IMG/VR virus record: IMGVR_UViG_3300044957_000763
Location: 414,841 to 478,840 of that record
Length of the DNA: 64,000 nt
Direction: 5' to 3' (one strand)
Made by a program: the position numbers and the translations under genes. Of this stretch, positions 1 through 64,000 are shown one piece after another; position 1 is the first letter of the stretch, and the number at the start of each line of letters is the position of its first letter. The notes beneath the pieces were generated by a model. The model saw only the letters and a list, made by a program, of their open reading frames with translations, had not been told where the DNA came from and did no database searches.

Positions 1-55
1 ACATTGTTTCTGTTGGAGTTCAAAATATTAGACAAGGTACAGAACAAATTCAGGA

Positions 56-820
56 ATGAACAAGCACTGGCCTATTGTTATCTACCCAGAGGTCGCTGCA
101 GCGGCGCTCAAAGCCAAAGTGCACGCCGCATATGCGGTATTCATAATTGTCAAAGTTTATGACTCACACAGAGGTGGTTCAGGTCTTGTATCTATCCGCG
201 AACTTGTCGAGATAGCGCAGAAAACACTTGGCGTTAGCAAAAGCCAGGCATATCGAGTCATTTCAGGTGGTATTGGTGTGTTTTGGAGGGAACCCAGGCA
301 CAAGACCGTGGGTTTGTTTTCTCACCTCAGGGCATATTACAATCTCGGTATTGAAATGTTTTCATCCAAGCCAATTCGTCTAACTGTTGCACAAATTGGA
401 TATGATTCAGAAAATTATAGTGGGTCTTACATTAAAGACCTGATGGTGAGTTGCGTGGCTTCTTGGGACAGCGGTTGTTCGGCAATTGCTGTTGAAACCA
501 TCGCGGAACTTACAGGGATTTCAACCAGAACAATACGGAGACAAATCAAGTATATGTCATGTCGCTCTAGTGGAATTGTCCTTGATGTTTCAACATGTTA
601 CAAAGTAAAGTGCGATAATATCAATCAGACAGAGGCCAACGCACGTGTTCAGCAATTGAATTCAAGCGGGATGGTTAAATATCATTCGGCCCCAAAAGAC
701 GGCAAGTTTGTAATACTTGAAAGAACTGGCAATCTATATAGTTTGAGTGGTGTGGAGCGACTTGGGAGGAGGCGCAGACACAGGCATCTGAAACATGTGT
801 CAAACTGGAGAAAAGACTAA
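56..820 (+). CDS. Putative DNA-binding protein with two HTH-like segments
   Basis: 254 aa ORF with two HTH-like stretches (SIRELVEIAQKTLGVSKSQAYRVI; AVETIAELTGISTRTIRRQIK) and a basic C-terminus; directly upstream of dnaE. Confidence 0.45.
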   Translation: MNKHWPIVIYPEVAAAALKAKVHAAYAVFIIVKVYDSHRGGSGLVSIRELVEIAQKTLGVSKSQAYRVISGGIGVFWREPRHKTVGLFSHLRAYYNLGIEMFSSKPIRLTVAQIGYDSENYSGSYIKDLMVSCVASWDSGCSAIAVETIAELTGISTRTIRRQIKYMSCRSSGIVLDVSTCYKVKCDNINQTEANARVQQLNSSGMVKYHSAPKDGKFVILERTGNLYSLSGVERLGRRRRHRHLKHVSNWRKD

Positions 821-821
821 C

Positions 822-3800
822 ATGTGTAACAGCAAACAGAATTTCGTACATCTGCACAACCACACTTGGTATTCAGTCCAGGACGCATTACCTTCACCGA
901 CTGACCTTGCAATGACCGCAAGAAAGGAGGGTTTTCCAGCCGTTGCTATCACAGACCATGGTCGAATGGGCGGATGTATTGAGTTCTTTGAGGCATGCAA
1001 CAAACCCGTTGACGGGTTAGACCCAATTAAGCCCATTCTTGGTTGTGAAATGTACGTTGTTCCAGACCGGTTTGATAAAGACATGGTCATTGATGAATAC
1101 GGTAACAAGCGAAGGAGAAAGACATGGCACTTGACCATGTTGGCCAAGAACCAAACTGGATACCGTAATCTACTAGCACTAAGCCGTCTTGGTGCAGAGC
1201 AAGACGCTTATCACTATTTTCCTCGAATTGACTGGGACATTATTACCCAGCACAGCGAGGGCGTTATATGCATGAGTGGATGCTTGGGTTCTGAGGTCAA
1301 TCAACAGTTATCTCGAGAAGATATTGATGGTGCAAGAGAGACGATGCGCCGATACAAAGAGGTATTTGGAGATGACTATTATGGTGAATTGCAGTATCAC
1401 GGTATTGATTTACAAAAACACAACTTGCCATTATTGCTTGATTTGTGCAAGGAATTAGACATCAAGACCGCATGCTCTAATGACATACACTATCTACAAA
1501 AAGAGCAGTGGGAACTGCACGATGTCTTGATTCATATGCGCGAATCGCTTACCAAGGATAATTCAGAGGTAAAGGAAAGCGGCAAGCGTGAAGCATACGG
1601 AAGCCACGAATTCTACATGAAAACAGAAGCACAAATGCGCAAGATGTTCGGCAAGGTAGAAGAATGCGTGGACAACACACTTGAAATTGCTGATAAAGTC
1701 GAGAATTTCATGCAAGCCAACGTGCCGCACATGTTGCCCAGTGCAGAGATTCCATTCAATGACCAAATGTTCAATGATTTCAAATCAAAGCACTATCCAT
1801 ACCACAGGCCAAACGAGGCATACTTGGCTTATCTTTCCATCACTGGACTAAAAGCACTTGGTTTAGCTGACAATCCTGTTTACAAGGCACGACTGAAGTA
1901 TGAGTTGACTACGGTCTGGAATATGGGTGTAACTGACTACTTCTTGATTCAGCGCGAGCTGGCTGAATTTATGAAACAGGCGCATATTCGATTTGGTATT
2001 CGTGGTTCTGGGGTCGCGAGCTTAATCAATTACTGCCTTGGAATCAGTGACATTGACCCGGTGCGCTGGAATCTTATGTTTGAGAGATTCCTCAATCCAG
2101 GTCGCGGCACTAAATACAAACTTGAATTCCCAGAAAAGCCAACAAAAGAATGGTTTGATGAACATGGCAAGCAACCTCAAGAAGAGGCGTGTGAAAGAAT
2201 CAAGACTGTTGCTAAGCAAGCAATAGCAGAAAACGCCGAACTCCGGCCGCTACAACCACAAATCCAAAAGGAAATCTGGGCGCTGGAAGGCCAAAAACTA
2301 GCCTCATATGTCTGCGACCTGGCCGATTCTGGTTTCAAAACCGACAAAAACACCCCGAATCTTTGGAGTGCGTATTTCTTGGGTATTACGCCAGAAAAAC
2401 CCAATGGTGATATGGTGGTTGGTCAGGTTGCGACGTTACCTGACGTTGATACTGACATTGATGACCGATATCGAGATACTGCCATTGAGTGGGCAAGAAG
2501 AAGGTTCGGAGACGAACATGTTGCCATTGTTGGTAACTGGGGTACATACGCAATCAAAGCCGCTGTTACTGCTTGTTTGAAGAGCTCGAAGAAGTTCCAG
2601 CAACGATATGGTGAAAAGTCGCATATTGTAGCACAATCAATCTCAAAATCTATTCCGGTTCAACCGGCTCACACGGAAGACCCAGAAGAGCCACTGGAGT
2701 TTGCGATTAAGCAAAACCCTGACTTGAACCAATATGTTAAGCAGTTCCCAGATGAGTTTGAGTCTGCCAGAAGATTGATAGGTGTAGTTTCCAATCTTGG
2801 CGTCCACGCTTCGGCTGTTGTTATTGCAAGCCAACCCATTAACTGGCACACACCACTTGAGCGCTCAAACAAAGGCGTGGTCACAGCCTACGACATGAAT
2901 GATGTTGAAAAGATAGGGATGGTCAAATACGACTTTCTGGGTTTGGCTATGCATCAAAAGATTGAACGTGCTTTGAAGTACATCAAGGAACGACACGGCA
3001 AAGACATTGACTTGCGCAACATTCCAATGGACGACAAAAAGGTCTTAAATCTCTTTAATGAAAAGAAAACCACCACGCTCTTCCAATTTGGCAGTGATGG
3101 CATGAAGGATTCTTTGAGCAAGGTACAAGTTAGCGATGTCGAAGACTTGATTGCCGTTGTGTCTTTGTTTAGACCAGGGCCACTTCAGTTTATTCCTGAC
3201 TATGCGTCATACAAGCGCAATCCTAATACTGTGCGCTATCCGCACGAAATCATCAAGCGACATCTTGGGGTTACATATGGCATTCCTGTATATCAAGAAC
3301 AAGTCATGCTTGTTTGCCGGGATATGGCAAATTTTGACCATGACGAGGTCGATAGCATGCGCAAAGCAGTGTCAAAGAAGAATCCTGTAGCTTTTGAAAA
3401 ATGCTGTAAGTTGTTTAAGGAAAAGGCCACCAAGGCAGGCATTGACGGAAAAATTGTTGACATGACACTGGAAAGCTGGAAGGGATTTGCAGGATACGCA
3501 TTTAACCGAGCGCATGCTGCGTCATATGCCATTTTGGCTTACCGTGGTGCATATCTAAGAGCGTACTATCCTGTTGAGTGGCTCGCAGCGTGTATACAGA
3601 CAGATATTACAGGAAACAAACAAGACAGGGTTGGAGACCATATTCATGAATGTGAATCAGAGCGACCACGAATTGTAGTATCTGGGCCAGATGTTAATAT
3701 ATCTAAACTCGAGGTATCAATTACTGAAAATGATGTCATAGTTCTACCACTCACATATATTAAGGGTATTGGTGCCAATGGATGTGAGTTCATGGACGGT

Positions 3801-4121
3801 GCTCCATACGAAGATGTCAAAGATTTCATCATACGTGGCGAACCGTCAAGAACGATGCTTCGCAACCTGGTAGAATCAGGTGCGCTCAGAAGTTTTCCTG
3901 ACTACAAAGGTGGCGACATTGATAGATTTATGGAACGTGTTGAGCCATATTATGTAGAACTAGACAGTATAAAACGTGAGGCAAAGAAGGCCGAGAAGCA
4001 ACGATACACCTCAATGTCACCATTGCAAAAAACCAGCACTGTAACCGCGAGGCCACTTCGGGCCGCCGGCAAGCCATTTAGGCCTAAGTCTAAGCCATCA
4101 ATTTTAGATAGTTTTGAGTGA
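822..4121 (+). CDS. dnaE: DNA polymerase III alpha subunit (family C), phage-encoded
   Basis: PHP motifs HLHNHTWYSVQD, AITDHG, GCEMY, CSNDIHY; IRGSGVAS; FERFLNP; catalytic PDVDTD; KYDFLGL; GIPVYQEQVM; YAFNRAHAASY. ORF track starts at 795; ATG 822 has GGAG at 807-810 and follows the stop at 820. Confidence 0.97.
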   Translation: MCNSKQNFVHLHNHTWYSVQDALPSPTDLAMTARKEGFPAVAITDHGRMGGCIEFFEACNKPVDGLDPIKPILGCEMYVVPDRFDKDMVIDEYGNKRRRKTWHLTMLAKNQTGYRNLLALSRLGAEQDAYHYFPRIDWDIITQHSEGVICMSGCLGSEVNQQLSREDIDGARETMRRYKEVFGDDYYGELQYHGIDLQKHNLPLLLDLCKELDIKTACSNDIHYLQKEQWELHDVLIHMRESLTKDNSEVKESGKREAYGSHEFYMKTEAQMRKMFGKVEECVDNTLEIADKVENFMQANVPHMLPSAEIPFNDQMFNDFKSKHYPYHRPNEAYLAYLSITGLKALGLADNPVYKARLKYELTTVWNMGVTDYFLIQRELAEFMKQAHIRFGIRGSGVASLINYCLGISDIDPVRWNLMFERFLNPGRGTKYKLEFPEKPTKEWFDEHGKQPQEEACERIKTVAKQAIAENAELRPLQPQIQKEIWALEGQKLASYVCDLADSGFKTDKNTPNLWSAYFLGITPEKPNGDMVVGQVATLPDVDTDIDDRYRDTAIEWARRRFGDEHVAIVGNWGTYAIKAAVTACLKSSKKFQQRYGEKSHIVAQSISKSIPVQPAHTEDPEEPLEFAIKQNPDLNQYVKQFPDEFESARRLIGVVSNLGVHASAVVIASQPINWHTPLERSNKGVVTAYDMNDVEKIGMVKYDFLGLAMHQKIERALKYIKERHGKDIDLRNIPMDDKKVLNLFNEKKTTTLFQFGSDGMKDSLSKVQVSDVEDLIAVVSLFRPGPLQFIPDYASYKRNPNTVRYPHEIIKRHLGVTYGIPVYQEQVMLVCRDMANFDHDEVDSMRKAVSKKNPVAFEKCCKLFKEKATKAGIDGKIVDMTLESWKGFAGYAFNRAHAASYAILAYRGAYLRAYYPVEWLAACIQTDITGNKQDRVGDHIHECESERPRIVVSGPDVNISKLEVSITENDVIVLPLTYIKGIGANGCEFMDGAPYEDVKDFIIRGEPSRTMLRNLVESGALRSFPDYKGGDIDRFMERVEPYYVELDSIKREAKKAEKQRYTSMSPLQKTSTVTARPLRAAGKPFRPKSKPSILDSFE

Positions 4122-4125
4122 TATT

Positions 4126-4806
4126 ATGAGCGAATTAGAAACAGAACCAGTTATTGAAGTTGAAATCCCACAAGATTTCAAATCATTGATTCATGTTGAC
4201 TCAACGGCTTTAATAGCTCATATTATGAGTCTGGATGGAGTTAAAGACTTCAATGAAGAGTTCATGATGTGGCAAGAGTATTTGTCGCGTTTGGAGCCAT
4301 ATGACGACGATACAATTAGTGAAAAATTAAGAAATGTAGACTTAACCAATCTTATGCCACCAGAGCGTAGCAACAGCGTAGACAACGCGTATCAAGCGTA
4401 TTACCGACTTGTTGAAACCCAAAGATACCTTTACAGTCTTCAAAAACCGGTATGGAATAGAGCCGAAATGCTCAAGGATGCCATCAAGTCACTAAGGTCT
4501 GCCGCGAGGGGAATGTTTAAGGGCACAGACAAAGACAAAGAGGCTCACTCAGACAGAATGGTTCGTAATTTTACAGCAGAACTAAGCAGAGCAAAATGTT
4601 TGCTTGGTGCAATCAATTCATCAATTGAAACCGTTGAGTTTGCGGCCATGCAAGCCTCCAGGGTTATCAAGGAAAAAGAATTTGAACTAAAGGTCAATGG
4701 CTCGTATGCTTCTCAGGGTCAGTCAAGTATCTACAATAGACATTTGCAAGCTGAAGAAGAAGACGATGACAGTCCGGTTCCATCAAAATATCGCAGACAA
4801 ACATGA
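4126..4806 (+). CDS. Helical/coiled-coil protein, possibly a UvsY-like recombination mediator
   Basis: Predicted all-helical with an acidic tail; sits just before the gp32-like SSB and RecA. Resemblance to UvsY is by pattern and context only. ATG 4126 preferred over TTG 4114. Confidence 0.35.
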   Translation: MSELETEPVIEVEIPQDFKSLIHVDSTALIAHIMSLDGVKDFNEEFMMWQEYLSRLEPYDDDTISEKLRNVDLTNLMPPERSNSVDNAYQAYYRLVETQRYLYSLQKPVWNRAEMLKDAIKSLRSAARGMFKGTDKDKEAHSDRMVRNFTAELSRAKCLLGAINSSIETVEFAAMQASRVIKEKEFELKVNGSYASQGQSSIYNRHLQAEEEDDDSPVPSKYRRQT

Positions 4807-4819
4807 ATTTCCTGATGCG

Positions 4820-4835
4820 ATGTGCGATAAGTAAA
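4820..4835 (+). promoter_or_regulatory. 16-bp element ATGTGCGATAAGTAAA, copy 1 (ssb leader)
   Basis: Identical copy at 11623-11638. Confidence 0.65.
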
Positions 4836-4982
4836 TTGTAGGCGAAAAAAGTCTACAAAGTCGGCAAGTCGAAGAGATTTCTTCAGAAAATCTTGTATAA
4901 GACTAACGGCACGAAATAGACAGATTAGGAAATGCGGATGAATTCCAAAAGCCATTTCCACTGCACATAGCCAGGAGAAAAC

Positions 4983-5984
4983 ATGTCATATAGCAACACA
5001 AACCAACGCATTGCCCAGGGTCAAATGGGCGGCAACAATCGCAACAGCCTAAAAGATGGCTACGTCGACCTTAAGGTCAGCAAGGATGCAACAGAAAAGG
5101 AAGTTTGCGTCCGTCTCATTGGTCTCCCCTACGCATTTACCCAACATCAGGCTAAGGTGTACAACGAGGAGCTCAAAAAGCGAGTGGATTTTCCATTCCC
5201 AGACCACGACGAAAAGCAAAAGTTCTCAAGAAACTGGCTCAGTCCAGACGCAAAAGATGACCGTTATCCAGACGTCAACCCATGGGCTGAGGCTGGGTAT
5301 CCTGGGTCTCTTCGGTATGCACAAAACGTGCTACTCAGGAATCCTGATGGTTCATTTAGTGTTAAGATTCTTGAGAAGGGCAAGATGCTCTTCGACCAAT
5401 TCACCGACATCGAAAAAATGAACATGCGTCGCAATGAGCAACGCAAGAACAACAACTTGGTCACATGTCTTGGTGGTGAAATCACTCACGACATCTACGT
5501 GCTGGCCCAGTTCAACCCAAAGAAGCCGTTGATTCCAGACCTCAAGGTGTCTCTTGAGACTGAAACCTGCGAAATCACAGATGAAGAAATCGAGGCATTA
5601 AAGAAAATCGGATACCCAACCGAAGAAGAACTCGAAGAGATGTTTGCTCGAGAGCCGTTTCTCGAAGAACTGCCTCGTTGGTTCTGGTATGGTTACCAGC
5701 TTCATCGCATCTACAAGCCAGACCTGTTCCCAGGTTCTGAAGAGGTAACTGGTCGCGCAACTACATCTCGCGGCGAGCTTGATATGAGCAATGCCACGAA
5801 TGATGACGAAGATGAAGAGGAAGCAAAGCCAGCGGCAAGGTCTACTCGTTCATCTTCGACAGCAACCGCCGTGGCTGCAAAACCAGTCTCCAAGCCAGCA
5901 ACCGCCAAGGCACCAAAGGTTGATGAAGAATCAGAGGACGAAAGCGCCTTTGAGTCCGAAGAACCCAGCGAAGACGACTGGTAA
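4983..5984 (+). CDS. gp32-like single-stranded DNA-binding protein
   Basis: 333 aa; YAQNVLLRNPDGSFSVKILEKGKMLFDQF core, Ala/Lys/Pro linker, very acidic tail ending EEPSEDDW; strong RBS (AGGAG); between dnaE and recA. Confidence 0.75.
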   Translation: MSYSNTNQRIAQGQMGGNNRNSLKDGYVDLKVSKDATEKEVCVRLIGLPYAFTQHQAKVYNEELKKRVDFPFPDHDEKQKFSRNWLSPDAKDDRYPDVNPWAEAGYPGSLRYAQNVLLRNPDGSFSVKILEKGKMLFDQFTDIEKMNMRRNEQRKNNNLVTCLGGEITHDIYVLAQFNPKKPLIPDLKVSLETETCEITDEEIEALKKIGYPTEEELEEMFAREPFLEELPRWFWYGYQLHRIYKPDLFPGSEEVTGRATTSRGELDMSNATNDDEDEEEAKPAARSTRSSSTATAVAAKPVSKPATAKAPKVDEESEDESAFESEEPSEDDW

Positions 5985-5998
5985 TCTCGACACAAATC

Positions 5999-6027
5999 TA
6001 AGGGTGCTGTTTCCAACAGCACCCTTA
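5999..6027 (+). terminator. Perfect 13-bp hairpin between ssb and recA (weak U-tract)
   Basis: taagggtgctgtt-tcc-aacagcaccctta. Confidence 0.6.
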
Positions 6028-6050
6028 CTTGCCCAAAATGCACCAAAATT

Positions 6051-7289
6051 ATGTCAAAAAATAACGAAAAGAAAGAAAGCCAAGACTTGGCACAGCGCAT
6101 AGAGGAGCGGAGAAAGGTCGTTGAGGCTCGCCAGAAGAAATTCGGAATCCCAAAGAGTACACTGTTGGTAGGCGGAGAGCACGAGAAGTATGATTTTGTA
6201 CCACTTGGTATTTCAGAAATCGACTCTAAACTCAAAACCAAAGCCATTACCGGAGAAGAGCAATTTGGACTATTGCGTGGCACTATAGTAGAGTTTTGCG
6301 GACCATCTATGTCTGGCAAAACATACGCCGCATATCATTTGGCCAAAGAGCATCAGAAACTTGGTCTTAGGGTACTCTTTGTAGATATTGAGCGCGGTTA
6401 CTATGAACCACGGGCTGTCCAGCTTGGGGTGAATATTGAAGACCCAGACCTTTGGGAAGTCCAGAAGGTTACATTTGCTGCAGGTACAGTTGGCGACTAT
6501 GTCGTTGAATGTGTCAATAGCGGCGATTACGGACTCATTATTGTTGACTCAATTGCCACTCTTATTCCAGATGCTGACTTTGAAAAGTCACTAGAAGACA
6601 ACGCTAAGGTGGGTGCTCACGCCATGTTCATGGGGCAGTTTTTGAGAAAACTTGTCTCGAGCAAAATGGAGGAGAACTTGACCACTGTAGTACTCATCAA
6701 CCAGTTCCGAACAGGTTCTGGTGCCATGCCAAACAGCTTTACAGACAAATCGTCTGGTGGCAAGGCTGTAGAATACTGGTCTCGTATCAGACTGTGGTTT
6801 GCCAGAATTGGCGGCAAAGATGGATGGGTAATAGACGGCAAGGGCAATCGCATTGGTGGTCGGTCTAGATGCACCATTTACAAAACAAAAACCGGAGGTC
6901 AGGACGAAATCGCAGAGTTCCCTGTGTATTTTGTGCCGGCTGACAATGATTTGGTAGGAGAGTTCCTTCACAGGACAATCAACAACAAGGACTTTGAGGG
7001 CATTGTAACACACACTGCACCTCGTGGCAGCCGCGAAAAGCTGTTCCGATATGTTGATGAGACTACTGGTGAACTTATTGCCACACCAAATAAGTATGAG
7101 TTCTGTATTGCGATGATGCACGCTAGTCCTCCCGAAAAGCGGCCGCGTACTGATAAATCAGATACTATGTTTGAGTACATGTGTGCTAGGCTGAAACTTA
7201 AAGAAGACCAGGTGGAAGCACTTGTAGAGCGCATCAAAAACCCGCCTGCTGATGACAATGACTCAGGTCTTGACAGTGAATCAGACTAA
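6051..7289 (+). CDS. recA: RecA/UvsX-family recombinase
   Basis: Walker A GPSMSGKT, Walker B LIIVDSIATL, VVLINQFR, SGGKAVEYWSRIRL. Confidence 0.93.
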   Translation: MSKNNEKKESQDLAQRIEERRKVVEARQKKFGIPKSTLLVGGEHEKYDFVPLGISEIDSKLKTKAITGEEQFGLLRGTIVEFCGPSMSGKTYAAYHLAKEHQKLGLRVLFVDIERGYYEPRAVQLGVNIEDPDLWEVQKVTFAAGTVGDYVVECVNSGDYGLIIVDSIATLIPDADFEKSLEDNAKVGAHAMFMGQFLRKLVSSKMEENLTTVVLINQFRTGSGAMPNSFTDKSSGGKAVEYWSRIRLWFARIGGKDGWVIDGKGNRIGGRSRCTIYKTKTGGQDEIAEFPVYFVPADNDLVGEFLHRTINNKDFEGIVTHTAPRGSREKLFRYVDETTGELIATPNKYEFCIAMMHASPPEKRPRTDKSDTMFEYMCARLKLKEDQVEALVERIKNPPADDNDSGLDSESD

Positions 7290-8037
7290 TGTCAATGGAC
7301 AGTCAATGATGGCATCTTTCTGCCAGTCGCTATCCCGTTCTCAGGGCGGGATGGCATATTTGGCAGAAAGAAACATTCCTGAATCGTTGGTTGAACAAGG
7401 AATGCTCGGATACATACCGCCATATTCCAGTCACTGGTTCCCATTATTGAAGGGCAGGCTAGTTACACCGATTTGCGATGCCACAGGCAACATCAAGGCA
7501 TTGGCAGGAAGACAGTTGCCGTTTGCAAGAGATTCTGTTGCCAAAGCATATCGAGAGTACAACTCAAGCAAACACGCGCAAGAACTGATTGACAAATGGG
7601 ACCGTGCAAAATGGATAAATGAACCATATCCAAAACGCAAACTGCTTTACAACCTGCACCGAGCCAAGAGTTTTGCGCGAGAGCGCGGATATATCAATCT
7701 GGTAGAGGGGTATCTAGACGCAGGGGTTTTGTCGTGTAAGCATATGGAAAACACAGCGGCTTTATGTGGCATCTCGTTAACAGAACATCATGCTGCGATA
7801 ATATCTAGATATTGCGATACCGTTGTGTTGCTTTATGATGGTGACCAAGCTGGTGTAGACGCCGGGGCTGAATCCAGAAGAGTTGCAGAACAATATGATT
7901 TGAAATGTCATGCAGTTTTGTTGCCAACTGGGTGGGACCCTGATGATTTTGTAGTGAAAAAGGGCGGCAAAAATTTACGCCGGGCTATTGAGGGGATGAT
8001 AGAAAGAAATGAGTATGAACTCGAAATCAAAATCTAA
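7252..8037 (+). CDS. dnaG: DnaG-type primase catalytic core (Toprim), lacking the zinc-binding domain
   Basis: YLAERNI, GRLVTPI..ALAGR, KWINEP, LYNLHRAK, LVEGYLD, AALCG, LLYDGDQAG, DPDDF; no CHC2 zinc ribbon. Start position uncertain. Confidence 0.88.
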   Translation: MTMTQVLTVNQTNVNGQSMMASFCQSLSRSQGGMAYLAERNIPESLVEQGMLGYIPPYSSHWFPLLKGRLVTPICDATGNIKALAGRQLPFARDSVAKAYREYNSSKHAQELIDKWDRAKWINEPYPKRKLLYNLHRAKSFARERGYINLVEGYLDAGVLSCKHMENTAALCGISLTEHHAAIISRYCDTVVLLYDGDQAGVDAGAESRRVAEQYDLKCHAVLLPTGWDPDDFVVKKGGKNLRRAIEGMIERNEYELEIKI

Positions 8038-9751
8038 AACAAAACTCCCGACCGAGTGGGTTTACAAAGATGCCGACTATGGCACCACGTTGCGACTTGC
8101 CAAAGACCTAAGAATGGTCAGGCCTGTGGCTGAAATCCTTGCTGGAAGGGGTTTTGAAGATGCGCACCAAGTGCGTGAATTCACCGAGTTTAACATTAGT
8201 CAGTTGCACAACCCGATGTTGCTACCAGACATGAAGCCTGCGCTCGATAGACTTGAGGCCGCTCTGGACGCAGAAGAAAGCATCTTTGTTTGGGGTGATT
8301 ATGATGTTGACGGAATCACATCAACTGCCATCATCATTCATGGAATCAGAATGCTAGGCGGAGAGGTTCATTATTACATACCACACCGCATTAAGGACGG
8401 CTATGACATTAAGCCAAAGGCAGTTGATATGGCATTAAGCAACAATTGTGGATTGTTGATGTCGGTTGATTGTGGGATTAAGGCATTAGAAGTTGGTGAA
8501 TATGCCAAAGAAAAAGGAATAGATTTGATTATTACTGACCACCACCACGCACGCACAGATGGGTTGATTCCTGAATGCATAGCAGTAATCAACCCAAATA
8601 GAATTGATGCAACATATCCTTTCAAGGGAATGGCTGGTTGTGGTATTGCGTTCAAGCTAATGGCTCAATTAGCCAAGAGAAGAAAGTTCAGTGTGCAAAA
8701 GATTTGCACTGAACTTTTAGAATATGTTGCACTAGGAACCATAGCAGACGTTGCTCCAATGTTAGATGAAAACCGATATATGGTTCATACAGGCTTGACG
8801 CTTATGGGTGATACGCAAAAAGCCGGCATGCGTGCTTTGTTAGATGAAGCCAATGTGAAGAACAGCGTCGACACAATGGCGGTGGGTTTCAGGCTTGGTC
8901 CGCGACTCAACGCAATGGGTCGAATTGGAGATGCCACAGATTCACTGCATTTAATTCTCGAACAAAACCCACATCATGCACGAAGACTTGCAGAACAGGC
9001 TAGTCGTCTAAACAAGAATCGCCAAAGCATGCAAGAGCAACAATTGCGCGAAGCTATTGCGCTAGTTGAAGAAGAACAGTTGGATAATGACATTATTGTT
9101 GTATCAAGCAACAATTGGCATCTTGGTGTTGTTGGTCTTATCGCGAGCCAACTAACACAAACATTTGGTCGACCGGCCATGGTTGGTGTTGATATGCCAA
9201 ATGGAGAAACGAAGGGTTCCTGTCGTTCATATAGAGATTTCCATATTCTCAATGCAATGGAGTCAGAAAATGTTCGAGGATTGTTTGTCAAGTACGGTGG
9301 CCACGCAATGGCTGCCGGATTTTCAATCAAGACTGACAAGATGCCAGAGCTTGTGGCTAATATCAATCAATATGCAAATGGTCAAGTCCCGGAAGAAAAA
9401 GCCAGAGTGATTGAAATTGACGCTGAAGTTATGTTCAATGAAGTTAACAACGCTTTGTACCTGGACTCCAAGAGGCTAGAACCATATGGCAACGGTCACT
9501 CATCTCCAATATTTGGGTGTGTTGAGGCATTGATTCACAAAATTGATACCATTGGTGAAAAACATTTGAAGTTGATATTCAAGGAACCCAATGGAAATCA
9601 AACCATTCAAGCAAGATGGTGGGGCAATGGGGCAAGAGTTAGTGAGTTTCCAGTAGGCAGTAAGGTCACAATTGCGTTCAAATTAGAGCATAGTGACTTC
9701 GGCGGTCAGGACTTTTTACAAATGACTGTTGAAGATATGAAATTGTTGTAG
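8009..9751 (+). CDS. recJ: ssDNA exonuclease RecJ (DHH family)
   Basis: GDYDVDG, SVDCGI, ITDHHH, LGTIADVAP, GPRLNAMGRI, KGSCRS, GGHAMAAG, LEPYGNG. Confidence 0.97.
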   Translation: MSMNSKSKSKTKLPTEWVYKDADYGTTLRLAKDLRMVRPVAEILAGRGFEDAHQVREFTEFNISQLHNPMLLPDMKPALDRLEAALDAEESIFVWGDYDVDGITSTAIIIHGIRMLGGEVHYYIPHRIKDGYDIKPKAVDMALSNNCGLLMSVDCGIKALEVGEYAKEKGIDLIITDHHHARTDGLIPECIAVINPNRIDATYPFKGMAGCGIAFKLMAQLAKRRKFSVQKICTELLEYVALGTIADVAPMLDENRYMVHTGLTLMGDTQKAGMRALLDEANVKNSVDTMAVGFRLGPRLNAMGRIGDATDSLHLILEQNPHHARRLAEQASRLNKNRQSMQEQQLREAIALVEEEQLDNDIIVVSSNNWHLGVVGLIASQLTQTFGRPAMVGVDMPNGETKGSCRSYRDFHILNAMESENVRGLFVKYGGHAMAAGFSIKTDKMPELVANINQYANGQVPEEKARVIEIDAEVMFNEVNNALYLDSKRLEPYGNGHSSPIFGCVEALIHKIDTIGEKHLKLIFKEPNGNQTIQARWWGNGARVSEFPVGSKVTIAFKLEHSDFGGQDFLQMTVEDMKLL

Positions 9752-9817
9752 TTTTTAGGTCTCTGTATAAACTATCTCCACAGACACTATTAAAGTGTAG
9801 GCGACGCACTGTAGCGT

Positions 9818-10789
9818 TTGGAGATATCAGTGGCAACAAAAACAAAAAGCAACAATGAGACCGTTGCTACGGCATACTATGACCATGCTGAGCTAGAGTC
9901 TAAAATCTTAGCATACCAACAATCTCTTGTGGACAAAGACACAGTTTCACAGGAGCATTATTTCAAGAGCGTTTGTGATATTTACAAACCACATGAGTAC
10001 ATATCTAAGTGGTATGCACATTACAAGCATCTCTATGATTCACTAGAGGACTTCGAACAAGATTACATGCGTGTATTTTGTACCACGCTTGCGGCATGGA
10101 AGCCACGTCATTTACGCAAGCCGTCAAGGTATGGCGGTAAGGGTCATTTTCAGAATTTCTTCTGGGGTGCATTGTCTCACGCATACATTAACGGAGTTAA
10201 GTCAGAGGCTGCTGCTAAACGAAATCTTCAACAACAATGTCCGATATGCGGTGATTGGTGTAATCCTTTATCAACCCACTTGCTCAACAACCACATAGAC
10301 CTTCTGTGGGAGCGATTGAATGAAATGGGATATTCAATGACAGAATTAACTGGATGTCCATTTTGTCGTTCGTTCAAATTACCAAAACGCCAAGGACTTA
10401 GTGATGCAGAGTATAGAGAAAAAATTACTTCAACTCTGCGGAAACATATGGCATCAATGCACAGTTCTGTATTGTTCGAGACATTTCATGAAAAATTTCC
10501 TGAACATCTTACAGTAAGTGCAAAGGCTGTTTCTGTTTATATTCATGACTCAGATAATGAAGAGGAATCAAATGCATATGATGGATTTGAGTCTAGACCA
10601 GGCATAGACAATCTGATGTCGCTAGATTTGACACCACTGCAGATATTGATTATTGAGCGCATTCTAAATGAGGGATTGGTGAATTTACACTATGATGCGC
10701 ATTATGAATGCACAGAAGAAGAATTTCAAGATGCATTGAGCGGTCTGCAAGATGCATTAGTTATAGCCGGCATTGACACGGGTGTATAA
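9818..10789 (+). CDS. Sigma-70 region 2-like protein with two C2H2-type zinc fingers
   Basis: EDFEQDYMRVFCTTLAAWKP...GHFQNFFWGALSHAYINGVK resembles sigma region 2.2-2.4; CPIC-x9-H-x4-H and CPFC...H-x4-H; C-terminal LTPLQILIIERILNEG resembles the start of region 4. Confidence 0.5.
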   Translation: MEISVATKTKSNNETVATAYYDHAELESKILAYQQSLVDKDTVSQEHYFKSVCDIYKPHEYISKWYAHYKHLYDSLEDFEQDYMRVFCTTLAAWKPRHLRKPSRYGGKGHFQNFFWGALSHAYINGVKSEAAAKRNLQQQCPICGDWCNPLSTHLLNNHIDLLWERLNEMGYSMTELTGCPFCRSFKLPKRQGLSDAEYREKITSTLRKHMASMHSSVLFETFHEKFPEHLTVSAKAVSVYIHDSDNEEESNAYDGFESRPGIDNLMSLDLTPLQILIIERILNEGLVNLHYDAHYECTEEEFQDALSGLQDALVIAGIDTGV

Positions 10790-10791
10790 AT

Positions 10792-11190
10792 ATGAAAATA
10801 ATGACAAATCCTGAAAACAGCATTTCAGAAATTGAAGAGACCCCGGCAGTTGAACCAGGGCCAGGAAAAGACCCACAGGTCATAAGGGTTCGCGCAGGTG
10901 ACCCAAGAAGTGATGACCCTGACAAAAGACCAACAAATCCAGAAGGTCTATCCAGAAGTATATTGCATGTATTGAAAAAACATGACTACGTGCAAGTTTA
11001 CTCGGTAGGCCCAAAGGCACTGAATATCACCATGGCTGGATATCGTGGGGCCAAGGAGCGATTTACCAAGGTCTTAGATGGTTGGGTTTTGGTTTGTTCA
11101 CAATCAGAATATGTTGCTGAAATTGGTGGCAAAACCACGCTCGGAATCTGCACTCGAATTTATCCAATTCCAATCAAATTTGCTCAATAA
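10792..11190 (+). CDS. spoVS: SpoVS-family (Alba-like fold) protein
   Basis: VIRVRA...TNPEGLSRSILHVLKKHDYVQVYSVGPKALN...LVCSQSEYVAEIGG matches the SpoVS pattern (vlkVs..snp.svAgaia.vl....veiqaiGagAlNq...lic.p.f..ieidg). Confidence 0.75.
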   Translation: MKIMTNPENSISEIEETPAVEPGPGKDPQVIRVRAGDPRSDDPDKRPTNPEGLSRSILHVLKKHDYVQVYSVGPKALNITMAGYRGAKERFTKVLDGWVLVCSQSEYVAEIGGKTTLGICTRIYPIPIKFAQ

Positions 11191-11265
11191 ATTGAGAGCA
11201 ATCAGAAGGATTACATTGCCAAACCGGATAAAAAGGTTGATAAGCCAATAGCCCGCTGAGAACCA

Positions 11266-11562
11266 TTGAGTGTATGCGGTCAAAATGGTGAAAACGTATT
11301 CTTCAGCCAATGGCTGAGGGTTATCGAGAGCACAAAAATGCGCCAGCTACCCAAAGAACTTCAAGCAATTGATTGCCCTGACTTGCAACGAGCAATCAAA
11401 GAGTGTGTCGAGGTAGCCGCTACTAATTGGGGCATGGATGCAAGTGAAGCATCTGATATAGTGATTGACCGCCTCAAAAGTAACTTAATGTCTCGAAAGT
11501 CCCTGGTTTCCGCACGTAGACATCTGAGAGAAATTCCAGAACAAGACTACGGAGACTATTAA
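11266..11562 (+). CDS. Hypothetical protein
   Basis: Short helical ORF filling the gap; start could be GTG 11266 or ATG 11338; followed by a terminator. Confidence 0.45.
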   Translation: MSVCGQNGENVFFSQWLRVIESTKMRQLPKELQAIDCPDLQRAIKECVEVAATNWGMDASEASDIVIDRLKSNLMSRKSLVSARRHLREIPEQDYGDY

Positions 11563-11564
11563 CC

Positions 11565-11604
11565 ATGGTCTGGATGCGCTAATGCGCGATTCAGGCCATT
11601 TTTC
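11565..11604 (+). terminator. Intrinsic terminator upstream of nrdJ
   Basis: atggtctggatgcgc-taat-gcgcgattcaggccat (imperfect stem) followed by ttttt. Confidence 0.6.
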
Positions 11605-11622
11605 ATATATCAAAGCGGCTTT

Positions 11623-11638
11623 ATGTGCGATAAGTAAA
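11623..11638 (+). promoter_or_regulatory. 16-bp element ATGTGCGATAAGTAAA, copy 2 (nrdJ leader)
   Basis: Identical copy at 4820-4835; lies just after a terminator. Confidence 0.65.
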
Positions 11639-11695
11639 AAGAACACAACGCAATAGCGAGCTCGCAATGGAGCAAAAAAAGAAGTGATAAAAACA

Positions 11696-14389
11696 ATGCC
11701 TACAGAATCTGAATCATCAACCCAGTCATATGCGCATCACCCTGTGCCGCAATTTACTATAGCGCAAGTACTTGCAAGTAGTATTGAGTATTTTGGTGGT
11801 GACGAAATGGCCGCCACCACATTCGCCAACAAATATGCACTACAGACCAGTCTTGGTGGTGCTACGCCATATTGTGAACTTAACCCCAACGATATGCATG
11901 ACCGAATTGCTCGAGAATTACATCGTGTAGAGAGCAAATATCCTAACCCAAGAAATTACAAAGAGTTTCGAGATGCCCTTCAGGGGTTTGAGAAAATTGT
12001 ACCTCAGGGTTCTCCAATGTACGGAATTGGCAACCCATACGCTATTGTGTCTTTATCAAACTGTGTTGTTGTAGAAAGCCCAGAAGACAACATGTCGTCA
12101 ATTTTTGAGGCCGGTAAGGAGCTGGCTAATCTCTATAAGCGACGTGCTGGTGTAGGCTTGTCGCTTGATACGTTGCGGCCGGAGAATGCGCCTGTTAGCA
12201 ATGCTGCTAAGGCGTCTACCGGTGCGTGGTCGTTTGCAGATTTCTATTCTAATGTCACAAGAATGGTTGGTCAAGCAGGCCGGCGCGGTGCGTTGATGTT
12301 AACGATGAACATGTTGCACCCAGACGTGCACAAGTTTATTGGCATGAAACAAGACATCAGTAATGTGACCGGCGCTAATGTTTCAGTAATGCTTGGCGAC
12401 TCATTCATGAATGCGGCGACTACGCCTGGTGCGGAATGGATTACCAGATGGTCTCAGGATAAAAATATCCAAATGACCGATGAAGAAGTTGAAGAATTGC
12501 TTGCTCTCGGAGGAGAGTGGGTTTATGCAGGGGTGTCAGTGCCGACATTGCGCGACACTGATGAGGCGCATCCAATCTTGAACACATGGACGTGGAAGTC
12601 ATCCAGTCCTGATTTTCCAAGACTCACTTCATTTAGAAAGTTTGTAGCTTCTGAACTGTGGGAGTTTCTCAATCGTTGTGCCAGAAATACTGCAGAACCA
12701 GGATTGCTTTTCTGGGACAACTATGGCAGAGAACTCCCTGCTAACTATTACCCAGGATTCAAGAGCACGTCTACCAATCCATGTAGTGAAATCGCCCTGA
12801 GCCCATACGACTCTTGTCGATTAACTTCTTTGAACCTTAAAGGATTTGTAAAGAATCCATTTACTCCAGATGCGTACTTTGATTTTGAGGAGTTTTCAAA
12901 TTACGTGCGACTTGGCATGAGGGTCATGGACAACATTGTTGACCTTGAAATTGAGTGCCTGCAGAATATCATTAACATGATATCTGAAGAGGATGAAAAG
13001 GTTCTATGGGGCAAGTTACTTAGTGCCGCAAAGAACGGTCGAAGAACTGGCCTTGGAACGCATGCACTTGGTGACACATTGGCCTGCCTTTGCTTGAGAT
13101 ATGACAGCGATGAGGCGATTGCACAAGTTAACAGCATTTACAATTGTTTGAGAGACAACGCGTATCGAGAAAGCGTAAATCTAGCCAAAGAGCGCGGGTG
13201 CTTCCCGGTTTATGATTGGGAGACAGAAAAGAACTGTCCGTTTATTCAAAGGTTGCCAAGTGACATCAATGAAGATATGAGACAACATGGCCGTCGAAAC
13301 ATTAGCTTGTTGACCAATGCGCCAACTGGTAGCGTGTCTATTGTTTCGCGCACAAGTTCTGGTATTGAGCCGACATTCAGGCACTTCTATGTGCGACGAC
13401 AGAAAATCAATCCAAACGACGCTGATGCTCGAGTGGATTTCAAGGACGCAAGCGGTGATTCTTGGCAACACTTTGATGTGTTTGAGCGCAATATGCAAGA
13501 ATTCTTTGAATTCAATCCAGAAATAAAGGCTAAGTGGAATGAAGTTTATCAGAAGTCACCGCACAAGGATTTTGCTGACAACATGCAGTTCTGGACGGAT
13601 GAACTGAACAAAATCTTGCCAGATTACTTTGTTTATGCAGAGATGATTGACCCGCTTCAGCGAGTTAGATTACAAGGCGTGCTCCAATCATATATTGACC
13701 ACGGTGTTTCATCTACAATCAATATGAACCAAGACGTAACATCAGACTACGTTCGTGGGATTTACGAAGAAGCGTGGCGATGTGGTCTGAAGGGGGTTAC
13801 TGTCTATAGAGACAAATCACGAAGCGGCGTTCTGGTTACCAGTACAGACAGCAAAGCACCAACCGGAATTGTGGAACATGATGCTCCGAAGCGACCGGAA
13901 ATTCTACCGTGTCACATTGAGCGCGCCACAGTAGAAGGTGAAAAATGGACTATCTTTGTTGGTTTACTTGATGGCAAGCCATATGAAATTTTTGGTGGAT
14001 TGGCAGAAAACATTGAGATTCCAAAGAAGTATACTACTGGCTACATTCGCAAACGCAAGTGTGAAAAACGAGAAAACACAGACGAAAATTCTAAGCGAAA
14101 AGCATGTTATGACCTTGTCGCCGGCGACGAAGACGACCCACTGGTTATCAAAGATGTAGTTGTCAACTTCAATGATGACAAATATGGTTGGGGCACCAGG
14201 ATGCTATCGACCATGTTGCGCCACGGTGTACCACTTAAGTACATTGTTGAACAACTACGGCGCAGTTATGCCACATCGTTGCATTCGTTTAACAAGGCCA
14301 TGGCAAGGGTATTGGCAAAATACGACGATGTTGGTGGTATTGGTGAAATCGAAAGACCAGACAACTGCAGAACAGGAAACTGCGAGTAA
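11696..14389 (+). CDS. nrdJ: Class II (adenosylcobalamin-dependent) ribonucleotide reductase
   Basis: SLSNCVV, RRGALM, GANVSV, TNPCSEI, RRTGLG, NAPTGSVS, SGIEP, HGVSSTIN; C-terminal KRPEILPC..GKPYEIF (TSCPD-like) domain; no NrdB-like gene in the window. Confidence 0.88.
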   Translation: MPTESESSTQSYAHHPVPQFTIAQVLASSIEYFGGDEMAATTFANKYALQTSLGGATPYCELNPNDMHDRIARELHRVESKYPNPRNYKEFRDALQGFEKIVPQGSPMYGIGNPYAIVSLSNCVVVESPEDNMSSIFEAGKELANLYKRRAGVGLSLDTLRPENAPVSNAAKASTGAWSFADFYSNVTRMVGQAGRRGALMLTMNMLHPDVHKFIGMKQDISNVTGANVSVMLGDSFMNAATTPGAEWITRWSQDKNIQMTDEEVEELLALGGEWVYAGVSVPTLRDTDEAHPILNTWTWKSSSPDFPRLTSFRKFVASELWEFLNRCARNTAEPGLLFWDNYGRELPANYYPGFKSTSTNPCSEIALSPYDSCRLTSLNLKGFVKNPFTPDAYFDFEEFSNYVRLGMRVMDNIVDLEIECLQNIINMISEEDEKVLWGKLLSAAKNGRRTGLGTHALGDTLACLCLRYDSDEAIAQVNSIYNCLRDNAYRESVNLAKERGCFPVYDWETEKNCPFIQRLPSDINEDMRQHGRRNISLLTNAPTGSVSIVSRTSSGIEPTFRHFYVRRQKINPNDADARVDFKDASGDSWQHFDVFERNMQEFFEFNPEIKAKWNEVYQKSPHKDFADNMQFWTDELNKILPDYFVYAEMIDPLQRVRLQGVLQSYIDHGVSSTINMNQDVTSDYVRGIYEEAWRCGLKGVTVYRDKSRSGVLVTSTDSKAPTGIVEHDAPKRPEILPCHIERATVEGEKWTIFVGLLDGKPYEIFGGLAENIEIPKKYTTGYIRKRKCEKRENTDENSKRKACYDLVAGDEDDPLVIKDVVVNFNDDKYGWGTRMLSTMLRHGVPLKYIVEQLRRSYATSLHSFNKAMARVLAKYDDVGGIGEIERPDNCRTGNCE

Positions 14390-14431
14390 TCAAAACAAGA
14401 GTGCCGGAGCAATCCGGCACTCTTGTTTTGA
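14390..14431. terminator. Bidirectional-type intrinsic terminator after nrdJ
   Basis: 19-bp perfect stem tcaaaacaagagtgccgga-gcaa-tccggcactcttgttttga with a GNRA loop. Confidence 0.85.
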
Positions 14432-14434
14432 ACT

Positions 14435-14441
14435 TGTATAA
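14435..14441 (+). promoter_or_regulatory. TGTATAA -10-like element
   Basis: Follows a terminator; TATAA starts 13 nt before the SD-less ATG 14450; also at 4894, 9764, 10783, 20085, 26655. Confidence 0.5.
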
Positions 14442-14449
14442 AACGCATC

Positions 14450-14890
14450 ATGGCTCATAAAACAATCAAGGCAGTCATTATAGACGCTATGTTCTCTGAA
14501 GCGTATGTAGAAACACCTAGTGGCGAACAATTTTTGGGTTCTATTGAACTACAAATTAGAGACATTGCATCAGATGATATTTATATCAAGAAGCTCACAG
14601 AGGCGGATTTGTGCGAAATTTCTGGCATTGACAAGGCATTCTCGCCACTTGAAATCATCAAAGTTGCCGAGCACTTGCGAAGATTTACTCAACCTATTGA
14701 ACTAGATGTAGATGACAGGACTCATTTGATTAGCAACGCTATGATTAAGGGCGATACTGTAACAAAAGAGCCGCCTGCGACTACGGTTCGCAAAAACCGA
14801 CCAGCAACGAAGTCAAATTTTGGATTCAGTCCAGAAAAAGCGGGGGAGGCAATGGCTTCTCGCAAACGAAAACCAAAACCTCAGGCATAA
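14450..14890 (+). CDS. Hypothetical protein
   Basis: 146 aa ORF after a terminator; no SD; TGTATAA immediately upstream. Confidence 0.6.
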   Translation: MAHKTIKAVIIDAMFSEAYVETPSGEQFLGSIELQIRDIASDDIYIKKLTEADLCEISGIDKAFSPLEIIKVAEHLRRFTQPIELDVDDRTHLISNAMIKGDTVTKEPPATTVRKNRPATKSNFGFSPEKAGEAMASRKRKPKPQA

Positions 14891-14896
14891 TAATGT

Positions 14897-15388
14897 ATGC
14901 CCAAATCTGAAACAACATATCGAGAATCTGTTAACCTATATACACTTGCTCGTCAATTACAAGAGCGGTATTACATGCATCTTGGATATATTGACATGGA
15001 CGCGATATATTTCGCTGATAAAATTGGGGATAAGCCTCAAAAATCTTCGATAATTGATTTAAGCGGAGTTCGAAGTCAATGGGTGCGTCAAGTTCTTAGC
15101 CACACGTCAAACAATAAATTGTATTGTATTGCGGCTTGGTTTACCGAATGGAGCGAGTTGCCATACAATCAGCAAGAGTGGTTGATGTTTGACACACTGT
15201 ATTCTATTGGTGTTGAAAACGACGGCAAGATGCGTGCTAAAGATGTGTTTGAGCATGGAATTATTGCAGACTTTCTTGGCGTATATTGGCGCAAAGACAA
15301 CGAAATTCCGTCATTGCTCAACTCCAAAGAACCACTGCCAATTCCACCACCGCCTTCGCTTCATGAAGATGAAGGCAGTACTCTATAG
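14897..15388 (+). CDS. Phage metallopeptidase-like protein, apparently lacking the HExxH motif
   Basis: Layout W..l...qq.wl.F-DTLYS-I......m..KDVFEH..I....G.yW matches small phage metallopeptidase-like proteins, but the HELxH position reads DTLYS. Confidence 0.45.
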   Translation: MPKSETTYRESVNLYTLARQLQERYYMHLGYIDMDAIYFADKIGDKPQKSSIIDLSGVRSQWVRQVLSHTSNNKLYCIAAWFTEWSELPYNQQEWLMFDTLYSIGVENDGKMRAKDVFEHGIIADFLGVYWRKDNEIPSLLNSKEPLPIPPPPSLHEDEGSTL

Positions 15389-15454
15389 TCAAGAAGGCAC
15401 AAGTCACTCAAGATATCTGGTATGATACACAGACTGGTATCTTGAGATTTTAAT

Positions 15455-16558
15455 ATGTCTACCACATCACTTTACAACAAATACAGACCATATCAGTTCG
15501 GTCAAGTCAAACAAAACTTCGTGTCGCGAGTACTGCGCTCACAAGTATCAGCAGACAAGTATCCGAATGCATATTTGCTTCAGGGCCCCGCCGGCACTGG
15601 AAAAACCACCCTGGCCAGGATTATGGCGGCCGCTATGCTGTGCGCCAGTCAAAATCAGGATGGTGAACCATGTGGCGAGTGTCAGTCTTGTAAATTAACG
15701 CGCAATGGGAAGAACCGTGATGTCATGGAAGAAAACTGTGCGGACAACAGTGGTATTGACGATATTCGTGCAATCATTGATGAACGATTGCGTATTGCGC
15801 CTTCGATTGGAAAGTACAGAATTTTCATCTTAGATGAAGTCCAGCGACTATCTCGAGATGCGCAGGGCGCAATGCTCAAACACTTGGAGGAACCTCCGGC
15901 ATATGTCAAGTTTTTCTTATGCACAACAGACCCTGAAAAATTGTTGCCTGCTTTGCAAACTCGTTGCCAGAGACATGTATTAAAACCGCTCTCTGAAGAC
16001 GACCTGGTTGATTTGCTCACAGATGTAAGTAACCAAGAAGGCATTGTGTATGACAACGATGGATTGCGCATGATTGCGGAATCATCTCAAGGAAGCGCAA
16101 GGCAAGCCTTGGTATATTTAGAACACGCCGCCACGATTGAGTCTGCCACAACAGATACAGTGGGGCAAGTTCTAGGCAGAGGGCCAGTTGGGTTTTGTCG
16201 AGATTTATTGAATCATGTGATTGATTGTGAAGATGTTGCTATTCTGCAAATGCTAGATGTGGTCAAGACAGAAGGGCTAGACCGGGTTGCAATTGCTTCT
16301 GAATGCCTAAGATTGCTAATGTCAGTACAGCGTGCTAAAACACTTGGTGAGTCTCTGGAAAGCAATCCAATTCTTGAACCATTAGCACAAAAATACAAAA
16401 AGGGTTCAATTAATGCGGTTGCACAATACTTAGTCGAATCTTTGACCCATATGCGTGGGGGTGGCGTTGTAGACGACGCCGTGTTGCAGATGAACTTGTT
16501 GCGTGCGTCTGAGTTTGTGCGTGTTAAACGCGCCGAAGCCGCAACGAAGAGCAAATAA
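15455..16558 (+). CDS. dnaX: Clamp loader ATPase, DNA polymerase III gamma/tau (short gamma-like form)
   Basis: SLYNKYRP, Walker A GPAGTGKTT, zinc module CASQ..PCGECQSC, DEVQ, TRCQ, GSARQAL; 367 aa. Confidence 0.95.
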   Translation: MSTTSLYNKYRPYQFGQVKQNFVSRVLRSQVSADKYPNAYLLQGPAGTGKTTLARIMAAAMLCASQNQDGEPCGECQSCKLTRNGKNRDVMEENCADNSGIDDIRAIIDERLRIAPSIGKYRIFILDEVQRLSRDAQGAMLKHLEEPPAYVKFFLCTTDPEKLLPALQTRCQRHVLKPLSEDDLVDLLTDVSNQEGIVYDNDGLRMIAESSQGSARQALVYLEHAATIESATTDTVGQVLGRGPVGFCRDLLNHVIDCEDVAILQMLDVVKTEGLDRVAIASECLRLLMSVQRAKTLGESLESNPILEPLAQKYKKGSINAVAQYLVESLTHMRGGGVVDDAVLQMNLLRASEFVRVKRAEAATKSK

Positions 16559-16575
16559 ACCTGCAAACAGGACAC

Positions 16576-16612
16576 AAGCACTCATGGTGAGAAAAACTCA
16601 TCATGAGTGCTT
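16576..16612 (+). promoter_or_regulatory. Hairpin covering the start codon of the GNAT gene
   Basis: aagcactcatggtgag-aaaaa-ctcatcatgagtgctt, 16 bp with one G-U pair; ATG 16603 lies in the 3' arm. Confidence 0.55.
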
Positions 16613-17043
16613 GTGATTTTATGAACGACCTTAGTAAGTCATACAACGTTACCAAAGCATACGCACAAACGATTGTATGGATGAATTCAGTTGAGATTAA
16701 CTTTCTTTATGGTCGAGCGCCCAATGTTGTTTATATTGACAGCATTATAGCCAAGCAACCAGGTCAGAAAATGGGCACAATGGCAATCAAAGAACTTACA
16801 TACTACGCAGATAAACATAACGTAGTACTTTGGCTTGAGGTCAAACCAATTCCACACATGTATGGCAATAAGCCGGCATTGACCGAAGACAAGCTAGTTG
16901 AGATATACAAACGATTTGGCTTTAATCAAATTAGTTTCGGGAATCGCACCGAACTAGGTGGATTTATAGACATGCTTAGACATCCAAAATCCGTACAAAC
17001 CCTAACTTTTGAAGTTTTGTGTACAAGTGTTATTACGCAGTAA
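16603..17043 (+). CDS. GNAT-family acetyltransferase-like protein
   Basis: VYIDSIIAKQPGQKMGTMAIKEL (motif A, Q/RxxGxG-like) and LVEIYKRFGF (motif B). Confidence 0.7.
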   Translation: MSACDFMNDLSKSYNVTKAYAQTIVWMNSVEINFLYGRAPNVVYIDSIIAKQPGQKMGTMAIKELTYYADKHNVVLWLEVKPIPHMYGNKPALTEDKLVEIYKRFGFNQISFGNRTELGGFIDMLRHPKSVQTLTFEVLCTSVITQ

Positions 17044-17135
17044 TGCGTATGACCCGAATAACACAGACGACGCCGCCTGCTCTGCGCAGCCGAAGATAAA
17101 TACTGAAGACACTCCGGGTCAAGAGTGGGGTTTAT

Positions 17136-17804
17136 TTGAATTACGACGAAACACGTCTGATGTTATTGGTAAATAGGGCTCGTGGTGGCGACGAAGCGGC
17201 TTTTAATGAATTAATGCGCATTTTTGAACCTGAACTGCGCATGATTGCACAGAGGCTTTATATTGCTGGGTCGGATATTAATGATGTATTGCAAGAAACA
17301 TACATAGGACTCTGGCGTGCCGTCCTTGATTATCGAGACGACGCAGGTACATCATTCCACAACTTCGCCATAAATGTTTGTTGTAAACGCAGGGTCTACA
17401 CTGCCATTAAGGCAAGTAACGGCAAAAAGTTCAAAATCCACAACACGGCTGAAAGTCTTGACAGGTCTATAGTCACAGACGATGACGACAGTGGCCAAAC
17501 CCTGGCAGATTTCATTGTTGACCATAGTCCATCGCCGTTAGATATGATTGTCAACAAGTTAGAATATACGGATAATGTTTCAGAACTGCATTCAAAGATG
17601 ACTGGCATGGAGCAAACTGTATTCGACAGTTTCACAAAAGACCACACTTACGAAGAAATTGGTAAAGAATTAGACATTAAACCCAAAGCAGCAGACAATG
17701 CACTTATGCGCATCAGAAAGAAGGCTGCAAAAATCTACACAGAGTACAATTCAGAAGAACCCAACCCTGTCAAAAAGCCGAGGCGAAAAAACAAGTCAAA
17801 ATAG
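17136..17804 (+). CDS. sigH: SigH (Spo0H)-like RNA polymerase sigma factor
   Basis: ARGGDEAAFNEL, DINDVLQETYIGLWRAVLDY, SFHNFA..CCKRRVYTAIKASNGKK..HNTAESLD, YEEIGKEL..KPKAADNALMRIRKK: close to the SigH pattern (incl. IDNALQRVKRK). TTG start. Confidence 0.85.
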   Translation: MNYDETRLMLLVNRARGGDEAAFNELMRIFEPELRMIAQRLYIAGSDINDVLQETYIGLWRAVLDYRDDAGTSFHNFAINVCCKRRVYTAIKASNGKKFKIHNTAESLDRSIVTDDDDSGQTLADFIVDHSPSPLDMIVNKLEYTDNVSELHSKMTGMEQTVFDSFTKDHTYEEIGKELDIKPKAADNALMRIRKKAAKIYTEYNSEEPNPVKKPRRKNKSK

Positions 17805-17814
17805 CTATTCGAGA

Positions 17815-17823
17815 TGCGATAAT
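17815..17823 (+). promoter_or_regulatory. TGCGATAAT element upstream of dnaN
   Basis: Same core as the 16-bp element; also at 611-619 upstream of dnaE. Confidence 0.5.
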
Positions 17824-17866
17824 CCATATTGGATATCAGGTATATTGAATCTCGGAGAAATCATCA

Positions 17867-19018
17867 GTGAAGTTTTTCATTCAACGTAGCATCGTTTTGC
17901 CACTATTGGCGCAAGCACTGGAAACATGCAGTGCCACAAGCAAGCAACATTCTTACACCGACTTCCTTATCGAACTTGGGGAAGGAAAGCTGCGCGTAAC
18001 TAGCATCAATAACTATGCGCAACAATCCATTGTTGTTGATGTCAAAAACATGGACGGAGATGCAACTGCGTCTTTTACGGTTATCGGAAAGAATTTAGTC
18101 GACCTGCTCCGACAGACGCAAGATGAAGAACTCGAGTGCACATACAGCGAAAAGAAACACGCCCTAAAAATTGCCTCGACCACTCGTAAAATGGAGTATG
18201 TTTTCGTAACCGGAAATCCTGAAGAGTTTCAGCCAATTACATTTCAGCCTGGCAAGAAGACGTTTTCTATGCCAGGCGTTGTTTTAGCACAGGCATTTGG
18301 GTACACATATCCTTCCACCAACAAAGAAAGTTCACAGAGACCTTTCACTGCGGTAAAGCTCATTATCAGTAATGACAAACTCGTTGCCGAGTCGACAGAC
18401 CGAAACCGAATCGCTATTTATGATTGCGAAATTCAAGACACAGGTACAGATAACTTTGAGGTTCTTATTCCAAGAGAAGTCGCAGAGTCTGTTTCAAAGA
18501 TTGTTTCTGGCATCGAAAGCGTAACGGTTCGTCCGTGTAATCGACATGTGGTGTTTGAATGGGAAGACACTGAGTTTGTTACATCGCTTGAAACCGATGA
18601 ACAAAATGAATTTATTTCACTGAAAGACTTCTTTGAAAATCCTGTAGTGGCCTCATGTCATATTAGTCGTGAAGACCTGATTCGCTCAATGAAGCTGGCT
18701 GCATTGCTAGATTCAGATGCTGAAATTTATGTTTCTTGTGGTGCAGATGGCCTTGAACTCAGGACAGTTGAGAACGAAATCGGGGCTGGTATTGACACCC
18801 TGCCTGCAAAGGACGTTGAGGGAGAGTCAATGTGCTGTCTGCCACTAAAGCATCTACAGAAGGCGGTAGAGTCATGCGATGAAGCATGGATTACCGTTCA
18901 TTGGTCTCAGCTTGAGAATGGTGAAATTGGTTGTGGAATTGAAGACGGCAATGGTTCTTTGAGATTCTACGTATTTCCTGTTAGAAGCAAGGATTATGAA
19001 GAAGAAATCGAAAACTGA
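17867..19018 (+). CDS. dnaN: DNA polymerase III beta sliding clamp
   Basis: 383 aa three-domain size; ESTDRNRIA (cf. ATDGHRLA), VLIPREV; between dnaX and holA-like genes. Confidence 0.85.
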   Translation: MKFFIQRSIVLPLLAQALETCSATSKQHSYTDFLIELGEGKLRVTSINNYAQQSIVVDVKNMDGDATASFTVIGKNLVDLLRQTQDEELECTYSEKKHALKIASTTRKMEYVFVTGNPEEFQPITFQPGKKTFSMPGVVLAQAFGYTYPSTNKESSQRPFTAVKLIISNDKLVAESTDRNRIAIYDCEIQDTGTDNFEVLIPREVAESVSKIVSGIESVTVRPCNRHVVFEWEDTEFVTSLETDEQNEFISLKDFFENPVVASCHISREDLIRSMKLAALLDSDAEIYVSCGADGLELRTVENEIGAGIDTLPAKDVEGESMCCLPLKHLQKAVESCDEAWITVHWSQLENGEIGCGIEDGNGSLRFYVFPVRSKDYEEEIEN

Positions 19019-20084
19019 TGTCATTGGCATATGGTCTAAAGTCTACGTTATTGAGGGCGAACCCACTGGGTGCGCCCTTGCTTTAGAAGAGCTCAAAGAC
19101 ACGCTTAACAGCAAAATAGTGCGTGTGTCTGATGCGGAAACACTCAGGGCTACATGTCAGGCATTTCAATTTGGTGGGACTGGTACTATTGTATTGGTTC
19201 AATCCCCTAAAGCCGAAATGCTTGCCTCAATGTTGGATATTTCTAATGCACCAGGAGCGCGTTGTACCGCACTGATAGCTTATTATCCTGGTGCATACGC
19301 CGACCGCAGAACGTCATTTGTTTCTGAGGCCAACAATCGAAATCGCATTTACGAATACGCTTATCACATTGTTAATGAGCCAGAAGAACTTCGCAAACAG
19401 TTAACAGACTGGGAGTCTCGGTCTGGTGTCAAGATTGCTGTAAAAGCCAAACCATGGCTTATAGAACACGCTCCAGTTAATAAAGCGAGTGTCAAAGGCC
19501 CAAAAGGCGCAAAAGAAGAACTTGTCTATGACATACCATCGCTAGAGTCAGACTTAAACAAGTTAGCGGAACTTGCAATCTCAGAAGGAAGAGATATCTT
19601 ATCTGTCGATGACTTGGAGATGGGTGTTTACACTACATCAATAGACAGTCAGTGGGATTATTGTGATGCCTTCATTATTGGAAATGAAGGCATTTTGAAC
19701 ATGGAACCACCAGAACAAAATTACGTTGGTGCCACCAGAATGCTTGCTTCACAGTGTCAGTTTGCTGCTCAAATAAAGGCGTATGGAGACAGTGCAATTA
19801 ACAACTCAGATTCGGTGGCGACGCACATTGGCGGTGCTGAAATGGCTGCCAAATATACGTTCCTTGGCGGGACTGGAGAAGGGTATAAAAAGGCACACCC
19901 ATTCAGGGTCAAAATGGCGGCTCGAAAATTCAAAAATGTTTCTTTGCAGCGCATAGTGAGTTTAATAGAATTGTGTGATGTCGCAACTAAAGATATGCTT
20001 AGTGGATACGCTCATCAAACGGTATACAATATGATGATATTGGCCTCTTTGAATCAAATGCAATACTGTAAGTTCACCAAATAA
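18996..20084 (+). CDS. holA: Clamp loader delta subunit-like protein
   Basis: VYVIEGEP N-terminus, LESDLNKL, C-terminal collar with HPFRVKMA; adjacent to dnaN. Confidence 0.6.
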   Translation: MKKKSKTDVIGIWSKVYVIEGEPTGCALALEELKDTLNSKIVRVSDAETLRATCQAFQFGGTGTIVLVQSPKAEMLASMLDISNAPGARCTALIAYYPGAYADRRTSFVSEANNRNRIYEYAYHIVNEPEELRKQLTDWESRSGVKIAVKAKPWLIEHAPVNKASVKGPKGAKEELVYDIPSLESDLNKLAELAISEGRDILSVDDLEMGVYTTSIDSQWDYCDAFIIGNEGILNMEPPEQNYVGATRMLASQCQFAAQIKAYGDSAINNSDSVATHIGGAEMAAKYTFLGGTGEGYKKAHPFRVKMAARKFKNVSLQRIVSLIELCDVATKDMLSGYAHQTVYNMMILASLNQMQYCKFTK

Positions 20085-20108
20085 TGTATAAGTTCACTGA
20101 GGCTTTCA

Positions 20109-20720
20109 GTGAGAACAAGGCACTACGAATACATAGATGAGTTAGTTGTACGCGCAAAAAATGGCGACGATAACGCCTTGTTGTTGATTATTGACTTCTA
20201 TCAACCGCTACTCAAAACATCCATAAAGTATTGTGTCTCTAGATACCCGCTCGCCGCGAGATACACTGAAGACATTGAGGCAGACCTATATCTCATAATG
20301 CGCGAATTAGTTCGGCAATATGATGCAGAACTGTCATTTTTTTCCTACTTCTTGTCAACTCGTATTGACTTCGTGCTTCAAACACATGTGCGTAAAAATT
20401 ATCTCGACAGCAGTGTTGGCGGAAGGAGGCCTAGTGAAATTTTCATCGAGGATATGCCAGAAGACTGGGAACCATTCGTAGACCAAGACCCGGTTGGCAA
20501 AATTATTGCAAGTGCTGATATTTCTTCAGCGCTTTTGAAACTTGAAGACAGGTATAGAACTGCGGTTCAGTTGTACTTTTTTGAGGGTATGAACCAGCAA
20601 CAAGCGGCTGAACACTTATCCATTACACAGTCTTCATTTTCAAAAAGGCTTAACAAGGCACTAGAGCAATTAAGAGATTTTATGACTGATTTCGAAAAAA
20701 CTCTTATCACAAAGGAATAA
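20109..20720 (+). CDS. Sigma-70 family RNA polymerase sigma factor (regions 2 and 4 only)
   Basis: LVVRAKNGDDNAL, EDIEADLYL...YDAELSFFSY; region 4 LEDRYRTAVQLYFFEGMNQQQAAEHLSITQSSFSKRLNKALEQLR. Confidence 0.88.
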   Translation: MRTRHYEYIDELVVRAKNGDDNALLLIIDFYQPLLKTSIKYCVSRYPLAARYTEDIEADLYLIMRELVRQYDAELSFFSYFLSTRIDFVLQTHVRKNYLDSSVGGRRPSEIFIEDMPEDWEPFVDQDPVGKIIASADISSALLKLEDRYRTAVQLYFFEGMNQQQAAEHLSITQSSFSKRLNKALEQLRDFMTDFEKTLITKE

Positions 20721-20811
20721 TATCAACATCTGCATAATACTATATAATTAGGCTTCTCATATGTGTCACTGTCGGCACTACTTAGTACGCGCGTGTATTA
20801 AGGTATTTTTG

Positions 20812-21552
20812 ATGAAGCCACACGAGGACAATAAAGTGGCCACTCAGTCTGAAGAATTTCTTTACAATTGGAACAATCAACTAGCTTCGGGTACCCAGCG
20901 TGAGCGACAAACTCTATTGATACGCGAGGCACAATCATTACGAAAGGCAGGCTATGAGCAACGAGAAGCCCTTGATATGCTCTTGGCTGACCATCAAGAT
21001 GTTGTTGCAGTCGAAGGTGCAATTGGGTATGTCTTTGCTGACGCAAAGACAGAAAATGTGAAAGAGGTTTCCGCAGAGGCGGTCGTACCGACTTCATACA
21101 AGGATATTGCATCCATTATTGAAAGCCGATTGGCAGAAATGGGCCCAGAAAAGTTCATTAAAACATTGTGTGATGCTGCATATCCGATTGTTCGCACGTC
21201 ACAGCATGGTCGAGAGTCATTAGTTCGCCTGGCTAATTCTGCACTGAATATGCGTCATGCAATGAGCCTGCTGCATGAAACACTGGCACCGTATTTTGAA
21301 ACCGCAATGCTTGATTCTGTATTGTTGGCAAACAAGTTGGAAACCAGGGTTGCTGAAAAGCAAGCAGGTGTTTACGATTGTGAAACCAATAAAGGTTCGG
21401 TAACTGTAGACATTCGACAAGCCTCTAGTACAAGCGATAGATTCGTAGGTGGAAACTTTGCTGAATTTGGATTGGCTTGCGAATACATGGTCAAAGTAGC
21501 GGATTGTATTTCTCCGCATGAGAGGCTGAGAAAAGCTGTAAATTCAAAGTAA
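20812..21552 (+). CDS. Hypothetical protein with a degenerate SWIM-like C-terminus
   Basis: ATG 20812 with AAGG preferred over 20761; C-terminal VTVDIRQASSTSDRF...LACEYMVKV resembles a SWIM finger with lost ligands. Confidence 0.45.
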   Translation: MKPHEDNKVATQSEEFLYNWNNQLASGTQRERQTLLIREAQSLRKAGYEQREALDMLLADHQDVVAVEGAIGYVFADAKTENVKEVSAEAVVPTSYKDIASIIESRLAEMGPEKFIKTLCDAAYPIVRTSQHGRESLVRLANSALNMRHAMSLLHETLAPYFETAMLDSVLLANKLETRVAEKQAGVYDCETNKGSVTVDIRQASSTSDRFVGGNFAEFGLACEYMVKVADCISPHERLRKAVNSK

Positions 21553-21582
21553 GTCGCTACCAGCTTACTTTATAAGTAACGT

Positions 21583-22290
21583 ATGGCCGAAAATAAAGAT
21601 AAACAGGTCGTTAGTTCAATAGTGGTTCCCGGAATGCGAAAGGCATTTCGTGACTTGCCAGTAGAACAGCGTAAATATATTCAGGATTTGAAAGGGGACG
21701 AGCAGCCTTTTTATCCTTTGCCACCTGACCCATATGATGGTGTCACTTATGTTACTTTTCATGAGCCAAAATGTTCTATTTGCTCGTCCCCTTACAAAAC
21801 CCAACTTGAACATGTGTTTCTAGCCAATGGAGAAAGTCCTAGTGCGGTTTCTCAGTATTTCTGGTATTACTATGGCGTAATGGTCAACCCCGCTGCAATT
21901 AAGCAGCACATGAACAAACACTGCGTACTCAATGAAATAACAACATCGGGTTTGGCACAACTTCAGAAACGTGCCGAGGAGTTTGACTGGTGGCGATTGC
22001 GCAGAAGCGAACTGGTAATCACAGGGTTATTGTCGCAAATTGACCGTATTGAAGGTATACGCACAAAGGGCAACCCAGACCTTGAACTAAAGAAATCATC
22101 AGAAATGCGCGCGTTGCTTGCATCATACTCTACAGCACAAAAACAATTTGAAGAAGAAGCCAATGAGGTCATTAGCGTTCGTCATGTCTTGGCAGACATT
22201 ATGAACCTATTGACTGATGAATCTAGTAAAGAAATCATTCGCAAATACGTCAATGACCTCAGAACCAAAATTCGAGGGGATATGTCGTAA
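21583..22290 (+). CDS. Putative terminase small subunit
   Basis: CSIC...HTH-like...HMNKH N-terminal region plus a helical C-terminus; its stop overlaps the terL start. Confidence 0.55.
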   Translation: MAENKDKQVVSSIVVPGMRKAFRDLPVEQRKYIQDLKGDEQPFYPLPPDPYDGVTYVTFHEPKCSICSSPYKTQLEHVFLANGESPSAVSQYFWYYYGVMVNPAAIKQHMNKHCVLNEITTSGLAQLQKRAEEFDWWRLRRSELVITGLLSQIDRIEGIRTKGNPDLELKKSSEMRALLASYSTAQKQFEEEANEVISVRHVLADIMNLLTDESSKEIIRKYVNDLRTKIRGDMS

Positions 22291-25200
22291 TGGCAAAAGA
22301 TAAAAAACAAGACAATTTGCAACAAAAAGAAGACCTGTTGCGAGAATTGACAGAATTCAGCCAAGTTTTTAATACCGATGCTGAGATTGCAGAAGAAGAG
22401 ACATTATTTACGTTTACTTCTCAAGCACGCAGCGAGACACCAGCACCACCTGAGCCTCCGAAATCTCCCAAGAATCCATATGGATTGCATGATATTATCA
22501 CATTTTGTGAGCACCCATATTTTCTTGGTCAAACCCTCACACCAATGCAGAAAATAATCCTAAAGGCATGGTGTATGGGTTCTGAGGGCAACCAACATTT
22601 GACACTGACCAATGAAGTCACGTCAGATTGTTCTGGATGTGCATGGGATTACGTCCGAACCAAAGAAGAAGAACTGTCCAAGATTACGCTTGGAGATGGT
22701 GTTTACAAGTTGCCACCTGGCAGAGTGCCGTCTGAAAATGCGCCGTGTCTAAATTGTACTAGATTCTGCCCTGTTACAAGAGCAAAGCGATTTGAGCAAC
22801 TCAAATACGAAACCATTAATGATTTTGAATTGGAAGATGTTAAACAACGAGAAGAGGCAGAATTAGTTGACCGTTTTGAAACGGAAATGATGATGCTCGA
22901 AAGAGAAGGCATCCCGGTTAAAACCAAAGACCAAATTGTAAGAAAACTCGGTCGTGCTTTCACAGAAATGATTTTGGTAATGGGGCGTCGTAGCGGAAAG
23001 GCACTTGAACTCAATACGCCGGTGTTGACAACTAATGGATGGTCGACCATGGGCGAGTTAAAAGTCGGTGATTATGTATACGGAGAAGACGGTAGACCAA
23101 CTAAGGTTATTGCAGTCAGTCCAGTGTGGGAAAATAGGGAGTGCTTTGAAGTTGAGTTTACAACTGGCGAAGTTATTATTGCAGATGCTGCTCATGAATG
23201 GACTGTATCAGATAAAAATGCCAGAAAACACAAAGACAGATACCATGGAGTTGTTAAAACCAAAACATTAGAAACTAGAGAACTGGCTCAAAAAGTTAAA
23301 ATTGGCAAAGAATACAACTGGGCAATTGATGTGGCAAAGCCGTTAGAAAAAGAGTCTGTTGAATTACCAATTAATCCATATACTATGGGTGTTTGGCTAG
23401 GAGATGGTACTTCTCAAAACGGTTTTATCACATGCCACGAACATGAAATCATGCAACGAATTCTTGCCACTGGTGAATTTGAAAAAGTAGAACAGCATGC
23501 AAGTAATCCAAATCTATGGACATGCTTCGGTCTCAAAATAAAACTAAGAGGACTAGATGTGCTTGAGAACAAGCATATCCCAGATGTGTATTTTTGCGGG
23601 TCTTTAGAGCAAAGGTTAGAATTGCTTCGTGGGTTGGTTGATACAGATGGACATGTAGATGCGCAAGGACATGTAGAAATTGTCAGTGTGAACGAGCGGC
23701 TTGCTAGTGATATATATGCACTAGTGGCATCTGTTGGTGCAAAAGTAAAACTTTACAAAGACCGAGCAATGCTCAATGGAGTAGATTGTGGTCCTCGATA
23801 TCGCGTGTCTTTTTGTCCTCGTGGCGATATAAAAATCGCGCACCTTAAACGCAAACAAAGTAATTGTAAACCAACAGTGCACACATTGCATTCATCTCAC
23901 AGAATTCGAGATATTAGACCGTGCAACGAAAAACACAATACTGTATGTATTGAAGTGGATAATCAATCACACCTATTTCTTGTTGGTCGCTCAATGATAC
24001 CAACACACAACAGCTATCTTGTTGCAATTTTGGCACTATATGCCGTATATCGCTTGATTAAAATGGAGCATCCGCAAAAGGCATATGGTCTGATGGATTT
24101 CGATATTATTACGGTGTTGAATGTTGCTAAATCAGAAGACCAGGCAAAAGGTGCGGTTTTTGAGAAAATCTTTTCTCTGGTTCTTACGTCTCCGTTTTTT
24201 GGACCGTTCGTAGCACACTACACTCAAACCACGCTACACTTTATGACCCCAAGAGACTTGGAGGAGCACGAACGCAGAAAGCGACGTGGAATCACAGAGA
24301 AAAAAGGAACAATCAATCTGATATCCGGTCACTCCAATTCTAGCTCTCTTGTTGGTAAAACAGTTATCGTTCTCATTATTGACGAGATGGCCGAAATGGC
24401 CGGTAAAAAGGGTGACGACGGCAAAGATAAAGAGCTTTACGAAAAGCTGAAGAAATCACTTGCGACATTCGGCTCTGATGGTAAAACAATCTTGCTGTCT
24501 AACCCACTGTACGAAACGGGGGAATTTTATCGTCTGTATGAAACTTCGTTTTCTCGAGAACATGTATTGATGTTTCAGGTTCCAACTGAAATATGTAACC
24601 CAACTGTTGAAAAGTCTTATCTCGAACAAGAGCGCAAAGATAGTCCAGAATCATATTCTATGCATTTTGAGGCCCAATTCGCATCAAGTAGTAAAGACCC
24701 ATTTTTGCCACCCGATATTGTGTCCGCTGCATTTTTCAGACTTGAAAATCAAGGCCGAACAGAAATAGGAAAGCCTGGAGTCAGTTATTTTGTTCATCTT
24801 GACCCTGCATATAACTCAGATATGTACGCTCTAGCCTTAGTACATGCAGAACCAATGAAAGACAAGAAAGACAAAGATGGTCGACCATTGATGGAAGTCA
24901 TTGTCGACCATATTCATATTTGGAAGCCAAAAGACAAACACAACCCAGTCAATCCAGAAATAGTAAATCAATATGTAATTGATTTATCAAAGCGATTCAA
25001 CATAGTTCAGGTTACATATGACCACTGGAATAGCGAGTCGTCTATTTGGATTCTCAAAAGCCATGGTATCAATGCCGAGAAACGCGTGTTCTCGCCTGGA
25101 TATCAAGATATGATTTTCCAAAATATCAAAGACTTAATGATGGGAGAGCGCATACACTTTTATGGCATAGATACATGGGCACAGGATAAAAATGGAGTTG

Positions 25201-25409
25201 TGTGTGTGCGGGAAATCACTGAGGCAAAGAAGCAGTTCACATATTTAGAAAGAGTCATCAAACACAACAGACCTAAAATACAAGCACCATATGGCATCAA
25301 TGATGACGTAGTTGATGCAGTTGTGGCCGCGGCTTTTGAGTGTATCAACACTAAACAATACAAAACAACAGCAAGGCCTCGCGGTGTCAGAATGCCAAGG
25401 GCATTTTAA
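22290..25409 (+). CDS. terL: Terminase large subunit, intein-containing
   Basis: Walker A GRRSGK/S split by an intein; Walker B LIIDEMA; coupling motif LLSNP; RNase H-like nuclease VHLDPA...DDVVDAV. Confidence 0.93.
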   Translation: MAKDKKQDNLQQKEDLLRELTEFSQVFNTDAEIAEEETLFTFTSQARSETPAPPEPPKSPKNPYGLHDIITFCEHPYFLGQTLTPMQKIILKAWCMGSEGNQHLTLTNEVTSDCSGCAWDYVRTKEEELSKITLGDGVYKLPPGRVPSENAPCLNCTRFCPVTRAKRFEQLKYETINDFELEDVKQREEAELVDRFETEMMMLEREGIPVKTKDQIVRKLGRAFTEMILVMGRRSGKALELNTPVLTTNGWSTMGELKVGDYVYGEDGRPTKVIAVSPVWENRECFEVEFTTGEVIIADAAHEWTVSDKNARKHKDRYHGVVKTKTLETRELAQKVKIGKEYNWAIDVAKPLEKESVELPINPYTMGVWLGDGTSQNGFITCHEHEIMQRILATGEFEKVEQHASNPNLWTCFGLKIKLRGLDVLENKHIPDVYFCGSLEQRLELLRGLVDTDGHVDAQGHVEIVSVNERLASDIYALVASVGAKVKLYKDRAMLNGVDCGPRYRVSFCPRGDIKIAHLKRKQSNCKPTVHTLHSSHRIRDIRPCNEKHNTVCIEVDNQSHLFLVGRSMIPTHNSYLVAILALYAVYRLIKMEHPQKAYGLMDFDIITVLNVAKSEDQAKGAVFEKIFSLVLTSPFFGPFVAHYTQTTLHFMTPRDLEEHERRKRRGITEKKGTINLISGHSNSSSLVGKTVIVLIIDEMAEMAGKKGDDGKDKELYEKLKKSLATFGSDGKTILLSNPLYETGEFYRLYETSFSREHVLMFQVPTEICNPTVEKSYLEQERKDSPESYSMHFEAQFASSSKDPFLPPDIVSAAFFRLENQGRTEIGKPGVSYFVHLDPAYNSDMYALALVHAEPMKDKKDKDGRPLMEVIVDHIHIWKPKDKHNPVNPEIVNQYVIDLSKRFNIVQVTYDHWNSESSIWILKSHGINAEKRVFSPGYQDMIFQNIKDLMMGERIHFYGIDTWAQDKNGVVCVREITEAKKQFTYLERVIKHNRPKIQAPYGINDDVVDAVVAAAFECINTKQYKTTARPRGVRMPRAF
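23001..24011 (+). mobile_element. Class 3 intein (337 aa) with LAGLIDADG homing endonuclease
   Basis: Starts Ala (ALELNTPVLT), ends IPTHN before Ser+1; block B AAHEW (Trp), block F TVCIEV (Cys), block G THN (Thr); endonuclease blocks GVWLGDG and LRGLVDTDG. Confidence 0.92.
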
Positions 25410-25412
25410 TCG

Positions 25413-25441
25413 TAGGTGTATCACGATGTCTTGCTTAAAAT
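25413..25441 (+). promoter_or_regulatory. Putative phage promoter TAGGTG-N17-TAAAAT
   Basis: Intergenic, upstream of 25450; same spacing as at 28372, 37596, 49375, 55015. Confidence 0.65.
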
Positions 25442-25449
25442 AGAGTCTG

Positions 25450-26652
25450 ATGAGTGAGTTTGCTCGATATCTGGATGCTGAGCTAAATCGCTTTTTGTCA
25501 CGAGAAGCGCAATTTGGTGGTCGAGGAGGCCATCCACAACCATGGATGACAGGTTTTGGTGTTGGCTCGCTTGGTCACGAGCGCCGCACAGGACCCGGCG
25601 GCCAGAATAATTTTGCGCCAAATATGAGTCTTGATAGTATCATGGGTCGAACTCGTCGCAATCTTGATGATGCAGATATTCCAGATATTAATATGGAAAG
25701 GTGGTTAGAAGGCTCACACAGTGACGTTGAGAGCGATAGAAGAGGATATGACCTAAGTCCAGAAGAAAGACAAATGCAGAACACTCGTGAGAAAATGCGT
25801 CGCAGAGAAATGTTCTTGGACTCAGAAAGAAATCCAGAAAAGCCAGTTGATGTTCCAAAGAAATTCAAAGACGGCAGCAATAAAGAACAGCATCAAACAC
25901 TTGAGTCTACGCTTGAGCACAGACATGAAAATGACGGCAAGGAATACAGTGACCAGGCTTCGCCACAAATACAGCCCACACGCACATTTGGTTATGCAAG
26001 CACGTATCAACGTATGCTGAGGCTTGCAACCAAGTCGATATTTGACCAAAACAAAAACTCCCGCGAAGTAAAACGCACACATACCAGTACAGAGGCTACG
26101 CCGGTTATCACATCAAACGAAGAAGCTGACCCAATGAGTGCAGAAGAAGTGTCTAAAAAGATGCCTGCGCTTGGCAAAATGACTACCACATTAAACCCAG
26201 GGGGGATTCCAACATCTAGGTCTGATTTTGAAAGGGCCATAGATGAATTAGCACTAGATGACGCTGGAAAATCAGACTTGGGTATGCATAATGAGGGCAA
26301 TACATGGGGTGAGCGAACTCTGACATTTGACTTGCCGGCGGCAGATGAAGTTGGCGACCATTCTGGTAGCAAGATTCTGCACAAAGACATGCTTGTTGAT
26401 ATGGATAGTGATTTGGATGCATTTCTTTCTAAAGAACCAGATGAATCAGCCACAACACTAGAGGAACAGCTTGAAAAAACGCGGCCGAAACGCAAGTTTA
26501 GATTGCAAGACACAGACCAGGTTGACGGTTTCAGTGAGACAGAAGCAAAGCACTTAACAGACCCCAATTTCCCACATGTTCCTTGGGGATTATCAGACTA
26601 CTACAACGGTGGTGCGTTTGCTGACCATGGCGTACCACTGCCTAAGATATAG
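25450..26652 (+). CDS. Hypothetical head-associated protein
   Basis: 400 aa, acidic and probably disordered; contains SREAQ, TLESTLEHRH and TLEEQLEKTR motifs shared with other head-region ORFs. Confidence 0.55.
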   Translation: MSEFARYLDAELNRFLSREAQFGGRGGHPQPWMTGFGVGSLGHERRTGPGGQNNFAPNMSLDSIMGRTRRNLDDADIPDINMERWLEGSHSDVESDRRGYDLSPEERQMQNTREKMRRREMFLDSERNPEKPVDVPKKFKDGSNKEQHQTLESTLEHRHENDGKEYSDQASPQIQPTRTFGYASTYQRMLRLATKSIFDQNKNSREVKRTHTSTEATPVITSNEEADPMSAEEVSKKMPALGKMTTTLNPGGIPTSRSDFERAIDELALDDAGKSDLGMHNEGNTWGERTLTFDLPAADEVGDHSGSKILHKDMLVDMDSDLDAFLSKEPDESATTLEEQLEKTRPKRKFRLQDTDQVDGFSETEAKHLTDPNFPHVPWGLSDYYNGGAFADHGVPLPKI

Positions 26653-26671
26653 CGTGTATAACCCGCTATAT
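26647..26671 (+). promoter_or_regulatory. TGTATAA in the loop of a hairpin overlapping the glf start codon
   Basis: atatagcg-tgtataacc-cgctatat; the 3' arm includes the AT of ATG 26670. Confidence 0.5.
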
Positions 26672-27797
26672 GGGACTAAAAAAGTACGACTTTCTAATTG
26701 TTGGTGCCGGACTTTTCGGTGCAACATTTGCAAGACACGCAAAAGACAGTGGCAAAAAGGTTCTCGTTATAGACAAGCGAGAACACATTGCCGGTAATTG
26801 TTACGATGAGAAAAAAGAGGAAGTGTATGTCGGATTGTATGGTCCTCATTTTTTACATTGCCCAGATAAAGAAACCTGGGGGTTTGTCAATCGGTTTAGT
26901 GAATTCAATAATGTCCGAGCCAGACCAAAAGTGAACTATCAAGGGCAAATTTACAGTTTCCCAATCAATTTGATGACATTTAGTCAAGTATGGGGTGTCA
27001 CAACACCGGCAGAAGCCAGGGCGAAGATTGAGGAAGAGCGGATTTTAATTGAAAACCCGGCTAATTTTGAGGAGTTTGTGCTTTCTAAAGTGGGTCGGCA
27101 AATCTACGAAATGTTCTTTGAGGGATATACAACAAAGCAATGGGGCAGACATCCGTCAGAACTACCGGCGTCTATTGCGAAAAGAATCCCAATTAGATTC
27201 ACCTATGATGATAACTACTTTCCAGACAGTCATGTCTACCAGGGAATTCCAACACAAGGATATACTAATATGTTCAAAAATATGCTAGACGGAATTGAAG
27301 TTGAACTAGGTGTTGATTATATTTCTAACAGAAAATCATTAAGTAAAATAGCCAAGCAAGTACTGTATACCGGCCCGCTTGATGCTTTGTATCATTACAG
27401 ATACGGCAAACTTGCATATCGCAGTTTAAGATTTGAAACCGAAAGAGTTAACGGTGATTTTCAAGGAAATAGTGTAATCAATTACACAGACATCAATGTT
27501 CCATACACCAGAATCACCGAATGGAAGCACAAATACAATATGGATTGTGAATATTCATATATCACACGTGAGTATCCGGCTTCTTATGAAGAGACCGGTG
27601 AAGCGTACTACCCAATAAATGACAGCGCAAATAATGCACTACACAAAAAATACCAACAACTAGCCGACGCAGACTTGTTGTTGACTGGCGGAAGAAATGC
27701 TGACTATAAGTACTATGATATGAACATGGTTATTCCGGCCGCCAGCCGGCTTGCGGAAAAAGCCATTGGGGTAGGTAAGCGCAGCTTAAGTGTGTAA
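26670..27797 (+). CDS. glf: UDP-galactopyranose mutase
   Basis: LIVGAGLFG FAD motif, HIAGNCYD, YGPHFLH, YTTKQWG, RIPIRFTYDDNYF, YQGIP, YRSLRFE, YTRITEWKH, YYPIND, GRNADYKYYDM. Confidence 0.95.
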   Translation: MGLKKYDFLIVGAGLFGATFARHAKDSGKKVLVIDKREHIAGNCYDEKKEEVYVGLYGPHFLHCPDKETWGFVNRFSEFNNVRARPKVNYQGQIYSFPINLMTFSQVWGVTTPAEARAKIEEERILIENPANFEEFVLSKVGRQIYEMFFEGYTTKQWGRHPSELPASIAKRIPIRFTYDDNYFPDSHVYQGIPTQGYTNMFKNMLDGIEVELGVDYISNRKSLSKIAKQVLYTGPLDALYHYRYGKLAYRSLRFETERVNGDFQGNSVINYTDINVPYTRITEWKHKYNMDCEYSYITREYPASYEETGEAYYPINDSANNALHKKYQQLADADLLLTGGRNADYKYYDMNMVIPAASRLAEKAIGVGKRSLSV

Positions 27798-27800
27798 AGA
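27772..27800 (+). promoter_or_regulatory. Putative phage promoter TAGGTA-N17-TAAAGA
   Basis: Upstream of 27801; predicted +1 falls on the in-frame GTG 27807. Confidence 0.5.
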
Positions 27801-28349
27801 ATGACTGTGAACGCGGAAATCCTGTCACAAATTACCAGACTAGCCAGCGCATATGATGCGCATGGTCAATTAGAGACTGCAGACATTTTAGACGCAGTTC
27901 TAATACGCGTTGCACAGGCCACCGGACCATTCAACATGAATACACCGATGGAAGGTCGTATGCAAAAATATGACCGTTATCACGAAAAAGAGCTTGATGG
28001 TGTTGAACAAGACCGTCAAAAACACCCGAGATTAAGACCCACAGATTATGTCGATGATGGCACTACAGACGAAGACATCGGCAAAGACGAGGTAGTTCCG
28101 ACTGTTCCAAAGCGCAAGAAATTCAAAAAACCTGACAGTGAAACAATTTTTAGCATGGATGATACAGACCCAAAGAAGGGCGGAAACCCGTTCAGAATGC
28201 ACGACAAGGGCACTGCTGGTTGGGGATTCATCACATATGCACCGGATAGTGCGGGTATGTCTGGATTAGACAAATTTACTTGGGAAAACAAGCGTGGAAT
28301 TTATGACAATGCATCTGACAGATATAAACTCTTGTTGCCGCAGACTTAA
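27801..28349 (+). CDS. Hypothetical head-associated protein (N-terminal AxxLDxxG..AD motif)
   Basis: RLASAYDAHGQLETADILDAVL followed by IRVAQ; start may be the in-frame GTG at 27807. Confidence 0.55.
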   Translation: MTVNAEILSQITRLASAYDAHGQLETADILDAVLIRVAQATGPFNMNTPMEGRMQKYDRYHEKELDGVEQDRQKHPRLRPTDYVDDGTTDEDIGKDEVVPTVPKRKKFKKPDSETIFSMDDTDPKKGGNPFRMHDKGTAGWGFITYAPDSAGMSGLDKFTWENKRGIYDNASDRYKLLLPQT

Positions 28350-28371
28350 TGTGGAAACTTTCAAAAAATCG

Positions 28372-28400
28372 TAGGTGTTGTAAACACAAATTCCTAAAGG
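28372..28400 (+). promoter_or_regulatory. Putative phage promoter TAGGTG-N17-TAAAGG
   Basis: Intergenic, upstream of 28430; shares AATCGTAGGTGT with 25408-25419. Confidence 0.65.
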
Positions 28401-28429
28401 CATAGCAACACCTAGCGAGGTAAAACATT

Positions 28430-28951
28430 ATGCCCACACCAATTGGTCTAGTATCACAACAATCATCTTGGGATTACTTGACTCAAGGCCACGACAACTT
28501 TAGTCTTTCTGACATTCAAAAGAACCTGCTTGAAATGAGTGGTGTTCCCATTCGAGAAGCGTCTAAAACTGACCCAAGAATTGTTGTTGCGCTTGAGATG
28601 ATTCTCAAGAATGAATCACAGGATTTGACCGCTCTGGCAGAAGCGGTTGGTAAACCGCGACACGTATATAGCGTGCCGAGCGAAATTAGCGACTATGAAT
28701 TGATTAGCCTCAAGACTGCTGGATTAGTCCAGGGTCATGGTCGCGCAGTCAGTATTACTGACAAAGGCAAAGAAGCCATTCGTATTTATTGGCTTAACTC
28801 AAGCAATAAATACAAGGATTCTAAGTCCGCTGAGTTTGTACATCCATGGAGCAAGCAAGCGTCAAATACTGACGAAAACATTAGGACTGCATCTGTGCGC
28901 CGGCGAAAATTTGCCGATAGCAATTATCGCAAATTCCAAAACGAGGAATAA
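28430..28951 (+). CDS. Hypothetical protein with a winged-helix-like segment
   Basis: ELISLKTAGLVQGHGRAVSITDKGKEAI resembles a wHTH recognition helix plus wing; C-terminal IRTAS and RKFAD. Confidence 0.5.
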   Translation: MPTPIGLVSQQSSWDYLTQGHDNFSLSDIQKNLLEMSGVPIREASKTDPRIVVALEMILKNESQDLTALAEAVGKPRHVYSVPSEISDYELISLKTAGLVQGHGRAVSITDKGKEAIRIYWLNSSNKYKDSKSAEFVHPWSKQASNTDENIRTASVRRRKFADSNYRKFQNEE

Positions 28952-28952
28952 C

Positions 28953-29726
28953 ATGAAGTCTACACTCCATGCGCAAGCAAAAGAAATTGCTAAGGTAATG
29001 CATCGCATTGCTGCGTGGAGTAACGACTATCCAGAGCGCAAAAAGAAGAGTGCCAACCTTATCAAGCTGCCACCAGTGTTTCTTGGCGGAGACAGTGGTG
29101 AGCCGATTGATGGAAGAAAAAACCTTGAGGCTATGATAAAGGTTTTGGCAGATTATCAGGTTAGCGGTCTAACACTCAACGAATTGCCCCAACGATACGC
29201 GTCTTATGGTGGAACTGTTAAAGGCGAAGAAATAGGAACCAGACGAATTCATAACTGGATGCATCAAGTTGCATTCGGAATTCGCGCGGCGATGATTGAA
29301 ATGAACGATGACGAAGGCGACGAGGCCATACGGGTGGCATCAAACGTCGTTGAAGTTCTCGAGCAGTATCCGCTTGTATTTGTGGCAAGAGAGGGCAATG
29401 AATACCGGCCACTGAGATACGCTTCTAGAGATGCCAAAGAACGATGGTTATGCGAAGAAGTAGTACAACAAAGACTCGGTACAAACTACAACAGTTATGG
29501 CGCACAAATCACTGATGATGAATGGTGTCAAAACGGAGTTGGTATGCAGTACCGAGTGGCACACTCGTCACTCAAAAGTAGCATTGAAAAATTGGTGAAA
29601 CAGGCCCAAAAACTAGACCAACTTGGTCAGTATACAGAAGCTGACACCATAGATGAGGCTTTGTCTAAGATTCAACGAGGAAGCAACGTCTTAGATACAT
29701 TTAACAACACACAGGAAGCGAATTAA
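28953..29726 (+). CDS. Hypothetical protein (C-terminal AxxLDxxG..AD motif)
   Basis: ATG 28953 with GAGG at 28943 (the track start 28737 overlaps the previous gene); KLVKQAQKLDQLGQYTEADTIDEAL near the C-terminus. Confidence 0.6.
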   Translation: MKSTLHAQAKEIAKVMHRIAAWSNDYPERKKKSANLIKLPPVFLGGDSGEPIDGRKNLEAMIKVLADYQVSGLTLNELPQRYASYGGTVKGEEIGTRRIHNWMHQVAFGIRAAMIEMNDDEGDEAIRVASNVVEVLEQYPLVFVAREGNEYRPLRYASRDAKERWLCEEVVQQRLGTNYNSYGAQITDDEWCQNGVGMQYRVAHSSLKSSIEKLVKQAQKLDQLGQYTEADTIDEALSKIQRGSNVLDTFNNTQEAN

Positions 29727-29727
29727 C

Positions 29728-32700
29728 GTGAATATTAAGAATCTGCTTGGTAAGTTAAGCATTGGTCGTGCTGGGGTATCCACCAGCACAGGTAACATTG
29801 TGCGCACAGGTGCGCCAGAAGATGCATTTCGTTCTGGTGCTTATGAGTTTATTCGCAAAGCACAAACTGAATCCGTTGAACCCACAAAATCCAATATTGC
29901 CAAAAAGCGCATGACACATCCGGTTGTACTTGTGTCTCGATTCAAATACCCATATGTCAAAACCAAGAAAGTACCAGGCGCTGAAGAGGGCGACAAAGAT
30001 ACCAGAGTTGAAACTGGAGAAATTGGCTGGAAGACGACCGTAAACAAAGATGTTGCAGATGAAGCAGTTAATCAATTGTATGCATATGAATTGTATCTGT
30101 ATCATGACACACAAACTGGTCAAGACCTAATTATTGGACAACCAATTGAAGAATATCTTGCAAAATCACAAGCCAAGAGTCAGCAACCAGCGTTTGACTT
30201 AAATGCACCAAGTACTCCAATGGAAGAGCCTGAGTGGCGCACAGAACAAAAAGCAAAGGCAAAGGCAAAGGCAAAGCGTGCAAATAAAGCAGATATTGAT
30301 GCACTAATGCGAAGATTCTCTGCTGGAGAAGCTGCAGAAATGGATATTCCAACTGGAGATTTTTCACAAGATAGAGAAAATGAGCCAGAAAGATACCAAT
30401 TCAAAGGCAAGATTACAAGGTTTACTACACAGCCCAATGACCCAGAGGGTCAAGCTGCTAAACTGGGTGCCAAAGTCGTGCCAGCTTCTGAATTTGGTTA
30501 TCGCGCATATGAAGTAATGCCAAGTCCGGTCGCGGGCGATTTATACACAGAGCCAAACGGCGAAGATGAATCAAAAATACCAACTTGGACAAAGGGTATT
30601 CATATACCAACTGAAGAGTCTCCGTCCGCATATGGGACAAGTTTCAGATATCGGTTCTCTAATGGCGAACCGGTCCCAACACTTAACGGTGCGAAACACG
30701 TGTTGTCTGAGTTATTAAGTGTTAATGGAGAGAAGGCCGCGAAAGACCCAGGTATGAATGCAGATTTCAATATTTATGAATTCATGACTGCAAACAATCT
30801 TTGGGACCAAATGGATAATTCCGGCCGCTTGCCAGAAGGCACAAAAGCCCAAATTGATAATACCGAAGCACAAATTGAATCAATACCAGAGCTAGAACAC
30901 TTCACGCTTGGCGGCGGCTCGCTGGTAAATCTTGGTGGCAAGAAAGATTCTATTATGTCAGAAGAGAATCTTTTGGCAAGAGCACTGTGGCGATTGACGA
31001 ATCCATCTGTTTTCACTTACATCAACAATGATGGAACCGCTGCATTTAGCCCCAAGAACCCAGATGACAAAAACATTAGTCCATTGGTTGCGCTCGACAA
31101 GCAACTCCATGCTGCGCGTCAGGCGTATGTTGAACTGTTTGATTCACTTAGTCCGGCAGAAAGAAAGGTAAGTCCAGAGCTTATTGAGGCGGCAGACAAG
31201 GCCAACAAACTTGGTATCAAGTTTGTTGACACAATGGCAGCCAAATACCCGTCTAAGTTGCGCGAATTTGTACTTAAACAACCATTTGTGGGTCACGCGC
31301 CCGCTGGTCGATATGGCAAACCTGGTGAAAAAGTAGAGAGCGAATATGCGCTCAGCACTACATCACACTTATCAGACAATGGTCGAACTATTGCTACATA
31401 TGAATCAGGTGGCGGACTTCAAAAACTGAATGACGATGACAGAAAGCTGTATGCTCTTGTCAAGGCATTTGAGCGCAATGCAGACACTGCATTAAACAAT
31501 CAGGCAAGAACGCTCCATAGTCAACATCATGCCAAGTTGGAAGATTTTACATCTAAAGACGATAAATCATACAAAATTCCCACACCAAGGTCGGCTGACG
31601 GAGAGTGGTCTGAACCAGCCGGTAAGTCTATTGACTTTATTGAGCAACACTGGCTTGCAAATCACTTGTTAAGTACGGAAGACAAAAATGCAATTTCAGA
31701 ACTTCGGAAAAGCCTAGCTGCTACAGGTAAGAAATATACCTGGGGACAGGCAGCAATGGCGTATCTCAAAAATCAAGACAGATTAAAAGTAAAGAAATAC
31801 ACACAAGGTGCTGGTATGTTGGGTTCAACAGACCACTTCTTGTCGCAAGGACCTTTTACGTTTGAGATTCCTTCGTCCAATGAAGACGAAGGCGAAAATG
31901 AGCTCATAACACTAAACAGGTTTACACCACAGTCTGAAACCGCAGAAAAACTCAAGCATGAAGTGCTCAAACAGCATTTGTTTAATAAACAAGAAGTAGA
32001 ACTTGCAGAGTATTTGGCCGGTAGAGTGCCGTTTGAAAATGAAGACGATGCGCTATTTTCAATTTGGGCCAACTGGTTAATAAAGGCCAAACGCACTGAG
32101 TCAGCCAATAGGGCTGAAAAAGCTCTTGCCGCTCAAGAAGCCAAAGAAAAGTCTAAATCAGAAAATGCCAGGGGTAAACCAAGTGGCTGGCCTTATGCTT
32201 TGACATCTCAAAAATTTAGCGATGAAGAGCGCGAACAATTTGCTGGCAATCTAGAAGATTTTGTCAATACGATTAAAAACCAAGCCGGTGCGGTAATAGA
32301 CCACCATCGAAAAATGGTCTATATCAACCCAGATGGTTCTCAAGTTGAGTTGCCAAGTGCCTTGCCAGTGCAACTACCGGAAGGCGCAAGAGTTCCAATG
32401 CCAGTAAGTATGCTGAAGAGAATCAAGGACGATGATGTATTGGCACAATATGGTTTTGTGAGAATTAAAAACGCTCTATACAGTGCTGTAAACAGCCAGC
32501 CTGTAACAATGCAAGATGGCGTATTGGCTATTGGCGATGAATTGGTTCCTGTTGAATCACTGAACAATATGACGCCTAGCGACATTGTCAAAAACTACAA
32601 TATTTTCATGCGAGATGGTAAGTACTATCACGTATCTGAAAAAAATAGGGTGAGCAGTCCTGTTGTAGAGGTTATTGCACGCGGTGGTGAAAAAATTTCA

Positions 32701-35700
32701 TTGCCATCTGAGAACCTGGGTGAAAGCGGGTTGCAATTGCTTGTTAAATACGTCGAACAAACAACTCGTCAAAAGCTCGCCGGAGGACAAGTGCACGCAT
32801 TCGAATCTGATGATGACAAAATCAAGATGAATGATGTATATACTGCGATGCTTGAGAATGGAGCGTCCCCAAAAAATGCGTATCTGGAATCTAAAAAGGC
32901 TGTAATGCACGAAAAACTCAATAGTGTTGCGGTGCAGTGCTTGTCTAACGGCAAGGATGCAAGTCCACAACATATGAAAGCTGCGGAGGTTTGGATACCA
33001 AAAATAATTGAGACACTTCTCAAGGATGGTAACAAACAGTCAGTCGAAATTATCGCAGATAACTACGATGGATTGGATAATTTGATGAATGCTGCTCGGG
33101 CTGGCCGCCTAGATGTTGATGATGCTCAATATCTAGTAAATACCTACAATAATTTAACCGGAACAACCCCGCAACAAGGCGCATACATCAAACCAATAAT
33201 GCAAGCTGTTTTACTGCATGGATATCAAAAAGAATCTGTTCCTGGTTTGCCGAACAACAAATTCTGGCACATGCTAATGTCCAACGCAGGTAAGAGATTT
33301 GTAGACCGCGCGATTGATACTGAATCTGGAAATGACTTAAGTGCCCAGGCAATGTTACACTTAATGGAAAAACCGGAGTCTCCACTTGAGGGTTATGATT
33401 TGGGCAGAATTTTGCCCAAATCCACAGTATCATTGCTTGAAAAAACACTTAAGGCCGATGAGCGAAGAATGCAACGCGCAAATGGTCGATACAAGACAGG
33501 GAAAAGAACCGTTGTCGAAGAATGGCAGGCTATGCCTTTGCCAAAACTGTTGGCTAATCATATGGATTGGATTACTAATCCACAGATTTTTGGTCAAGAA
33601 ATGATTGACAATGCACACGAACTTGCTGATACAGAACTGGTTAATCAAGAACGCAAAAGACTATTCCCAGCATCATTAGAACATTTGTCTCCTGCTGATG
33701 CCAAACGATTGGAGAATATACAAAGAAATGCCACTGCAATGTATATTCTATTACAACGCCAGGCTTCTAAGCTAGAAAAGTATCCTCAACAAGACGTATG
33801 GGATATTATCATGAGCGAACCCGGCCTTGATACAAGTTCACCTGAGTGGCATGCAAAACACAAGCTAGCTCAACATGAAGCTCGTATAGAAAAAACTTCT
33901 GACTCTTTGCAAGAACAAGCCAAATTAAGAGAGCAACTATCAATCAGAAGCATGTTCGATGTTCCTGAAAATGAGCCAGTTATTAAACTTAGTAACAAAG
34001 ATGCCGAGTCTATTATTGACCAACCCATGGTTAATGCCCTGGCGTCTTCGTTAATGCATGCGCAAGATAGAGACAGGGTTAGTATTTGGGGCAGAGTTAA
34101 TCGTGCCTTTGTAGAAGAGGCAAAAAGCCAAAAGAGCAATCATGCCAAAGGGGTTGTTTATCCTAAGCATTCCGTAGCACTCACAGACACTTCGCCAATC
34201 ATGATAACAGACGACGATGGCAAAGAGCGAGATGTAACTGGATATACGCCTGAAGAGTACGAAAACATTAATAACACAGATACCAAATCGCTTTACAGTG
34301 ATGACAAGGTGTTGCCTGCTGAAATATTGGCTCGAATTAACAAAAACACACGTAGCATATTGTCTGGCAGTAGTGATGGCAATTCAAAAACTCTATTGGG
34401 CGAATTCAGACAGAAGCTAAACGAAGACCTTATGGGAGAAAACCAGGGTCAGATTACTCGTGCACAACGAGCAGAAGCCATGTACACAAAAATCTACACT
34501 ATGGTGTCCAGGCTGAGACGAAGTGTGTTAGAAGACAAAGAAACTCTGGCACACATGGATGCACGTGGTGCCAAGAAGGCATTGCTCAATAAATTGAAAT
34601 CAAATATTGAGAACGACACCAATATCTTGGCAATGGTCGAATCATATAACGTGTTTGAACACCTGGCCAAGATGATTCATTTTGGTAAGGAATTTGGCAA
34701 GAACATTGACAGGCTTACAAAATTAGACTTAGAAGAAAAATCCATTGTAGACAGACTAAAAGACATATACCCAAGTGCGCAACAATCTCCGATGGCTTCT
34801 GCAAAAATGTATGAGCCGGAAATTGCAGATAGACTTATAGAGATAGGCAAAATAAGAACTGGACTTTGCTATATGGCACAAAATAATGCAATGTCTTATG
34901 ATGAAAGTGCTAAAGAATTGTGGAACTTTGTTACTAGAACCACATACATGGACAAACGCAATATTGTGAAAGGAGAAGCCAATGATTTTGGCGTTAATAT
35001 CAGTAACGAAATCGCCAAAAATGAATCCAGGCTTTCTCAAGATGACCGAGACGAGGTTGCTAACATGGTGTTTGACAAACTTGATAAACATGCAAGATGG
35101 TTCGAAGCACCTAGTAACGAAGTGCCGGCATACGAAAGCAGTGCTATAAGGGTTAGAAACCTGAAAAACATTGAGCCACTTACCAGCGAAGACAAAGAAA
35201 TAACCAGTGATATTGATGCTGATGAATTAGCAAGATTCTTGGGTAGGCGCGGTGTGTTGTTTGCTTTAGAAATGGGCAAATTGGACGCAATTTCTGGCAG
35301 ACAAAAGACAGCCAATGTTGATTTTGGGGACGATAGCAAAGCCAGGGTTAAATACACCCAGGACTTCACGCAACCAAAAGACATGTCTTGGTTTATTCAC
35401 AACTGGCTGGAGAATGCATCGGTTTCAGATGAAGCCACTGTGCCGGGAAGAAACGGGTTAAGTGCACTTGACACTGCAATGTGCGAACTCGAAAGGAAGT
35501 TCGCCAAGCCAGGTGGTATTTATTGGACTACTAATGGAGCAGAAAACCCGCTTATTCAATACGCAAATCCGCATGCAATGGGTTACAGTTTGTTCGCAAA
35601 GTATGTTGATATGACGTCTCGTGTAACCCCTGCACCTTTAGAACAATTAATGACAGATGCGTGTAATAAGATTTCACAAGATGTTGACAGCATTCGAGCA

Positions 35701-37236
35701 AGCATTAATTACGACCAGTTGCCAGATAATTCAAAACAAAAGGTTGATGAAGCAATTTTGATTGCATCTAACGCTTACAAAAACCAAGGAATGAAATCTG
35801 CATTAATAGCAGACTACACTAAAAAGAACAATCCAACAAAGTTTGTAGGAACAGACCCACAAGTCTTTACAGATGCTAAAAATGCAGTATCTATACAAAT
35901 GGCTAATCATTATGTGATTGATGACTTAGTGCGACGGGCCTCTGAAAATCAATTGTTTGTTAACAATGGCTCCGAATGGAGGTTCTCAGAAAAGGAAACG
36001 ATAGCTTATATTGCGCACACCGTTGCATCAGAAGTTGTTTCATCAATCAAACATCTTGAGACTCCTGGCCATTGGGAATTAGCGCCGCTATCACCAGTTC
36101 AACTGTACACAGGTATTAAGCCTGGTGAAGTACTTAATACAGATGAAATTCAAGGATATATGTCGCATAGACTACTTGAATTCAAAAAAATGTTGACAGA
36201 GCAATGGAAAGTGGAAACGGTTAGTGACTTAAGCGGAACAAGTTCACATATGATAAAAATTGACCGCATTATCAATACGGCTCAAGATATACTTGATGGC
36301 TTATTGCACTCGAGCATGGGCGGAGATGGTAATGATATTGAATTACCAATGGCACAAGCCATGCAGTCGCTACATGCCAAGTCACAAACCGTTAACACTG
36401 CGTTTCAAGAAGACCTTGATGAAAAAATCAATGACCCAAGAACAAACCTAACGCAGTTCCATGATACACATGTGTTGCCGGCATTGCTTAATTCCGGGCA
36501 AGGAAATATTGAACTTGCGGCGGCAAGGGCTATGCGTCAATTGTCATCTGGTGAATCGACATGGCCAATTGTGTCAATTGGAGTCAAGTCTAAGGTCAGA
36601 CAGCGCAAGGCTGACGAGACACAAGAAGATTATGATGCGTTTCTCAATGCAGAGGCTAAGAAGGCTAAGAAAAGCGTTTCATCCTTGACTTCATACGGTC
36701 CAAAGGACATCAAGCGTATAAATTCTGATGCACTTCGAGACAATGTTATGTCTCAGAGAGTTCATGCCGTGCTTTCAAAGCAAATCTTTGATAGACTAGG
36801 GAGCTTGAAAAATGGTGGCGATTACAATTCTGCCGTTAAGAACAGTGACAGGGCGCACTTCGATAAATTGAAATCCAAAGGATATTATGGTCATTTGGAC
36901 GAGGCACCCACTGGCACTGCTGACTTCGTTCATGGAAATATTGGTGTGCTAAACCTTGATGTTTTGCATCCATTATATGAGCGACTGACTGTCGGACATC
37001 AAGTGGGAATTAGAGGTCTTACACAAGAGCAAAAAAATCAAAGAAAGCCGATAACCGAAAATGCGCCAGAGCCTTTGGCACAACCTGAAACTGTTGTAGA
37101 CGCGCAGACCCCCAGCACGCAGGCGGCAGTTATTGATAAACTAGTGCGCTATGCGACCAGGTTAGACGCAAGAGGCAGATTTGCAGAGGCCGATTTGGTT
37201 GATTCATTAATCCATAAGCTAGAGGTGGGTGTGTGA
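29728..37236 (+). CDS. Giant 2502-aa helical protein, putative internal head/ejection protein
   Basis: 7.5 kb uninterrupted ORF in the head cluster; charged and helix-rich; N-terminal IRKAQ, C-terminal RYATRLDARGRFAEADLVDSL. Confidence 0.6.
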   Translation: MNIKNLLGKLSIGRAGVSTSTGNIVRTGAPEDAFRSGAYEFIRKAQTESVEPTKSNIAKKRMTHPVVLVSRFKYPYVKTKKVPGAEEGDKDTRVETGEIGWKTTVNKDVADEAVNQLYAYELYLYHDTQTGQDLIIGQPIEEYLAKSQAKSQQPAFDLNAPSTPMEEPEWRTEQKAKAKAKAKRANKADIDALMRRFSAGEAAEMDIPTGDFSQDRENEPERYQFKGKITRFTTQPNDPEGQAAKLGAKVVPASEFGYRAYEVMPSPVAGDLYTEPNGEDESKIPTWTKGIHIPTEESPSAYGTSFRYRFSNGEPVPTLNGAKHVLSELLSVNGEKAAKDPGMNADFNIYEFMTANNLWDQMDNSGRLPEGTKAQIDNTEAQIESIPELEHFTLGGGSLVNLGGKKDSIMSEENLLARALWRLTNPSVFTYINNDGTAAFSPKNPDDKNISPLVALDKQLHAARQAYVELFDSLSPAERKVSPELIEAADKANKLGIKFVDTMAAKYPSKLREFVLKQPFVGHAPAGRYGKPGEKVESEYALSTTSHLSDNGRTIATYESGGGLQKLNDDDRKLYALVKAFERNADTALNNQARTLHSQHHAKLEDFTSKDDKSYKIPTPRSADGEWSEPAGKSIDFIEQHWLANHLLSTEDKNAISELRKSLAATGKKYTWGQAAMAYLKNQDRLKVKKYTQGAGMLGSTDHFLSQGPFTFEIPSSNEDEGENELITLNRFTPQSETAEKLKHEVLKQHLFNKQEVELAEYLAGRVPFENEDDALFSIWANWLIKAKRTESANRAEKALAAQEAKEKSKSENARGKPSGWPYALTSQKFSDEEREQFAGNLEDFVNTIKNQAGAVIDHHRKMVYINPDGSQVELPSALPVQLPEGARVPMPVSMLKRIKDDDVLAQYGFVRIKNALYSAVNSQPVTMQDGVLAIGDELVPVESLNNMTPSDIVKNYNIFMRDGKYYHVSEKNRVSSPVVEVIARGGEKISLPSENLGESGLQLLVKYVEQTTRQKLAGGQVHAFESDDDKIKMNDVYTAMLENGASPKNAYLESKKAVMHEKLNSVAVQCLSNGKDASPQHMKAAEVWIPKIIETLLKDGNKQSVEIIADNYDGLDNLMNAARAGRLDVDDAQYLVNTYNNLTGTTPQQGAYIKPIMQAVLLHGYQKESVPGLPNNKFWHMLMSNAGKRFVDRAIDTESGNDLSAQAMLHLMEKPESPLEGYDLGRILPKSTVSLLEKTLKADERRMQRANGRYKTGKRTVVEEWQAMPLPKLLANHMDWITNPQIFGQEMIDNAHELADTELVNQERKRLFPASLEHLSPADAKRLENIQRNATAMYILLQRQASKLEKYPQQDVWDIIMSEPGLDTSSPEWHAKHKLAQHEARIEKTSDSLQEQAKLREQLSIRSMFDVPENEPVIKLSNKDAESIIDQPMVNALASSLMHAQDRDRVSIWGRVNRAFVEEAKSQKSNHAKGVVYPKHSVALTDTSPIMITDDDGKERDVTGYTPEEYENINNTDTKSLYSDDKVLPAEILARINKNTRSILSGSSDGNSKTLLGEFRQKLNEDLMGENQGQITRAQRAEAMYTKIYTMVSRLRRSVLEDKETLAHMDARGAKKALLNKLKSNIENDTNILAMVESYNVFEHLAKMIHFGKEFGKNIDRLTKLDLEEKSIVDRLKDIYPSAQQSPMASAKMYEPEIADRLIEIGKIRTGLCYMAQNNAMSYDESAKELWNFVTRTTYMDKRNIVKGEANDFGVNISNEIAKNESRLSQDDRDEVANMVFDKLDKHARWFEAPSNEVPAYESSAIRVRNLKNIEPLTSEDKEITSDIDADELARFLGRRGVLFALEMGKLDAISGRQKTANVDFGDDSKARVKYTQDFTQPKDMSWFIHNWLENASVSDEATVPGRNGLSALDTAMCELERKFAKPGGIYWTTNGAENPLIQYANPHAMGYSLFAKYVDMTSRVTPAPLEQLMTDACNKISQDVDSIRASINYDQLPDNSKQKVDEAILIASNAYKNQGMKSALIADYTKKNNPTKFVGTDPQVFTDAKNAVSIQMANHYVIDDLVRRASENQLFVNNGSEWRFSEKETIAYIAHTVASEVVSSIKHLETPGHWELAPLSPVQLYTGIKPGEVLNTDEIQGYMSHRLLEFKKMLTEQWKVETVSDLSGTSSHMIKIDRIINTAQDILDGLLHSSMGGDGNDIELPMAQAMQSLHAKSQTVNTAFQEDLDEKINDPRTNLTQFHDTHVLPALLNSGQGNIELAAARAMRQLSSGESTWPIVSIGVKSKVRQRKADETQEDYDAFLNAEAKKAKKSVSSLTSYGPKDIKRINSDALRDNVMSQRVHAVLSKQIFDRLGSLKNGGDYNSAVKNSDRAHFDKLKSKGYYGHLDEAPTGTADFVHGNIGVLNLDVLHPLYERLTVGHQVGIRGLTQEQKNQRKPITENAPEPLAQPETVVDAQTPSTQAAVIDKLVRYATRLDARGRFAEADLVDSLIHKLEVGV

Positions 37237-37634
37237 GCCATAGACTAGCAGTTAGATTTGTCGCAGATTGCGATGAAACACGAACTCGAGGACTGATGTT
37301 CGCGAGTCCACTTGACCAAAACGAAATTGCTCTATTCGTGTTCCCACGAGCTGAGCGACACGCGTTTTGGAATAAGAACGTCGAGTTCCCATTGGACTTG
37401 GCGTTCCTCGATGAGAATGGCAAGGTCGTAGACTTCAAACATTTGGACGCACAGTCCGAATCAAGTGTACGGCCTGCTAGTCCGGCGCGTTTCGTAGTAG
37501 AGGCCGCCAAGGGCACATTCGACCGTTTGAACGTTGCTATGGGCGACTATCTTCTCTATGAAGGTTCAAACATGACAGTTGTGCGTACTAATCAGCAGGT
37601 GAATGCTAGGCAGGCGTATAAGATAATCAATTAA
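37233..37634 (+). CDS. DUF192 family protein
   Basis: RTRGLMF...LFVF...FWNKNVEFPLDLAFLDENGKV...RFVVE pattern. Confidence 0.85.
   Translation: MSHRLAVRFVADCDETRTRGLMFASPLDQNEIALFVFPRAERHAFWNKNVEFPLDLAFLDENGKVVDFKHLDAQSESSVRPASPARFVVEAAKGTFDRLNVAMGDYLLYEGSNMTVVRTNQQVNARQAYKIIN
37596..37624 (+). promoter_or_regulatory. Putative phage promoter CAGGTG-N17-TAAGAT
   Basis: In the 3' end of the DUF192 gene, upstream of 37660. Confidence 0.6.
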
Positions 37635-37659
37635 GCATCCGTGGAGGATACATAGAAAA

Positions 37660-38907
37660 ATGGCAGACCGCATATTTATCAACAAAGACTCAGGTCAATA
37701 CAGTGAGCGAGAACTCAATCGTATTGACTGGAGCCAGGTTCGAGACGGCATGGTCAAGGCTCGAAAGGCTGCGAATGCTGGCAAAAACCTAAACCCGTTC
37801 GGTATGGTTACCGGACTACTTGACACTAGGCTGGCACAGCTTGAGGGAGGCAAAGTTTTCGAGTCTCCTGTAATGGACATGCCAGAAGAACCAGGCGATG
37901 AATCACGCATTCAAATGATTGCTGATGCAGTTGCAACTGGTCAAGACCTTGACACAGAGGACGCACAATTTGGTCTCGACAATGTTGAGTCTGTTGCAGC
38001 TAAAGCTGGCTTGGAGCCAGAAGAGGTTGCAGCTACGCTTCAAGATTATGTTGGGCTAAACATAGACGAGGTTCCTGCGGAAGAGGGTGGCATAGAGGAT
38101 TCAACTTCGGAAGATGGGTCTGCTATGGAAACCTTCGCCTCTCGCATAGCTAAGAAAAAGCTACCTGCTGCTTTGGAAAAATTCAAATTCAAGCAAAAAG
38201 GCGGCGACAACCCAGAGAAGCACAAGGGTAAAGACAAAGAAGAAAAGGACGATGACGAAGATGGAGCAGAGGCTATGCTTCGCAAGGGCAATGAACACTC
38301 TGATGAAAAAGTAAAGGTCAGCCGCAAAATCGTATTCACCAGTCCTGCTCAATTGAGCGCGGCCGCTGTTGAGGCCGCTCGCGCTGCTGGTGACGAAGAG
38401 TTGGTTCGTGCAACATTGGCTGCACGTGCAGAACGACGAGTTGCCATTGGTCAACTTGCCGCTGAAGCAACTCTTGAGCAAATCACTCGAGAGGCAAAAA
38501 GCAGACGCCGAGCCGCCACTGCGACCAAGGTGGAAAAACCAAAAGAGGTAAAAGCTAACGTGAAAACAGACAAAACAACAACCGGCGAAGACTTTGTCAA
38601 GCCCACAGAACTTAGCACAGGTCAAAAATCGGCATTTGCAAGCAAGGCTCGTGAACTCGGTTTCCCTGAGAGGTACATCACCGCATTGTTAGGCACTCGC
38701 AACGCGAACACTGTCACAGAAGACGACGTTCGCAATATTGCAGAAGGTCCTGGCAAATACCAAGAAAAGGTAGAGCGTGTGGCCGCGATGATTCGCGAAG
38801 CAAAGCTCGATGAAGCTAATCGAAACCGAATCGTCAAGTTCTGGGTTGAAGAACTCGGATACCCGGCTGACTACATCAGCAAGATGGTTGAAGATTACCA
38901 AGCGTAA
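37660..38907 (+). CDS. Hypothetical head structural protein
   Basis: 415 aa, acidic and Ala-rich; GGAGG RBS; several R-x-A motifs (TRLAQ, SRIAK, TREAK, IREAK); followed by a hairpin. Confidence 0.6.
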   Translation: MADRIFINKDSGQYSERELNRIDWSQVRDGMVKARKAANAGKNLNPFGMVTGLLDTRLAQLEGGKVFESPVMDMPEEPGDESRIQMIADAVATGQDLDTEDAQFGLDNVESVAAKAGLEPEEVAATLQDYVGLNIDEVPAEEGGIEDSTSEDGSAMETFASRIAKKKLPAALEKFKFKQKGGDNPEKHKGKDKEEKDDDEDGAEAMLRKGNEHSDEKVKVSRKIVFTSPAQLSAAAVEAARAAGDEELVRATLAARAERRVAIGQLAAEATLEQITREAKSRRRAATATKVEKPKEVKANVKTDKTTTGEDFVKPTELSTGQKSAFASKARELGFPERYITALLGTRNANTVTEDDVRNIAEGPGKYQEKVERVAAMIREAKLDEANRNRIVKFWVEELGYPADYISKMVEDYQA

Positions 38908-38927
38908 CCTTTAACTCCACGATGCTA

Positions 38928-38959
38928 TCTGGGCACAGATTCTGTCAACTGTGCCCAGA
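38928..38959 (+). terminator. 11-bp hairpin after 37660..38907
   Basis: tctgggcacag-attctgtcaa-ctgtgcccaga; no clear U-tract. Confidence 0.45.
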
Positions 38960-38986
38960 ACCAAACCAGACAGGCAGTAAAACAAA

Positions 38987-39202
38987 ATGTTGAAAACAAA
39001 CAGAGTACAAAGGGTTGACGCAGGCGATATGAGCGCATTGGTTGAGGCTGTCAAAAAACAGATGAGCAACCAAGGCGATGCTTTGAGCAAAGACGCCTCT
39101 AAGTTATTAGATGGGCGAAATGGCTGTAATGGCTATAGTGCCGATGGCACATCGCAACCCGCCACAATGACTGGTAACGGCATTGTAATTTCAGAATTGT
39201 AA
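38987..39202 (+). CDS. Small hypothetical protein
   Basis: 71 aa ORF filling the gap between 38907 and 39215. Confidence 0.45.
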   Translation: MLKTNRVQRVDAGDMSALVEAVKKQMSNQGDALSKDASKLLDGRNGCNGYSADGTSQPATMTGNGIVISEL

Positions 39203-39214
39203 GAGGACAGAACA

Positions 39215-40084
39215 ATGAGAAGAGCATTCCAAAAAGTATCGGAGCAAAATCAAGCACCTGATTATGTGTTGAAGCGTTTTGCTGCCACTGAAGACAATCT
39301 TGAAGTAGACCCATATGAGGGCCTGCGACAACGTGCTGCCGAGAACCAACAAAGAATTGCACATGATGAATTGGTGTACGGTCGACCTGAAGCACCAAAG
39401 CCGGCGCGAGAGTGGGAACAGGAAAGAATTGCAGACACTTATCGACCACGACAAATGAGCCGGACTGCAGACAGTTTTGAGCCAGAAGACCTTAGTAGAC
39501 GTTCTGTGAGGCGTGTTGAAACCGCAGAATCACACAATACTGGCTATCGCCCAATGGAAAGCTATAATAGCGGCGGCAACGAACTTTACGTTACACGAAT
39601 GGACGCTGAACGAATGCTATACAATGGCGAGTCGTTCTTTGACCCACAGTTGGCAGAAATCACGTCAACAATTGCAGAACGAGACATGCGAAGGAAAGCA
39701 GAACAGGCAATGCGCGACAAGCAGTCATTGGTTGGAAGCAAATGGGAAAGCCAGGCATCTGGTCGCGCTAAACGCGAGCACAAGCGTGTACTCGACAGGT
39801 GGAGCAATTTCGACGCAGTAAATGGCGGATTTACTCGAGTGGCCAACGAACGAGAGACCGCGAGCCGATTTGGCATGACAGACCCAACTGCAGCATTACA
39901 GCGAGATATGCTTCGGCAAGAGGCTGTTCAAGAGCGAATGCAAAGAAAGGCGGCAATCAAGGGAATTGACCATGAAACACCGGCACAACGAAATTCATGG
40001 GAAGACGAAGTACAACTGATGGCAGGCACAGTGCAACAAGACCACTCAATGTCTTGGATTAGTGACTTCTTCAAAGGTAAGTAA
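39215..40084 (+). CDS. Hypothetical head-associated protein
   Basis: 289 aa, Arg/Glu-rich; GAGG RBS; LKRFAA motif. Confidence 0.6.
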   Translation: MRRAFQKVSEQNQAPDYVLKRFAATEDNLEVDPYEGLRQRAAENQQRIAHDELVYGRPEAPKPAREWEQERIADTYRPRQMSRTADSFEPEDLSRRSVRRVETAESHNTGYRPMESYNSGGNELYVTRMDAERMLYNGESFFDPQLAEITSTIAERDMRRKAEQAMRDKQSLVGSKWESQASGRAKREHKRVLDRWSNFDAVNGGFTRVANERETASRFGMTDPTAALQRDMLRQEAVQERMQRKAAIKGIDHETPAQRNSWEDEVQLMAGTVQQDHSMSWISDFFKGK

Positions 40085-40086
40085 GA

Positions 40087-41025
40087 ATGGACGGGATGCT
40101 TTTGAATTCGCCTGGTGGTTCCGACGGGCTTGTTGATTACGACAAGCTCAAAGCCACTTTGCGCGATGTACAAAATGCGCCCAGCGAGAATGTTGCTGTT
40201 GTAATACAACAGCTTCCACAAAGTACTGGAGATGAATTCCTAGATTCTAAGATTGAGGTAGTCAAATATTTGGCGGGGCCAACCGGAAAAGTTAAGAGTG
40301 ATGGCGATGGCAACATGAGCGATGTTATCAATGAAATACAGATGTACATTGATAATAAGTCTCAAGAGTCAAAATCACAAAATGGAGTAGCTATGGCAGA
40401 TAATGCGTTTAATTGGGTTAGATATTGCCAACAGAAGAAAGAAACTGAAACAAGTCCTTCTGCTAAGAAAAAGAAGAAGACTAAAGCAAATCCGTTTCGA
40501 GTTTTAATGGGTATGGTTGGAAAATTGCTTGACCATGGTGTACCCAAGCCCACTGTTGTCCGACACGTAACAAAGAATACTAGCTTTGATGAACCAACAG
40601 TTGACCGGGCTGTGGACATTGTGCGTGAATATAACCGAAAACAACAGCGACGTGACGATGTTGAGCCAGAAATTGATATGGAACAAGGCGAAAAGCCAGA
40701 AAAGCGCGACGTTGATGCAACTTTTAACTATGTTAAGTACGTCAAAGCACAGAAAGCATCGTCTGCAGGTGAAAGCAGAGAACTATACAACGCAGAACCT
40801 CAATGGGAGAAGCGTTCTACTGCTGAGTTGTTCTCGCGTCTTGGATGGTTAAATTCGCTTATGGGCTATGACAGCGGCATGCCAATGGGAGACGGCAAAA
40901 AAGCAGCAGATAAGCAGGGCGCTAATGGGCAGATAGACAAAATTACATCAGAACTGCAACGTCGTGGGTTTAATCAAGAAGAGATTGACTCCCTGTTGCA
41001 GGTTAGGGGCGCAACCAAGGGATAG
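40087..41025 (+). CDS. Hypothetical head-associated protein
   Basis: 312 aa; internally repeated FNWVRYCQ / FNYVKYVKAQ segments. Confidence 0.6.
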   Translation: MDGMLLNSPGGSDGLVDYDKLKATLRDVQNAPSENVAVVIQQLPQSTGDEFLDSKIEVVKYLAGPTGKVKSDGDGNMSDVINEIQMYIDNKSQESKSQNGVAMADNAFNWVRYCQQKKETETSPSAKKKKKTKANPFRVLMGMVGKLLDHGVPKPTVVRHVTKNTSFDEPTVDRAVDIVREYNRKQQRRDDVEPEIDMEQGEKPEKRDVDATFNYVKYVKAQKASSAGESRELYNAEPQWEKRSTAELFSRLGWLNSLMGYDSGMPMGDGKKAADKQGANGQIDKITSELQRRGFNQEEIDSLLQVRGATKG

Positions 41026-41027
41026 TC

Positions 41028-42179
41028 ATGAGCAAAGAGCATAAGAAGACTGATAAAGAAAAGGCGCCAAAGAAAACAAACATTGAAGATTTTGTTTGCG
41101 AGATGCTGGAAAGGCTTCACGGCACACTGAAGCAAATGAAAAAATCGGTTGAGCACGAACCGATAGATTTGCCCGATGCGATTGGTCCGGCTACCGATGG
41201 TGTACTCAAGGATATTGCCGATAGCGGGCCTGTGACCAGGGTGCGTAAGCTCATTATCATTCCTGGTGGCGACAAGAGCAAAGTAGAAGAACTCATGGGT
41301 AAATTGATGTCAGCGCGAGAGGCTGATATCAATAACGGATTGCGCACCGTATTTGCTCAGGTGCACAAGGCAAAAACAAGCGGAGAAGTTGCGTATCAAA
41401 TGCACGCCGTTCGCAATCTGGATACCTTGATTAGAGAAGCAAACGGCGATACAAGAGAAGCATTAACCAAAGTGCGAAGCCTGGTGTTGTCGGGAGACCA
41501 AGCACAACTTGACGCTGCTAATTTTAGATTGCGCAATGTATTCGCGTCTATAGTTAGCACAGAACCCAATACTCGACTTGCATACACATCATTGTCGACT
41601 CAATTTGGAGAAGGCTATCAACTATGTCCAAAATCTGTACACCAAATTGGGAAAGCTATTCCTATGGAGATATCTAAGTGTCGCGACAACTGTATAGATT
41701 GTCGTGTTACACGTGATGGTGCAGTAACTTGTGCATATGCAGATTGGCTTAGAAAGTCTGCTGACAATCACGAATTAGTCGAAGCTCGTTTGGAACGAGT
41801 AAAGCACAACCTAAATGGAACAACACTCAATAAAATTGGTGCTCCAGACCCAATTAAGAACTGGGAAGGGCAATTAGAAGAAATTCATGACAGGTACCCA
41901 GAGGTTAAAGAAACATCAATGGAAACTGCACTTGGTGACACAGACAAGGGCCTGTTCGGTCACCAAGGAGAGACCATCAAGCGAATACAAGAACTGCTAG
42001 AATCCAAGAAAGATTCAGGCAAGACTCGAGAAGAATCACTTGAAAATGACCGCACCAATGCAGATTATGATGATGAGACGCTTGAACAGATGCTTGATGA
42101 CGAACGAGAGCCGTTCAACGAGCAAGAGCTCGACATGATGATTGAAGAGCTGCTATCAGACTCAAGAAACAAGGAGTAA
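41028..42179 (+). CDS. Hypothetical head-associated protein with a Cys-rich domain
   Basis: Cys cluster CP..C..C..C...C; C-terminal repeats of ExxLE helices. Confidence 0.6.
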   Translation: MSKEHKKTDKEKAPKKTNIEDFVCEMLERLHGTLKQMKKSVEHEPIDLPDAIGPATDGVLKDIADSGPVTRVRKLIIIPGGDKSKVEELMGKLMSAREADINNGLRTVFAQVHKAKTSGEVAYQMHAVRNLDTLIREANGDTREALTKVRSLVLSGDQAQLDAANFRLRNVFASIVSTEPNTRLAYTSLSTQFGEGYQLCPKSVHQIGKAIPMEISKCRDNCIDCRVTRDGAVTCAYADWLRKSADNHELVEARLERVKHNLNGTTLNKIGAPDPIKNWEGQLEEIHDRYPEVKETSMETALGDTDKGLFGHQGETIKRIQELLESKKDSGKTREESLENDRTNADYDDETLEQMLDDEREPFNEQELDMMIEELLSDSRNKE

Positions 42180-42185
42180 GTAGCA

Positions 42186-42518
42186 GTGTGGTACAAATTC
42201 GCCAACCAATACGGTGAACCAACGCCATTTATTCCAGAACCAACTCGTGAATTGGGTTCTAATGAGCAAGAGGCCTTGGCTGACGACACACCTGCATTAG
42301 ATAAGCGAATCAAAGAGTTAGCAAATCCAAAGAAAGACCCATACCAGCAAACAATTGAAGGTCAGCTTACTTCTTTGCATCACGAGAATAAAAACATGCT
42401 AGACCCTAACGGAGAGGAGCCAGATGCCTTGTGGCGTGGTTGGGGGATTAAGGCGCAAAGTGATGCAACATCGCCAGATAAGAACTGGCCAGCGGCTTTG
42501 AGCAAGGTACAAGTTTAA
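42186..42518 (+). CDS. Small hypothetical head-associated protein
   Basis: AAGGAG RBS, GTG start; N-terminal WYKFAN; TIEGQLTSLH. Confidence 0.55.
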   Translation: MWYKFANQYGEPTPFIPEPTRELGSNEQEALADDTPALDKRIKELANPKKDPYQQTIEGQLTSLHHENKNMLDPNGEEPDALWRGWGIKAQSDATSPDKNWPAALSKVQV

Positions 42519-42539
42519 TCTTGCTGTACAAGTTGTATC

Positions 42540-44939
42540 ATGAGGAAAGACGGACAAAATGCACCGCGCCTACAGAGTGTTATTACTGAAGCTGTAGAAA
42601 GAGTCAGCAACATACAACCGAGAAACACCGTTGGTGCTCGAGAACACCCTACTATTCGCAGTGCTCGCTCATCATCAGATGTAAAGAGAGACATTCGTGC
42701 GAGATATGCATTTGTTAGTGGTAGCCAAAACACCATTACAACAGCGCCTAATTTTTACACTCCGTTCACGACACCAAGTTCTTTTCAGATTCCCACAAAC
42801 AGAATTGAAGAGTATTTGTGGGCGCAATGGTTTTTTGATAATGAACCTGCCGTTGCGGCATCTATTGAGTTTTACACAGACTTTCCGCTTTCTGGTTTCG
42901 AACTAGAATGTGGGAACTCTAAGGTTCTTGAGTTTTATCAGCAAATGGTCAAAGATTTGGATTTTGCCAGATTGCTTCCGTTGATTAGTCAAGAATACCA
43001 TCTTCGCGGCGATGTATTTGTTTATGCCTCTCTTGATTGCGAGCATTGCGGAGGAACAGGCGTCGACCAAGACACTCATGAGCCTTGCGAACACCTAGGT
43101 GCTAAATGGAAAAGCATCACGCTGCTAAACCCCACACAGGTAGAACTTAGTCCATCAATGATGGACATGCAACCAATTTACTATTACATGCCAGACGAAG
43201 GCATGAAAAAGGTTGTTCAAGAAAGAAAGCCAATTGCAACATACAAGTCAATTCCAGATGCAATTAAGGCTTATATCATGAAAAATGAGCCAATTCCGCT
43301 AGACCCAGTGTGTATCCACCACTTTAAGAGAGGTGCGGCGCCTTGGCAACCATTCGGCCGAAGTATGGTACGAAGGCTTTTTCCCACGCTTGTATACAAG
43401 GATAAGTTACGACAAGCACAGTATTTGGTTGCAGAAAGGCATATTTTACCATTCAAGATTGCCAAGTTAGGCAATGACGACCGACCAGCCAGCGAACAAG
43501 ACCTTCAAATGATTGCGGAAGAAATCGCTAATGTCGCAAACGACCCTTTGATGACAATGATTGCACCGCATACATTTGAAATTGATTATGTTGGCGCAAG
43601 TGGAAAAGTACTACAACTCACAAACGAATTCGAACTTATCAACCAAGATATTTTCGATGGATTCATGCTTAACAAAGCATTGCTCAACGGAGAAGGTCCT
43701 TCCTATGCCAATGCACAAGTTGGTCTGCTTAGTATGGGCCAGCGCCTCAATAAATTGCGCGGAGAAATCGCGCACTGGATTGAAGAAAATCTATTCAAAC
43801 CAGTTGCTGAATGGAATGGATTTGAGGTTGATAATAAGCGTGGTGGAACTAAGTTGGTTTACCCAACAGTGAAATGGGATGATTTGCAATTGCGTGATAA
43901 CACCAATCTGCTGCAAATTGCCATGCAAGCGCGACAAGCCGGAGACCTTTCCTCACAGACAATGCTCGGACTCATGGATATCAACTACGACCAAGAAATT
44001 GAAAGACTACGTATGGAAAACAGCTATGCCGTATCTACGTCTCCAATGTTGCCTGCTGGCGAAATGGGCAATGGATATCGTGGACCAATGGGTGGCGGAA
44101 TGCCGCCGATGGGTGGCGGAATGCCACCAATGGGTGGCGGAATGCCACCAATGGGTGGTGGAATGCCGCCAATGGACGGAGGAATGGGCATGCCGCCAGC
44201 ACCTGGCGGCATGCCACCGATGCCAATGGCTTCAAATAATACCCCAGAAGAAAACTATCGAGAAGCCGTGTCGTTTACCAACGCAGTACATGACAGTGTG
44301 CGCACAAGTTTCTACAATCACACACGTCAGGTTTATGCCAGCAAGTACAAATCTGAAGCACATCGGAACTTTGTTGAATCACAGTGTCCAATTGATGGAA
44401 CTGGATTCCGGGGTGTATTGGCCTCAGAAATGAGTCCATTGATTGACCCGCTAGATGATTATGGACAATATCATGGCGGAGATGAGTCTGTTCCTATGAA
44501 CCCGCTTGCAATGCAAGAACGGCAAAGTGATGTGTCAAACGGTTGGGTTCGCGAAGCAAGAAAGCCATCAAAAGATGAGGACATCAGACCAAGTCCATAT
44601 CAGAAGTTTACAAGTTGGGAAAACAAACTGTACGGAATTGTTCTGAGCATTAACCCTCCATTGCCATTCTATGCACAATACGCGGCAGGGCCTGATGACC
44701 AGTACAGGCTCGATGGTGCGTTCCCTGATATTCAACTGGGTGTTGAGGCAGATAGTGAAACCTATCATTCAACTCCAGAATATATTGAAAGAGACCGTTA
44801 CCGGGATTCACAACTAGCGGCCCAAGGATGGACTTTGTTGCGATTTACAGAAAATGAACTTAAAGAAAGACCGGACGAGGTCCAGACGTTGATTATGCGT
44901 ACAATCCAACATCTAATCAAACGCAAACTCGGGAACTAA
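42540..44939 (+). CDS. Portal protein with a Pro/Met/Gly linker and C-terminal DUF559-like nuclease-fold domain
   Basis: WFFDNEPAVAASIEFYTDFP, PFGRSMVRRLF, AERHILP.KIAKLG, WIEENLFKPVAE, VKWDDLQL portal-type pattern directly before the protease; C-terminal YRLDGAF...VEADSETYH...RDSQLAAQGWTLLRFTE. Confidence 0.75.
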   Translation: MRKDGQNAPRLQSVITEAVERVSNIQPRNTVGAREHPTIRSARSSSDVKRDIRARYAFVSGSQNTITTAPNFYTPFTTPSSFQIPTNRIEEYLWAQWFFDNEPAVAASIEFYTDFPLSGFELECGNSKVLEFYQQMVKDLDFARLLPLISQEYHLRGDVFVYASLDCEHCGGTGVDQDTHEPCEHLGAKWKSITLLNPTQVELSPSMMDMQPIYYYMPDEGMKKVVQERKPIATYKSIPDAIKAYIMKNEPIPLDPVCIHHFKRGAAPWQPFGRSMVRRLFPTLVYKDKLRQAQYLVAERHILPFKIAKLGNDDRPASEQDLQMIAEEIANVANDPLMTMIAPHTFEIDYVGASGKVLQLTNEFELINQDIFDGFMLNKALLNGEGPSYANAQVGLLSMGQRLNKLRGEIAHWIEENLFKPVAEWNGFEVDNKRGGTKLVYPTVKWDDLQLRDNTNLLQIAMQARQAGDLSSQTMLGLMDINYDQEIERLRMENSYAVSTSPMLPAGEMGNGYRGPMGGGMPPMGGGMPPMGGGMPPMGGGMPPMDGGMGMPPAPGGMPPMPMASNNTPEENYREAVSFTNAVHDSVRTSFYNHTRQVYASKYKSEAHRNFVESQCPIDGTGFRGVLASEMSPLIDPLDDYGQYHGGDESVPMNPLAMQERQSDVSNGWVREARKPSKDEDIRPSPYQKFTSWENKLYGIVLSINPPLPFYAQYAAGPDDQYRLDGAFPDIQLGVEADSETYHSTPEYIERDRYRDSQLAAQGWTLLRFTENELKERPDEVQTLIMRTIQHLIKRKLGN
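44085..44186 (+). repeat. 21-bp coding tandem repeat (PMGGGMP)n in the portal gene
   Basis: About 4.5 near-identical units of ccaatgggtggcggaatgccN. Confidence 0.9.
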
Positions 44940-44940
44940 T

Positions 44941-44972
44941 AAATTGGCGACAGAAGTCGCCAATTTCATTTA
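44941..44972 (+). terminator. Terminator-like hairpin after the portal gene
   Basis: aaattggcgac-agaa-gtcgccaattt followed by cattta. Confidence 0.7.
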
Positions 44973-45069
44973 TTCCAGACGATTTTTTGAAAACAAGTAG
45001 GTCTAAGGGCAAACATTGCCGAACGCACATATAGACGTTAACTTTTCAAAAAGTTGTTTTGGAGCGAGC

Positions 45070-48000
45070 ATGTTACGAAAGGGTATATCAGGAAACCTAA
45101 TTGGGCGCAATCAAATAGAGTTCATTGACCCGGCCGAAGCTCGGCGGGTCATCATTGCTGCCAAAAATGGCAAACAAAGCCTATATGCAGACCCAGCAGA
45201 TGTGCTCAATCGAGACGTTGAAGGCGATTTTGATTTATTGAAAGAAATGAATGACCGCCAGGGATACAATCTCTTGTGGGTCAGATGTCGTGCTATTGAC
45301 GCTGATACGATTAATGCCAATGGTGATTATTTCTCAGCAGAAGAGCTTCTTAAAGAAGTCATTCACCATGGAAAAAAGGTTCCGGCTTATAAAACCTTTG
45401 AAGGTTGTCCAATCCACACTAATCACGATAACAAAGACATCACCAAGGCTAAAGGCGAGGTCGTATATGCAGAGTGGGATGATAAAAACCAGTGCGTGTG
45501 GTGCACGTTCTATATATCAGAAGACGCATACCCAGAAATTGCCAATGGTATTCGCATTGGTATGATGAGCGATGTCTCAATGGGATGTACTGTTGAGAGC
45601 GGCTTGTGTTCTGTTTGTGGAAAAGAGGCCGTTCGTGTTGATGACTACTGCGAACACCTTAAAAAATACAAAGGCAAGAAATTGCCTGGTGCGAACAGTA
45701 AGGTGTATGAAAAAAACAAGGGTATCAAGTTCATTGAACTGTCTCTGGTTAATGATGGTGCATTTGACAGTTGTGCAATTAGCGAACTCTATGACCAAGA
45801 CGAACTAACTCAAAAAGCACTTGAATTCAACCGAAGAGTTGCTGAGATTCGAAATCATGTTTTGACAGCGGGTCACCTTACTGCTGAAATGACGCCTTCT
45901 GTGCGCAATGCATATGAGGGCATGCTAAGAACTGTTGTGAGCACAACCACAACTGCTGTTAGAGTGGCGCAGACCCAAGTAGACAATCCACAGTTACTTG
46001 CAACTAATGGTGCAAATGCCAATTCTACCGTTGCTGGAATTTTGAAGGCACTTGGAATGGACGCAAGACAACAACTTAACGTGCTTGACTTGCTAAATGT
46101 TGCGCTTAACTTCCTTGAAGTCGCAATTATGCAGATGTTCACTCGCAAAGATAATGTTGATTTACAACACGTATCAAAGATTGCCAAAGCTATGTCTGAC
46201 CTTCAAGGAACCATGCAAGACTTAATTGACGATGGTGTTGATTCACCAGTAGGTGCCATTGCCGGTACTGGTGGTGCTGCAGGAACATTGCTAAATCCAG
46301 GCGGCGGACAAACAGGACAAACCTCTGTAGCACAGGCACCAGGCCAAGCACAAGCACCCGTACAACCATATAATCCGGCAGAAGGCGGAGTCGGACAAAT
46401 GATGTCACCTGTTCAAGTAAGTGAAAGGTCATTTACTACTGAAAAACCACTCAACCCATTATTAGGCGAAAGCAATAGACGCCAATTGGTATGGGCAAAC
46501 AAAGATAGTTCAGAGGAGCGAGAAGTATACGCATCGCGCAAATCTAGAGCCAATAACATAGAACGATTTGGTCAAAGCCTATTAGCTTTGGCTGAAAGCG
46601 TTGGGGCTGGCCCACTGGCGGCACCAATGTCTACACGTGCCGCTAATAACGAGCAACCAGTGAGAAGTACTAAAACAGTGCAAAATAACGGAGACACAAC
46701 CAAGATGAAAAACCCATTCCAGAGAATCGCAAGTAAATTGCGTGAAAGGAAGCCACTCGAGGTCTCATTCTCAGCAGAGGCTCACAGTCCTGATACAAAC
46801 CACAGAATTGTAGTTTCAACGAAAGGAGACATCGAAGGCTACTATATGAACCGGCTTGCCAATTGGCAACCGCAACTCAACGACCACCTTATTAGTGCAA
46901 TCGAGCAAGAGAACCTTGATTATGCGCTTCCTGTTTTAATGGAAGACTTTCAAAATCATGTTCGAAACGCACAGACTAAAAACATTGACATTTGGTCAGA
47001 TATTGACCTTGAACCAGAGGGTGAAAAGGATGTCAAGGAAAATGCACTTGAGGGTGAACGACACCCGGTAAAGGGCGATGGTGAAATCATTGACAGCTAT
47101 GTCAAGACAAAGCGAACAAACCCTGCTGGTGACACAACCATAGAGGACGAACTTGAAGCCAAAAGAACAGGCACGGATTCTAAGGCTAAAGAAGAGTTGC
47201 TCGAAAATGCTGGTCTGTATGCACGTCGAGATAATGGTCAGGAAGTACATGACTTCCTGGTTGACGATGCACGTTGTGGATGCCCTGACGAACATATTGA
47301 AGAGAGGCTCAAGGGTCGACACGGTCGCAATGACAAGGTGGAAACACGCAAACTTGCAAGCAATATCGCCACCGAACTCGGCCGCGCTGCTTATGCTGCT
47401 CGTGTGACACCAGAAGAGATTATCGAAGTCTCTACAAAAATTGCACAACGAGAAGACCTTGAGGAACTTATCGCTCTGGCATCTCTGGGTACAGATACCA
47501 GAGAGCGAACTGCACAAAGACACGCTTTCTTTAACAACTCATCTGTAATGTTGGGTGCTGAAAATGCTATCTATCACGGTCTTGGCAAAATCGTCAGCGA
47601 TGACATTAAAGCCGGTGACGTTGTAGACGGTCTTCGTGCTGTAATTAGCGAGCGAGAACTTGCTGGAAAATTGATTACTCGAATTGCAAAAACAATGGTT
47701 GAGAATGCACCAACAACTTATGCTGATGTTGTGGTTAAAGCATCTCGCGAAGAACAACTGCGAACTGCTTTGAATTCTCTTGCAGATGGCGAGACTGAAA
47801 CCAGTCGGGGTCATCTCAAGGCTGTGCTTTGCGCTCTAGCAGGAGCTGCAGATGAGTGCCAAGCCGCGCCTGAAGAGGTTATCAATGTAATTGCATCACG
47901 CAATTCTGGTGAAATCTTCGAAACACTCGGCATGTACAACAGCGCAAGTGCACGAGAGGCCAGAAATACTCTTAGACAAAGAGAAGAGTTCTATGGCAAG

Positions 48001-49302
48001 CGAATGGCATCTAAGAAAGATGTCGAGCACACCGTGTTCGGCTGGATGTCAGATTTTGTCCACGATGGTCAAATCGACAGCTACGCGCTTGCCGAAGCGG
48101 CAAGCCTTCTCGGAGCTCGACCTGTTGCTGCGACTAATTTACTTGGTCGACTGCTCGAACGCCAGGCGGCAATTTCGGTTACAGATGAAAAGTGCACAAC
48201 CAAGAGACTGACAGCAACTGTTAGTGACTTTGAAGACCTAGACCCCAAGTCAAATGACTTCGACCAACAGTTTAGAATGCGTGCAATGGACATCTTCCGA
48301 CAAGCTGGTTACGATGTTGACGATGGCACATTCAACCTAACTAGTTTGAGTGTTGACCAGTCTGGAAACATTCAAGCTGAAGTCTCCGCACGACTCACCA
48401 AGACATTCTGTGTCGAAGGAAGTAAAGTTGGCGCGGGCATGGATGCGGTAAACGAACTTCCAGTTGAAGCCACACTTGCAGAAAACACACCAATGGAAGA
48501 TGAATCTGGAAATCTCTACACTGTTTCGGCCATGGATGTGCTTGGAATGGAGCGAACTGCTCAAGCCGCACCAGGAATGGGTGGCGGAATGGGAATGGGA
48601 ATGCCGCCGGCTGCACCAGCGGGTGGTGGTGTTGACCCGTTGGCCGGGGCTACCGACCCAATGGGCGGAGGCTTTGCTTCAATGACAGTACCTAGTGAAT
48701 CAGGGGCGCCAGGAACTGAACCAGTTACCGACACTGTAAACGCAGACGATATGTCAGAACCGGGCACAAAACAACCATGGGGGACAGTGTGTCCTGTCTG
48801 TGGTTCAAAGGACGTTAGCATTGCTAACGGCGAAGGTGAGTGCCAGAGCTGTGGTACACAATTGAAATTCAAGCTGATGGTCGAGGCCGCTCCGAGCACC
48901 GATGATGCTGGCGGCGGAGACGAGGGTGCCGATGCTGGAGTGGATGACATGGGTGCAATGCCTGGTGGTGACATGGGCGCTGCACCAGCCATGCCTGCGG
49001 CTGGGGCACCAACAGACCCAATGATGATGCAAGCAAGTTGGACAAGTTCGCCGCTGGTATGGCAACGATTTGCTGCGGCTGGTCAAGGCGTTTCTGAAAA
49101 AGAAGCAACCAAAGCCAGACAAGCAATGAAACAATTACCAGTCGGACATGTTTGCCCTGGCTGTGGCGACCGTGAACAAATCGAGAAGATTCGAAATAAG
49201 ACTATTTGTACTGCTTGCGGTACGGTGGCTGTTTCCAAGGTTGCGGCAGTAGAAGGACAGCCTAATCTGTTGTCCAATACCATCTACTGGATACTCGAAT
49301 AA
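45070..49302 (+). CDS. Prohead (capsid maturation) protease with a ~1150-aa C-terminal extension
   Basis: N-terminal NANGDYF..EEL, HTNHD (His), VSMGC (Ser), FIELSLV HK97/assemblin-type pattern; C-terminal CPVCG..CQSCG and CPGCG..CTACG zinc ribbons; ATG 45070 with GGAG at 45061. Confidence 0.75.
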   Translation: MLRKGISGNLIGRNQIEFIDPAEARRVIIAAKNGKQSLYADPADVLNRDVEGDFDLLKEMNDRQGYNLLWVRCRAIDADTINANGDYFSAEELLKEVIHHGKKVPAYKTFEGCPIHTNHDNKDITKAKGEVVYAEWDDKNQCVWCTFYISEDAYPEIANGIRIGMMSDVSMGCTVESGLCSVCGKEAVRVDDYCEHLKKYKGKKLPGANSKVYEKNKGIKFIELSLVNDGAFDSCAISELYDQDELTQKALEFNRRVAEIRNHVLTAGHLTAEMTPSVRNAYEGMLRTVVSTTTTAVRVAQTQVDNPQLLATNGANANSTVAGILKALGMDARQQLNVLDLLNVALNFLEVAIMQMFTRKDNVDLQHVSKIAKAMSDLQGTMQDLIDDGVDSPVGAIAGTGGAAGTLLNPGGGQTGQTSVAQAPGQAQAPVQPYNPAEGGVGQMMSPVQVSERSFTTEKPLNPLLGESNRRQLVWANKDSSEEREVYASRKSRANNIERFGQSLLALAESVGAGPLAAPMSTRAANNEQPVRSTKTVQNNGDTTKMKNPFQRIASKLRERKPLEVSFSAEAHSPDTNHRIVVSTKGDIEGYYMNRLANWQPQLNDHLISAIEQENLDYALPVLMEDFQNHVRNAQTKNIDIWSDIDLEPEGEKDVKENALEGERHPVKGDGEIIDSYVKTKRTNPAGDTTIEDELEAKRTGTDSKAKEELLENAGLYARRDNGQEVHDFLVDDARCGCPDEHIEERLKGRHGRNDKVETRKLASNIATELGRAAYAARVTPEEIIEVSTKIAQREDLEELIALASLGTDTRERTAQRHAFFNNSSVMLGAENAIYHGLGKIVSDDIKAGDVVDGLRAVISERELAGKLITRIAKTMVENAPTTYADVVVKASREEQLRTALNSLADGETETSRGHLKAVLCALAGAADECQAAPEEVINVIASRNSGEIFETLGMYNSASAREARNTLRQREEFYGKRMASKKDVEHTVFGWMSDFVHDGQIDSYALAEAASLLGARPVAATNLLGRLLERQAAISVTDEKCTTKRLTATVSDFEDLDPKSNDFDQQFRMRAMDIFRQAGYDVDDGTFNLTSLSVDQSGNIQAEVSARLTKTFCVEGSKVGAGMDAVNELPVEATLAENTPMEDESGNLYTVSAMDVLGMERTAQAAPGMGGGMGMGMPPAAPAGGGVDPLAGATDPMGGGFASMTVPSESGAPGTEPVTDTVNADDMSEPGTKQPWGTVCPVCGSKDVSIANGEGECQSCGTQLKFKLMVEAAPSTDDAGGGDEGADAGVDDMGAMPGGDMGAAPAMPAAGAPTDPMMMQASWTSSPLVWQRFAAAGQGVSEKEATKARQAMKQLPVGHVCPGCGDREQIEKIRNKTICTACGTVAVSKVAAVEGQPNLLSNTIYWILE

Positions 49303-49304
49303 GG

Positions 49305-49395
49305 TTTGCCGCGAACCCATCGCGGCAAATTATTCCCTCTTAAGGGACTTTTTTAAGAATCTCGCTCACTTTCGTAGGTGAGCGAGATTCTTTTT
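49305..49395 (+). terminator. Three consecutive hairpins between protease and scaffold genes
   Basis: tttgccgcga/tcgcggcaaa (49305-49329); tccct/aggga plus T6 (49334-49354); aagaatctcgctcac/gtgagcgagattctt plus T-run (49355-49395). Confidence 0.75.
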
Positions 49396-49403
49396 CATAA
49401 GAA
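49375..49403 (+). promoter_or_regulatory. Putative phage promoter TAGGTG-N17-TAAGAA
   Basis: Overlaps the third terminator hairpin; upstream of the scaffold-decoration-capsid operon. Confidence 0.65.
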
Positions 49404-49473
49404 GCCAGATAGACGAAGTGTTGGCAAAAGCCGATACCCCACCCAAATCATAAATTAGGGAGCAAATCTGACT

Positions 49474-51384
49474 ATGGCTACAACAAAACAAGAAGGAGGA
49501 CTGGACGCACGCACCAAAGCGGTTCGCTTGGCAATGCTACAGGAATCCGACGCGGACGATTTTCGACAATGCGTTCGTGAAGTGCAAGCCAGCACAGGAC
49601 TTTCCGCAGCGGAAGCTCGGATTGTTGCTGGAGCACTTAGAAGTGAAATGCTTCCCAAAGTTGCTGAATCTCTCGGACTAGAGGAGGATGACATTGCAGA
49701 TTTTGCAAACAAACTTCCAGACGAAGAAGATGATGTAGACGGGGAGCAACCGACCACAGATTTCGCTGACGACAAGGTTGAAGACGAAGATGACTTCGTT
49801 GAAGAACCACAAGATGATACAGCCGCCATTCGAGGGGATGCTCTCGATATGGGTGGTGAAGACGCCATCGAAGACGACATGAGCGATGAAGACGACTTGG
49901 GTACAGAACAGACCCTTGAGATTCAGGTGCCTACGGGCAAGGTAGACGAGATTCAAGAAGCGATTCGTTCGATTCTTGGAGACGATGCTTTTGGCCTTGG
50001 CGGAGATTCTGAATTCAATTTCGAAGATGACGAAGAGGGAGATTTTGGAGATGAAAATTTCGAAGATAAACCTTGGGGAGACGACGACGATTTGAATTTA
50101 GAAGATGAAAACATTGGGGAAGAAGCCCCGAACATAGGAAAACAGGTGATTAGCATGTCCAACAAGCAAAAGGCTGGCCGTGAAGTCAGGGCTGCTGATG
50201 AGCAGGTGAAACCAAAAGACCGAGGTCTTGGAAGTGACACTAGCCACGGAGGCAAACCTTTCCAATATGCGGCAGATGCCCAATATCAGGGTGAAGACAC
50301 ACGACCTGGCATGACTCTTGAGGACAGTGCCGGCAATTCACTCCGCGACCAAAACCCGACTTTCGCAGATGCGACAGTCCCCGCCAAAAACCCCGAGAGA
50401 CTTCAGTTGAAGAATTCGTACAAAACCTTCACATACGAAGGTGCCGATGGTGACATCGAGTACGACATGAGCAGCGAAGTTTTCGAAGTCCCCTCTGCTG
50501 GCGAAAAAGCCGGCGGCGAATTTGAAGTTCCGACTCAAATGACCAGTACTCTTGACCGCAAGACTACTGTGGCCACTTTGAACAGTAACGTCGAAAGAGT
50601 AGCTGGGGAAAAAGCAACCGACGACAGTGATTATGTCACTGCAAACAACGAAGAGCTTTATGTTACTTCTGACAATCGCACCGTAGGTCGCGATGAATTC
50701 GAAGAGCATGTCATTGACACCTTGGTGGCAAGTGGCATGACTGAGAAAGAAGTACTTGCAATGTCATTCGCAGAAGGGCTCGAGCTATACGGCAATATTG
50801 TCGAACAGCGCACTGCTGCAAGCAATGCAATGGGAGAAATTACCCGCGCACATGCCGAAAGGCAGGCTCGTATCAACAAACTGGCAGCCGACCTTACGGT
50901 CGAGATTACTGGTGGAACTGAAGAGCCAGATGGTACAGAAGAGACACTTGAGGAAGCCCTTAAGGAATCTCGAGAGGCCATGAGAGACACATTCATCCGC
51001 GAGGCTGAATTGTTCAAAAAGCGCGTTAAAGCCGCTTATGGCGTAACTACTCGACTCGTAATCGCTGGAATTATCAACGATAACGAGGTCGACAATCACG
51101 TAGACACTTGGCTCAAGGACAACCTGAGCGTGGGTGCCATGCTTAAGCAAGGCAACTTCATGCTGAGGGCTGCGTCCAAGACGACCGACCGAACCGTACA
51201 AAGTGGCAACAGTGGCAACACTCGAACTGCTGGAGTATCGGTAAACCCTGCCCTTGTAACACCGAATCTCGGTAGCACACAGGAGGTTAAGGACCGTCTC
51301 GCCAATCTTTTCACTGTTGGTGGTATCCCACGTAATGCATTTGATGCTTACAAAGATAACGACAACAACAGCAGGGACTTTTAA
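49474..51384 (+). CDS. Putative capsid scaffold protein
   Basis: 636 aa, very acidic, coiled-coil C-terminal third; between the protease and the decoration/capsid genes. Confidence 0.6.
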   Translation: MATTKQEGGLDARTKAVRLAMLQESDADDFRQCVREVQASTGLSAAEARIVAGALRSEMLPKVAESLGLEEDDIADFANKLPDEEDDVDGEQPTTDFADDKVEDEDDFVEEPQDDTAAIRGDALDMGGEDAIEDDMSDEDDLGTEQTLEIQVPTGKVDEIQEAIRSILGDDAFGLGGDSEFNFEDDEEGDFGDENFEDKPWGDDDDLNLEDENIGEEAPNIGKQVISMSNKQKAGREVRAADEQVKPKDRGLGSDTSHGGKPFQYAADAQYQGEDTRPGMTLEDSAGNSLRDQNPTFADATVPAKNPERLQLKNSYKTFTYEGADGDIEYDMSSEVFEVPSAGEKAGGEFEVPTQMTSTLDRKTTVATLNSNVERVAGEKATDDSDYVTANNEELYVTSDNRTVGRDEFEEHVIDTLVASGMTEKEVLAMSFAEGLELYGNIVEQRTAASNAMGEITRAHAERQARINKLAADLTVEITGGTEEPDGTEETLEEALKESREAMRDTFIREAELFKKRVKAAYGVTTRLVIAGIINDNEVDNHVDTWLKDNLSVGAMLKQGNFMLRAASKTTDRTVQSGNSGNTRTAGVSVNPALVTPNLGSTQEVKDRLANLFTVGGIPRNAFDAYKDNDNNSRDF

Positions 51385-51403
51385 GCAAACAGGAGAAATA
51401 GCA

Positions 51404-52150
51404 ATGGCAATTTACGAGCTTCAAAGCGTAGTCCACCTTCAATATGATAGCAAAGCCGACGCAAACGTCCAGAATCTCTGGCACGCAGGTCAGGTCCTCG
51501 CTATGGAATGGGCGGCTTCCGCTAATAACACAACACAAGGCTTGGTCCGCCTCGCAAACCGTGGTGACAGTTGGACAGGAAACTCGTCCGGTGTACTTGA
51601 CAACCCCGGTACCGAGGTCCGAGCTAACATCGTAGGTCTTTCTGCCGACGACACGTCGAGAACTGGCAACACCGGCATTTATGTCGACCCAGTCGGTTCA
51701 ACATTTGTCGGCACAGGTGTGGGTTCTGCCGCAACATTTACTGACAACACCAATGGCTTCTATTCAGCAGCCAAGCGTGCTCTCGGTGACTATCAGGACG
51801 AGCGCATCACCAATGTCACAAACTTGACTGACTCGAATTCCGGTTACGCCGGACCGAGACGAGAAGTCGCCGTTTATGCAACACCGTCTGCGCAGTTCAT
51901 CGTGGATAACACAGCATTCGTGTCAGCACAAACAGCCACAACCAACGGTACGTATCTGGACCAATCTCTTGGTACAGCGTTCGCCCCTGGCGACATTCTT
52001 ACAGTTGGAGCAGGCGTGTTTGCGAGCGTAAGTAACTTCGGTTGCTTGGTTCGACGCACAGCGGCTGCCGATGGTACTGCTATCGCCCGATTGGACGAGT
52101 ACAACAGCACAAGCGGCCTGATGAAAATTACACTCTTGATGAGTCTGTAA
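51404..52150 (+). CDS. Putative capsid decoration/cement protein
   Basis: AGGAG RBS at 51391; Gly/Thr/Ala-rich beta-type sequence; immediately before the capsid gene. Confidence 0.55.
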   Translation: MAIYELQSVVHLQYDSKADANVQNLWHAGQVLAMEWAASANNTTQGLVRLANRGDSWTGNSSGVLDNPGTEVRANIVGLSADDTSRTGNTGIYVDPVGSTFVGTGVGSAATFTDNTNGFYSAAKRALGDYQDERITNVTNLTDSNSGYAGPRREVAVYATPSAQFIVDNTAFVSAQTATTNGTYLDQSLGTAFAPGDILTVGAGVFASVSNFGCLVRRTAAADGTAIARLDEYNSTSGLMKITLLMSL

Positions 52151-52174
52151 ACAGGGGTATAGGAGATAACTAAT

Positions 52175-53035
52175 ATGAGCAACATCCGAAACGTATATGG
52201 CATTGACGAGCAAAACGAAGAGTTTCTCGCAGCCGCTATGGACACCCCCGAAGGTCGCGTCGCACTTGCGCAGGCAATGGTTGAGCCCATCAAAACATCT
52301 TTGATGTACCAGGGCGTTGGCCGAAAACTGCTGATGGTTGACGAACTACCGCAGGGTGCCCTTCCTCGCTACGAGCGAGACATCGCAGTTAAGTCTTACG
52401 TAATGAGTAAGCGTGGCTCAGTTCCAACGTCTATCGTTGAAGCTGAAGAGTTGATGGTGCCGGTTCTTGAAATCGCTTGTAACCCAACCGTTAAACTCAA
52501 CGAAATCCGTGCACGACGATTCTACATTGTAGACCGAGCACAGGTTCGTGCGAAGGACTCATTGCAACGACAAGAGGATGCAGAAGTCTTCCGTGTTATT
52601 AACGCGGCTGTACCTGCGGCACACAACATCACGGTTACTGGTTCACTCCAGCCCGAGAACATCAACCTCGCTCTGTCTCTCATTGAGGAACACGAGTTGA
52701 TTGGTGCGAAGATTGTTGTGCACCCTCAGCGCTACAAGGACATCCGAACATGGGGTAAGGAATTCTATGATGAAGCGACAACTCGCGACATCTTGATGAC
52801 CGGTCTCTTCGGCCACCTGTACTCTGCAGACATCCACGTCAGCACAATCGTTCCAAAGAACGCTGTCTACGTACTGGCACCTGCCGCCTTCGTTGGCGCG
52901 ATGCCTGTTCGCCAGGACATCACCGTTCTTCCGAGCGACGACCCTCGACGACTCCGCCTCGGCTGGGTCATCTTCGAGGAACTTGGCTTCGCCGTTATCA
53001 ACGACTACGCCACCGCTCGAATCATCGTTAGCTAA
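52175..53035 (+). CDS. Major capsid protein (HK97 fold, 286 aa)
   Basis: GRVALAQAMVEPI...GVGRKLLMVDELPQG...EIACNP.V...QEDAEVF...IVVHP..YKDI...GLFGHLYSADI; strong RBS; follows protease-scaffold-decoration genes; strong terminator after it. Confidence 0.85.
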   Translation: MSNIRNVYGIDEQNEEFLAAAMDTPEGRVALAQAMVEPIKTSLMYQGVGRKLLMVDELPQGALPRYERDIAVKSYVMSKRGSVPTSIVEAEELMVPVLEIACNPTVKLNEIRARRFYIVDRAQVRAKDSLQRQEDAEVFRVINAAVPAAHNITVTGSLQPENINLALSLIEEHELIGAKIVVHPQRYKDIRTWGKEFYDEATTRDILMTGLFGHLYSADIHVSTIVPKNAVYVLAPAAFVGAMPVRQDITVLPSDDPRRLRLGWVIFEELGFAVINDYATARIIVS

Positions 53036-53054
53036 GGTTAACGCTGAAAGACTT

Positions 53055-53089
53055 ACAAGCCCCGCCATCGGCGGGGCTTGTTTGTTTGT
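53055..53089 (+). terminator. Intrinsic terminator after the capsid gene
   Basis: acaagccccgcc-atc-ggcggggcttgt followed by ttgtttgt; also faces the convergent minus-strand island. Confidence 0.88.
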
Positions 53090-53187
53090 ACAAGGTCATG
53101 CAGGTATAAAGATATTCAGAAAATGGAAAGAGACTACGTCAACACAATACGAGAAAATTGCATCAATTACATGCGTAGTTATCTAGG

Positions 53188-53745
53188 TCATGACATCAAG
53201 TAATATTCAGAGACGTCTTGACCCATGGCCGCCTCACACTTGTCAACAATCTGAACGATATAATCAGCGATACTCTTGTGCGCGACCGAAGGCAATTTAG
53301 ACATTTCGCTTAACGTGTATGTCATTTCCTTAAATGACTCCATTCTGCGCTCATCCTGTGCCAATATTTGCTGACCAATTAGCACACCAAACATTTGAGG
53401 GTCTTGAACTCCAAAATCTTTACTGTGATATTTGATAGAGTGAATTGCACGGACTGCATGTAATGCATGCTCGAACTCTGTCAAACACCGAATCAAAGAA
53501 GTGTACAGGGCTGCCAATTCGCCAGTCATTTGAATTTCTCCAGACACCAATACAGGCAACAGACTGTATTGGACTGTTCTAATACACGCACTCATTTCTG
53601 CGTTTGGTTCAAATACCATATTGGATGGCATTTGGTCTGGCGACTCATTGAGTTGTTGTTGAATATTCGACGTGCTATTGTCGATTTTGCTCCGCTCAAT
53701 TTCGTTAATATCGTCTGGAATACTGGCCTTGCGGAATCGTCTCAT
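53188..53745 (-). CDS. Hypothetical protein
   Basis: 185 aa helical ORF; start overlaps the stop of 53742..54098; N-terminal RRFRKAS. Confidence 0.55.
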   Translation of the reverse strand: MRRFRKASIPDDINEIERSKIDNSTSNIQQQLNESPDQMPSNMVFEPNAEMSACIRTVQYSLLPVLVSGEIQMTGELAALYTSLIRCLTEFEHALHAVRAIHSIKYHSKDFGVQDPQMFGVLIGQQILAQDERRMESFKEMTYTLSEMSKLPSVAHKSIADYIVQIVDKCEAAMGQDVSEYYLMS

Positions 53746-54098
53746 TGTAGCGTCAATAGATACTTGAGTTTATTCATTGCAGCAAGCATCTCATCCCTAA
53801 GATTTAGTAAGTCTGAATCAGACTGCTCGAATACGTTGTTGAACTCTATCAGATATTCAATGCAGTGACCTATGAATTCGATAGGTTCAACATTGACAGA
53901 AAGCGATATGTTCAATTTGTCTTCGCGGATTCTGCCTTGGGATTTGCCTAAATACACTTCAACAAACTCATCAACAAGTTCATCTAGTGCCTCATAGGTT
54001 TTTCCAAACGCTTCGTGTTGCGCGAAACTTTGGGTCTGCCAGTGGAACACGCGAATTTGTTGTTGAATCGTGATTAGATTTCCAATTAGCTGACTCAT
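53742..54098 (-). CDS. Ferritin/Dps-like four-helix protein (DUF5856-like)
   Basis: QIRVFHWQT.SFAQHEAF...YEALDELVDEFVE...DLLNLRDEML..MNKLKYLL pattern. Confidence 0.75.
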   Translation of the reverse strand: MSQLIGNLITIQQQIRVFHWQTQSFAQHEAFGKTYEALDELVDEFVEVYLGKSQGRIREDKLNISLSVNVEPIEFIGHCIEYLIEFNNVFEQSDSDLLNLRDEMLAAMNKLKYLLTLQ

Positions 54099-54104
54099 AG
54101 TATA

Positions 54105-54133
54105 TTGTTAGTCATGAATTCAGCTATGTCCTT
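54105..54133 (-). promoter_or_regulatory. Putative phage promoter AAGGAC-N17-TAACAA (relaxed match)
   Basis: Minus strand; predicted +1 coincides with the ATG at 54098, which has no SD. Confidence 0.4.
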
Positions 54134-54162
54134 TTATTGGAGAATAAGTTCTTAATAGCTTG

Positions 54163-54459
54163 TTAGCCTTCGGTAGTGCTTGTGTGTGTGGTCTGAACAT
54201 TGGGCAAAAATATAATCTTGCCTGATTGTGGGTCAAATTCTGGCATCTCGCTTTCTTCCAATCCAAATGGGTCTACATAATATGCTTTGAAACCATCTGT
54301 CAGCTTTTTCTCAAAAAACTGTTTGGCGCGGTCTACATCATATTCATCACCGATGTTAAACTCAAATAAAGTGTCTCTACTCTCATTCAATTCGCGCATA
54401 ATCAGCCTACTGGTCACCTGTATGGATTCCATACATATTATAGCATAAGTTGGCGCCAA
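54163..54459 (-). CDS. Hypothetical protein
   Basis: Acidic ORF in the minus-strand island; true start probably internal. Confidence 0.45.
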   Translation of the reverse strand: MAPTYAIICMESIQVTSRLIMRELNESRDTLFEFNIGDEYDVDRAKQFFEKKLTDGFKAYYVDPFGLEESEMPEFDPQSGKIIFLPNVQTTHTSTTEG

Positions 54460-54998
54460 TCAGATGCAAACATAGCCCCAAGTAACCCAGCGGTATTCCA
54501 CGCGTCCCAGTCTGCACTGTGCTCTTGGCCCTCCCATACTAGCCCGAAAGCCTCTACAGCGCGTCGAAGACCTATATTTTTGTAGCTATTAAACGCCAAC
54601 TTTGTTAACGTTGCAACATCAATACACTCGTCAGACAGAAACATTTCGCAGTTTGCAAATTCGCATTCCTTTTTTACACATGCCCAGTCGTCTCCGTACA
54701 CAGCAGTAGCGTACTGCTTCATACCCATATTTGTCATACGAGCAGCAGTGGTTGCAAGCGACTGGCCACGGCGGAGAAGTGCCGGTGTAATACCAGTCAG
54801 GTCTGTACAATACGCACTGATGGTAGAGTTCTCTGGCTTGACGTACAATGCATCACGACCAGAGCGCTCGCCTGTTTTTGGGTTCAAAAAACACCATCCA
54901 ATTTGAATGATTTCAGGAAACATTCCATCTGGAGATGGCCCGTCCCAGCAAGTGAGTTCTAGGTCGAATACCAGCATTTTATCGGCACGACGAATCAT
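54438..54998 (-). CDS. DEDDh 3'-5' exonuclease (ERI1/KapD-like)
   Basis: VFDLELTCW (ExoI), EIIQIG, CTDLTGIT, EHSADWDAWNT (ExoIII); ATG 54998 preferred over 55034. Confidence 0.85.
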   Translation of the reverse strand: MIRRADKMLVFDLELTCWDGPSPDGMFPEIIQIGWCFLNPKTGERSGRDALYVKPENSTISAYCTDLTGITPALLRRGQSLATTAARMTNMGMKQYATAVYGDDWACVKKECEFANCEMFLSDECIDVATLTKLAFNSYKNIGLRRAVEAFGLVWEGQEHSADWDAWNTAGLLGAMFASDWRQLML

Positions 54999-55014
54999 TT
55001 TATTAAGATACCAG

Positions 55015-55043
55015 AAGGTGCGACAACAATGCAACCCTAAATA
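55015..55043 (+). promoter_or_regulatory. Putative phage promoter AAGGTG-N17-TAAATA
   Basis: In the divergent gap upstream of the tail operon (55077). Confidence 0.6.
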
Positions 55044-55076
55044 AAAAAACAGAGCTTATACTCGAGGCAATACAAC

Positions 55077-55472
55077 ATGGCAAACACTCTTTATGACAAA
55101 GGACGCGAAGCATTTCTAGCCGGCGATGCTGACTGGGATGCCAACACTATTAAGGTGAGCTTATTAAGCTCTTCTTACTCTTTTTCTCAAGCACATGACT
55201 TTTTTAACGACATTACTGGCGTTGTGGCCACGTCATCTGCACTTGCAAGCAAGACGGTAACTGACGGGGTAGCCGATGCTGCGGATATTACTTTTTCTGC
55301 TGTTAGCGGTTCTCAAGTTACTCAATTTATCATATGGGCAGATACTGGAACTCCAAGTACTAGTCGACTGCTGGTGTATTTTGATTCTGCAACCAACTTG
55401 CCGGTGACACCAAATGGTGGCGACATTACTATTCAGTGGTCAAACGGCTCAGATAAAATCTTCAAACTTTAA
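55077..55472 (+). CDS. Virion (tail-associated) structural protein
   Basis: MANTLYDKGREAFL..DWDANTIKV...SKTVTDGVADAADITFSAVSG...LPVTPNGGDITIQWSNG..KIFKL, a pattern common in phage tail regions; recognised by eye. Confidence 0.55.
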   Translation: MANTLYDKGREAFLAGDADWDANTIKVSLLSSSYSFSQAHDFFNDITGVVATSSALASKTVTDGVADAADITFSAVSGSQVTQFIIWADTGTPSTSRLLVYFDSATNLPVTPNGGDITIQWSNGSDKIFKL

Positions 55473-55482
55473 GGTGAAACAT

Positions 55483-55758
55483 ATGGCAGACTATAGTAAT
55501 TGGACAATGGAGCAAATTTTAGAGCTTAAGCGCAGCAAAGAGATTGAGGCGCAGGCATTGCGTGAAGAGATTCGCGCGCTTGCTCGAGCAGAAGAAAGAA
55601 TTGTAAGATACGAGGAACTAAGGCGTCGTATGGGAGACACGGTTACACCCGAAGACCTTGAAATGCTCTCGGAAATAATCAACACTCCTTCTGGACAAAG
55701 CGTCAGCGTTGATGGTGTTGGCTCCTCTGAGTCAATTGGAGAACCAGGTAAGGATTAA
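55483..55758 (+). CDS. Small coiled-coil protein
   Basis: ATG 55483 with AAGGTG RBS; LKRSKEIEAQALREEIRALAR. Confidence 0.55.
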   Translation: MADYSNWTMEQILELKRSKEIEAQALREEIRALARAEERIVRYEELRRRMGDTVTPEDLEMLSEIINTPSGQSVSVDGVGSSESIGEPGKD

Positions 55759-55761
55759 AGC

Positions 55762-55956
55762 ATGTTAGCTATTCATGCGGACACATTGGTAGAAACTGGT
55801 GGTGTACGGTATTACACAATCACAGGCGGTGATTACGAAGATACCGACTTAGTAGAGGTGTATCGAGAAGGCGATGAACAAAAAACATCAATTGGTGCTT
55901 TTCATGCACACTATATTGTACACGGATATCACATCGGAGAAACACCAACAGACTAA
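55762..55956 (+). CDS. Small hypothetical protein
   Basis: 64 aa ORF tiling between its neighbours, AAGGA upstream. Confidence 0.5.
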   Translation: MLAIHADTLVETGGVRYYTITGGDYEDTDLVEVYREGDEQKTSIGAFHAHYIVHGYHIGETPTD

Positions 55957-55968
55957 AGAGAGAGCAAT

Positions 55969-58407
55969 ATGGCTAGAGTTTCAGTAGAGCACAGATTTAC
56001 GGGAACCACGGGTCCAATTGATAGTTTATCTGCTCCAACAGTTAGTGTTACAAATATTGGTGTAACGGGTGCTACCACTTATGGATATAGGGTTTCTGCC
56101 ATTAATAGTGTCGGTGAAACCCTCGCTTCTAGTACAGTTACCACAACTACAGGTAACGCTGCTTTAACTGGCTCGAACTTTAACCGCATCTCTTGGACAC
56201 GTGTTCTCGGGGCAACCGGATACAAAGTTTATGGCAGAACTGCCAGTAGTGAGTTGCTGATGGCGACTCTTACTACTGCTAATCATTATGATGACACAGG
56301 CGCTGTCTCCCCTTCTGGTGCTTTACCCTCCACAAACACTACTGGTTATTCGTCAACGCGCACATCTATTGGCACTTTAATGAAACAGCAGACTGGTTCT
56401 GCTGATATTGACAAGTGGATTGGGCCGATGCCTGTTGGCATCAGCCGTCCGATGGAGGGCAGTACGGCTATTCCTGGTATTATGCCCCACGTCATTCGTT
56501 GGAGTACGGATATTGACTGGTTGTTTTTGGTTGATAATGCCGCCGCCACCACGAGCCGAAGAATTATTTTCTATGTCTATAACCGCGCAACCAATGTATT
56601 GGCATGGGAGGGGTTTATCACTGTCACTCACCCGTCTCTCACGAACGCCACGGTTCGTGGATTTAAGATGACATATGATACCTATACCACTGGTACTGCC
56701 AGTGCATCTGGTACATCAGTTACCGGAAGTGGAACAGCTTGGTCTGCCAACCGTATTGCTGTTGGTAGTCGTATAGGTTTTGGTTCGACAGACCCCAATT
56801 TTATCACTCGATGGTATGAAATTTCCGCAATTGGTAGCGACACGGGTATTACTCTTGCCGCTGCGGTGGATGCAACTGTTGCTGCAAACACCCCTTATGT
56901 AATTGAGGAGTTACGTGCTGTCATGGCACAAACAAACAGCACTGCTGCCTCTGGCGGACTTTTTGTTGCAAAAGGCTTAAGACCAGAGTTATTCATTACT
57001 TCTGGCACAACAATTGCCGCAGCAACCACTACTGACAGCCAACGCGCTTGTTATTGGCTTGCAGATGCGGCATCTGTTCTTAACCAAACTTCTCTTGGAT
57101 TAGCACTTCAAGCAAAAACATCATACACAGACCAAAATGTGTATGTGTTAGATGGGACTACTTCTTGTAGGGTTTATGTTTATAACATTCGCGCCGCGCT
57201 GTCGGGTTTGGCGTCAGGAAAATCAACATCTGCTATTAGATATTGGACAGGTACGCAGACCTTAACAGGTACTGCAAGTCAGGTGAATAATGCAAGGTTA
57301 GCAACTCTGAACCACGGACCTGGTGCTGGTGTTGAATGTTTGTATTTTAGCACAACCACACGTATTTATAGGGCTAGATTAACAGATATTGTTAACTTGT
57401 CTACTGTGTGGGTAGCCGACTGCATGGTTGAAATTCCACCTGGCAGCACGAACACGACTGCTTCTGCCAGCGTTATGAACACACCAGACTACATTGACAA
57501 TCTTGATAGATTGATTATTTCTAGTACAGGCGGTACTGCATCAAGACATTATGTAACTAGATATCAAACCAATGTAGAACAGTTCGATTTGATTTGGGGA
57601 GTTGATACTAGACAGCTTGACTCAACACTGGCCGATGTCAACGCGCCCATTTTGCCAGGTAACATCTTAGCTACCCCATTTACATTTTGGACTGAAAGTG
57701 GTTTAACATATATTGCTAGAGTGGGCGCTGCTACCACCTCAAACCATGTCTATGTGGTGCCATTCGGCGCTCACTGGGGGTTGCAAACCAACCAAAGAGT
57801 AATTACTCCAGAAATTAGCACACCAAACTGTGTATCATATCATAGAGCGTGCATGTCTTTTGTTAGAAAAGTAGGTGCTGATAAGTTTTCAGTATCACCC
57901 GAATCTATCAAAATGTATTATAGAACTAATGGTATCACTGATAATACTGGTACATGGTATGAGTTGGATGATTATGCAAGTTTATCAGGTGTAGCCCCCA
58001 GTTCAAGCATTCAGTTTATGTTTGAATTCAAAACTATTGGTACTTTTTGTTTACCAGGAAGGCTTTTGGATTGCGAGGTTATGTACGAAACGGAAGATAC
58101 TCTTCCATCTCATCTTCAATGGAATTTTGCAGATTCTAATAACTCAAATGGAACGATTGGTTTTATTCAAAAATCAACCTATGGTAGTGTTCCAAATTTG
58201 CAAATTGACTACTATCGAGCAGATAATGACATTAATCTTCTAACACAAGCCAGCACAGGTACCACAAATGGTACTTTTGAATATTGGACAGGAGCGGCAT
58301 GGGCGGCTGGTTTGGGTTCTGATGCGGTTGGACAAAGACGTAGATTCGTTCCGTCTGCCGGACTGCCAGCAAGCACAAATGTTTACGCGAAAATACAGGT
58401 GATTTAA
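55969..58407 (+). CDS. Tail/receptor-binding-like beta-rich protein, paralog 1 of 3
   Basis: 812 aa, Thr/Ser/Gly-rich; N-terminal FN3-like YRVSAINSVGETLAS; colinear with the next two ORFs. Confidence 0.6.
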   Translation: MARVSVEHRFTGTTGPIDSLSAPTVSVTNIGVTGATTYGYRVSAINSVGETLASSTVTTTTGNAALTGSNFNRISWTRVLGATGYKVYGRTASSELLMATLTTANHYDDTGAVSPSGALPSTNTTGYSSTRTSIGTLMKQQTGSADIDKWIGPMPVGISRPMEGSTAIPGIMPHVIRWSTDIDWLFLVDNAAATTSRRIIFYVYNRATNVLAWEGFITVTHPSLTNATVRGFKMTYDTYTTGTASASGTSVTGSGTAWSANRIAVGSRIGFGSTDPNFITRWYEISAIGSDTGITLAAAVDATVAANTPYVIEELRAVMAQTNSTAASGGLFVAKGLRPELFITSGTTIAAATTTDSQRACYWLADAASVLNQTSLGLALQAKTSYTDQNVYVLDGTTSCRVYVYNIRAALSGLASGKSTSAIRYWTGTQTLTGTASQVNNARLATLNHGPGAGVECLYFSTTTRIYRARLTDIVNLSTVWVADCMVEIPPGSTNTTASASVMNTPDYIDNLDRLIISSTGGTASRHYVTRYQTNVEQFDLIWGVDTRQLDSTLADVNAPILPGNILATPFTFWTESGLTYIARVGAATTSNHVYVVPFGAHWGLQTNQRVITPEISTPNCVSYHRACMSFVRKVGADKFSVSPESIKMYYRTNGITDNTGTWYELDDYASLSGVAPSSSIQFMFEFKTIGTFCLPGRLLDCEVMYETEDTLPSHLQWNFADSNNSNGTIGFIQKSTYGSVPNLQIDYYRADNDINLLTQASTGTTNGTFEYWTGAAWAAGLGSDAVGQRRRFVPSAGLPASTNVYAKIQVI

Positions 58408-60860
58408 TGAGCAAGGTGGTAGTAGAATCGTTATTCAATACCGCATCTAGAGTGCCTATTAACACCATAGGCACTCCATCTGGTGTAGTTGTCACAAACG
58501 TTGGCACTACTGGTGGCACAACATATGGTTATCGTATTTCTGCGGTTAATAACGCAGGTGAAACACTCGCGTCTTCAAGCACAGCCACCGCTACTGGCAA
58601 TGCGGCTTTAACGACATCTAACTTTAATCGCATCACTTGGAATAGGGTGGTGGAGGCTTCATCTTATAAAATTTACGGACGAACCAATGGTGCCGAATTA
58701 TATATGACTTCCACCACTGGACTTCATTTTGATGACACAGGTGCTATTTCTCCGTCAGGCGCTCTTCCCGGTTCTGATACCTCAGAATACGATTCAACAA
58801 AAGTGTCTATAGGCACAGCAATGAAATATGTTGCAGACGGAGGCATTGGTCCTTGGCCTGTCGCCATATCGCGTCCAGGCGAAACAAGCACGGTAGTTCC
58901 GGTTAACATGGTGCATGCAGTGACTTGGAGTGGAGACATCGACTGGATTTTTGCGGCCGATGCTGCTTCCGCCGCTGCTACTCGCAGAGTTGTAATGTAC
59001 GAATTCAACAAACGAACTGGTATTTTAATCTGGAAAGGATTTATTACGCTTACGTATCCGCCTAACACTAACCACACCATTCGAGGAATAGCCGCAGGAT
59101 ATGATGTTTACACCACAGGTAGCGTGGCAGTTTCGGGTACTGCAGTTACTGGCACTGGTACTACGTGGTTAGCCGACAGATTAGCGGTAGGTTCTCGTAT
59201 AGGCTTTGGCTCGACAGACCCATCTCAAATCACTCGATGGTATGAAATTTCCGCAATTGGTAGTGACACAAGTATTACTCTTGCTGTGACAGTGGATGCA
59301 ACTATTTCCGCTGGCTCTGCATATTGTATCGAAGACCTACGTATTTATACCGCAACCACTAATGCCACTGCCGCAAATGGAGGGCTGTTTGTGGCAAAAG
59401 GCTTAAGAGCAGAAATTTTTTCATTTGCGGGCACAACAATCACCAACGCAGTGTCGACAGACAATATCCGAGCGGTGATGTGGCTTGCTGATGCCTCAGT
59501 CGTAACTAACACTACCGCTTGTGGTGCGGTGCTGGTGGGAAAGAGTAGTTGGACATCCCAATTTTTATATGTGTTGAATGGTGGCGGTACTACAACAGCT
59601 AGATTTTTCAAGTACAACGTTCGAGCAGCATTAACTTTGGCTAGTGGAAAAGACACGACATCATTAAACTTGCAAACTGGAAACCAAGCAGTCAGTAACA
59701 ACTTGCAACAATTAGGCAGCACTGTTATAGCTACAACATCTCACGGTCCAGGAAGTGGTGCAGAGTGTATTTATTTCACAACTACGACCAGGGTACATCG
59801 TGCAGCAACCAGTGGTATTACAGCAGCAAGTACAACATTTATAAACGACAACATGACCGAGGTGCCACCAGGTGGCACAAACACATATGCCGCTACAAAT
59901 GCGCTACAGGGCATAGACTATATTCCTGGTATTGACAGGTTCGCTATATACACCACCAACACAGGCTCCACAAGACATTATGTTACTCAATATCAAACGG
60001 GCGGCAGTAACTACGATAGCATTTTTTGCGTAGATACCAAGCAAGTTGACCAGACATTAGCGAATCCAGAAATAGCACCACCATCCATTGTGAATAATAC
60101 AACATCGGGTCTTACTGTTACATCTTTTTCGCTCTACAATACGACCTATTTGATTAGAGGAAGTGCTACTGCTAATATTTGCTGGTTGCACGCTTGTAAT
60201 TTTGGTTCAGATTACACATTCTCAAGCATTACAGGCAATGACCAGTCTATTATAACTCCAGAAATGACATGCACTGATAATGTCATGTTTTATCGCGTTT
60301 ATGTAAACTATTTGCGAACACATGGTTCGGACAGGTATAATCATTATCCAGTAGAACCATATAAAATTTGGTATCGTACATCTGGTATTTCTGACAACAG
60401 TGGTGGTTGGACCGTTGTTCCAACTGGTGGTGTTTTAACTGCGGTTACTCCCACTTCATCAATACAATTTAGAATCAGATTCAAAACTATTGGCACTCAC
60501 TCGTTGCCAACTAGAATTTATAATGTATGTGTAGTGTACGAAAATTCTATAGATATTCCGGCACATCTAAAATGGAACTTCAATGATACGAATAATTCGA
60601 GCGGAAACGTCGGTTTTATTCAATGTTGTTATTATGGAAGTGTGCCAAATTTACAAATCGACTATTATCGGTCAGATACTGATGCCAATGTGTTGTCTCA
60701 AGCAAGCACGAGCAGTACAAATGGTGTTTTTGAGTATTGGGATGGCAGTACGTGGACATCTGGTTTGGGAACTGATACAATAGATATTAGACGAAGGTTT
60801 CGACCAACTGCGTCCCTGCCATCAGGTGTTAATTTATATACGAGGCTAAAGGTAATCTAA
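58407..60860 (+). CDS. Tail/receptor-binding-like beta-rich protein, paralog 2 of 3
   Basis: 817 aa; shared blocks SNFNRITW, GSRIGFGSTDP, GGLFVAKGL, EVPPGGT, YGSVPNLQIDYYR, GVFEYW; TAATG coupling. Confidence 0.6.
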   Translation: MSKVVVESLFNTASRVPINTIGTPSGVVVTNVGTTGGTTYGYRISAVNNAGETLASSSTATATGNAALTTSNFNRITWNRVVEASSYKIYGRTNGAELYMTSTTGLHFDDTGAISPSGALPGSDTSEYDSTKVSIGTAMKYVADGGIGPWPVAISRPGETSTVVPVNMVHAVTWSGDIDWIFAADAASAAATRRVVMYEFNKRTGILIWKGFITLTYPPNTNHTIRGIAAGYDVYTTGSVAVSGTAVTGTGTTWLADRLAVGSRIGFGSTDPSQITRWYEISAIGSDTSITLAVTVDATISAGSAYCIEDLRIYTATTNATAANGGLFVAKGLRAEIFSFAGTTITNAVSTDNIRAVMWLADASVVTNTTACGAVLVGKSSWTSQFLYVLNGGGTTTARFFKYNVRAALTLASGKDTTSLNLQTGNQAVSNNLQQLGSTVIATTSHGPGSGAECIYFTTTTRVHRAATSGITAASTTFINDNMTEVPPGGTNTYAATNALQGIDYIPGIDRFAIYTTNTGSTRHYVTQYQTGGSNYDSIFCVDTKQVDQTLANPEIAPPSIVNNTTSGLTVTSFSLYNTTYLIRGSATANICWLHACNFGSDYTFSSITGNDQSIITPEMTCTDNVMFYRVYVNYLRTHGSDRYNHYPVEPYKIWYRTSGISDNSGGWTVVPTGGVLTAVTPTSSIQFRIRFKTIGTHSLPTRIYNVCVVYENSIDIPAHLKWNFNDTNNSSGNVGFIQCCYYGSVPNLQIDYYRSDTDANVLSQASTSSTNGVFEYWDGSTWTSGLGTDTIDIRRRFRPTASLPSGVNLYTRLKVI

Positions 60861-63274
60861 TGGCTAAAATTGCAGTTGAACACGTATTTGGAAGCGAGAC
60901 AGTGCCGCTCGTGGCATTAGAAGAACCATCAGGTGTTTCGGTGGCTAATTTTGGCACACCTGGCGCTACAACATATACGTACTATGTTTCGGCTTACAAT
61001 GCCAGAGGAGAAACCCTCACCACAACCGCAGTTACAACCACGGGTAACTCAACTCTTTCATCGACAAATTTCAATCGCATTACATGGAACAAAGTGTGGG
61101 GCGCAACTGGATACTATGTTTATAACGCAACTGGTGCATGGGCTCCAACATCCAACCTACATCTTGATGATACTGGCACAAGTAGCACAGCTAGAAGCCA
61201 ACAGATAGAAAACACTACAGGATACAATCCACTGTATACCTCTATTGGCACGCTGATGTATCAATCGGGAGGTTCCATTGGACCGATGCCAGTAAAAGTT
61301 GCGCGACCAATGCAGGAATCAACAGCGTTTCAGTGTGCGTTTCCTGCTGTTATACCGTGGAGTCCAACAGTCGATTGGATATTCTTAATCGAGGGTTCCG
61401 CCGCTGCGCCCACACGGCGTGTCATGTTATATGAGTTTAACAGAGGCACAGATGCCTTTACCTGGAAAGGCTTTATTACGGTTACATTTCCACCAAACAC
61501 CAACCATACTGTTCGTGGTTTTTCGATGGCTTACGATGTGTACACCACTGGGACAGTAAGTGTGTCAGGCACAGCAGTTACTGGTACTGGTACTACATGG
61601 ACAACAGACCGATTAGCTGCTGGAAGTAGAATAGGTTTTGGTTCAACTGACCCAAATCAAATTAGTACATGGTATGAAATTTCAGCCATTGGAAGCAACA
61701 CCAGCATCACTTTAACCGGCAGTGCTGGAACAATTAATGCAAATTCAGTATATTGTATCGAGGAATTGAGGGCAGTGGTTGCAACGACTAACGTAACAGC
61801 TACTAACGGTGGACTGTTTGTTGCCAAAGGATTGAAATATGAAAATTTTGTATCTGGTGGAACAACAATTTCTGCTGCAACAACTACAGACAATATCCGA
61901 GCCGTATATTGGCTCGCAGATGCTGGCAGTGTGACAAATACTGTCGCCTGTGGTAATGCGCTTGATGACAAAGAAAGTTGGTTGACTCAATATTGTTATG
62001 TCATAGATACAGTCGCCACCCCAAAAGTTTATAGATACAACATTCGTGCATCTTTGTCTGGATTGGCGTCAGGGAAGTCCACATCAGCATTTACATTTGT
62101 TACAGGTACTCAATCTGTAACAGGAACAACATCACAGCAAAATAACGGCGAACTTATTACAGCCAATCATGGACCCGGTAAAGATAATAAATGTTTGTAT
62201 TTTGTTACTACTACACGAATTTATAGAGCAGATTTAGCTAATGTTGTAAACGCAAGTACGGTTTGGATATCTGATTGTGCTGTTGAAATTCCACCAGGTG
62301 GAACGACTACTTTTCCAGCTACTTCTGCTATGGCTTATGTTGAGCATGCAGATTTTATAGATTCGTTTATTGTCTACACAACTGGAGCAACATCATTTAG
62401 AAGTTATTTCACGAACTACAGCACCAATGTTGCTCCTTTGAACTCTATTATTGGTTATGATTCAAAACAACTAGACCAATCAACAGCAGATGTGAACTCT
62501 GCACCACACCCTTCGATTGGTGTCTCTCAGTTGATATCTTGGAATGAGGAAGGAATGCACTATGTATTAAGACAAAATTCATCCTCAACATTAAACCAAT
62601 TATATGCAGTGCCTCTTTCTGCTTGCTACACATATGGATGGGGAAGCGGATATGAACAATACGTTGTGACACCAGCATTGCCAACTCCAAATGGAGCAAC
62701 TTTATACAGAGCGTATGTTAACAATTTACTTGCGCATGGAGGAAGTGACGCCTTTGCCATATTACCAGAGAGTATACGAACTTGGTATCGAATCGAGGGA
62801 ATCTCAGACAACACGGGCACGTGGTATTTGTTGCCAGACAACGGTAGTTTGGCCGGTGTTGAGACTGGTAAAGACATTCAATTTAGATTGGATTTTAAGG
62901 TTATTGGCGGATATCAGTTGCCATCAAAAGCATATTCAGTCTGTGTCGTTTATGAAACAGACACAGATATTCCATCGCATTTGCAGTGGAATGTTGGAGA
63001 TTCAAGTTCTTCTACTGGTATTGTTGGATTTATTCAAAAAGGCACATACGGCAGTGTTCCCAATTTGCAAATTTCTTATTATCGCACAGACACAGACGAG
63101 CTTGTTTTAACACAGGCCAGTACAGGAAGTACTTACGGCACATTTGAGTACTGGAACGGCTCTATATGGACTTCTGGTCTTGGAACTGACACTAACGGAC
63201 TACGCCGAAGGTTCAACCCAACCATAGGTGTATTGACCGGAATTAACGTATATTGTAAATTGAAAGTGGTGTAA
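60860..63274 (+). CDS. Tail/receptor-binding-like beta-rich protein, paralog 3 of 3
   Basis: 804 aa; same blocks as paralogs 1 and 2; TAATG coupling. Confidence 0.6.
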   Translation: MAKIAVEHVFGSETVPLVALEEPSGVSVANFGTPGATTYTYYVSAYNARGETLTTTAVTTTGNSTLSSTNFNRITWNKVWGATGYYVYNATGAWAPTSNLHLDDTGTSSTARSQQIENTTGYNPLYTSIGTLMYQSGGSIGPMPVKVARPMQESTAFQCAFPAVIPWSPTVDWIFLIEGSAAAPTRRVMLYEFNRGTDAFTWKGFITVTFPPNTNHTVRGFSMAYDVYTTGTVSVSGTAVTGTGTTWTTDRLAAGSRIGFGSTDPNQISTWYEISAIGSNTSITLTGSAGTINANSVYCIEELRAVVATTNVTATNGGLFVAKGLKYENFVSGGTTISAATTTDNIRAVYWLADAGSVTNTVACGNALDDKESWLTQYCYVIDTVATPKVYRYNIRASLSGLASGKSTSAFTFVTGTQSVTGTTSQQNNGELITANHGPGKDNKCLYFVTTTRIYRADLANVVNASTVWISDCAVEIPPGGTTTFPATSAMAYVEHADFIDSFIVYTTGATSFRSYFTNYSTNVAPLNSIIGYDSKQLDQSTADVNSAPHPSIGVSQLISWNEEGMHYVLRQNSSSTLNQLYAVPLSACYTYGWGSGYEQYVVTPALPTPNGATLYRAYVNNLLAHGGSDAFAILPESIRTWYRIEGISDNTGTWYLLPDNGSLAGVETGKDIQFRLDFKVIGGYQLPSKAYSVCVVYETDTDIPSHLQWNVGDSSSSTGIVGFIQKGTYGSVPNLQISYYRTDTDELVLTQASTGSTYGTFEYWNGSIWTSGLGTDTNGLRRRFNPTIGVLTGINVYCKLKVV

Positions 63275-63290
63275 TTCACTGGGAAAATAA

Positions 63291-64000
63291 ATGGCAGATG
63301 GAGTTCAGCTAGGCGGAGGACCACTGCTTCTGGCCCCATCAATCACACTTGCGTTTAACGGTACGGTCACCAGCCCCGATGGCGCAGATACTATTGTTGG
63401 AACCGGGAGTCAGTCTGGAATTTCAGGAATCGTAACGATTCCTGAAGAATCGTTTAACATTGCTGGTGGTTCTGGAACCATATCGTTTCAGCCAGTATTT
63501 AGCAGTGGTTCAATCGTTCTAACCGGCATTGGAAGTGCAAACCAAACCATCACTCACACGAGTTTGGCCTCTGCTGCGGCCTATGGTACGCACACGTTGT
63601 CAGCAACTGCGACTATCACTCATACAAGTTTGCCATCTGCTGCGGCTTACGGTACTCACACGCTGGTTGCTGGAGCAGTGACTATCACTCATACGAGTTT
63701 GGGAACAAGCGCTGCTTATGGTACGCATACGTTGGTTCGTGGAGCAGTGACTATAACTCATACGAGTTTGGGTACAAGCGCTGCTTATGGTACTCACACA
63801 CTGGTTCGTGGAGCAGTGACTATAACTCATACGAGTTTGCCATCTGCTGCTGCTTATAGTACACATACGTTGGTTGCTGGAGCAGTGACTATCACTCATA
63901 CGAGTTTGGGAACAAGCGCTGCTTATGGTACGCATACGTTGGTTCGTGGAGCAGTGACTATAACTCATACGAGTTTGGGTACAAGCGCTGCTTATGGTAC
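63291..64000 (+). CDS. Repeat-containing tail fibre/surface protein, truncated by the window end
   Basis: Frame open from ATG 63291 to the window end (MADGVQLGGG...), ending in 22-23 aa repeats TITHTSLGTSAAYGTHTLVRGAV; not in the ORF track because it has no stop. Confidence 0.7.
   Translation, partial: MADGVQLGGGPLLLAPSITLAFNGTVTSPDGADTIVGTGSQSGISGIVTIPEESFNIAGGSGTISFQPVFSSGSIVLTGIGSANQTITHTSLASAAAYGTHTLSATATITHTSLPSAAAYGTHTLVAGAVTITHTSLGTSAAYGTHTLVRGAVTITHTSLGTSAAYGTHTLVRGAVTITHTSLPSAAAYSTHTLVAGAVTITHTSLGTSAAYGTHTLVRGAVTITHTSLGTSAAYG
63546..64000 (+). repeat. 69-bp coding tandem repeat with a 207-bp higher-order duplication
   Basis: gcagtgact at 63675, 63744, 63813, 63882, 63951 (period 69); first unit is 66 bp; unit 6 is identical to unit 3. 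Confidence 0.95.

What the first reader, a model, noticed from the sequence alone, without database searches (positions are those of the whole stretch)
611..17823. TGCGATAA box, including an identical 16-mer, upstream of the four core replication genes
Seen: ATGTGCGATAAGTAAA is identical at 4820-4835 (ssb leader) and 11623-11638 (nrdJ leader); TGCGATAAT occurs at 611-619 (about 200 nt before dnaE) and 17815-17823 (before dnaN). No shared -35 is visible. It resembles both a TRTG-extended -10 and the sigma-28 -10 element GCCGATAA. Inference: an early/middle promoter class or an operator coordinating the replication genes.
Basis: partly seen in the sequence, partly recalled or inferred. Interest (0 to 1): 0.6.

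Follow-up and report, generated by a model that had tools for sequence, protein, structure and literature searches.

The report
Replication-gene promoter box in huge phage
The TGCGATAA box is most likely the -10 part of a promoter class that switches on about 16 DNA-replication and nucleotide-metabolism transcription units of an uncultivated 479-kb lake-water phage, which encodes four sigma factors and no RNA polymerase that I could detect.

Summary
TGCGATAA occurs 8 times in the window against 2.2 expected, and 36 times in the complete 478,840-bp phage genome against about 15.5 expected.

Sixteen genomic copies are promoter-like. All lie on the + strand, point the same way as the next gene and have a purine just before the box. 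Nine sit 4-9 nt upstream of a start codon with no Shine-Dalgarno. That is the geometry of a -10 element in front of a leaderless mRNA (8 of 36 by the formal test, baseline 1.1%, p = 6e-9).

No -35 element and no dyad symmetry accompany the box. Eleven of 15 annotated downstream genes act on DNA or nucleotides: dnaB, dnaE, ssb, nrdJ, dnaN, two helicases, dCMP deaminase, PRPP synthetase, a DNA methylase and a sigma gene's neighbours. None of 30 genes behind three other -10-like boxes do (p = 1e-7).

The core GCGATAA is kept at the same places in six relatives whose DnaN is 86-51% identical, while the flanks diverge.

The best reading is a -35-independent "replication-class" promoter. It is probably read by one of four phage sigma factors that discriminate C-13/G-12. 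No transcript data exist. It is a new member of a known kind, not a new mechanism.

The parts
610..619 (+). Box (G)TGCGATAAT, candidate promoter for dnaE. It lies inside the 3' part of the HTH-protein gene 56-820.
   Evidence: The same box is in L012 at the same place. CGCGATAAC sits about 240 nt before dnaE in L013. It is absent in L014.
795..4121 (+). dnaE (DNA polymerase III alpha)
   Evidence: Pfam PHP, DNA_pol3_alpha, finger and HHH_6 domains.
4822..4831 (+). Box (G)TGCGATAAG, candidate promoter P1 of the ssb-like gene, in an intergenic region.
   Evidence: Conserved in L012 and L013; degenerate (GCGCGATGAT) in L014. A hairpin follows at 4838-4856.
4894..4901 (+). Second box TGTATAAG (class K), candidate promoter P2 of ssb.
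   Evidence: The block cTTGTATAAGA..CGGCA is conserved in all four genomes.
4983..5984 (+). ssb-like gene.
   Evidence: no family. It is syntenic in L012-L014.
7794..7801 (+). Background copy inside the primase gene, preceded by C.
   Evidence: The DNA motif is kept only in the closest relative. The protein sequence is kept in L007 and L010 but the motif is not.
11565..11604 (+). Intrinsic-terminator-like hairpin plus U-run, about 20 nt upstream of the nrdJ box.
   Evidence: -22.7 kcal/mol, z = -5.4. L009 and L007 have the same layout.
11625..11634 (+). Box (G)TGCGATAAG, candidate promoter of nrdJ.
   Evidence: Relatives read TGCGATAAA (L006, L009), CGCGATAAC (L007) and AGCGATAAC (L011) at the same place.
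11684..14389 (+). Ribonucleotide reductase (nrdJ-like)
   Evidence: Pfam Ribonuc_red_lgC, 4.5e-83.
17136..17804 (+). SigH-like sigma factor (regions 2 and 4), one candidate reader of the box.
   Evidence: Pfam. NCBIfam SigH models at 7.7e-33, below their cut-offs. The best solved structure is 3mzy, a sigma-H factor.
17814..17823 (+). Box (A)TGCGATAAT, candidate promoter of dnaN.
   Evidence: It is the only invariant block in the alignment of 7 genomes (A1). It lies 45-52 nt before dnaN in each.
17867..19018 (+). dnaN (sliding clamp)
   Evidence: Pfam DNA_pol3_beta and beta_2.
20109..20720 (+). ECF-like sigma factor, preceded by TGTATAAG at 20085.
28924..28931 (-). Background copy, antisense inside a gene, preceded by T.
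33050..33057 (-). Background copy, antisense inside the 2502-aa gene, preceded by C.
63079..63086 (-). Copy antisense inside gene 60860-63274, preceded by G. No - strand gene lies downstream, so it is taken as background.

Best explanation
RTGCGATAAK (R = purine, K = T or G) is the -10-region element, positions -16 to -7, of a promoter class that needs no -35 element. Host RNA polymerase core carrying a suitable sigma factor binds it. It melts the DNA at the A of GATAA and starts transcription about 7 nt after the final K.

Where a start codon sits at that point, the mRNA is leaderless; there are 9 such cases in this genome. In the replication module of the window the same box is followed by 45-180 nt leaders.

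The class drives about 16 transcription units, most of them for DNA replication and nucleotide supply. It therefore works as the phage's replication ('middle'-type) regulon.

The invariant C-13/G-12 separates this class from the phage's other -10-like boxes (TGnTATAAT, CATAATA, TGTAYAAR). I infer that one of the four phage-encoded sigma factors reads it, rather than the host's primary sigma.

What is shown: motif excess, geometry, orientation, conservation and functional enrichment. What is inferred: that it is a promoter, where transcripts start, which sigma reads it, and its timing.
For: Excess: 8 copies against 2.2 expected in the window, and 36 against about 15.5 in the genome.

Geometry:
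- 8 of 36 copies have the ATG or GTG of a long ORF 4-9 nt after the hexamer. The baseline is 1.1%, p = 6e-9. A ninth case is at 172021.
- Spacing is 6-7 nt in most, which puts the A of ATG at +1.
- In sigma-28 promoters GCCGATAA occupies -15 to -8 (PMC12784957), which gives the same numbering.
- Start codons are credible. Pfam domains begin within 7-20 residues of them, and orthologues in G001 align from residue 1-4.

Specificity: [ACG]GCGATAA scores 0 of 43 and TG[ATG]GATAA 1 of 44 in that geometry. All 16 promoter-like copies have a purine at -1. All 11 copies with a pyrimidine there are intragenic.

Orientation: all 16 are on the + strand and co-directional with the next gene.

No -35 and no dyad.

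Function: 11 of 15 downstream genes act on DNA or nucleotides. None of 30 genes behind the three other box classes do (plus two genes of those classes annotated). Fisher p = 1.3e-7.

Conservation:
- The box is the only invariant block upstream of dnaN in 7 genomes.
- The core GCGATAA is kept before nrdJ, ssb, dnaE and dnaB in relatives.
- RecD2 and a sigma gene keep the leaderless geometry in G001.
- Box density is about 6-fold higher in the phage part of G001 than in the rest of that assembly.

A terminator lies about 20 nt before the nrdJ box.

The phage has no Pfam-detectable RNA polymerase beta or beta' subunit but has four sigma-like genes.
Against: There is no RNA data: none of the listed runs that hold this DNA is on record as RNA. 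No transcript start has been seen.

One-mismatch neighbours TGCTATAA and TGCCATAA also sit in leaderless geometry. The box could therefore be one end of a single extended -10 family read by one sigma.

Which sigma reads it is untested. One sigma gene (G000 173187) is itself behind the box.

Four of 15 downstream genes (Hsp20, methionine aminopeptidase, two unknowns) are not DNA-related.

The copy for dnaE lies inside a coding region and is missing in the most distant relative.

Gene starts come from a crude ORF caller.
Confidence: 0.75

Rival explanations
1. It is only a sequence variant of the host primary-sigma extended -10 promoter (TGnNATAAT). There is no separate class and no phage sigma is involved. 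The link to replication genes would reflect promoter strength or chance.
For: In this genome every functional copy has TG at -15/-14 and a purine at -16, as in TRTG-extended -10 promoters. TGCTATAA and TGCCATAA occur in the same leaderless geometry. None of the classes has a -35. Extended -10 promoters without a -35 are used by Thermus phage P23-45 and by T4 middle genes (PMC4124052).
Against: G at -12 always comes with C at -13: 16 of 16 sites, against 1 of 44 for TG[ATG]GATAA. The n of TGnTATAAT, by contrast, varies. Relatives keep GCGATAA but lose the TG: CGCGATAAC before dnaB, dnaE, nrdJ and a sigma gene in G001, and AGCGATAAC in L011. Function differs sharply between classes, 11 of 15 against 0 of 30. 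TGCGATAA is not enriched in the bacterial part of G001.
Confidence: 0.17
2. It is an operator: the binding site of a phage repressor or activator, for example the HTH protein 56-820, laid over or beside promoters of replication genes.
For: It is a conserved 9-10 bp box upstream of functionally related genes. An HTH protein gene lies in the module. Some copies lie far from start codons (45-184 nt).
Against: There is no dyad and no second half-site. Orientation is strictly one way. The distance of 4-9 nt to start codons in 9 cases leaves no room for a separate promoter. Its sequence is that of a -10 element (ATAAT).
Confidence: 0.05
3. It acts in RNA, as a 5'-UTR signal for translation, processing or stability.
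For: It lies 6-9 nt before start codons that lack a Shine-Dalgarno. Hairpins follow some copies.
Against: In the window it lies 45-184 nt from start codons that have their own GGAG. No Rfam family matches. The hairpins are not consistent between genes or genomes. The nrdJ copy lies just after a terminator.
Confidence: 0.03

Closest known systems
Sigma-28 (FliA) promoters, -10 element GCCGATAA
   Same: The core CGATAA is identical, with C-13, G-12 and the flipped A-11 in the same register. A GC-containing prefix is read as an extended -10 (PMC12784957). The distance to the transcript start inferred here fits.
   Different: There is no TAAAG-type -35 element. The prefix is TG (or CG or AG in relatives), not GC. 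No FliA equivalog is present; one phage sigma has only a weak FliA/WhiG-like region 2. The regulon is DNA replication, not flagella.
SigX/ComX box (cin-box) TACGAATA of streptococci, read by a sigma-H-family factor
   Same: It is an 8-bp -10-only box, with TgCGAATA variants before ssbB and comGA. It defines a regulon rich in DNA-processing genes and sits 7-30 nt from start codons (PMC6001120). The phage encodes a SigH-like sigma.
   Different: Positions 6-7 are swapped (GATAA against GAATA). There is no upstream T-tract. The link between the SigH-like protein and the box is untested.
Extended -10 promoters without -35 (TGnTATAAT): the Thermus phage P23-45 late promoter and T4 middle promoters
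   Same: Recognition is through a single element. Phages use them to separate temporal classes (PMC4124052). The purine-TG prefix is present in this genome.
   Different: G replaces the near-invariant T at -12, and C-13 is fixed. The TG is lost in relatives. No MotA-like box lies at -30.
Bacillus phage SPO1 sigma cascade (gp28 middle, gp33/34 late)
   Same: A phage without its own polymerase re-programmes host core enzyme with its own small sigma factors. Middle genes include replication functions (PMC13401047).
   Different: SPO1 middle promoters have both -35 and -10 elements of other sequence (my own knowledge). Here the promoter is -10 only and many mRNAs are leaderless. Timing here is unknown.

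Membership tests
Extended -10 (TGn) primary-sigma promoters | TG at -15/-14, one base upstream of the hexamer | tested here: inconclusive
   Present in 16 of 16 functional copies of this genome. Replaced by CG or AG at orthologous sites in G001, L014 and L011.
Extended -10 (TGn) primary-sigma promoters | Hexamer close to TATAAT with T at -12 | tested here: not met
   G is invariant at -12 in all copies and relatives.
Extended -10 (TGn) primary-sigma promoters | Works without a -35 element | tested here: met
   No information upstream of -17. The TTGACA match is at random level. Function itself was not tested.
Sigma-28 / FliA promoters | -10 element GCCGATAA | tested here: inconclusive
   6 of 8 positions are identical (CGATAA); the prefix differs.
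Sigma-28 / FliA promoters | -35 element (TAAAG-type) at fixed spacing | tested here: not met
   No conserved upstream position in 16 sites or in 7 orthologous dnaN regions.
Sigma-28 / FliA promoters | A FliA-family sigma factor is available | tested here: not met
   The best FliA/WhiG hit is 39.9 bits against a cut-off of 189.6, over region 2 only, for the sigma at G000 173187.
SigX/ComX (sigma-H family) box | 8-bp box TACGAATA at -10 with an upstream T-tract | tested here: not met
   5-6 of 8 positions match and there is no T-tract.
SigX/ComX (sigma-H family) box | A sigma-H-family factor is present | tested here: inconclusive
   Window 17136-17804 hits SigH models at 7.7e-33 over their full length, but below the equivalog cut-offs. 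PDB 3mzy, a sigma-H factor, is the best solved match.
Phage temporal-class promoter read by a phage sigma (SPO1 type) | Phage encodes sigma factors and lacks its own RNA polymerase | tested here: met
   Four sigma-like genes; no Pfam hit to beta or beta' core domains.
Phage temporal-class promoter read by a phage sigma (SPO1 type) | A class-specific consensus upstream of a functionally coherent gene set | tested here: met
   11 of 15 against 0 of 30, p = 1.3e-7.
Phage temporal-class promoter read by a phage sigma (SPO1 type) | Transcription depends on the phage sigma and shows a defined timing | not testable with these tools
   No RNA runs hold this phage.
Repressor/activator operator | Dyad or repeated half-sites, with position free relative to the transcript start | tested here: not met
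   Single asymmetric box, one orientation, -10-like spacing.

The most novel reading that the evidence does not exclude
A 479-kb phage runs its programme with four sigma factors of its own on promoters that consist of a -10 box only. Several classes differ mainly at -13/-12 and in the prefix: TGCGATAAK, TGnTATAAT, CATAATA and TGTAYAAR. Many of their mRNAs are leaderless. In this reading the TGCGATAA class is read by a phage sigma with sigma-28-like or SigX-like -10 chemistry, and it forms the replication tier of a cascade. One sigma gene sits behind a TATAGT-type box, one behind the TGCGATAA box and two behind TGTAYAAR boxes.
Probability: 0.4. Interest if true: 0.6.

Novelty: new member of a known kind. 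Interest (0 to 1): 0.45.

Why it matters
Huge phages are known almost only from metagenomes, and their gene regulation is largely unread.

This work gives a compact, conserved box with a clear regulon, and a matched set of four phage sigma factors. Together they make the transcription programme of such a phage directly testable in vitro, by combining core polymerase with each sigma and each box class.

The box also offers a way to predict replication-tier genes and true, often leaderless, start codons in this lineage.

It also shows how two bases of a -10 element could separate promoter classes.

The mechanism itself is not new.

Tried and rejected
- Exact 16-mer scan of viral contigs: 5 unrelated hits, taken as chance.
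- The search for related loci with DnaN in viral contigs: nothing. The genome search does not draw relatives for a virus record.
- The 'phages' collection: no near DNA match, and DnaE relatives are below 35% identity.
- Sequencing runs: the 10 listed holders are DNA metagenomes, none on record as RNA. Laying four of them gave identical fragments and no variants, so there is no information on microdiversity or transcripts.
- The standard -35/-10 scan is not enriched: 40 found against 35.5 expected.
- Rfam: no match in 1-22000.
- Leader folding: the ssb leaders of two lineages begin with a hairpin, but the dnaN and nrdJ leaders show nothing consistent.
- DnaA box (TGTGnATAA): rejected by eye, because the box has one extra base and most copies lack TGTG.
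- Literature search for the bare motif returned primer noise.
- P0006's contig could not be fetched.
- Host promoter test in G001: TGnTATAAT-N5-7-ATG occurs only 3 times, all in the phage part. It says nothing firm about host promoters.
- The copy at 7794 and the three - strand copies in the window were judged background.
Full report
**What the window is.** The window is the last 64 kb of a single 478,840-bp contig (G000:C1:414841-478840). IMG/VR classes it as a complete virus record with direct terminal repeats. G+C is 44.5%. Its DNA is held by lake-water metagenome runs and one freshwater-sediment run. None of the listed holders is on record as RNA.

The region of the finding is a replication module:

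| Window coordinates | Gene |
|---|---|
| 795-4121 | DnaE |
| 6051-7289 | RecA-like protein |
| 7252-8037 | Toprim primase |
| 8009-9751 | RecJ |
| 11684-14389 | Ribonucleotide reductase |
| 15455-16558 | Clamp loader |
| 17136-17804 | Sigma factor with regions 2 and 4 |
| 17867-19018 | DnaN |
| 20109-20720 | Second sigma-like protein |

DnaB lies just upstream of the window (G000 412423-414021).

**The observation.** The window has 8 copies of TGCGATAA against 2.2 expected, and no shuffle out of 100 reaches 8. The genome has 25 on the + strand and 11 on the - strand, against about 15.5 in total under an order-3 Markov model.

**What separates functional copies from background.** I placed all 36 genomic copies against a simple ORF map. 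Sixteen are promoter-like: all lie on the + strand, point the same way as the next gene, and sit in an intergenic stretch or at the very end of the preceding gene.

Every one of these has a purine just before the box, and T or G follows in 14 of 16. All 11 copies with a pyrimidine before the box lie inside genes. The remaining 20 copies match the chance expectation.

In the window, 611, 4823, 11626 and 17815 belong to the functional set. Copy 7794 is preceded by C. Its DNA motif is kept only in the closest relative, while the encoded peptide is kept without the motif in more distant ones. It and the three - strand copies are background.

**Geometry.** This is the key result. In 8 of the 36 copies, the ATG or GTG of a long ORF lies 4-9 nt after the hexamer GATAAK. 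Only 1.1% of genome positions have this property (p = 6e-9). A ninth case was found at 172021. The spacing is 6 or 7 nt in most.

These genes have no Shine-Dalgarno in that short space. Their start codons are credible: Pfam domains begin within the first 7-20 residues, and orthologues in a relative align from residue 1-4.

This is the geometry of a -10 element in front of a leaderless mRNA. With the last A of the box at -8, the A of ATG falls at +1. The solved sigma-28 open complex places GCCGATAA at -15 to -8, which is the same register (PMC12784957).

The full box is needed:
- [ACG]GCGATAA scores 0 of 43.
- TG[ATG]GATAA scores 1 of 44.
- GATAAK without TG is at baseline.

No -35 element exists. 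No upstream position carries information, and matches to TTGACA are at random level. There is no dyad and no second half-site.

**The genomic setting.** The box is one of several -10-like boxes with the same geometry:

| Box | Copies in leaderless geometry |
|---|---|
| TGnTATAAT | 13 of 55 |
| CATAATA | 16 of 91 |
| TGTATAAR | 9 of 27 |

Leaderless genes behind -10-only promoters therefore look common in this phage. The only one-mismatch neighbours of the box found in that geometry more than twice are TGCTATAA and TGCCATAA.

**Function.** The genes behind the 15 annotated functional copies are:
- a UvsW-like helicase;
- a RecD2-like helicase;
- dCMP deaminase;
- a sigma factor;
- Hsp20;
- methionine aminopeptidase;
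- PRPP synthetase;
- a C5 DNA methylase;
- DnaB, DnaE, the ssb-like gene, the reductase and DnaN;
- two genes of unknown function.

Eleven of the 15 act on DNA or nucleotides. As a control I annotated 28 genes behind the three other box classes and added two in the window. None is a replication or nucleotide gene. They include an amidase, a glycosyltransferase, an RNA ligase, an HTH protein and many unknowns. Fisher's test gives p = 1.3e-7.

**Conservation.** A protein search with DnaN found relatives at 97% down to 51% identity. I fetched six syntenic contigs.

- **dnaN.** The box is the only invariant block in the alignment of seven genomes. It lies 45-52 nt before the gene, while the flanks have diverged.
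- **The reductase gene.** The site reads TGCGATAAA in two relatives, CGCGATAAC in one and AGCGATAAC in another.
- **ssb.** The box is kept in two relatives and is degenerate in the most distant one.
- **dnaE.** The box is kept in one relative, is CGCGATAAC in another and is absent in the third.
- **dnaB.** The box lies 15 nt before the gene both here and, as CGCGATAAC, in the 62% relative. A 51% relative has it too.
- **RecD2 and a sigma gene.** In the 62% relative both keep the leaderless geometry, 6 and 7 nt before GTG.
- **dCMP deaminase and PRPP synthetase.** These have other boxes in the 62% relative.

The conserved core is therefore GCGATAA, and the TG prefix is specific to the closer lineage. 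In the assembly that holds the 62% relative, 24 copies lie in about 550 kb of phage-like sequence and 23 in the other 3.25 Mb.

**Transcription-unit context.** A strong hairpin with a U-run lies about 20 nt before the reductase box. The same layout is seen in two relatives. This fits a new unit starting at the box.

The ssb-like gene has a second conserved box, TTGTATAAGA, about 85 nt before its start in all four genomes. It therefore probably has two promoters of different classes.

**Who reads it.** Pfam finds no RNA polymerase beta or beta' domains in the genome. The phage does have four sigma-like genes:

| Location | Closest family |
|---|---|
| G000 173187 | Region 2 like SigB/F/G and weakly FliA |
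| G000 316232 | Weakly SigI-like |
| Window 17136 | SigH-like over its full length; the best solved match is a sigma-H factor |
| Window 20109 | ECF-like |

C-13 and G-12 are fixed while the prefix drifts. The function of the class is also sharply distinct. For these two reasons I favour a dedicated phage sigma over the host primary sigma. CGA-type -10 cores are typical of alternative sigmas such as sigma-28 and the streptococcal SigX box.

I cannot say which of the four it is. The sigma at 173187 is itself behind the box. The one at 316232 is behind TGGTATAGT. The two in the window are behind TGTAYAAR boxes. That arrangement looks like a cascade, but this is inference only.

**Rivals.**
- A plain variant of the host extended -10 remains possible (about 0.17).
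- An operator is unlikely, because the box is asymmetric, one-way and at -10 distance.
- An RNA signal is unlikely, because in the window it lies 45-184 nt from start codons that have their own GGAG, and one copy follows a terminator.
- Chance is excluded.

**Comparison and novelty.** It works like a class-specific phage promoter in a sigma cascade of the SPO1 type. It also works like single-element promoters such as the P23-45 late promoter and the SigX box.

It fails the membership tests for canonical extended -10 promoters (G at -12), for sigma-28 promoters (no -35, no FliA) and for the SigX box (sequence differs, no T-tract).

It is a new consensus within a known kind of system. The limits of the work are the lack of any transcript data, an unknown host, and gene starts taken from a crude ORF caller.

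Noticed in passing
window 4894, 9764, 14435, 17020, 20085, 42525 (+ strand): A second box, TGTAYAAR, sits before ssb (as a second promoter), ORF 9818, ORF 14450 (7 nt before ATG), both sigma genes of the window, and ORF 42540 (7 nt before ATG). Genome-wide, 9 of 27 TGTATAAR copies are in leaderless geometry.
   Followed up: partly
window 17020-17135; L006-L011 at the same place: The SigH-like sigma gene is preceded in all seven genomes by a terminator, then TGTACAAR or TGTATAAA, then a leader of about 110-150 nt with hairpins at matching places but different sequence. It may be a regulatory leader. There is no Rfam match.
   Followed up: partly
G000 173187-173756, G000 316232-317089; window 17136-17804 and 20109-20720: There are four sigma-like genes, each behind a different box type, and no Pfam-detectable RNA polymerase subunits. 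This suggests a sigma cascade.
   Followed up: partly
L007/L013 = G001:C5 (JAFDWS010000002.1 of GCA_018268375.1, 1.36 Mb): A 62% relative of this phage occupies roughly the first 550 kb of a contig labelled Armatimonadetes bacterium. The rest of the contig carries 11 ABC-transporter genes. It is either a very large prophage or a chimeric contig. If real, it is a lead to the host phylum.
   Followed up: partly
window 22290-25409: The terminase-like gene (MJ0330_N) is 1039 aa here but 702-703 aa in three relatives. The 1038-aa versions elsewhere carry LAGLIDADG and Hom_end hits. An intein is likely. The UvsW-like helicase at G000 79975 also has a Hom_end hit.
   Followed up: no
window 16573-17043: ORF 16603-17043 (146 aa, no family) lies between the clamp loader and the sigma gene. 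It is absent from all six relatives. A 19-pair hairpin spans its start.
   Followed up: no
whole genome G000; window 9386-9393: GC-rich palindromic words (GGCCCCGG, TCCGGGGC, GTCCCGGA) occur 39-70 times each against 3 expected, mostly between genes. They look like terminator-type repeat hairpins. Only one related copy lies in the window.
   Followed up: no
window 14886 and 20733; G000 196-265 kb, - strand: The CATAATA box lies 5 nt before ATG of many small genes of unknown function, clustered on the - strand. From memory it resembles the sigma-F/G type -10 of Bacillus; I did not check this.
   Followed up: no
window 7794-7822: The background copy in the primase gene is followed by a 7+7 palindrome (AATATCT/AGATATT) and a second TGCGATA. 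It lies in coding sequence and was not examined further.
   Followed up: no
window 4100-9900: Fragments identical to the window occur in contigs of four other runs, one of them a 2019 freshwater-sediment metagenome. The same genotype therefore recurs across samples.
   Followed up: no

What the first reader, a model, noticed from the sequence alone, without database searches (positions are those of the whole stretch)
9818..10789. Probable sigma factor with two C2H2-type zinc fingers inserted between regions 2 and 4
Seen: an N-terminal segment aligns by eye to sigma-70 region 2 (EDFEQDYMRVFCTTLAAWKP ~ EDLIQEG.IGL..A..KFDP; GHFQNFFWGALSHAYINGVK ~ FSTYA.WWIR.AI...I). Two zinc-finger-like units follow (CPIC-x9-H-x4-H; CPFC-long spacer-H-x4-H), then a degenerate region-4-like tail. 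Inference: a sigma whose -35 reader is replaced or supplemented by zinc fingers, which could explain a -10-only or unusual promoter class. With 17136 and 20109 this would give three sigma-like genes within 11 kb.
Basis: partly seen in the sequence, partly recalled or inferred. Interest (0 to 1): 0.75.

Follow-up and report, generated by a model that had tools for sequence, protein, structure and literature searches.

The report
Phage sigma factor carrying zinc fingers
A 479-kb phage encodes a very divergent RNA-polymerase sigma factor in which two zinc fingers replace the usual middle domain, an arrangement I could not find described, so it may recognise promoters in an unusual way.

Summary
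The ORF is real (likely start GTG 9830, 319 aa) and lies in the replication module of a 478,840-bp phage that has no RNA polymerase of its own. Both Cys2His2 sets are invariant in 17 orthologues and essentially so in a 36-member alignment. The window's own protein hits no Pfam or PDB sequence model. Remote evidence still converges on a sigma-70-family factor. Profile-profile comparison matches the N-domain to sigma region 2 and the C-domain to the acidic linker plus region 4. One relative reaches Sigma70_r2 at 23.9 bits against a cut-off of 24.0. Exhaustive structural search returns almost only sigma factors (SigB Z 9.7). The N-domain is predicted to dock on the beta-prime clamp helices (score 0.76, best of 3 controls 0.00). 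The fingers (zf-Di19-like C2H2) occupy the place of sigma domain 3, not of region 4. Region 4 is kept but is strongly acidic here (net -11). A SpoVS-family gene is adjacent in 7 of 7 contexts. Function as a sigma, zinc binding and any DNA reading by the fingers are inferred, not shown. I judge it a new variant of a known kind.

The parts
9830..10789 (+). Gene for the sigma-like zinc-finger protein. The mechanical ORF starts at TTG 9818. The likely start is GTG 9830, giving 319 aa.
   Evidence: ORF. GGAG at 9820-9823 lies 6 nt before the GTG. Orthologues of 316-320 aa begin at the aligned position. 59 representative clusters were found in 1.84 billion proteins.
9820..9823 (+). Shine-Dalgarno-like GGAG ahead of the GTG start
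   Evidence: Read directly from the sequence.
9884..10222 (+). Sigma-2-like domain (residues 23-135). It has five helices. Helix 76-93 is the region 2.1/2.2 equivalent and helix 111-135 is the region 2.3/2.4 equivalent.
   Evidence: hhalign P=1.2e-4 (probability 55%) against the phage's own sigma family and P=3.4e-3 against short cellular sigmas; reversed controls score 10-16. 100 column shuffles reach at most 19.3 against 33.2 observed. VIA Z 9.7 to S. aureus SigB (2.7 A over 90 residues); all four chains with Z>=8 are sigma factors. Relative P0037 hits Sigma70_r2 at E=3.7e-5. Predicted docking on the beta-prime clamp helices scores 0.76 against 0.00 for controls. pLDDT is 94-98.
10229..10327 (+). 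Zinc finger 1 (residues 138-170): C141-x2-C144-x9-H154-x4-H159, a beta-hairpin followed by a helix
   Evidence: Ligands are invariant or nearly so. DSSP shows E139-140, E147-148 and H151-158. Weak hits to zf-C2H2_4 and zf-Di19. ZFAT C2H2 finger at E=0.22.
10349..10495 (+). Zinc finger 2 (residues 178-226): C180-x2-C183-x26-H210-x4-H215, with a loop of variable length (10 to more than 40 residues in relatives)
   Evidence: Ligands are invariant or nearly so. zf-Di19 matches 8 of 36 members, and two reach the gathering score. ZFAT finger at E=0.33. pLDDT is 93-96.
10496..10597 (+). Acidic, disordered linker (residues 227-260, net charge -6). It is the equivalent of the sigma region 3.2 / sigma2-sigma4 linker.
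   Evidence: pLDDT is below 50 for 234-259 in both models. hhalign aligns 'HDSDNEEESNAYDGFE' with the 'DDDDSGQTLADFIVD' linker motif of the phage sigma and 'EEDAQLGEMLED' of cellular sigmas. Charge.
10598..10771 (+). Sigma-4-like helix-turn-helix domain (residues 261-318). It is strongly acidic in this clade (net -11 over 263-323).
   Evidence: hhalign of the C-part gives P=8.6e-4 against the phage sigma family and P=5.2e-3 against cellular sigmas, in the 4.1/4.2 register. VIA Z 5.1-5.5 and 2.3-2.7 A to SigF, SigA, SigD and SigE region-4 structures. Relative P0063 hits Sigma70_r4_2 at E=0.0097 at the aligned place. Charge.
10792..11190 (+). Co-conserved SpoVS-family small gene (132 aa), starting 2 nt after the stop codon. 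It is a candidate partner of the sigma-like protein.
   Evidence: Pfam SpoVS E=0.029. Atlas SpoVS clusters at 0.92/0.90/0.89. Adjacent in 7 of 7 contexts, including relatives about 20-25% identical.
17136..17804 (+). Canonical sigma factor of the same module (regions 2 and 4)
   Evidence: Sigma70_r2 E=5.4e-9 and Sigma70_r4_2 E=6.8e-5.
20109..20720 (+). Second canonical sigma-like gene (strong region 4, ECF-like)
   Evidence: Sigma70_r4 E=1.9e-10 and Sigma70_ECF E=0.0017.

Best explanation
The gene encodes a highly divergent member of the sigma-70 superfamily made by a huge phage that relies on the host RNA polymerase. The layout is: sigma-2 domain (23-135), two tandem Cys2His2 zinc fingers of the Di19/C2H2 kind (138-226), a disordered acidic linker (227-260), and a sigma-4 domain (261-318). 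The fingers plus linker occupy the place and length of sigma domain 3 plus region 3.2 in group-3 sigmas. Proposed mechanism, all inferred: helix 76-93 (the region 2.2 equivalent) clamps onto the beta-prime clamp helices. The conserved aromatic/polar helix F111-x-N-Y/F-F-W...N125..K128 (the region 2.3/2.4 equivalent) captures the -10-like element and melts DNA. The acidic linker threads toward the RNA exit path as region 3.2 does. The sigma-4 domain sits on the beta flap. In this clade the sigma-4 domain is too acidic to read a -35 box, so upstream specificity, if there is any, would come from the zinc-finger module near the spacer or extended -10 position, or from a partner protein. The gene sits at the end of the replication module, just before terminase and portal, with two canonical sigma genes. 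It therefore probably takes part in the switch to late transcription. The adjacent, always co-conserved SpoVS-family protein is a candidate cofactor.
For: Shown: the ORF is conserved and under constraint. The phage has no RNAP beta or beta-prime. N-domain to sigma region 2: hhalign P=1.2e-4, 3.4e-3 and 6e-4 against independent profiles, with reversed and shuffled controls far below. C-domain to linker plus region 4: P=8.6e-4 and 5.2e-3. The finger block matches nothing in sigma (P 0.27-0.73). Bridging Pfam hits: P0037 to Sigma70_r2 at E=3.7e-5, 23.9 bits against a cut-off of 24.0; P0063 to Sigma70_r4_2 at E=0.0097. ESM-Atlas features: rank 2 is a viral cluster with 100% Sigma70_r2 (0.94, 170 shared features), and all named neighbours are sigma or HTH. 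Fold: about 45 of the top 50 Foldseek PDB hits are sigma chains (best probability 0.94, E 0.02). The Foldseek-independent search of 48,161 chains finds only four chains with Z>=8, all sigma factors (SigB 9.7, pro-SigK 8.7, SigI6 8.4, SigW 8.1), plus sigma-4 hits for residues 261-318. The AFDB hit at rank 2 is a sigma-70-family cluster (E 8.7e-3, probability 0.99); rank 1 (E 1.5e-3, probability 1.00) is unnamed. Docking: the complex model supports binding of residues 20-137 to the beta-prime clamp helices. The score is 0.76 and the best of 3 controls is 0.00. That mark was reached by 51 of 78 solved complexes and 2 of 108 mismatched pairs. The interface uses target 74-92 plus 37-50 and beta-prime 356-383, which are the clamp helices and their tip. 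The region 2.2- and 2.3/2.4-equivalent residues are conserved family-wide. Terminase and portal follow the sigma cluster.
Against: The window's own protein hits no Pfam, PHROG or PDB sequence model. The narrow alignment gives no hhalign signal. All sequence-level sigma evidence is remote (hhalign probabilities 23-55%), and no Foldseek E-value reaches 1e-3. Z values of 8-10 for helical domains can reflect a common helix arrangement, as the tool's note warns. The docking pass may reflect remembered sigma/clamp-helix complexes, so it shows likeness rather than binding. The beta-prime fragment came from a tentative, not proven, host lineage. The best PDB sequence hit of the wide profile is a TRIM24 bromodomain (E=0.0017), not a sigma. 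The finger block is near neutral and lacks conserved basic residues, and the sigma-4 domain is net -11. DNA reading by either part is therefore unproven. No cognate promoter motif was found.
Confidence: 0.68

Rival explanations
1. It is a sigma-derived RNA-polymerase-binding regulator rather than an initiating sigma. It would occupy the beta-prime clamp helices and beta flap to displace or block host sigma (a decoy or appropriator), or it would act only together with another phage sigma or with the SpoVS-like partner.
For: The sigma-4-like domain has net charge -11 and its recognition helix has no basic residues. The finger block is neutral. The phage already has four canonical sigma-like genes. 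Docking to the clamp helices fits a decoy as well as a true sigma. A partner gene is always adjacent.
Against: The region 2.3/2.4-equivalent aromatic/polar cluster (F111, N113, Y/F114, F115, W/Y/F116, N125, K128, R135) is conserved down to about 20% identity. A pure clamp-helix blocker would not need it. Distant members have a basic sigma-4 domain (+3 to +4) with a Sigma70_r4_2 hit.
Confidence: 0.17
2. It is a zinc-finger DNA-binding or replication accessory protein whose helical flanks only resemble sigma domains. Examples would be a Di19-like transcription factor, or a zinc-binding module supplied in trans to the DnaG-type primase, which lacks one.
For: The gene lies between RecJ and ribonucleotide reductase in a replication module. 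The primase (7252-8037) shows no zinc-binding domain in Pfam. The zf-Di19 matches are the only ones that reach a Pfam gathering score.
Against: Two separate flanking domains match sigma-2 and sigma-4 in the correct order by profile, by fold and by language-model features. Clamp-helix docking is predicted with clean controls. Nothing links the protein to primase.
Confidence: 0.08
3. The N-terminal helical domain is a bromodomain-like bundle rather than a sigma-2 domain.
For: hmmsearch of the 36-member profile against PDB sequences gives TRIM24/TIF1-alpha bromodomain as the best hit (E=0.0017, query 47-123), while SigB scores only E=3.3.
Against: Only this one protein is hit, out of the many bromodomains in the PDB. 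No family member hits Pfam Bromodomain even at E<=1-10. The acetyl-lysine-binding Asn aligns with non-conserved residues (alignment). No bromodomain appears in the top 50 of either exhaustive structural search, and sigma-2 domains dominate them. To my knowledge, bromodomains are eukaryotic.
Confidence: 0.02

Closest known systems
Group-3 alternative sigma factors (SigB, SigF, sigma-28, SigI type) of the sigma-70 family
   Same: The domain order is sigma-2, a middle module, an acidic linker and sigma-4. They are the best structural matches (SigB Z 9.7, SigI6 8.4). The clamp-helix interface is predicted on the region 2.2 equivalent.
   Different: The three-helix sigma-3 domain is replaced by two Cys2His2 zinc fingers (no profile match to sigma). 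The sequence is below Pfam thresholds. The sigma-4 domain is acidic in this clade.
ECF (group 4) sigmas with metal- or Cys-rich modules: ECF52 (zinc-finger extension, PMC5826349), OrbS (Cys-rich extension, PMC9023288), CorE type (from memory)
   Same: They are sigma-70-family proteins that carry an on-board Cys/His metal site. SigW is a close fold match for the N-domain (Z 8.1, 2.6 A over 90 residues).
   Different: By the papers' abstracts and my own knowledge, those modules are added as C-terminal extensions that regulate activity, and none is a C2H2 pair. Here the fingers are internal, between sigma-2 and sigma-4.
T4 gp55 late sigma (with gp33 and the gp45 sliding clamp)
   Same: It is a very divergent phage sigma-2-like protein and a fold match (7d7d_F, Z 7.0-7.2). 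It is encoded alongside replisome and clamp genes and depends on a small co-factor. The constant SpoVS-like neighbour invites the analogy.
   Different: From my knowledge, gp55 has no sigma-4 and no zinc fingers. The target keeps a sigma-4 fold. No evidence links it to the sliding clamp.
zf-Di19 (PF05605) and classical C2H2 or UBZ-type fingers
   Same: The ligand set is Cys2His2 with a CPxC knuckle. Finger 1 has the beta-hairpin plus helix. Eight of 36 members match zf-Di19 and two reach the gathering score. Weak matches to ZFAT C2H2 fingers and UBZ fingers.
   Different: The Cys-His spacer is shorter (9-10 against 12, the classical figure from memory). Finger 2 has a loop of variable length. 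The window's own copy is below threshold. The fingers are embedded in a sigma factor of a bacterial virus.

Membership tests
Sigma-70 family | Region 2 (sigma-2 domain) recognisable by sequence (Pfam Sigma70_r2) | tested here: inconclusive
   The window protein has no hit even at E<=10. Family member P0037 scores E=3.7e-5 and 23.9 bits against a cut-off of 24.0 at the aligned position. hhalign gives P=1.2e-4 to 1.3e-2 against three sigma profiles, with clean controls.
Sigma-70 family | Sigma-2 helical-bundle fold | tested here: met
   The AF2 model has pLDDT 94-98 in residues 20-135. VIA gives Z 9.7 (SigB, 2.7 A over 90 residues), 8.4 (SigI6), 8.1 (SigW) and 7.9 (SigA domain 2). All chains with Z>=8 are sigma factors. 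This rests on predicted, not experimental, structure.
Sigma-70 family | Binding of region 2.2 to the beta-prime clamp helices | tested here: met
   This is prediction only. The complex model scores 0.76 and the best of 3 controls scores 0.00. The mark was reached by 51 of 78 solved complexes and 2 of 108 mismatched pairs. The interface is target 74-92 plus 37-50 with beta-prime 356-383. It may reflect memory of solved sigma complexes.
Sigma-70 family | Region 4 helix-turn-helix (sigma-4 domain) | tested here: inconclusive
   Fold Z is 5.1-5.5 at 2.3-2.7 A to SigF, SigA, SigD and SigE region 4. hhalign gives P=8.6e-4 and 5.2e-3. P0063 hits Sigma70_r4_2 at E=0.0097. The window copy has no Pfam hit and a net charge of -11.
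Sigma-70 family | Conserved aromatic/polar residues of region 2.3/2.4 for -10 recognition and melting | tested here: inconclusive
   A conserved F-x-N-Y/F-F-W...N..K...KRN helix is present. Residue-by-residue equivalence to Y430/W433/W434 of E. coli sigma-70 (numbering from memory) is not established.
Sigma-70 family | Promoter-specific initiation with core RNA polymerase | not testable with these tools
   This needs in vitro transcription or transcription-start mapping.
Group-3 sigma | Sigma-3 domain (regions 3.0/3.1, three-helix bundle) | tested here: not met
   Residues 138-226 give no profile match to sigma (P 0.27-0.73). They are modelled as two zinc-finger units.
ECF (group 4) sigma | Sigma-2 and sigma-4 joined by a short linker only | tested here: not met
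   About 125 residues, including an 89-residue structured finger block (pLDDT 93-96), lie between the two domains.
C2H2 / zf-Di19 zinc finger | Cys2His2 ligand set, conserved | tested here: met
   Both sets are invariant in 17 sequences and invariant or at least 90% conserved in 36.
C2H2 / zf-Di19 zinc finger | Sequence match to the family model | tested here: inconclusive
   The window copy scores E=7.7 for zf-Di19 and 0.61 for zf-C2H2_4. Eight of 36 members match zf-Di19 at E<=0.05. P0058 (27.6 bits) and P0066 (28.6 bits) reach the cut-off of 27.5.
C2H2 / zf-Di19 zinc finger | Beta-beta-alpha fold and zinc binding | tested here: inconclusive
   Finger 1 is modelled as a hairpin plus helix. 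Finger 2 shows the helix but no strands. Zinc content is not testable here.
T4 gp55 family | Sigma-2-only protein without region 4 | tested here: not met
   The target has a sigma-4-fold C-domain. The fold match to gp55 is Z 7.0-7.2.
Ros/MucR prokaryotic zinc finger | Ros/MucR domain (same C-x2-C-x9-H-x4-H spacing, recalled from memory) | tested here: not met
   No ROS_MUCR hit in any Pfam scan. No Ros structure appears among the fold-search rows shown.

The most novel reading that the evidence does not exclude
The zinc-finger pair is a new DNA-reading head inside a sigma factor. It would sit where sigma-3 contacts the spacer and extended -10 region and read a phage-specific upstream element, while the acidic sigma-4 only anchors to the beta flap. 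The always-adjacent SpoVS-family protein would act as an obligatory co-factor, analogous to gp33. That would define a new promoter architecture and a new two-component sigma system in huge phages.
Probability: 0.25. Interest if true: 0.85.

Novelty: new variant of a known kind. Interest (0 to 1): 0.62.

Why it matters
Sigma factors are modular, but all the described modules that read DNA are helical (sigma-2, sigma-3, sigma-4). A conserved phage lineage that swaps sigma-3 for a Cys2His2 finger pair would add a new building block to bacterial promoter recognition. It would give a handle on how uncultivated huge phages time their late genes. It could also supply orthogonal parts for synthetic transcription control. 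The invariant pairing with a SpoVS-family protein may give the first functional clue for the many phage-encoded SpoVS-like proteins. It is also a case where standard annotation (Pfam, PHROGs, BLAST) returns nothing, although the protein can be placed by combined remote-homology, fold and docking evidence.

Tried and rejected
Direct searches of the window protein against Pfam, PHROGs and PDB sequences gave only noise. tblastn against 50,697 phage records found no match.

The narrow 17-sequence profile gave no hhalign signal against sigma. Only the wide alignment did.

Single-sequence hhalign against the genome's other sigma genes was weak: P 0.02-0.4, although the registers were consistent.

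Ros/MucR has the same ligand spacing (from memory), but no Pfam or fold support was found, so I rejected it.

The idea of a primase zinc-binding domain supplied in trans was rejected, because both flanks are sigma-like and dock on beta-prime.

A bromodomain came up as the best PDB sequence hit of the wide profile (E=0.0017). I judged it a chance match for the reasons given under the rivals.

Phage G gp300 was a viral fold hit at rank 3. It is an ordinary sporulation-type sigma (PMC12484599), not a relative of this architecture.

The promoter hunt found an extended -10 / leaderless-like class and a GC-rich hairpin repeat. Neither can be assigned to this protein, and reading the TG of an extended -10 normally needs region 3.0, which the protein lacks.

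Literature searches found no description of a sigma with internal C2H2 fingers. The library covers open-access papers only.

Full report
What is there. The window is the last 64 kb of a 478,840-bp virus record with direct terminal repeats. Its first 22 kb is a replication module on the + strand: DnaE-type polymerase (795-4121), RecA (6051), a DnaG-type primase (7252), RecJ (8009-9751), the target ORF (9818-10789), a small SpoVS-like ORF (10792-11190), class II ribonucleotide reductase (11684-14389), clamp loader (15455), a canonical sigma factor (17136), beta clamp (17867) and a second sigma-like gene (20109). Terminase large subunit (22290) and portal (42540) follow. The genome has no RNA polymerase beta or beta-prime, so the phage must use the host enzyme. 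It carries four canonical sigma-like genes and one copy of the target family.

The observation. The probable start is the GTG at 9830, 6 nt after a GGAG, which matches the 'MATKTK' N-termini of the 319-aa orthologues. Residue numbers below follow the 323-aa ORF from 9818. Sixteen close homologues and 59 representative clusters in 1.84 billion proteins define a family. The Atlas clusters that share its architecture are all viral. All eight ligands (C141, C144, H154, H159; C180, C183, H210, H215) are invariant in 17 sequences. They are invariant or at least 90% conserved in 36 sequences down to about 16-20% identity. The spacer of finger 2 varies from 10 to more than 40 residues, and in some relatives it contains a further Cys cluster.

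Is it a sigma factor? The window's own protein gives nothing against Pfam, PHROGs or PDB sequences. Six independent kinds of remote evidence nevertheless agree.

(1) Profile-profile comparison. The wide family profile matches the family of the phage's own canonical sigma over exactly the Sigma70_r2 span (target 47-135, P=6e-4, score 33.2). Reversed profiles score 13.5-15.9, and 100 column shuffles reach at most 19.3. When the family is cut into three pieces, the N-part matches sigma-2 at P=1.2e-4 (probability 55%) against the phage sigma family and at P=3.4e-3 against short cellular sigmas. The C-part matches the sigma C-terminus at P=8.6e-4 and P=5.2e-3. The finger block matches nothing (P 0.27-0.73). 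Reversed controls score 7-16. The registers are the expected ones: EDFEQDY aligns with DLIQEG, the acidic 'DSDNEEESNAYDGFE' aligns with the acidic linker before region 4, 'LTPLQILIIERIL' aligns with region 4.1, and the last helix aligns with the 4.2 recognition helix.

(2) Bridging Pfam hits in distant members. P0037 hits Sigma70_r2 at E=3.7e-5 and 23.9 bits against a cut-off of 24.0. P0063 hits Sigma70_r4_2 at E=0.0097. Both hits fall at the aligned positions.

(3) Language-model features. Rank 2 is a viral cluster that is 100% Sigma70_r2 (score 0.94, 170 shared features). Every named neighbour is a sigma or an HTH protein.

(4) Fold. With AF2 models of pLDDT 75.8 and 85.1, about 45 of the top 50 Foldseek PDB hits are sigma chains, although the best E-value is only 0.02. 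The Foldseek-independent search of 48,161 chains finds only four chains with Z>=8, and all are sigma factors: SigB 9.7 (2.7 A over 90 residues), pro-SigK 8.7, SigI6 8.4 and SigW 8.1. Residues 261-318 separately match sigma-4 structures at Z 5.1-5.5. In the AFDB fold clusters rank 1 is unnamed (E 1.5e-3, probability 1.00) and rank 2 is a sigma-70-family cluster (E 8.7e-3, probability 0.99); in BFVD the best hits are phage sigma factors.

(5) Docking. The complex model supports binding of residues 20-137 to the beta-prime clamp helices. The beta-prime fragment came from an Armatimonadota MAG that carries a syntenic phage segment. The score is 0.76 and the best of 3 controls is 0.00. That mark was reached by 51 of 78 solved complexes and 2 of 108 mismatched pairs. 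The interface uses helix 74-92 and residues 37-50 of the target, and the clamp helices with their tip on beta-prime. A pass of this kind shows likeness to solved sigma complexes, not binding.

(6) Conservation. The region 2.2-like residues are conserved family-wide: D74, E/D77, D78, F79 (33 of 33) and F87 (31 of 33). So is the region 2.3/2.4-like helix: F111, N113, Y/F114, F115, W/Y/F116, N125, K128, K134, R135 and N136. This argues for a working sigma-2 domain.

Anatomy and mechanism. The finger block (89 residues) plus the disordered acidic linker (34 residues, pLDDT below 50 in both models) has the position and size of sigma-3 plus region 3.2 in group-3 sigmas. The fingers therefore replace sigma-3, not sigma-4. 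The fingers are of the C2H2 kind. Finger 1 is modelled as a hairpin plus helix. Eight of 36 members match zf-Di19, and two reach its gathering score. Each finger also weakly matches a ZFAT C2H2 finger. The sigma-4-like domain has net charge -11 in the window's clade but +3 to +4 in distant members. The finger block is about neutral, and apart from the ligands and two prolines it has no family-wide conserved residues. My best reading is a true sigma that binds host core polymerase through sigma-2 and sigma-4, reads a -10-like element, has lost -35 reading in this clade, and uses the finger module either as a structural stand-in for sigma-3, as a DNA-reading head near the spacer, or as a docking site for a partner. 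I put about 0.9 on descent from the sigma-70 family, about 0.68 on function as an initiating sigma, and about 0.25-0.35 on DNA reading by the fingers.

Partner gene. A SpoVS-family gene is immediately adjacent in 7 of 7 contexts examined. In the window it starts 2 nt after the stop codon. In two loci it overlaps the sigma-like gene, and in one it is convergent. These contexts include relatives only about 20-25% identical to the target. Such a deeply conserved pair suggests a functional partnership (cofactor, chaperone or anti-sigma), which I could not test.

Rivals. A sigma-derived decoy or appropriator fits the acidic sigma-4 and the presence of four other sigmas, but not the conserved melting helix. 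A replication or zinc-finger transcription-factor role fits the neighbourhood and the primase that lacks a zinc-binding domain, but not the two sigma-like flanks. A bromodomain-like N-domain is suggested by one PDB sequence hit (TRIM24, E=0.0017). It is contradicted by the lack of any Pfam Bromodomain hit, by the hit being confined to one protein, and by the structural searches.

Novelty. Zinc- or Cys-bearing sigmas in the papers found (ECF52, OrbS) and CorE-type sigmas (from memory) carry their metal modules as added, C-terminal extensions. T4 gp55 lacks sigma-4. I found no description of a sigma with an internal C2H2 pair in place of sigma-3 (open-access literature only). I rate it a new variant of a known kind.

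Noticed in passing
window 10792-11190 (+); L001 11012-11389; L002 11067-11537; L003 10866-11240; L047 1281-1715 (-); L048 1729-2028; L049 7061-7642: A SpoVS-family small protein is encoded next to the sigma-like zinc-finger gene in 7 of 7 contexts, across relatives down to about 20-25% identity. It is a deeply conserved gene pair of unknown meaning. The window copy has a long, Pro-rich N-terminal extension.
   Followed up: partly
window 7252-8037 (+): The DnaG-type primase (261 aa; DNAG_N and Toprim) shows no N-terminal zinc-binding domain in Pfam. Its orthologues in L001, L003 and L049 are equally short. How template recognition is achieved is unclear.
   Followed up: no
G000 genome-wide, e.g. 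32645(-), 157703(-)/157708(+), 258659(-)/258681(-); in the window at 54445 (-): TGnTATAAT (often TGTGCTATAAT) occurs 55 times against about 27 expected. About 25 sites have an ATG 0-8 nt after the hexamer. This suggests extended -10 promoters that drive leaderless or near-leaderless mRNAs. They are probably read by the host primary sigma, not by the target.
   Followed up: partly
G000:C1 about 320,000-370,000 (+), outside the window: About 55 copies of a stereotyped GC-rich element, (C)CGGCCCCGGA, lie almost all on the + strand. It is often followed by a loop, TCCGGGGC and a T-run. Many copies form intrinsic-terminator hairpins between small genes, and others lack the second arm.
   Followed up: no
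alignment A2: P0012-P0018, P0014, P0015; and P0037, P0038, P0041-P0043, P0049, P0051, P0053: Some relatives carry extra Cys clusters. One is a C...C-x2-C set inside the loop of finger 2. Another subgroup has a C-x2-C-x6-8-C set between the region 4.1- and 4.2-like helices. This would give possible third zinc sites.
   Followed up: no
L001 (NCBI GCA_018268375.1, contig JAFDWS010000002.1, 167,821-188,819 of 1,363,254 bp): A syntenic copy of the whole replication module lies near one end of a 1.36-Mb contig of an Armatimonadota MAG. If the MAG's longest contig in the tool's numbering is this record, ABC-transporter genes occur on it only beyond about 365 kb. This is either an integrated huge prophage or a chimeric join, and it is the only host hint.
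   Followed up: partly
G000:C1:23786-23899 (-), outside the window (L041): A 262-aa ORF gives a weak match (E=0.0185) to the finger-1 part of the family profile. It may be another protein with a similar zinc finger.
   Followed up: no
L002 13468-18433: In the most distant syntenic relative (596-kb contig), the ribonucleotide reductase carries intein and LAGLIDADG insertions, and a deaminase and an ART-PolyVal gene lie in the module. The window's reductase has no intein hit.
   Followed up: no
window 29728-37236 (+): A 2,502-aa ORF lies in the late region between terminase and portal. It was not annotated here.
   Followed up: no
G000:C1:284029-284097 (+), outside the window (L044): A 129-aa ORF gives a weak Sigma70_r4 match (E=0.0014). 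It may be a stand-alone region-4-like protein.
   Followed up: no

What the first reader, a model, noticed from the sequence alone, without database searches (positions are those of the whole stretch)
11206..55043. Bipartite promoter-like motif (T)AGGTG-N17-TAA in front of head and tail genes
Seen: exact AGGTG-N17-TAA at 25414, 28373, 37597, 49376 and 55016, each within 100 nt upstream of a structural gene start (25450, 28430, 37660, scaffold/capsid operon, tail operon). Relaxed AGG-N19-TAA matches occur at 11207, 20713, 27773 and minus-strand 54132; a near match AGGTA-N17-TAC precedes the portal (42505). The layout is canonical 6-17-6 with -35 TAGGTG instead of TTGACA. Established: B. subtilis SigH and SPO1 gp28 read AGG-containing -35 elements. 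Inference: this is the late promoter read by one of the phage sigma factors, most plausibly the SigH-like one. Roughly one exact match per strand is expected by chance in 64 kb, and I did not scan all coding DNA.
Basis: partly seen in the sequence, partly recalled or inferred. Interest (0 to 1): 0.8.

Follow-up and report, generated by a model that had tools for sequence, protein, structure and literature searches.

The report
Conserved SigH-type promoters in a huge phage
The motif is real: nine copies of a two-part promoter-like signal (AGG, 19 bases, then TAA or GAA) sit in front of operons of a 479-kb lake phage, are kept in distant relatives while the DNA between the two parts changes, and match the promoter type read by SigH-family sigma factors, one of which the phage encodes.

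Summary
AGGTG-N17-TAA occurs 6 times, all on the + strand (shuffles: mean 1.85, none reach 6). Five of the six lie 36-98 nt upstream of a start codon.

Comparison with relatives shows a smaller conserved core, AGG-N19-[T/G]AA (clade consensus about G-N-AGGT-N16-C-N-TAA).

Three matches are not supported. The near match at 42505 lacks the second box. 27773 is ambiguous.

Across the wider family (GC 37-59%) the element reads (G)CAGG-N19-GAA(T/G). This equals the published SigH promoter layout, AGGA, 17-18 nt, GAAT. The phage gene at 17136-17804 is SigH-like by NCBIfam and by its best PDB match.

The best reading is a phage SigH-like sigma directing host RNA polymerase to the virion-gene operons. 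The class also precedes a small ORF beside the ribonucleotide reductase gene, so it is not purely head and tail. No transcript 5' ends were available. This is a new member of a known kind.

The parts
11205..11232 (+). Promoter-like site P0. AGG at 11207-11209, TAA at 11229-11231. It lies 59 nt upstream of the 98-aa ORF at 11266, which precedes the ribonucleotide reductase gene.
   Evidence: The outgroup contig JAFDWS010000002.1 has GGCAGGAAG...GAGAAG with the same AGG-N19-GAA spacing at the same place, just after the upstream gene's stop (L220 position 6742).
20711..20738 (+). Promoter-like site P1. AGG at 20713-20715, TAA at 20735-20737. It overlaps the stop codon of the second sigma gene and lies upstream of the 246-aa, 235-aa and terminase genes.
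   Evidence: The outgroup keeps CAAGGAAT...GCATAAC with the same spacing. The site is fully intergenic there and the spacer has changed.
25412..25439 (+). Promoter-like site P2. TCGTAGGTG, 15 nt, then CTTAAA. AGG at 25414, TAA at 25436. It begins 5 nt after the terminase stop and 36 nt before the ATG at 25450, which implies a very short or absent leader.
   Evidence: Conserved in L206-L210. The outgroup has CCGTAGGTA...CATAAA with a diverged spacer.
28371..28398 (+). Promoter-like site P3. TCGTAGGTG, 15 nt, then CCTAAA. It lies 57 nt upstream of the 173-aa gene at 28430, which heads an operon containing the 2502-aa protein.
   Evidence: The boxes are kept in six relatives while the spacer varies. 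The outgroup has GGCAGGTG...CCGAAC (AGG-N19-GAA).
37595..37622 (+). Promoter-like site P4. CAGCAGGTG, 15 nt, then TATAAG. It lies inside the 3' end of the DUF192 gene (37233-37634), 63 nt upstream of the 415-aa gene at 37660.
   Evidence: In outgroup L214 it reads CGCAGGTG, 15 nt, CATAAG, with 10 of 15 spacer bases changed.
44997..45024 (+). AAGTAGGTC, 15 nt, then CCGAAC. AGG at 44999-45001, GAA at 45021-45023. It follows a terminator hairpin after the portal gene and lies 71 nt before the corrected ATG at 45070 of the ~1410-aa gene.
   Evidence: Conserved in L211-L214 and L223, with -10 variants CGAA, AGAA and ATAA. An equivalent site sits in the same intergenic region of about 9 AT-rich relatives.
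49374..49401 (+). Promoter-like site P6. TCGTAGGTG, 15 nt, then CATAAG. It lies 98 nt upstream of the scaffold-like gene at 49474, which is followed by the major capsid gene at 52175-53035.
   Evidence: 22 of 24 distinct orthologous intergenic regions carry one AGG-N18-A[G/T/A]AA, always at spacing 18; outgroup and MAG contigs. RNA contigs in two of three metatranscriptomes cover only DNA downstream of this site.
49303..49395 (+). Three tandem hairpins after the 1428-aa gene. The third is a 17-bp stem followed by a T-run. It carries the -35 box of P6 in its loop and 3' arm.
   Evidence: minimum free energy -50.9 kcal/mol, z = -10.3 against shuffles.
55014..55041 (+). Promoter-like site P7. CAGAAGGTG, 15 nt, then CCTAAA. 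It lies in the divergent region 61 nt upstream of 55077, the PHROG 644 gene that is followed by tail-fibre-like genes.
   Evidence: variant L124 has AGTAGGTG...CCTAAA with a changed spacer; the outgroup has TTGCAGGTC...TGTAAA 45 nt before the orthologous 131-aa gene.
54107..54134 (-). Candidate site P8 on the minus strand. AAAAGGAC...ACTAAC, with 9 nt between the TAA and the ATG of gene 53742-54098, which suggests a leaderless message.
   Evidence: L124 and L125 have AAAGGG...CGAATA at the same distance from the ATG, although the upstream DNA is different. This rests on one comparison, so it is weaker than the other sites.
17136..17804 (+). SigH-like sigma factor gene, the proposed reader of the sites.
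   Evidence: Pfam Sigma70_r2 and r4_2. The top five NCBIfam hits are SigH equivalogs, E 8e-33, 113 bits, below the 208-bit cutoff. The best PDB hit is 3mzy_A, 'sigma-H factor', E 3e-11. The region 4.2 helix-turn-helix is nearly invariant across 8 homologues of 44-93% identity.
20109..20720 (+). Second sigma-family gene, of generic ECF type. It is the alternative candidate reader.
   Evidence: Pfam Sigma70_r4 and r4_2. NCBIfam sigma70-ECF superfamily. The best PDB hit is SigW. It is present in all syntenic relatives.

Best explanation
These are promoters of one class, with consensus in this clade of about G-N-AGGT(G), 15 nt, C-N-TAA. The invariant core is AGG, 19 nt, then T/G-A-A.

Proposed mechanism: host core RNA polymerase carrying the phage's SigH-like sigma (gene 17136-17804) binds AGG through region 4.2 as the -35 element and [T/G]AA through region 2 as positions -12 to -10. 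Transcription would start about 12 nt after the T or G.

Each site sits at an operon boundary, often just after an intrinsic terminator. Together they head the terminase, giant-protein, portal, scaffold-capsid and tail-fibre operons, plus one small ORF beside the reductase gene.

The sigma gene lies among replication genes, which carry a different, sigma-70-like promoter motif. This suggests a cascade: host sigma first, then phage sigma, then the virion genes.

What is shown: the sites exist, they are enriched upstream of genes, their boxes and spacing are conserved across deep divergence, they match the SigH layout, and a SigH-like gene is present. What is inferred: that they are transcribed from, which sigma reads them, and when.
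For: Enrichment in the window: 6 exact matches against 1.85 expected, all on the gene strand. Five of six lie 30-140 nt upstream of starts (p = 2e-5). Spacing 19 stands out from N13-N25.

Conservation with variable spacers:
- Before the scaffold gene, 22 of 24 distinct orthologous intergenic regions have a single AGG-N18-A[G/T/A]AA, always at spacing 18.
- A position weight matrix scan of the relatives gave 43 of 44 hits on the gene strand and 38 of 44 intergenic.
- The outgroup contig, with 54-76% protein identity, keeps all eight + strand sites.
- A relative with 57% GC and 45% sigma identity has AGG-N19-GAA in the orthologous P0, P1, P2 and P3 intergenic regions.
- Coding-region matches are kept in the outgroup in only 3 of 17 alignable cases.

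Layout: SigH promoters have AGGA, then 17-18 nt, then GAAT (PMC12456013), which equals AGG-N18/19-GAA.

Sigma identity. A different, sigma-70-like motif (TTGACA-N17-GCGATAAC in the outgroup, TGTGCGATAAG in the window) marks the replication genes.

RNA: assembled RNA contigs in two of three metatranscriptomes cover only DNA downstream of P6. This is weak evidence.
Against: - No transcript 5' ends, in vitro transcription or genetics exist for this phage, and it has no cultured host.
- In the window clade the -10 core is TAA rather than the SigH GAAT, and its base after AGG is usually T rather than A.
- The sigma scores below NCBIfam's SigH equivalog cutoff (113 against 208 bits).
- A second sigma-family gene co-occurs in every relative, so presence and absence cannot tell the two apart.
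- The sigma alignment showed no clear residue change tracking the G/T difference.
- Bacillus phage G, the nearest cultured relative, shows no such motif in the intergenic DNA of its first 50 kb.
- The close relatives are not independent samples.
- One RNA run (X19) had a single 18.9-kb contig crossing P6.
Confidence: 0.65

Rival explanations
1. The sites are promoters, but they are read by the second phage sigma (ECF-type, 20109-20720) or by an unseen factor encoded elsewhere in the 479-kb genome, not by the SigH-like protein.
For: The second sigma is conserved in every syntenic relative and lies immediately upstream of site P1. Only 64 kb of the 479-kb genome was examined.
Against: From my own knowledge, ECF sigmas typically read AAC-type -35 and CGT-type -10 elements, which are absent here. 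The AGG-N19-GAA layout matches SigH, and the SigH-like protein's region 4.2 is nearly invariant alongside the invariant AGG.
Confidence: 0.12
2. The sites are read by a host sigma. Either the host's own SigH-type factor reads them, or the housekeeping sigma is redirected by a phage activator that binds the AGG box, as T4 MotA/AsiA does at middle promoters.
For: In AT-rich relatives the -10 often reads TAGAAT, one base from TATAAT. Sigma appropriation is an established phage strategy (my own knowledge).
Against: The T at the last -10 position, which is critical for housekeeping sigmas, is not conserved. The window-clade -10 forms CTTAAA, CCTAAA and CCGAAC are poor housekeeping -10 elements. The phage carries its own SigH-like gene throughout the family. 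The replication genes already carry a separate canonical TTGACA-N17 motif.
Confidence: 0.15
3. The matches are not promoters. They could be chance, ribosome-binding-like AGG strings, or parts of RNA structures such as terminators or processing sites.
For: AGGTG resembles a Shine-Dalgarno core. At P6 the box lies inside a terminator hairpin. At P3 it forms a stem with one compensatory change in relatives. Match 39797 is a chance hit.
Against: The AGG lies 36-98 nt from start codons, and separate GAGG or GGAG ribosome sites lie nearer the starts. The two boxes keep an exact 19-nt distance across genomes of 37-59% GC while spacers and hairpins change or disappear. The spacing control and the strand bias also argue against chance.
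Confidence: 0.05

Closest known systems
SigH (sigma-H, Spo0H) promoters of Firmicutes
   Same: A two-box layout with AGG(A) at -35 and GAA(T) at -10, separated by 17-18 nt (PMC12456013). The cognate sigma is a small two-domain protein, and the phage protein's best family and PDB matches are SigH.
   Different: In the window clade the -10 core is TAA, not GAAT, and the base after AGG is usually T. The sigma scores below the SigH equivalog cutoff. It is carried by a phage and drives virion genes, not stationary-phase or sporulation genes. The host is unknown, and related contigs sit in MAGs labelled Armatimonadota, which is weak evidence.
Bacillus phage SPO1 gp28 (middle) and gp33/gp34 (late) sigma cascade
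   Same: A phage-encoded sigma replaces the host sigma to switch promoter class (PMC13401047). gp28 groups with sigH, sigD and sigI in a sigma phylogeny (bioRxiv 10.1101/2021.11.12.468384). From my own knowledge, the gp28 -35 is AGGAGA, which also contains AGG.
   Different: From my own knowledge, SPO1 middle -10 is TTTNTTT and late promoters are CGTTAGA/GATATT, neither like [T/G]AA. No gp33- or gp34-like proteins were identified here.
T4-type late transcription (gp55, gp33, sliding clamp; TATAAATA)
   Same: A phage sigma-family protein directs host polymerase to virion genes. Here a phage sliding clamp and clamp-loader genes flank the sigma gene.
   Different: T4 late promoters have no -35 element. 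Here an invariant AGG box lies at a fixed distance and the sigma has a region 4.
Bacillus phage G (Donellivirus gee)
   Same: The nearest cultured relative. Its capsid is 49% and its portal 28% identical. It also encodes sigma factors near its terminase and clamp-loader genes.
   Different: No AGG-N19-GAA enrichment in the intergenic DNA of its first 50 kb. The search found no published promoter consensus for it.

Membership tests
SigH-type promoter | -35 element AGGA | tested here: met
   AGG is invariant at all 17 aligned sites in the window and the outgroup and in 23 relatives' sites. The fourth base is T, A or G.
SigH-type promoter | -10 element GAAT | tested here: inconclusive
   The family-wide form is GAA followed by T, G or A. 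In the window clade it is TAA at 8 of 9 sites and GAA at 1.
SigH-type promoter | Spacer of 17-18 nt between AGGA and GAAT | tested here: met
   AGG-N19-[G/T]AA equals AGGN-N18-[G/T]AA. The spacing is fixed in all sites. The reference value comes from PMC12456013.
SigH-type promoter | Transcription depends on a SigH-family sigma, with a primary 5' end downstream of the -10 | not testable with these tools
   Only assembled contigs of RNA runs were available, and they carry no 5'-end information.
SigH sigma factor family (NCBIfam equivalogs NF006148, TIGR02859) | Score above the curated equivalog cutoff | tested here: not met
   113.6 bits against a 208 cutoff, and 111.2 against 294.8. It is the best-matching family by about 18 orders of magnitude in E-value over the generic sigma-70 model, so the protein is SigH-like, not a SigH orthologue.
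SigH sigma factor family (NCBIfam equivalogs NF006148, TIGR02859) | Full-length two-domain architecture (regions 2 and 4) | tested here: met
   The match covers residues 4-201 of 222 against model positions 16-211 of 218. Pfam finds Sigma70_r2 and r4_2.
Phage sigma-dependent late promoter class | A repeated motif confined to upstream regions of virion and morphogenesis operons | tested here: inconclusive
   Seven sites head terminase, head, portal, capsid and tail-side operons. Site 11207 precedes a small ORF beside the reductase gene. Timing was not measured.

The most novel reading that the evidence does not exclude
A SigH-family sigma and its AGG-N19-GAA promoters may form the conserved middle/late transcription switch of a widespread clade of phage-G-like huge phages. 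Relatives were found in lake, river, soil and wastewater samples, and their hosts may not be Firmicutes, since related contigs are binned with Armatimonadota.

Within this clade one lineage has shifted the -12 base from G to T at nearly all promoters. That would be a natural case of sigma-promoter co-evolution, and of a Firmicute-type alternative sigma working on foreign core polymerases.
Probability: 0.25. Interest if true: 0.6.

Novelty: new member of a known kind. Interest (0 to 1): 0.45.

Why it matters
Huge phages of the phage G lineage are common in fresh water, but almost nothing is known about how they time gene expression, and none of this clade is cultured.

This result gives a concrete promoter consensus tied to a named phage sigma, with nine mapped sites and orthologous sites in genomes of 37-59% GC. 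That makes operon boundaries and expression classes predictable from sequence alone. It also offers a simple biochemical test: recombinant sigma, a core polymerase and short DNA fragments.

Finally, it shows a lineage-specific G-to-T change at one promoter position that could be used to study how sigma specificity evolves.

Tried and rejected
- Collection scan for ATCGTAGGTG-N17-TAAA.

- The 9-mer TCGTAGGTG as the motif. It occurs 4 times in the window but is not kept in relatives. The fourth copy, at 21443, lacks the second box. The conserved core is shorter.

- A weight matrix built from AT-rich relatives. It did not transfer to the window, where P6 scored 8.6 against 18-27 for the relatives. 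Window sites were therefore judged by orthology instead.

- Protein-based scans of the viral collection with the scaffold, giant-protein and reductase genes. They returned only the source contig or unrelated phages.

- The gene at 26670-27797 as a synteny marker. It proved to be a widely transferred UDP-galactopyranose mutase.

- Phage G. No comparable intergenic motif in its first 50 kb.

- An automated BLAST conservation test. It worked for coding matches (3 of 17 kept) but could not align the diverged intergenic DNA, so those sites were anchored by hand on the flanking genes.

- Sigma alignment. No convincing specificity-determining change was found. The only clade-specific difference noted is Tyr in place of Arg in the QET(Y/R)IG stretch, and the outgroup with Arg also uses TAA.

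- Rfam and tRNA scans of the window found nothing. A generic sigma-70 scan gave no more matches than shuffles did.

- The share of about 0.2 of the stretch's sampled words held by many unrelated metagenomes. This proved to be relatives about 92% identical, not a mobile element.
Full report
WHAT THE WINDOW IS

The window is the last 64 kb of a 478,840-bp viral contig from lake water. Almost all genes are on the + strand.

- Bases 1-22 kb hold replication genes: DNA polymerase III alpha, RecA, primase, RecJ, ribonucleotide reductase, clamp loader, sliding clamp and a delta-like subunit. Two sigma-family genes lie among them, at 17136-17804 and 20109-20720.
- From 22 kb on come an intein-containing large terminase, a UDP-galactopyranose mutase, a 2502-aa protein with no family match, the portal, a ~1410-aa protein with a Mu-F/protease-like N-terminus, an acidic scaffold-like protein, the major capsid protein (52175-53035) and tail-fibre-like genes.
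- The nearest cultured relative is Bacillus phage G, with 49% capsid and 28% portal identity.

THE OBSERVATION

AGGTG-N17-TAA matches six times, all on the + strand. Shuffles give a mean of 1.85 and never six.

Three intergenic matches (25414, 28373, 49376) share the longer TCGTAGGTG.

With gene starts corrected from relatives, 5 of 6 exact matches lie 30-140 nt upstream of a same-strand start (p = 2e-5). For the core AGG-N19-[GT]AA, 11 of 51 matches do (p = 1e-4). Among spacings N13-N25, only 19 stands out, with 11 in the zone against 0-6.

COMPARATIVE EVIDENCE

The capsid protein found 80 related loci in metagenomes at 75-83% identity, with the same gene order.

In the intergenic region before the scaffold gene, 22 of 24 distinct sequences carry exactly one AGG-N18-A[G/T/A]AA, always at spacing 18. 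It lies downstream of a terminator hairpin, and the DNA around it cannot be aligned.

The exact 9-mer is not kept in relatives. The family consensus is (T/A)GCAGG(T/A) or AAAAGGTG, then T-rich DNA, then (T/C)AGAA(T/G).

A weight matrix from these sites hit the relatives' loci 44 times. Of these, 43 were on the gene strand and 38 were intergenic. They include a second, independent site between the portal gene and the ~1400-aa gene in about nine relatives.

Closer relatives and a useful outgroup were reached through terminase, 415-aa-protein and sigma homologues. The outgroup is contig JAFDWS010000002.1. Its terminase is 76%, its 415-aa protein 54% and its sigma 73% identical to the window's.

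All eight + strand sites are present in the outgroup at the orthologous place with the same AGG-to-[T/G]AA distance and diverged spacers. Examples:
- P4 reads CAGCAGGTG, 15 nt, TATAAG in the window and CGCAGGTG, 15 nt, CATAAG in the outgroup, with 10 of 15 spacer bases changed.
- P3 is TCGTAGGTG...CCTAAA in the window and GGCAGGTG...CCGAAC in the outgroup.
- P1 lies partly in coding DNA in the window but is fully intergenic in the outgroup.

A new site, P5 at 44999 (AAGTAGGTC...CCGAAC), appeared once relatives showed that the ~1410-aa gene starts at ATG 45070, not at TTG 45016.

A relative with 57% GC and only 45% sigma identity has AGG-N19-GAA in the orthologous P0, P1, P2 and P3 regions.

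By contrast, 39797 loses both boxes in relatives through synonymous-type changes. 42505 has no second box. 27773 is confounded by a conserved C-terminal coding sequence and a stop codon. Of the coding-region matches that could be aligned to the outgroup, only 3 of 17 are kept.

WHAT IT RESEMBLES

A transcription-start-site study of a Firmicute describes SigH motifs as -35 AGGA and -10 GAAT with 17-18 nt spacers, like those of B. subtilis and C. difficile (PMC12456013). That layout is AGG-N18/19-GAA, the same geometry as here.

The protein from 17136-17804 has SigH equivalogs as its five best NCBIfam hits (E 8e-33 to 2e-28). It is below their cutoffs, so it is SigH-like rather than an orthologue. 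Its best PDB match is a 'sigma-H factor', and JGI labels its homologues sigma-H.

Its region 4.2 helix-turn-helix is nearly invariant among eight homologues of 44-93% identity, in line with the invariant AGG.

The second sigma is of generic ECF type.

A SECOND PROMOTER CLASS

The replication genes carry another conserved motif: TG-N-GCGATAA(G/T) at about 4821, 11624 and 17814. In the outgroup it reads TTGACA-N17-GCGATAAC, which is canonical sigma-70 type.

The SigH-like gene is not preceded by an AGG-N19-[GT]AA site. This fits a cascade in which host sigma drives the replication genes and the phage sigma, and the phage sigma then drives the AGG class. The timing itself was not measured.

ANATOMY

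- Sites follow terminator hairpins at P5 and P6. At P6 a 17-bp hairpin with a T-run contains the -35 box.
- At P3 the -35 box pairs with a segment 25 nt downstream, and relatives show one compensatory change. The meaning of this is unknown.
- If [T/G] is position -12, the start falls about 12 nt later. That gives ordinary leaders with GAGG or GGAG ribosome sites at P3, P4, P6 and P7, and almost no leader at P2 and at the minus-strand site. This is inference.

RNA DATA

Only assembled contigs of relatives about 92% identical were available. Two of three metatranscriptomes had contigs only downstream of P6, from 49461 in one and from 49749 in the other. The third had one long contig across the site. 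This is weakly supportive and gives no 5' ends.

VERDICT

The element is a conserved promoter class most likely read by the phage's SigH-like sigma. It is not strictly a head-and-tail class. The window lineage prefers TAA where the wider family has GAA.

Phage sigma cascades are a well-known kind of system, so this counts as a new member of a known kind.

Noticed in passing
window 4821-4838, 11624-11642, 17814-17826: A second conserved promoter-like motif, TG-N-GCGATAA(G/T), sits in front of replication genes. The first two copies share a 16-mer. In the outgroup the copy before the reductase gene reads TTGACA-N17-GCGATAAC, a canonical sigma-70 layout. These are probably host-sigma early or middle promoters.
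   Followed up: partly
window 4894, 9764, 14435, 20085: TGTATAA(A/G) recurs in short intergenic regions of the replication module. CTTGTATAAGAC at 4892 is kept in the outgroup and in a 58% GC relative. It may be a third promoter-like element or an extended -10.
   Followed up: partly
window 22290-25409; L206 10001-12109: The large terminase carries a LAGLIDADG intein in this phage (1039 aa). The intein is absent from relatives with 92% identical exteins (702 aa). In one relative (L211) the portal gene is 1143 aa and has a LAGLIDADG hit instead.
   Followed up: partly
window 42540-44939: The portal protein has a C-terminal DUF559/MTES_1575 endonuclease-like domain (residues ~721-789), and the same domain appears in relatives.
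   Followed up: no
window 26670-27797: A UDP-galactopyranose mutase (Glf) gene lies in the operon headed by site P2, between the terminase gene and the giant-protein operon. It is conserved in all syntenic relatives.
   Followed up: partly
L209, L214, L220, L223 (JAFDWS010000002.1, 127-184 kb): The outgroup phage region sits on a 1.36-Mb contig of a MAG labelled Armatimonadota. Another capsid relative lies in a Fimbriimonas (Armatimonadota) MAG, and others lie in Bacteriovoracaceae and Bacteroidetes MAGs. This could be a host hint, a prophage or a binning or assembly artefact. It was not resolved.
   Followed up: no
window 45016 vs 45070; 20761 vs ~20812; 54998 vs 55034: The mechanical first-start rule mis-places several gene starts. 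Relatives' gene calls and ribosome sites indicate ATG 45070 for the ~1410-aa gene and a later start for the gene after the second sigma. The start of the minus-strand gene ending near 55000 is uncertain.
   Followed up: partly
window 28373-28416: The -35 box of P3 (AGGTGTTG) pairs with CAACACCT 25 nt downstream. Relatives show a compensatory T-A to C-G change. The fold has z = -3.2. Its function is unknown.
   Followed up: partly
window 16569-16610: AGG-N19-GAA lies 34 nt before ORF 16603 and is kept in close relatives. It overlaps an inverted repeat (GGCACTCATG / CATGAGTGCC) that spans the ORF's start, and the ORF is missing in the outgroup. Whether this is a promoter or a terminator is unclear.
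   Followed up: partly
window 29728-37236: A 2502-aa ORF has no Pfam hit and no close relatives in the viral collection. It is conserved at 2390-2616 aa in all syntenic relatives.
   Followed up: no
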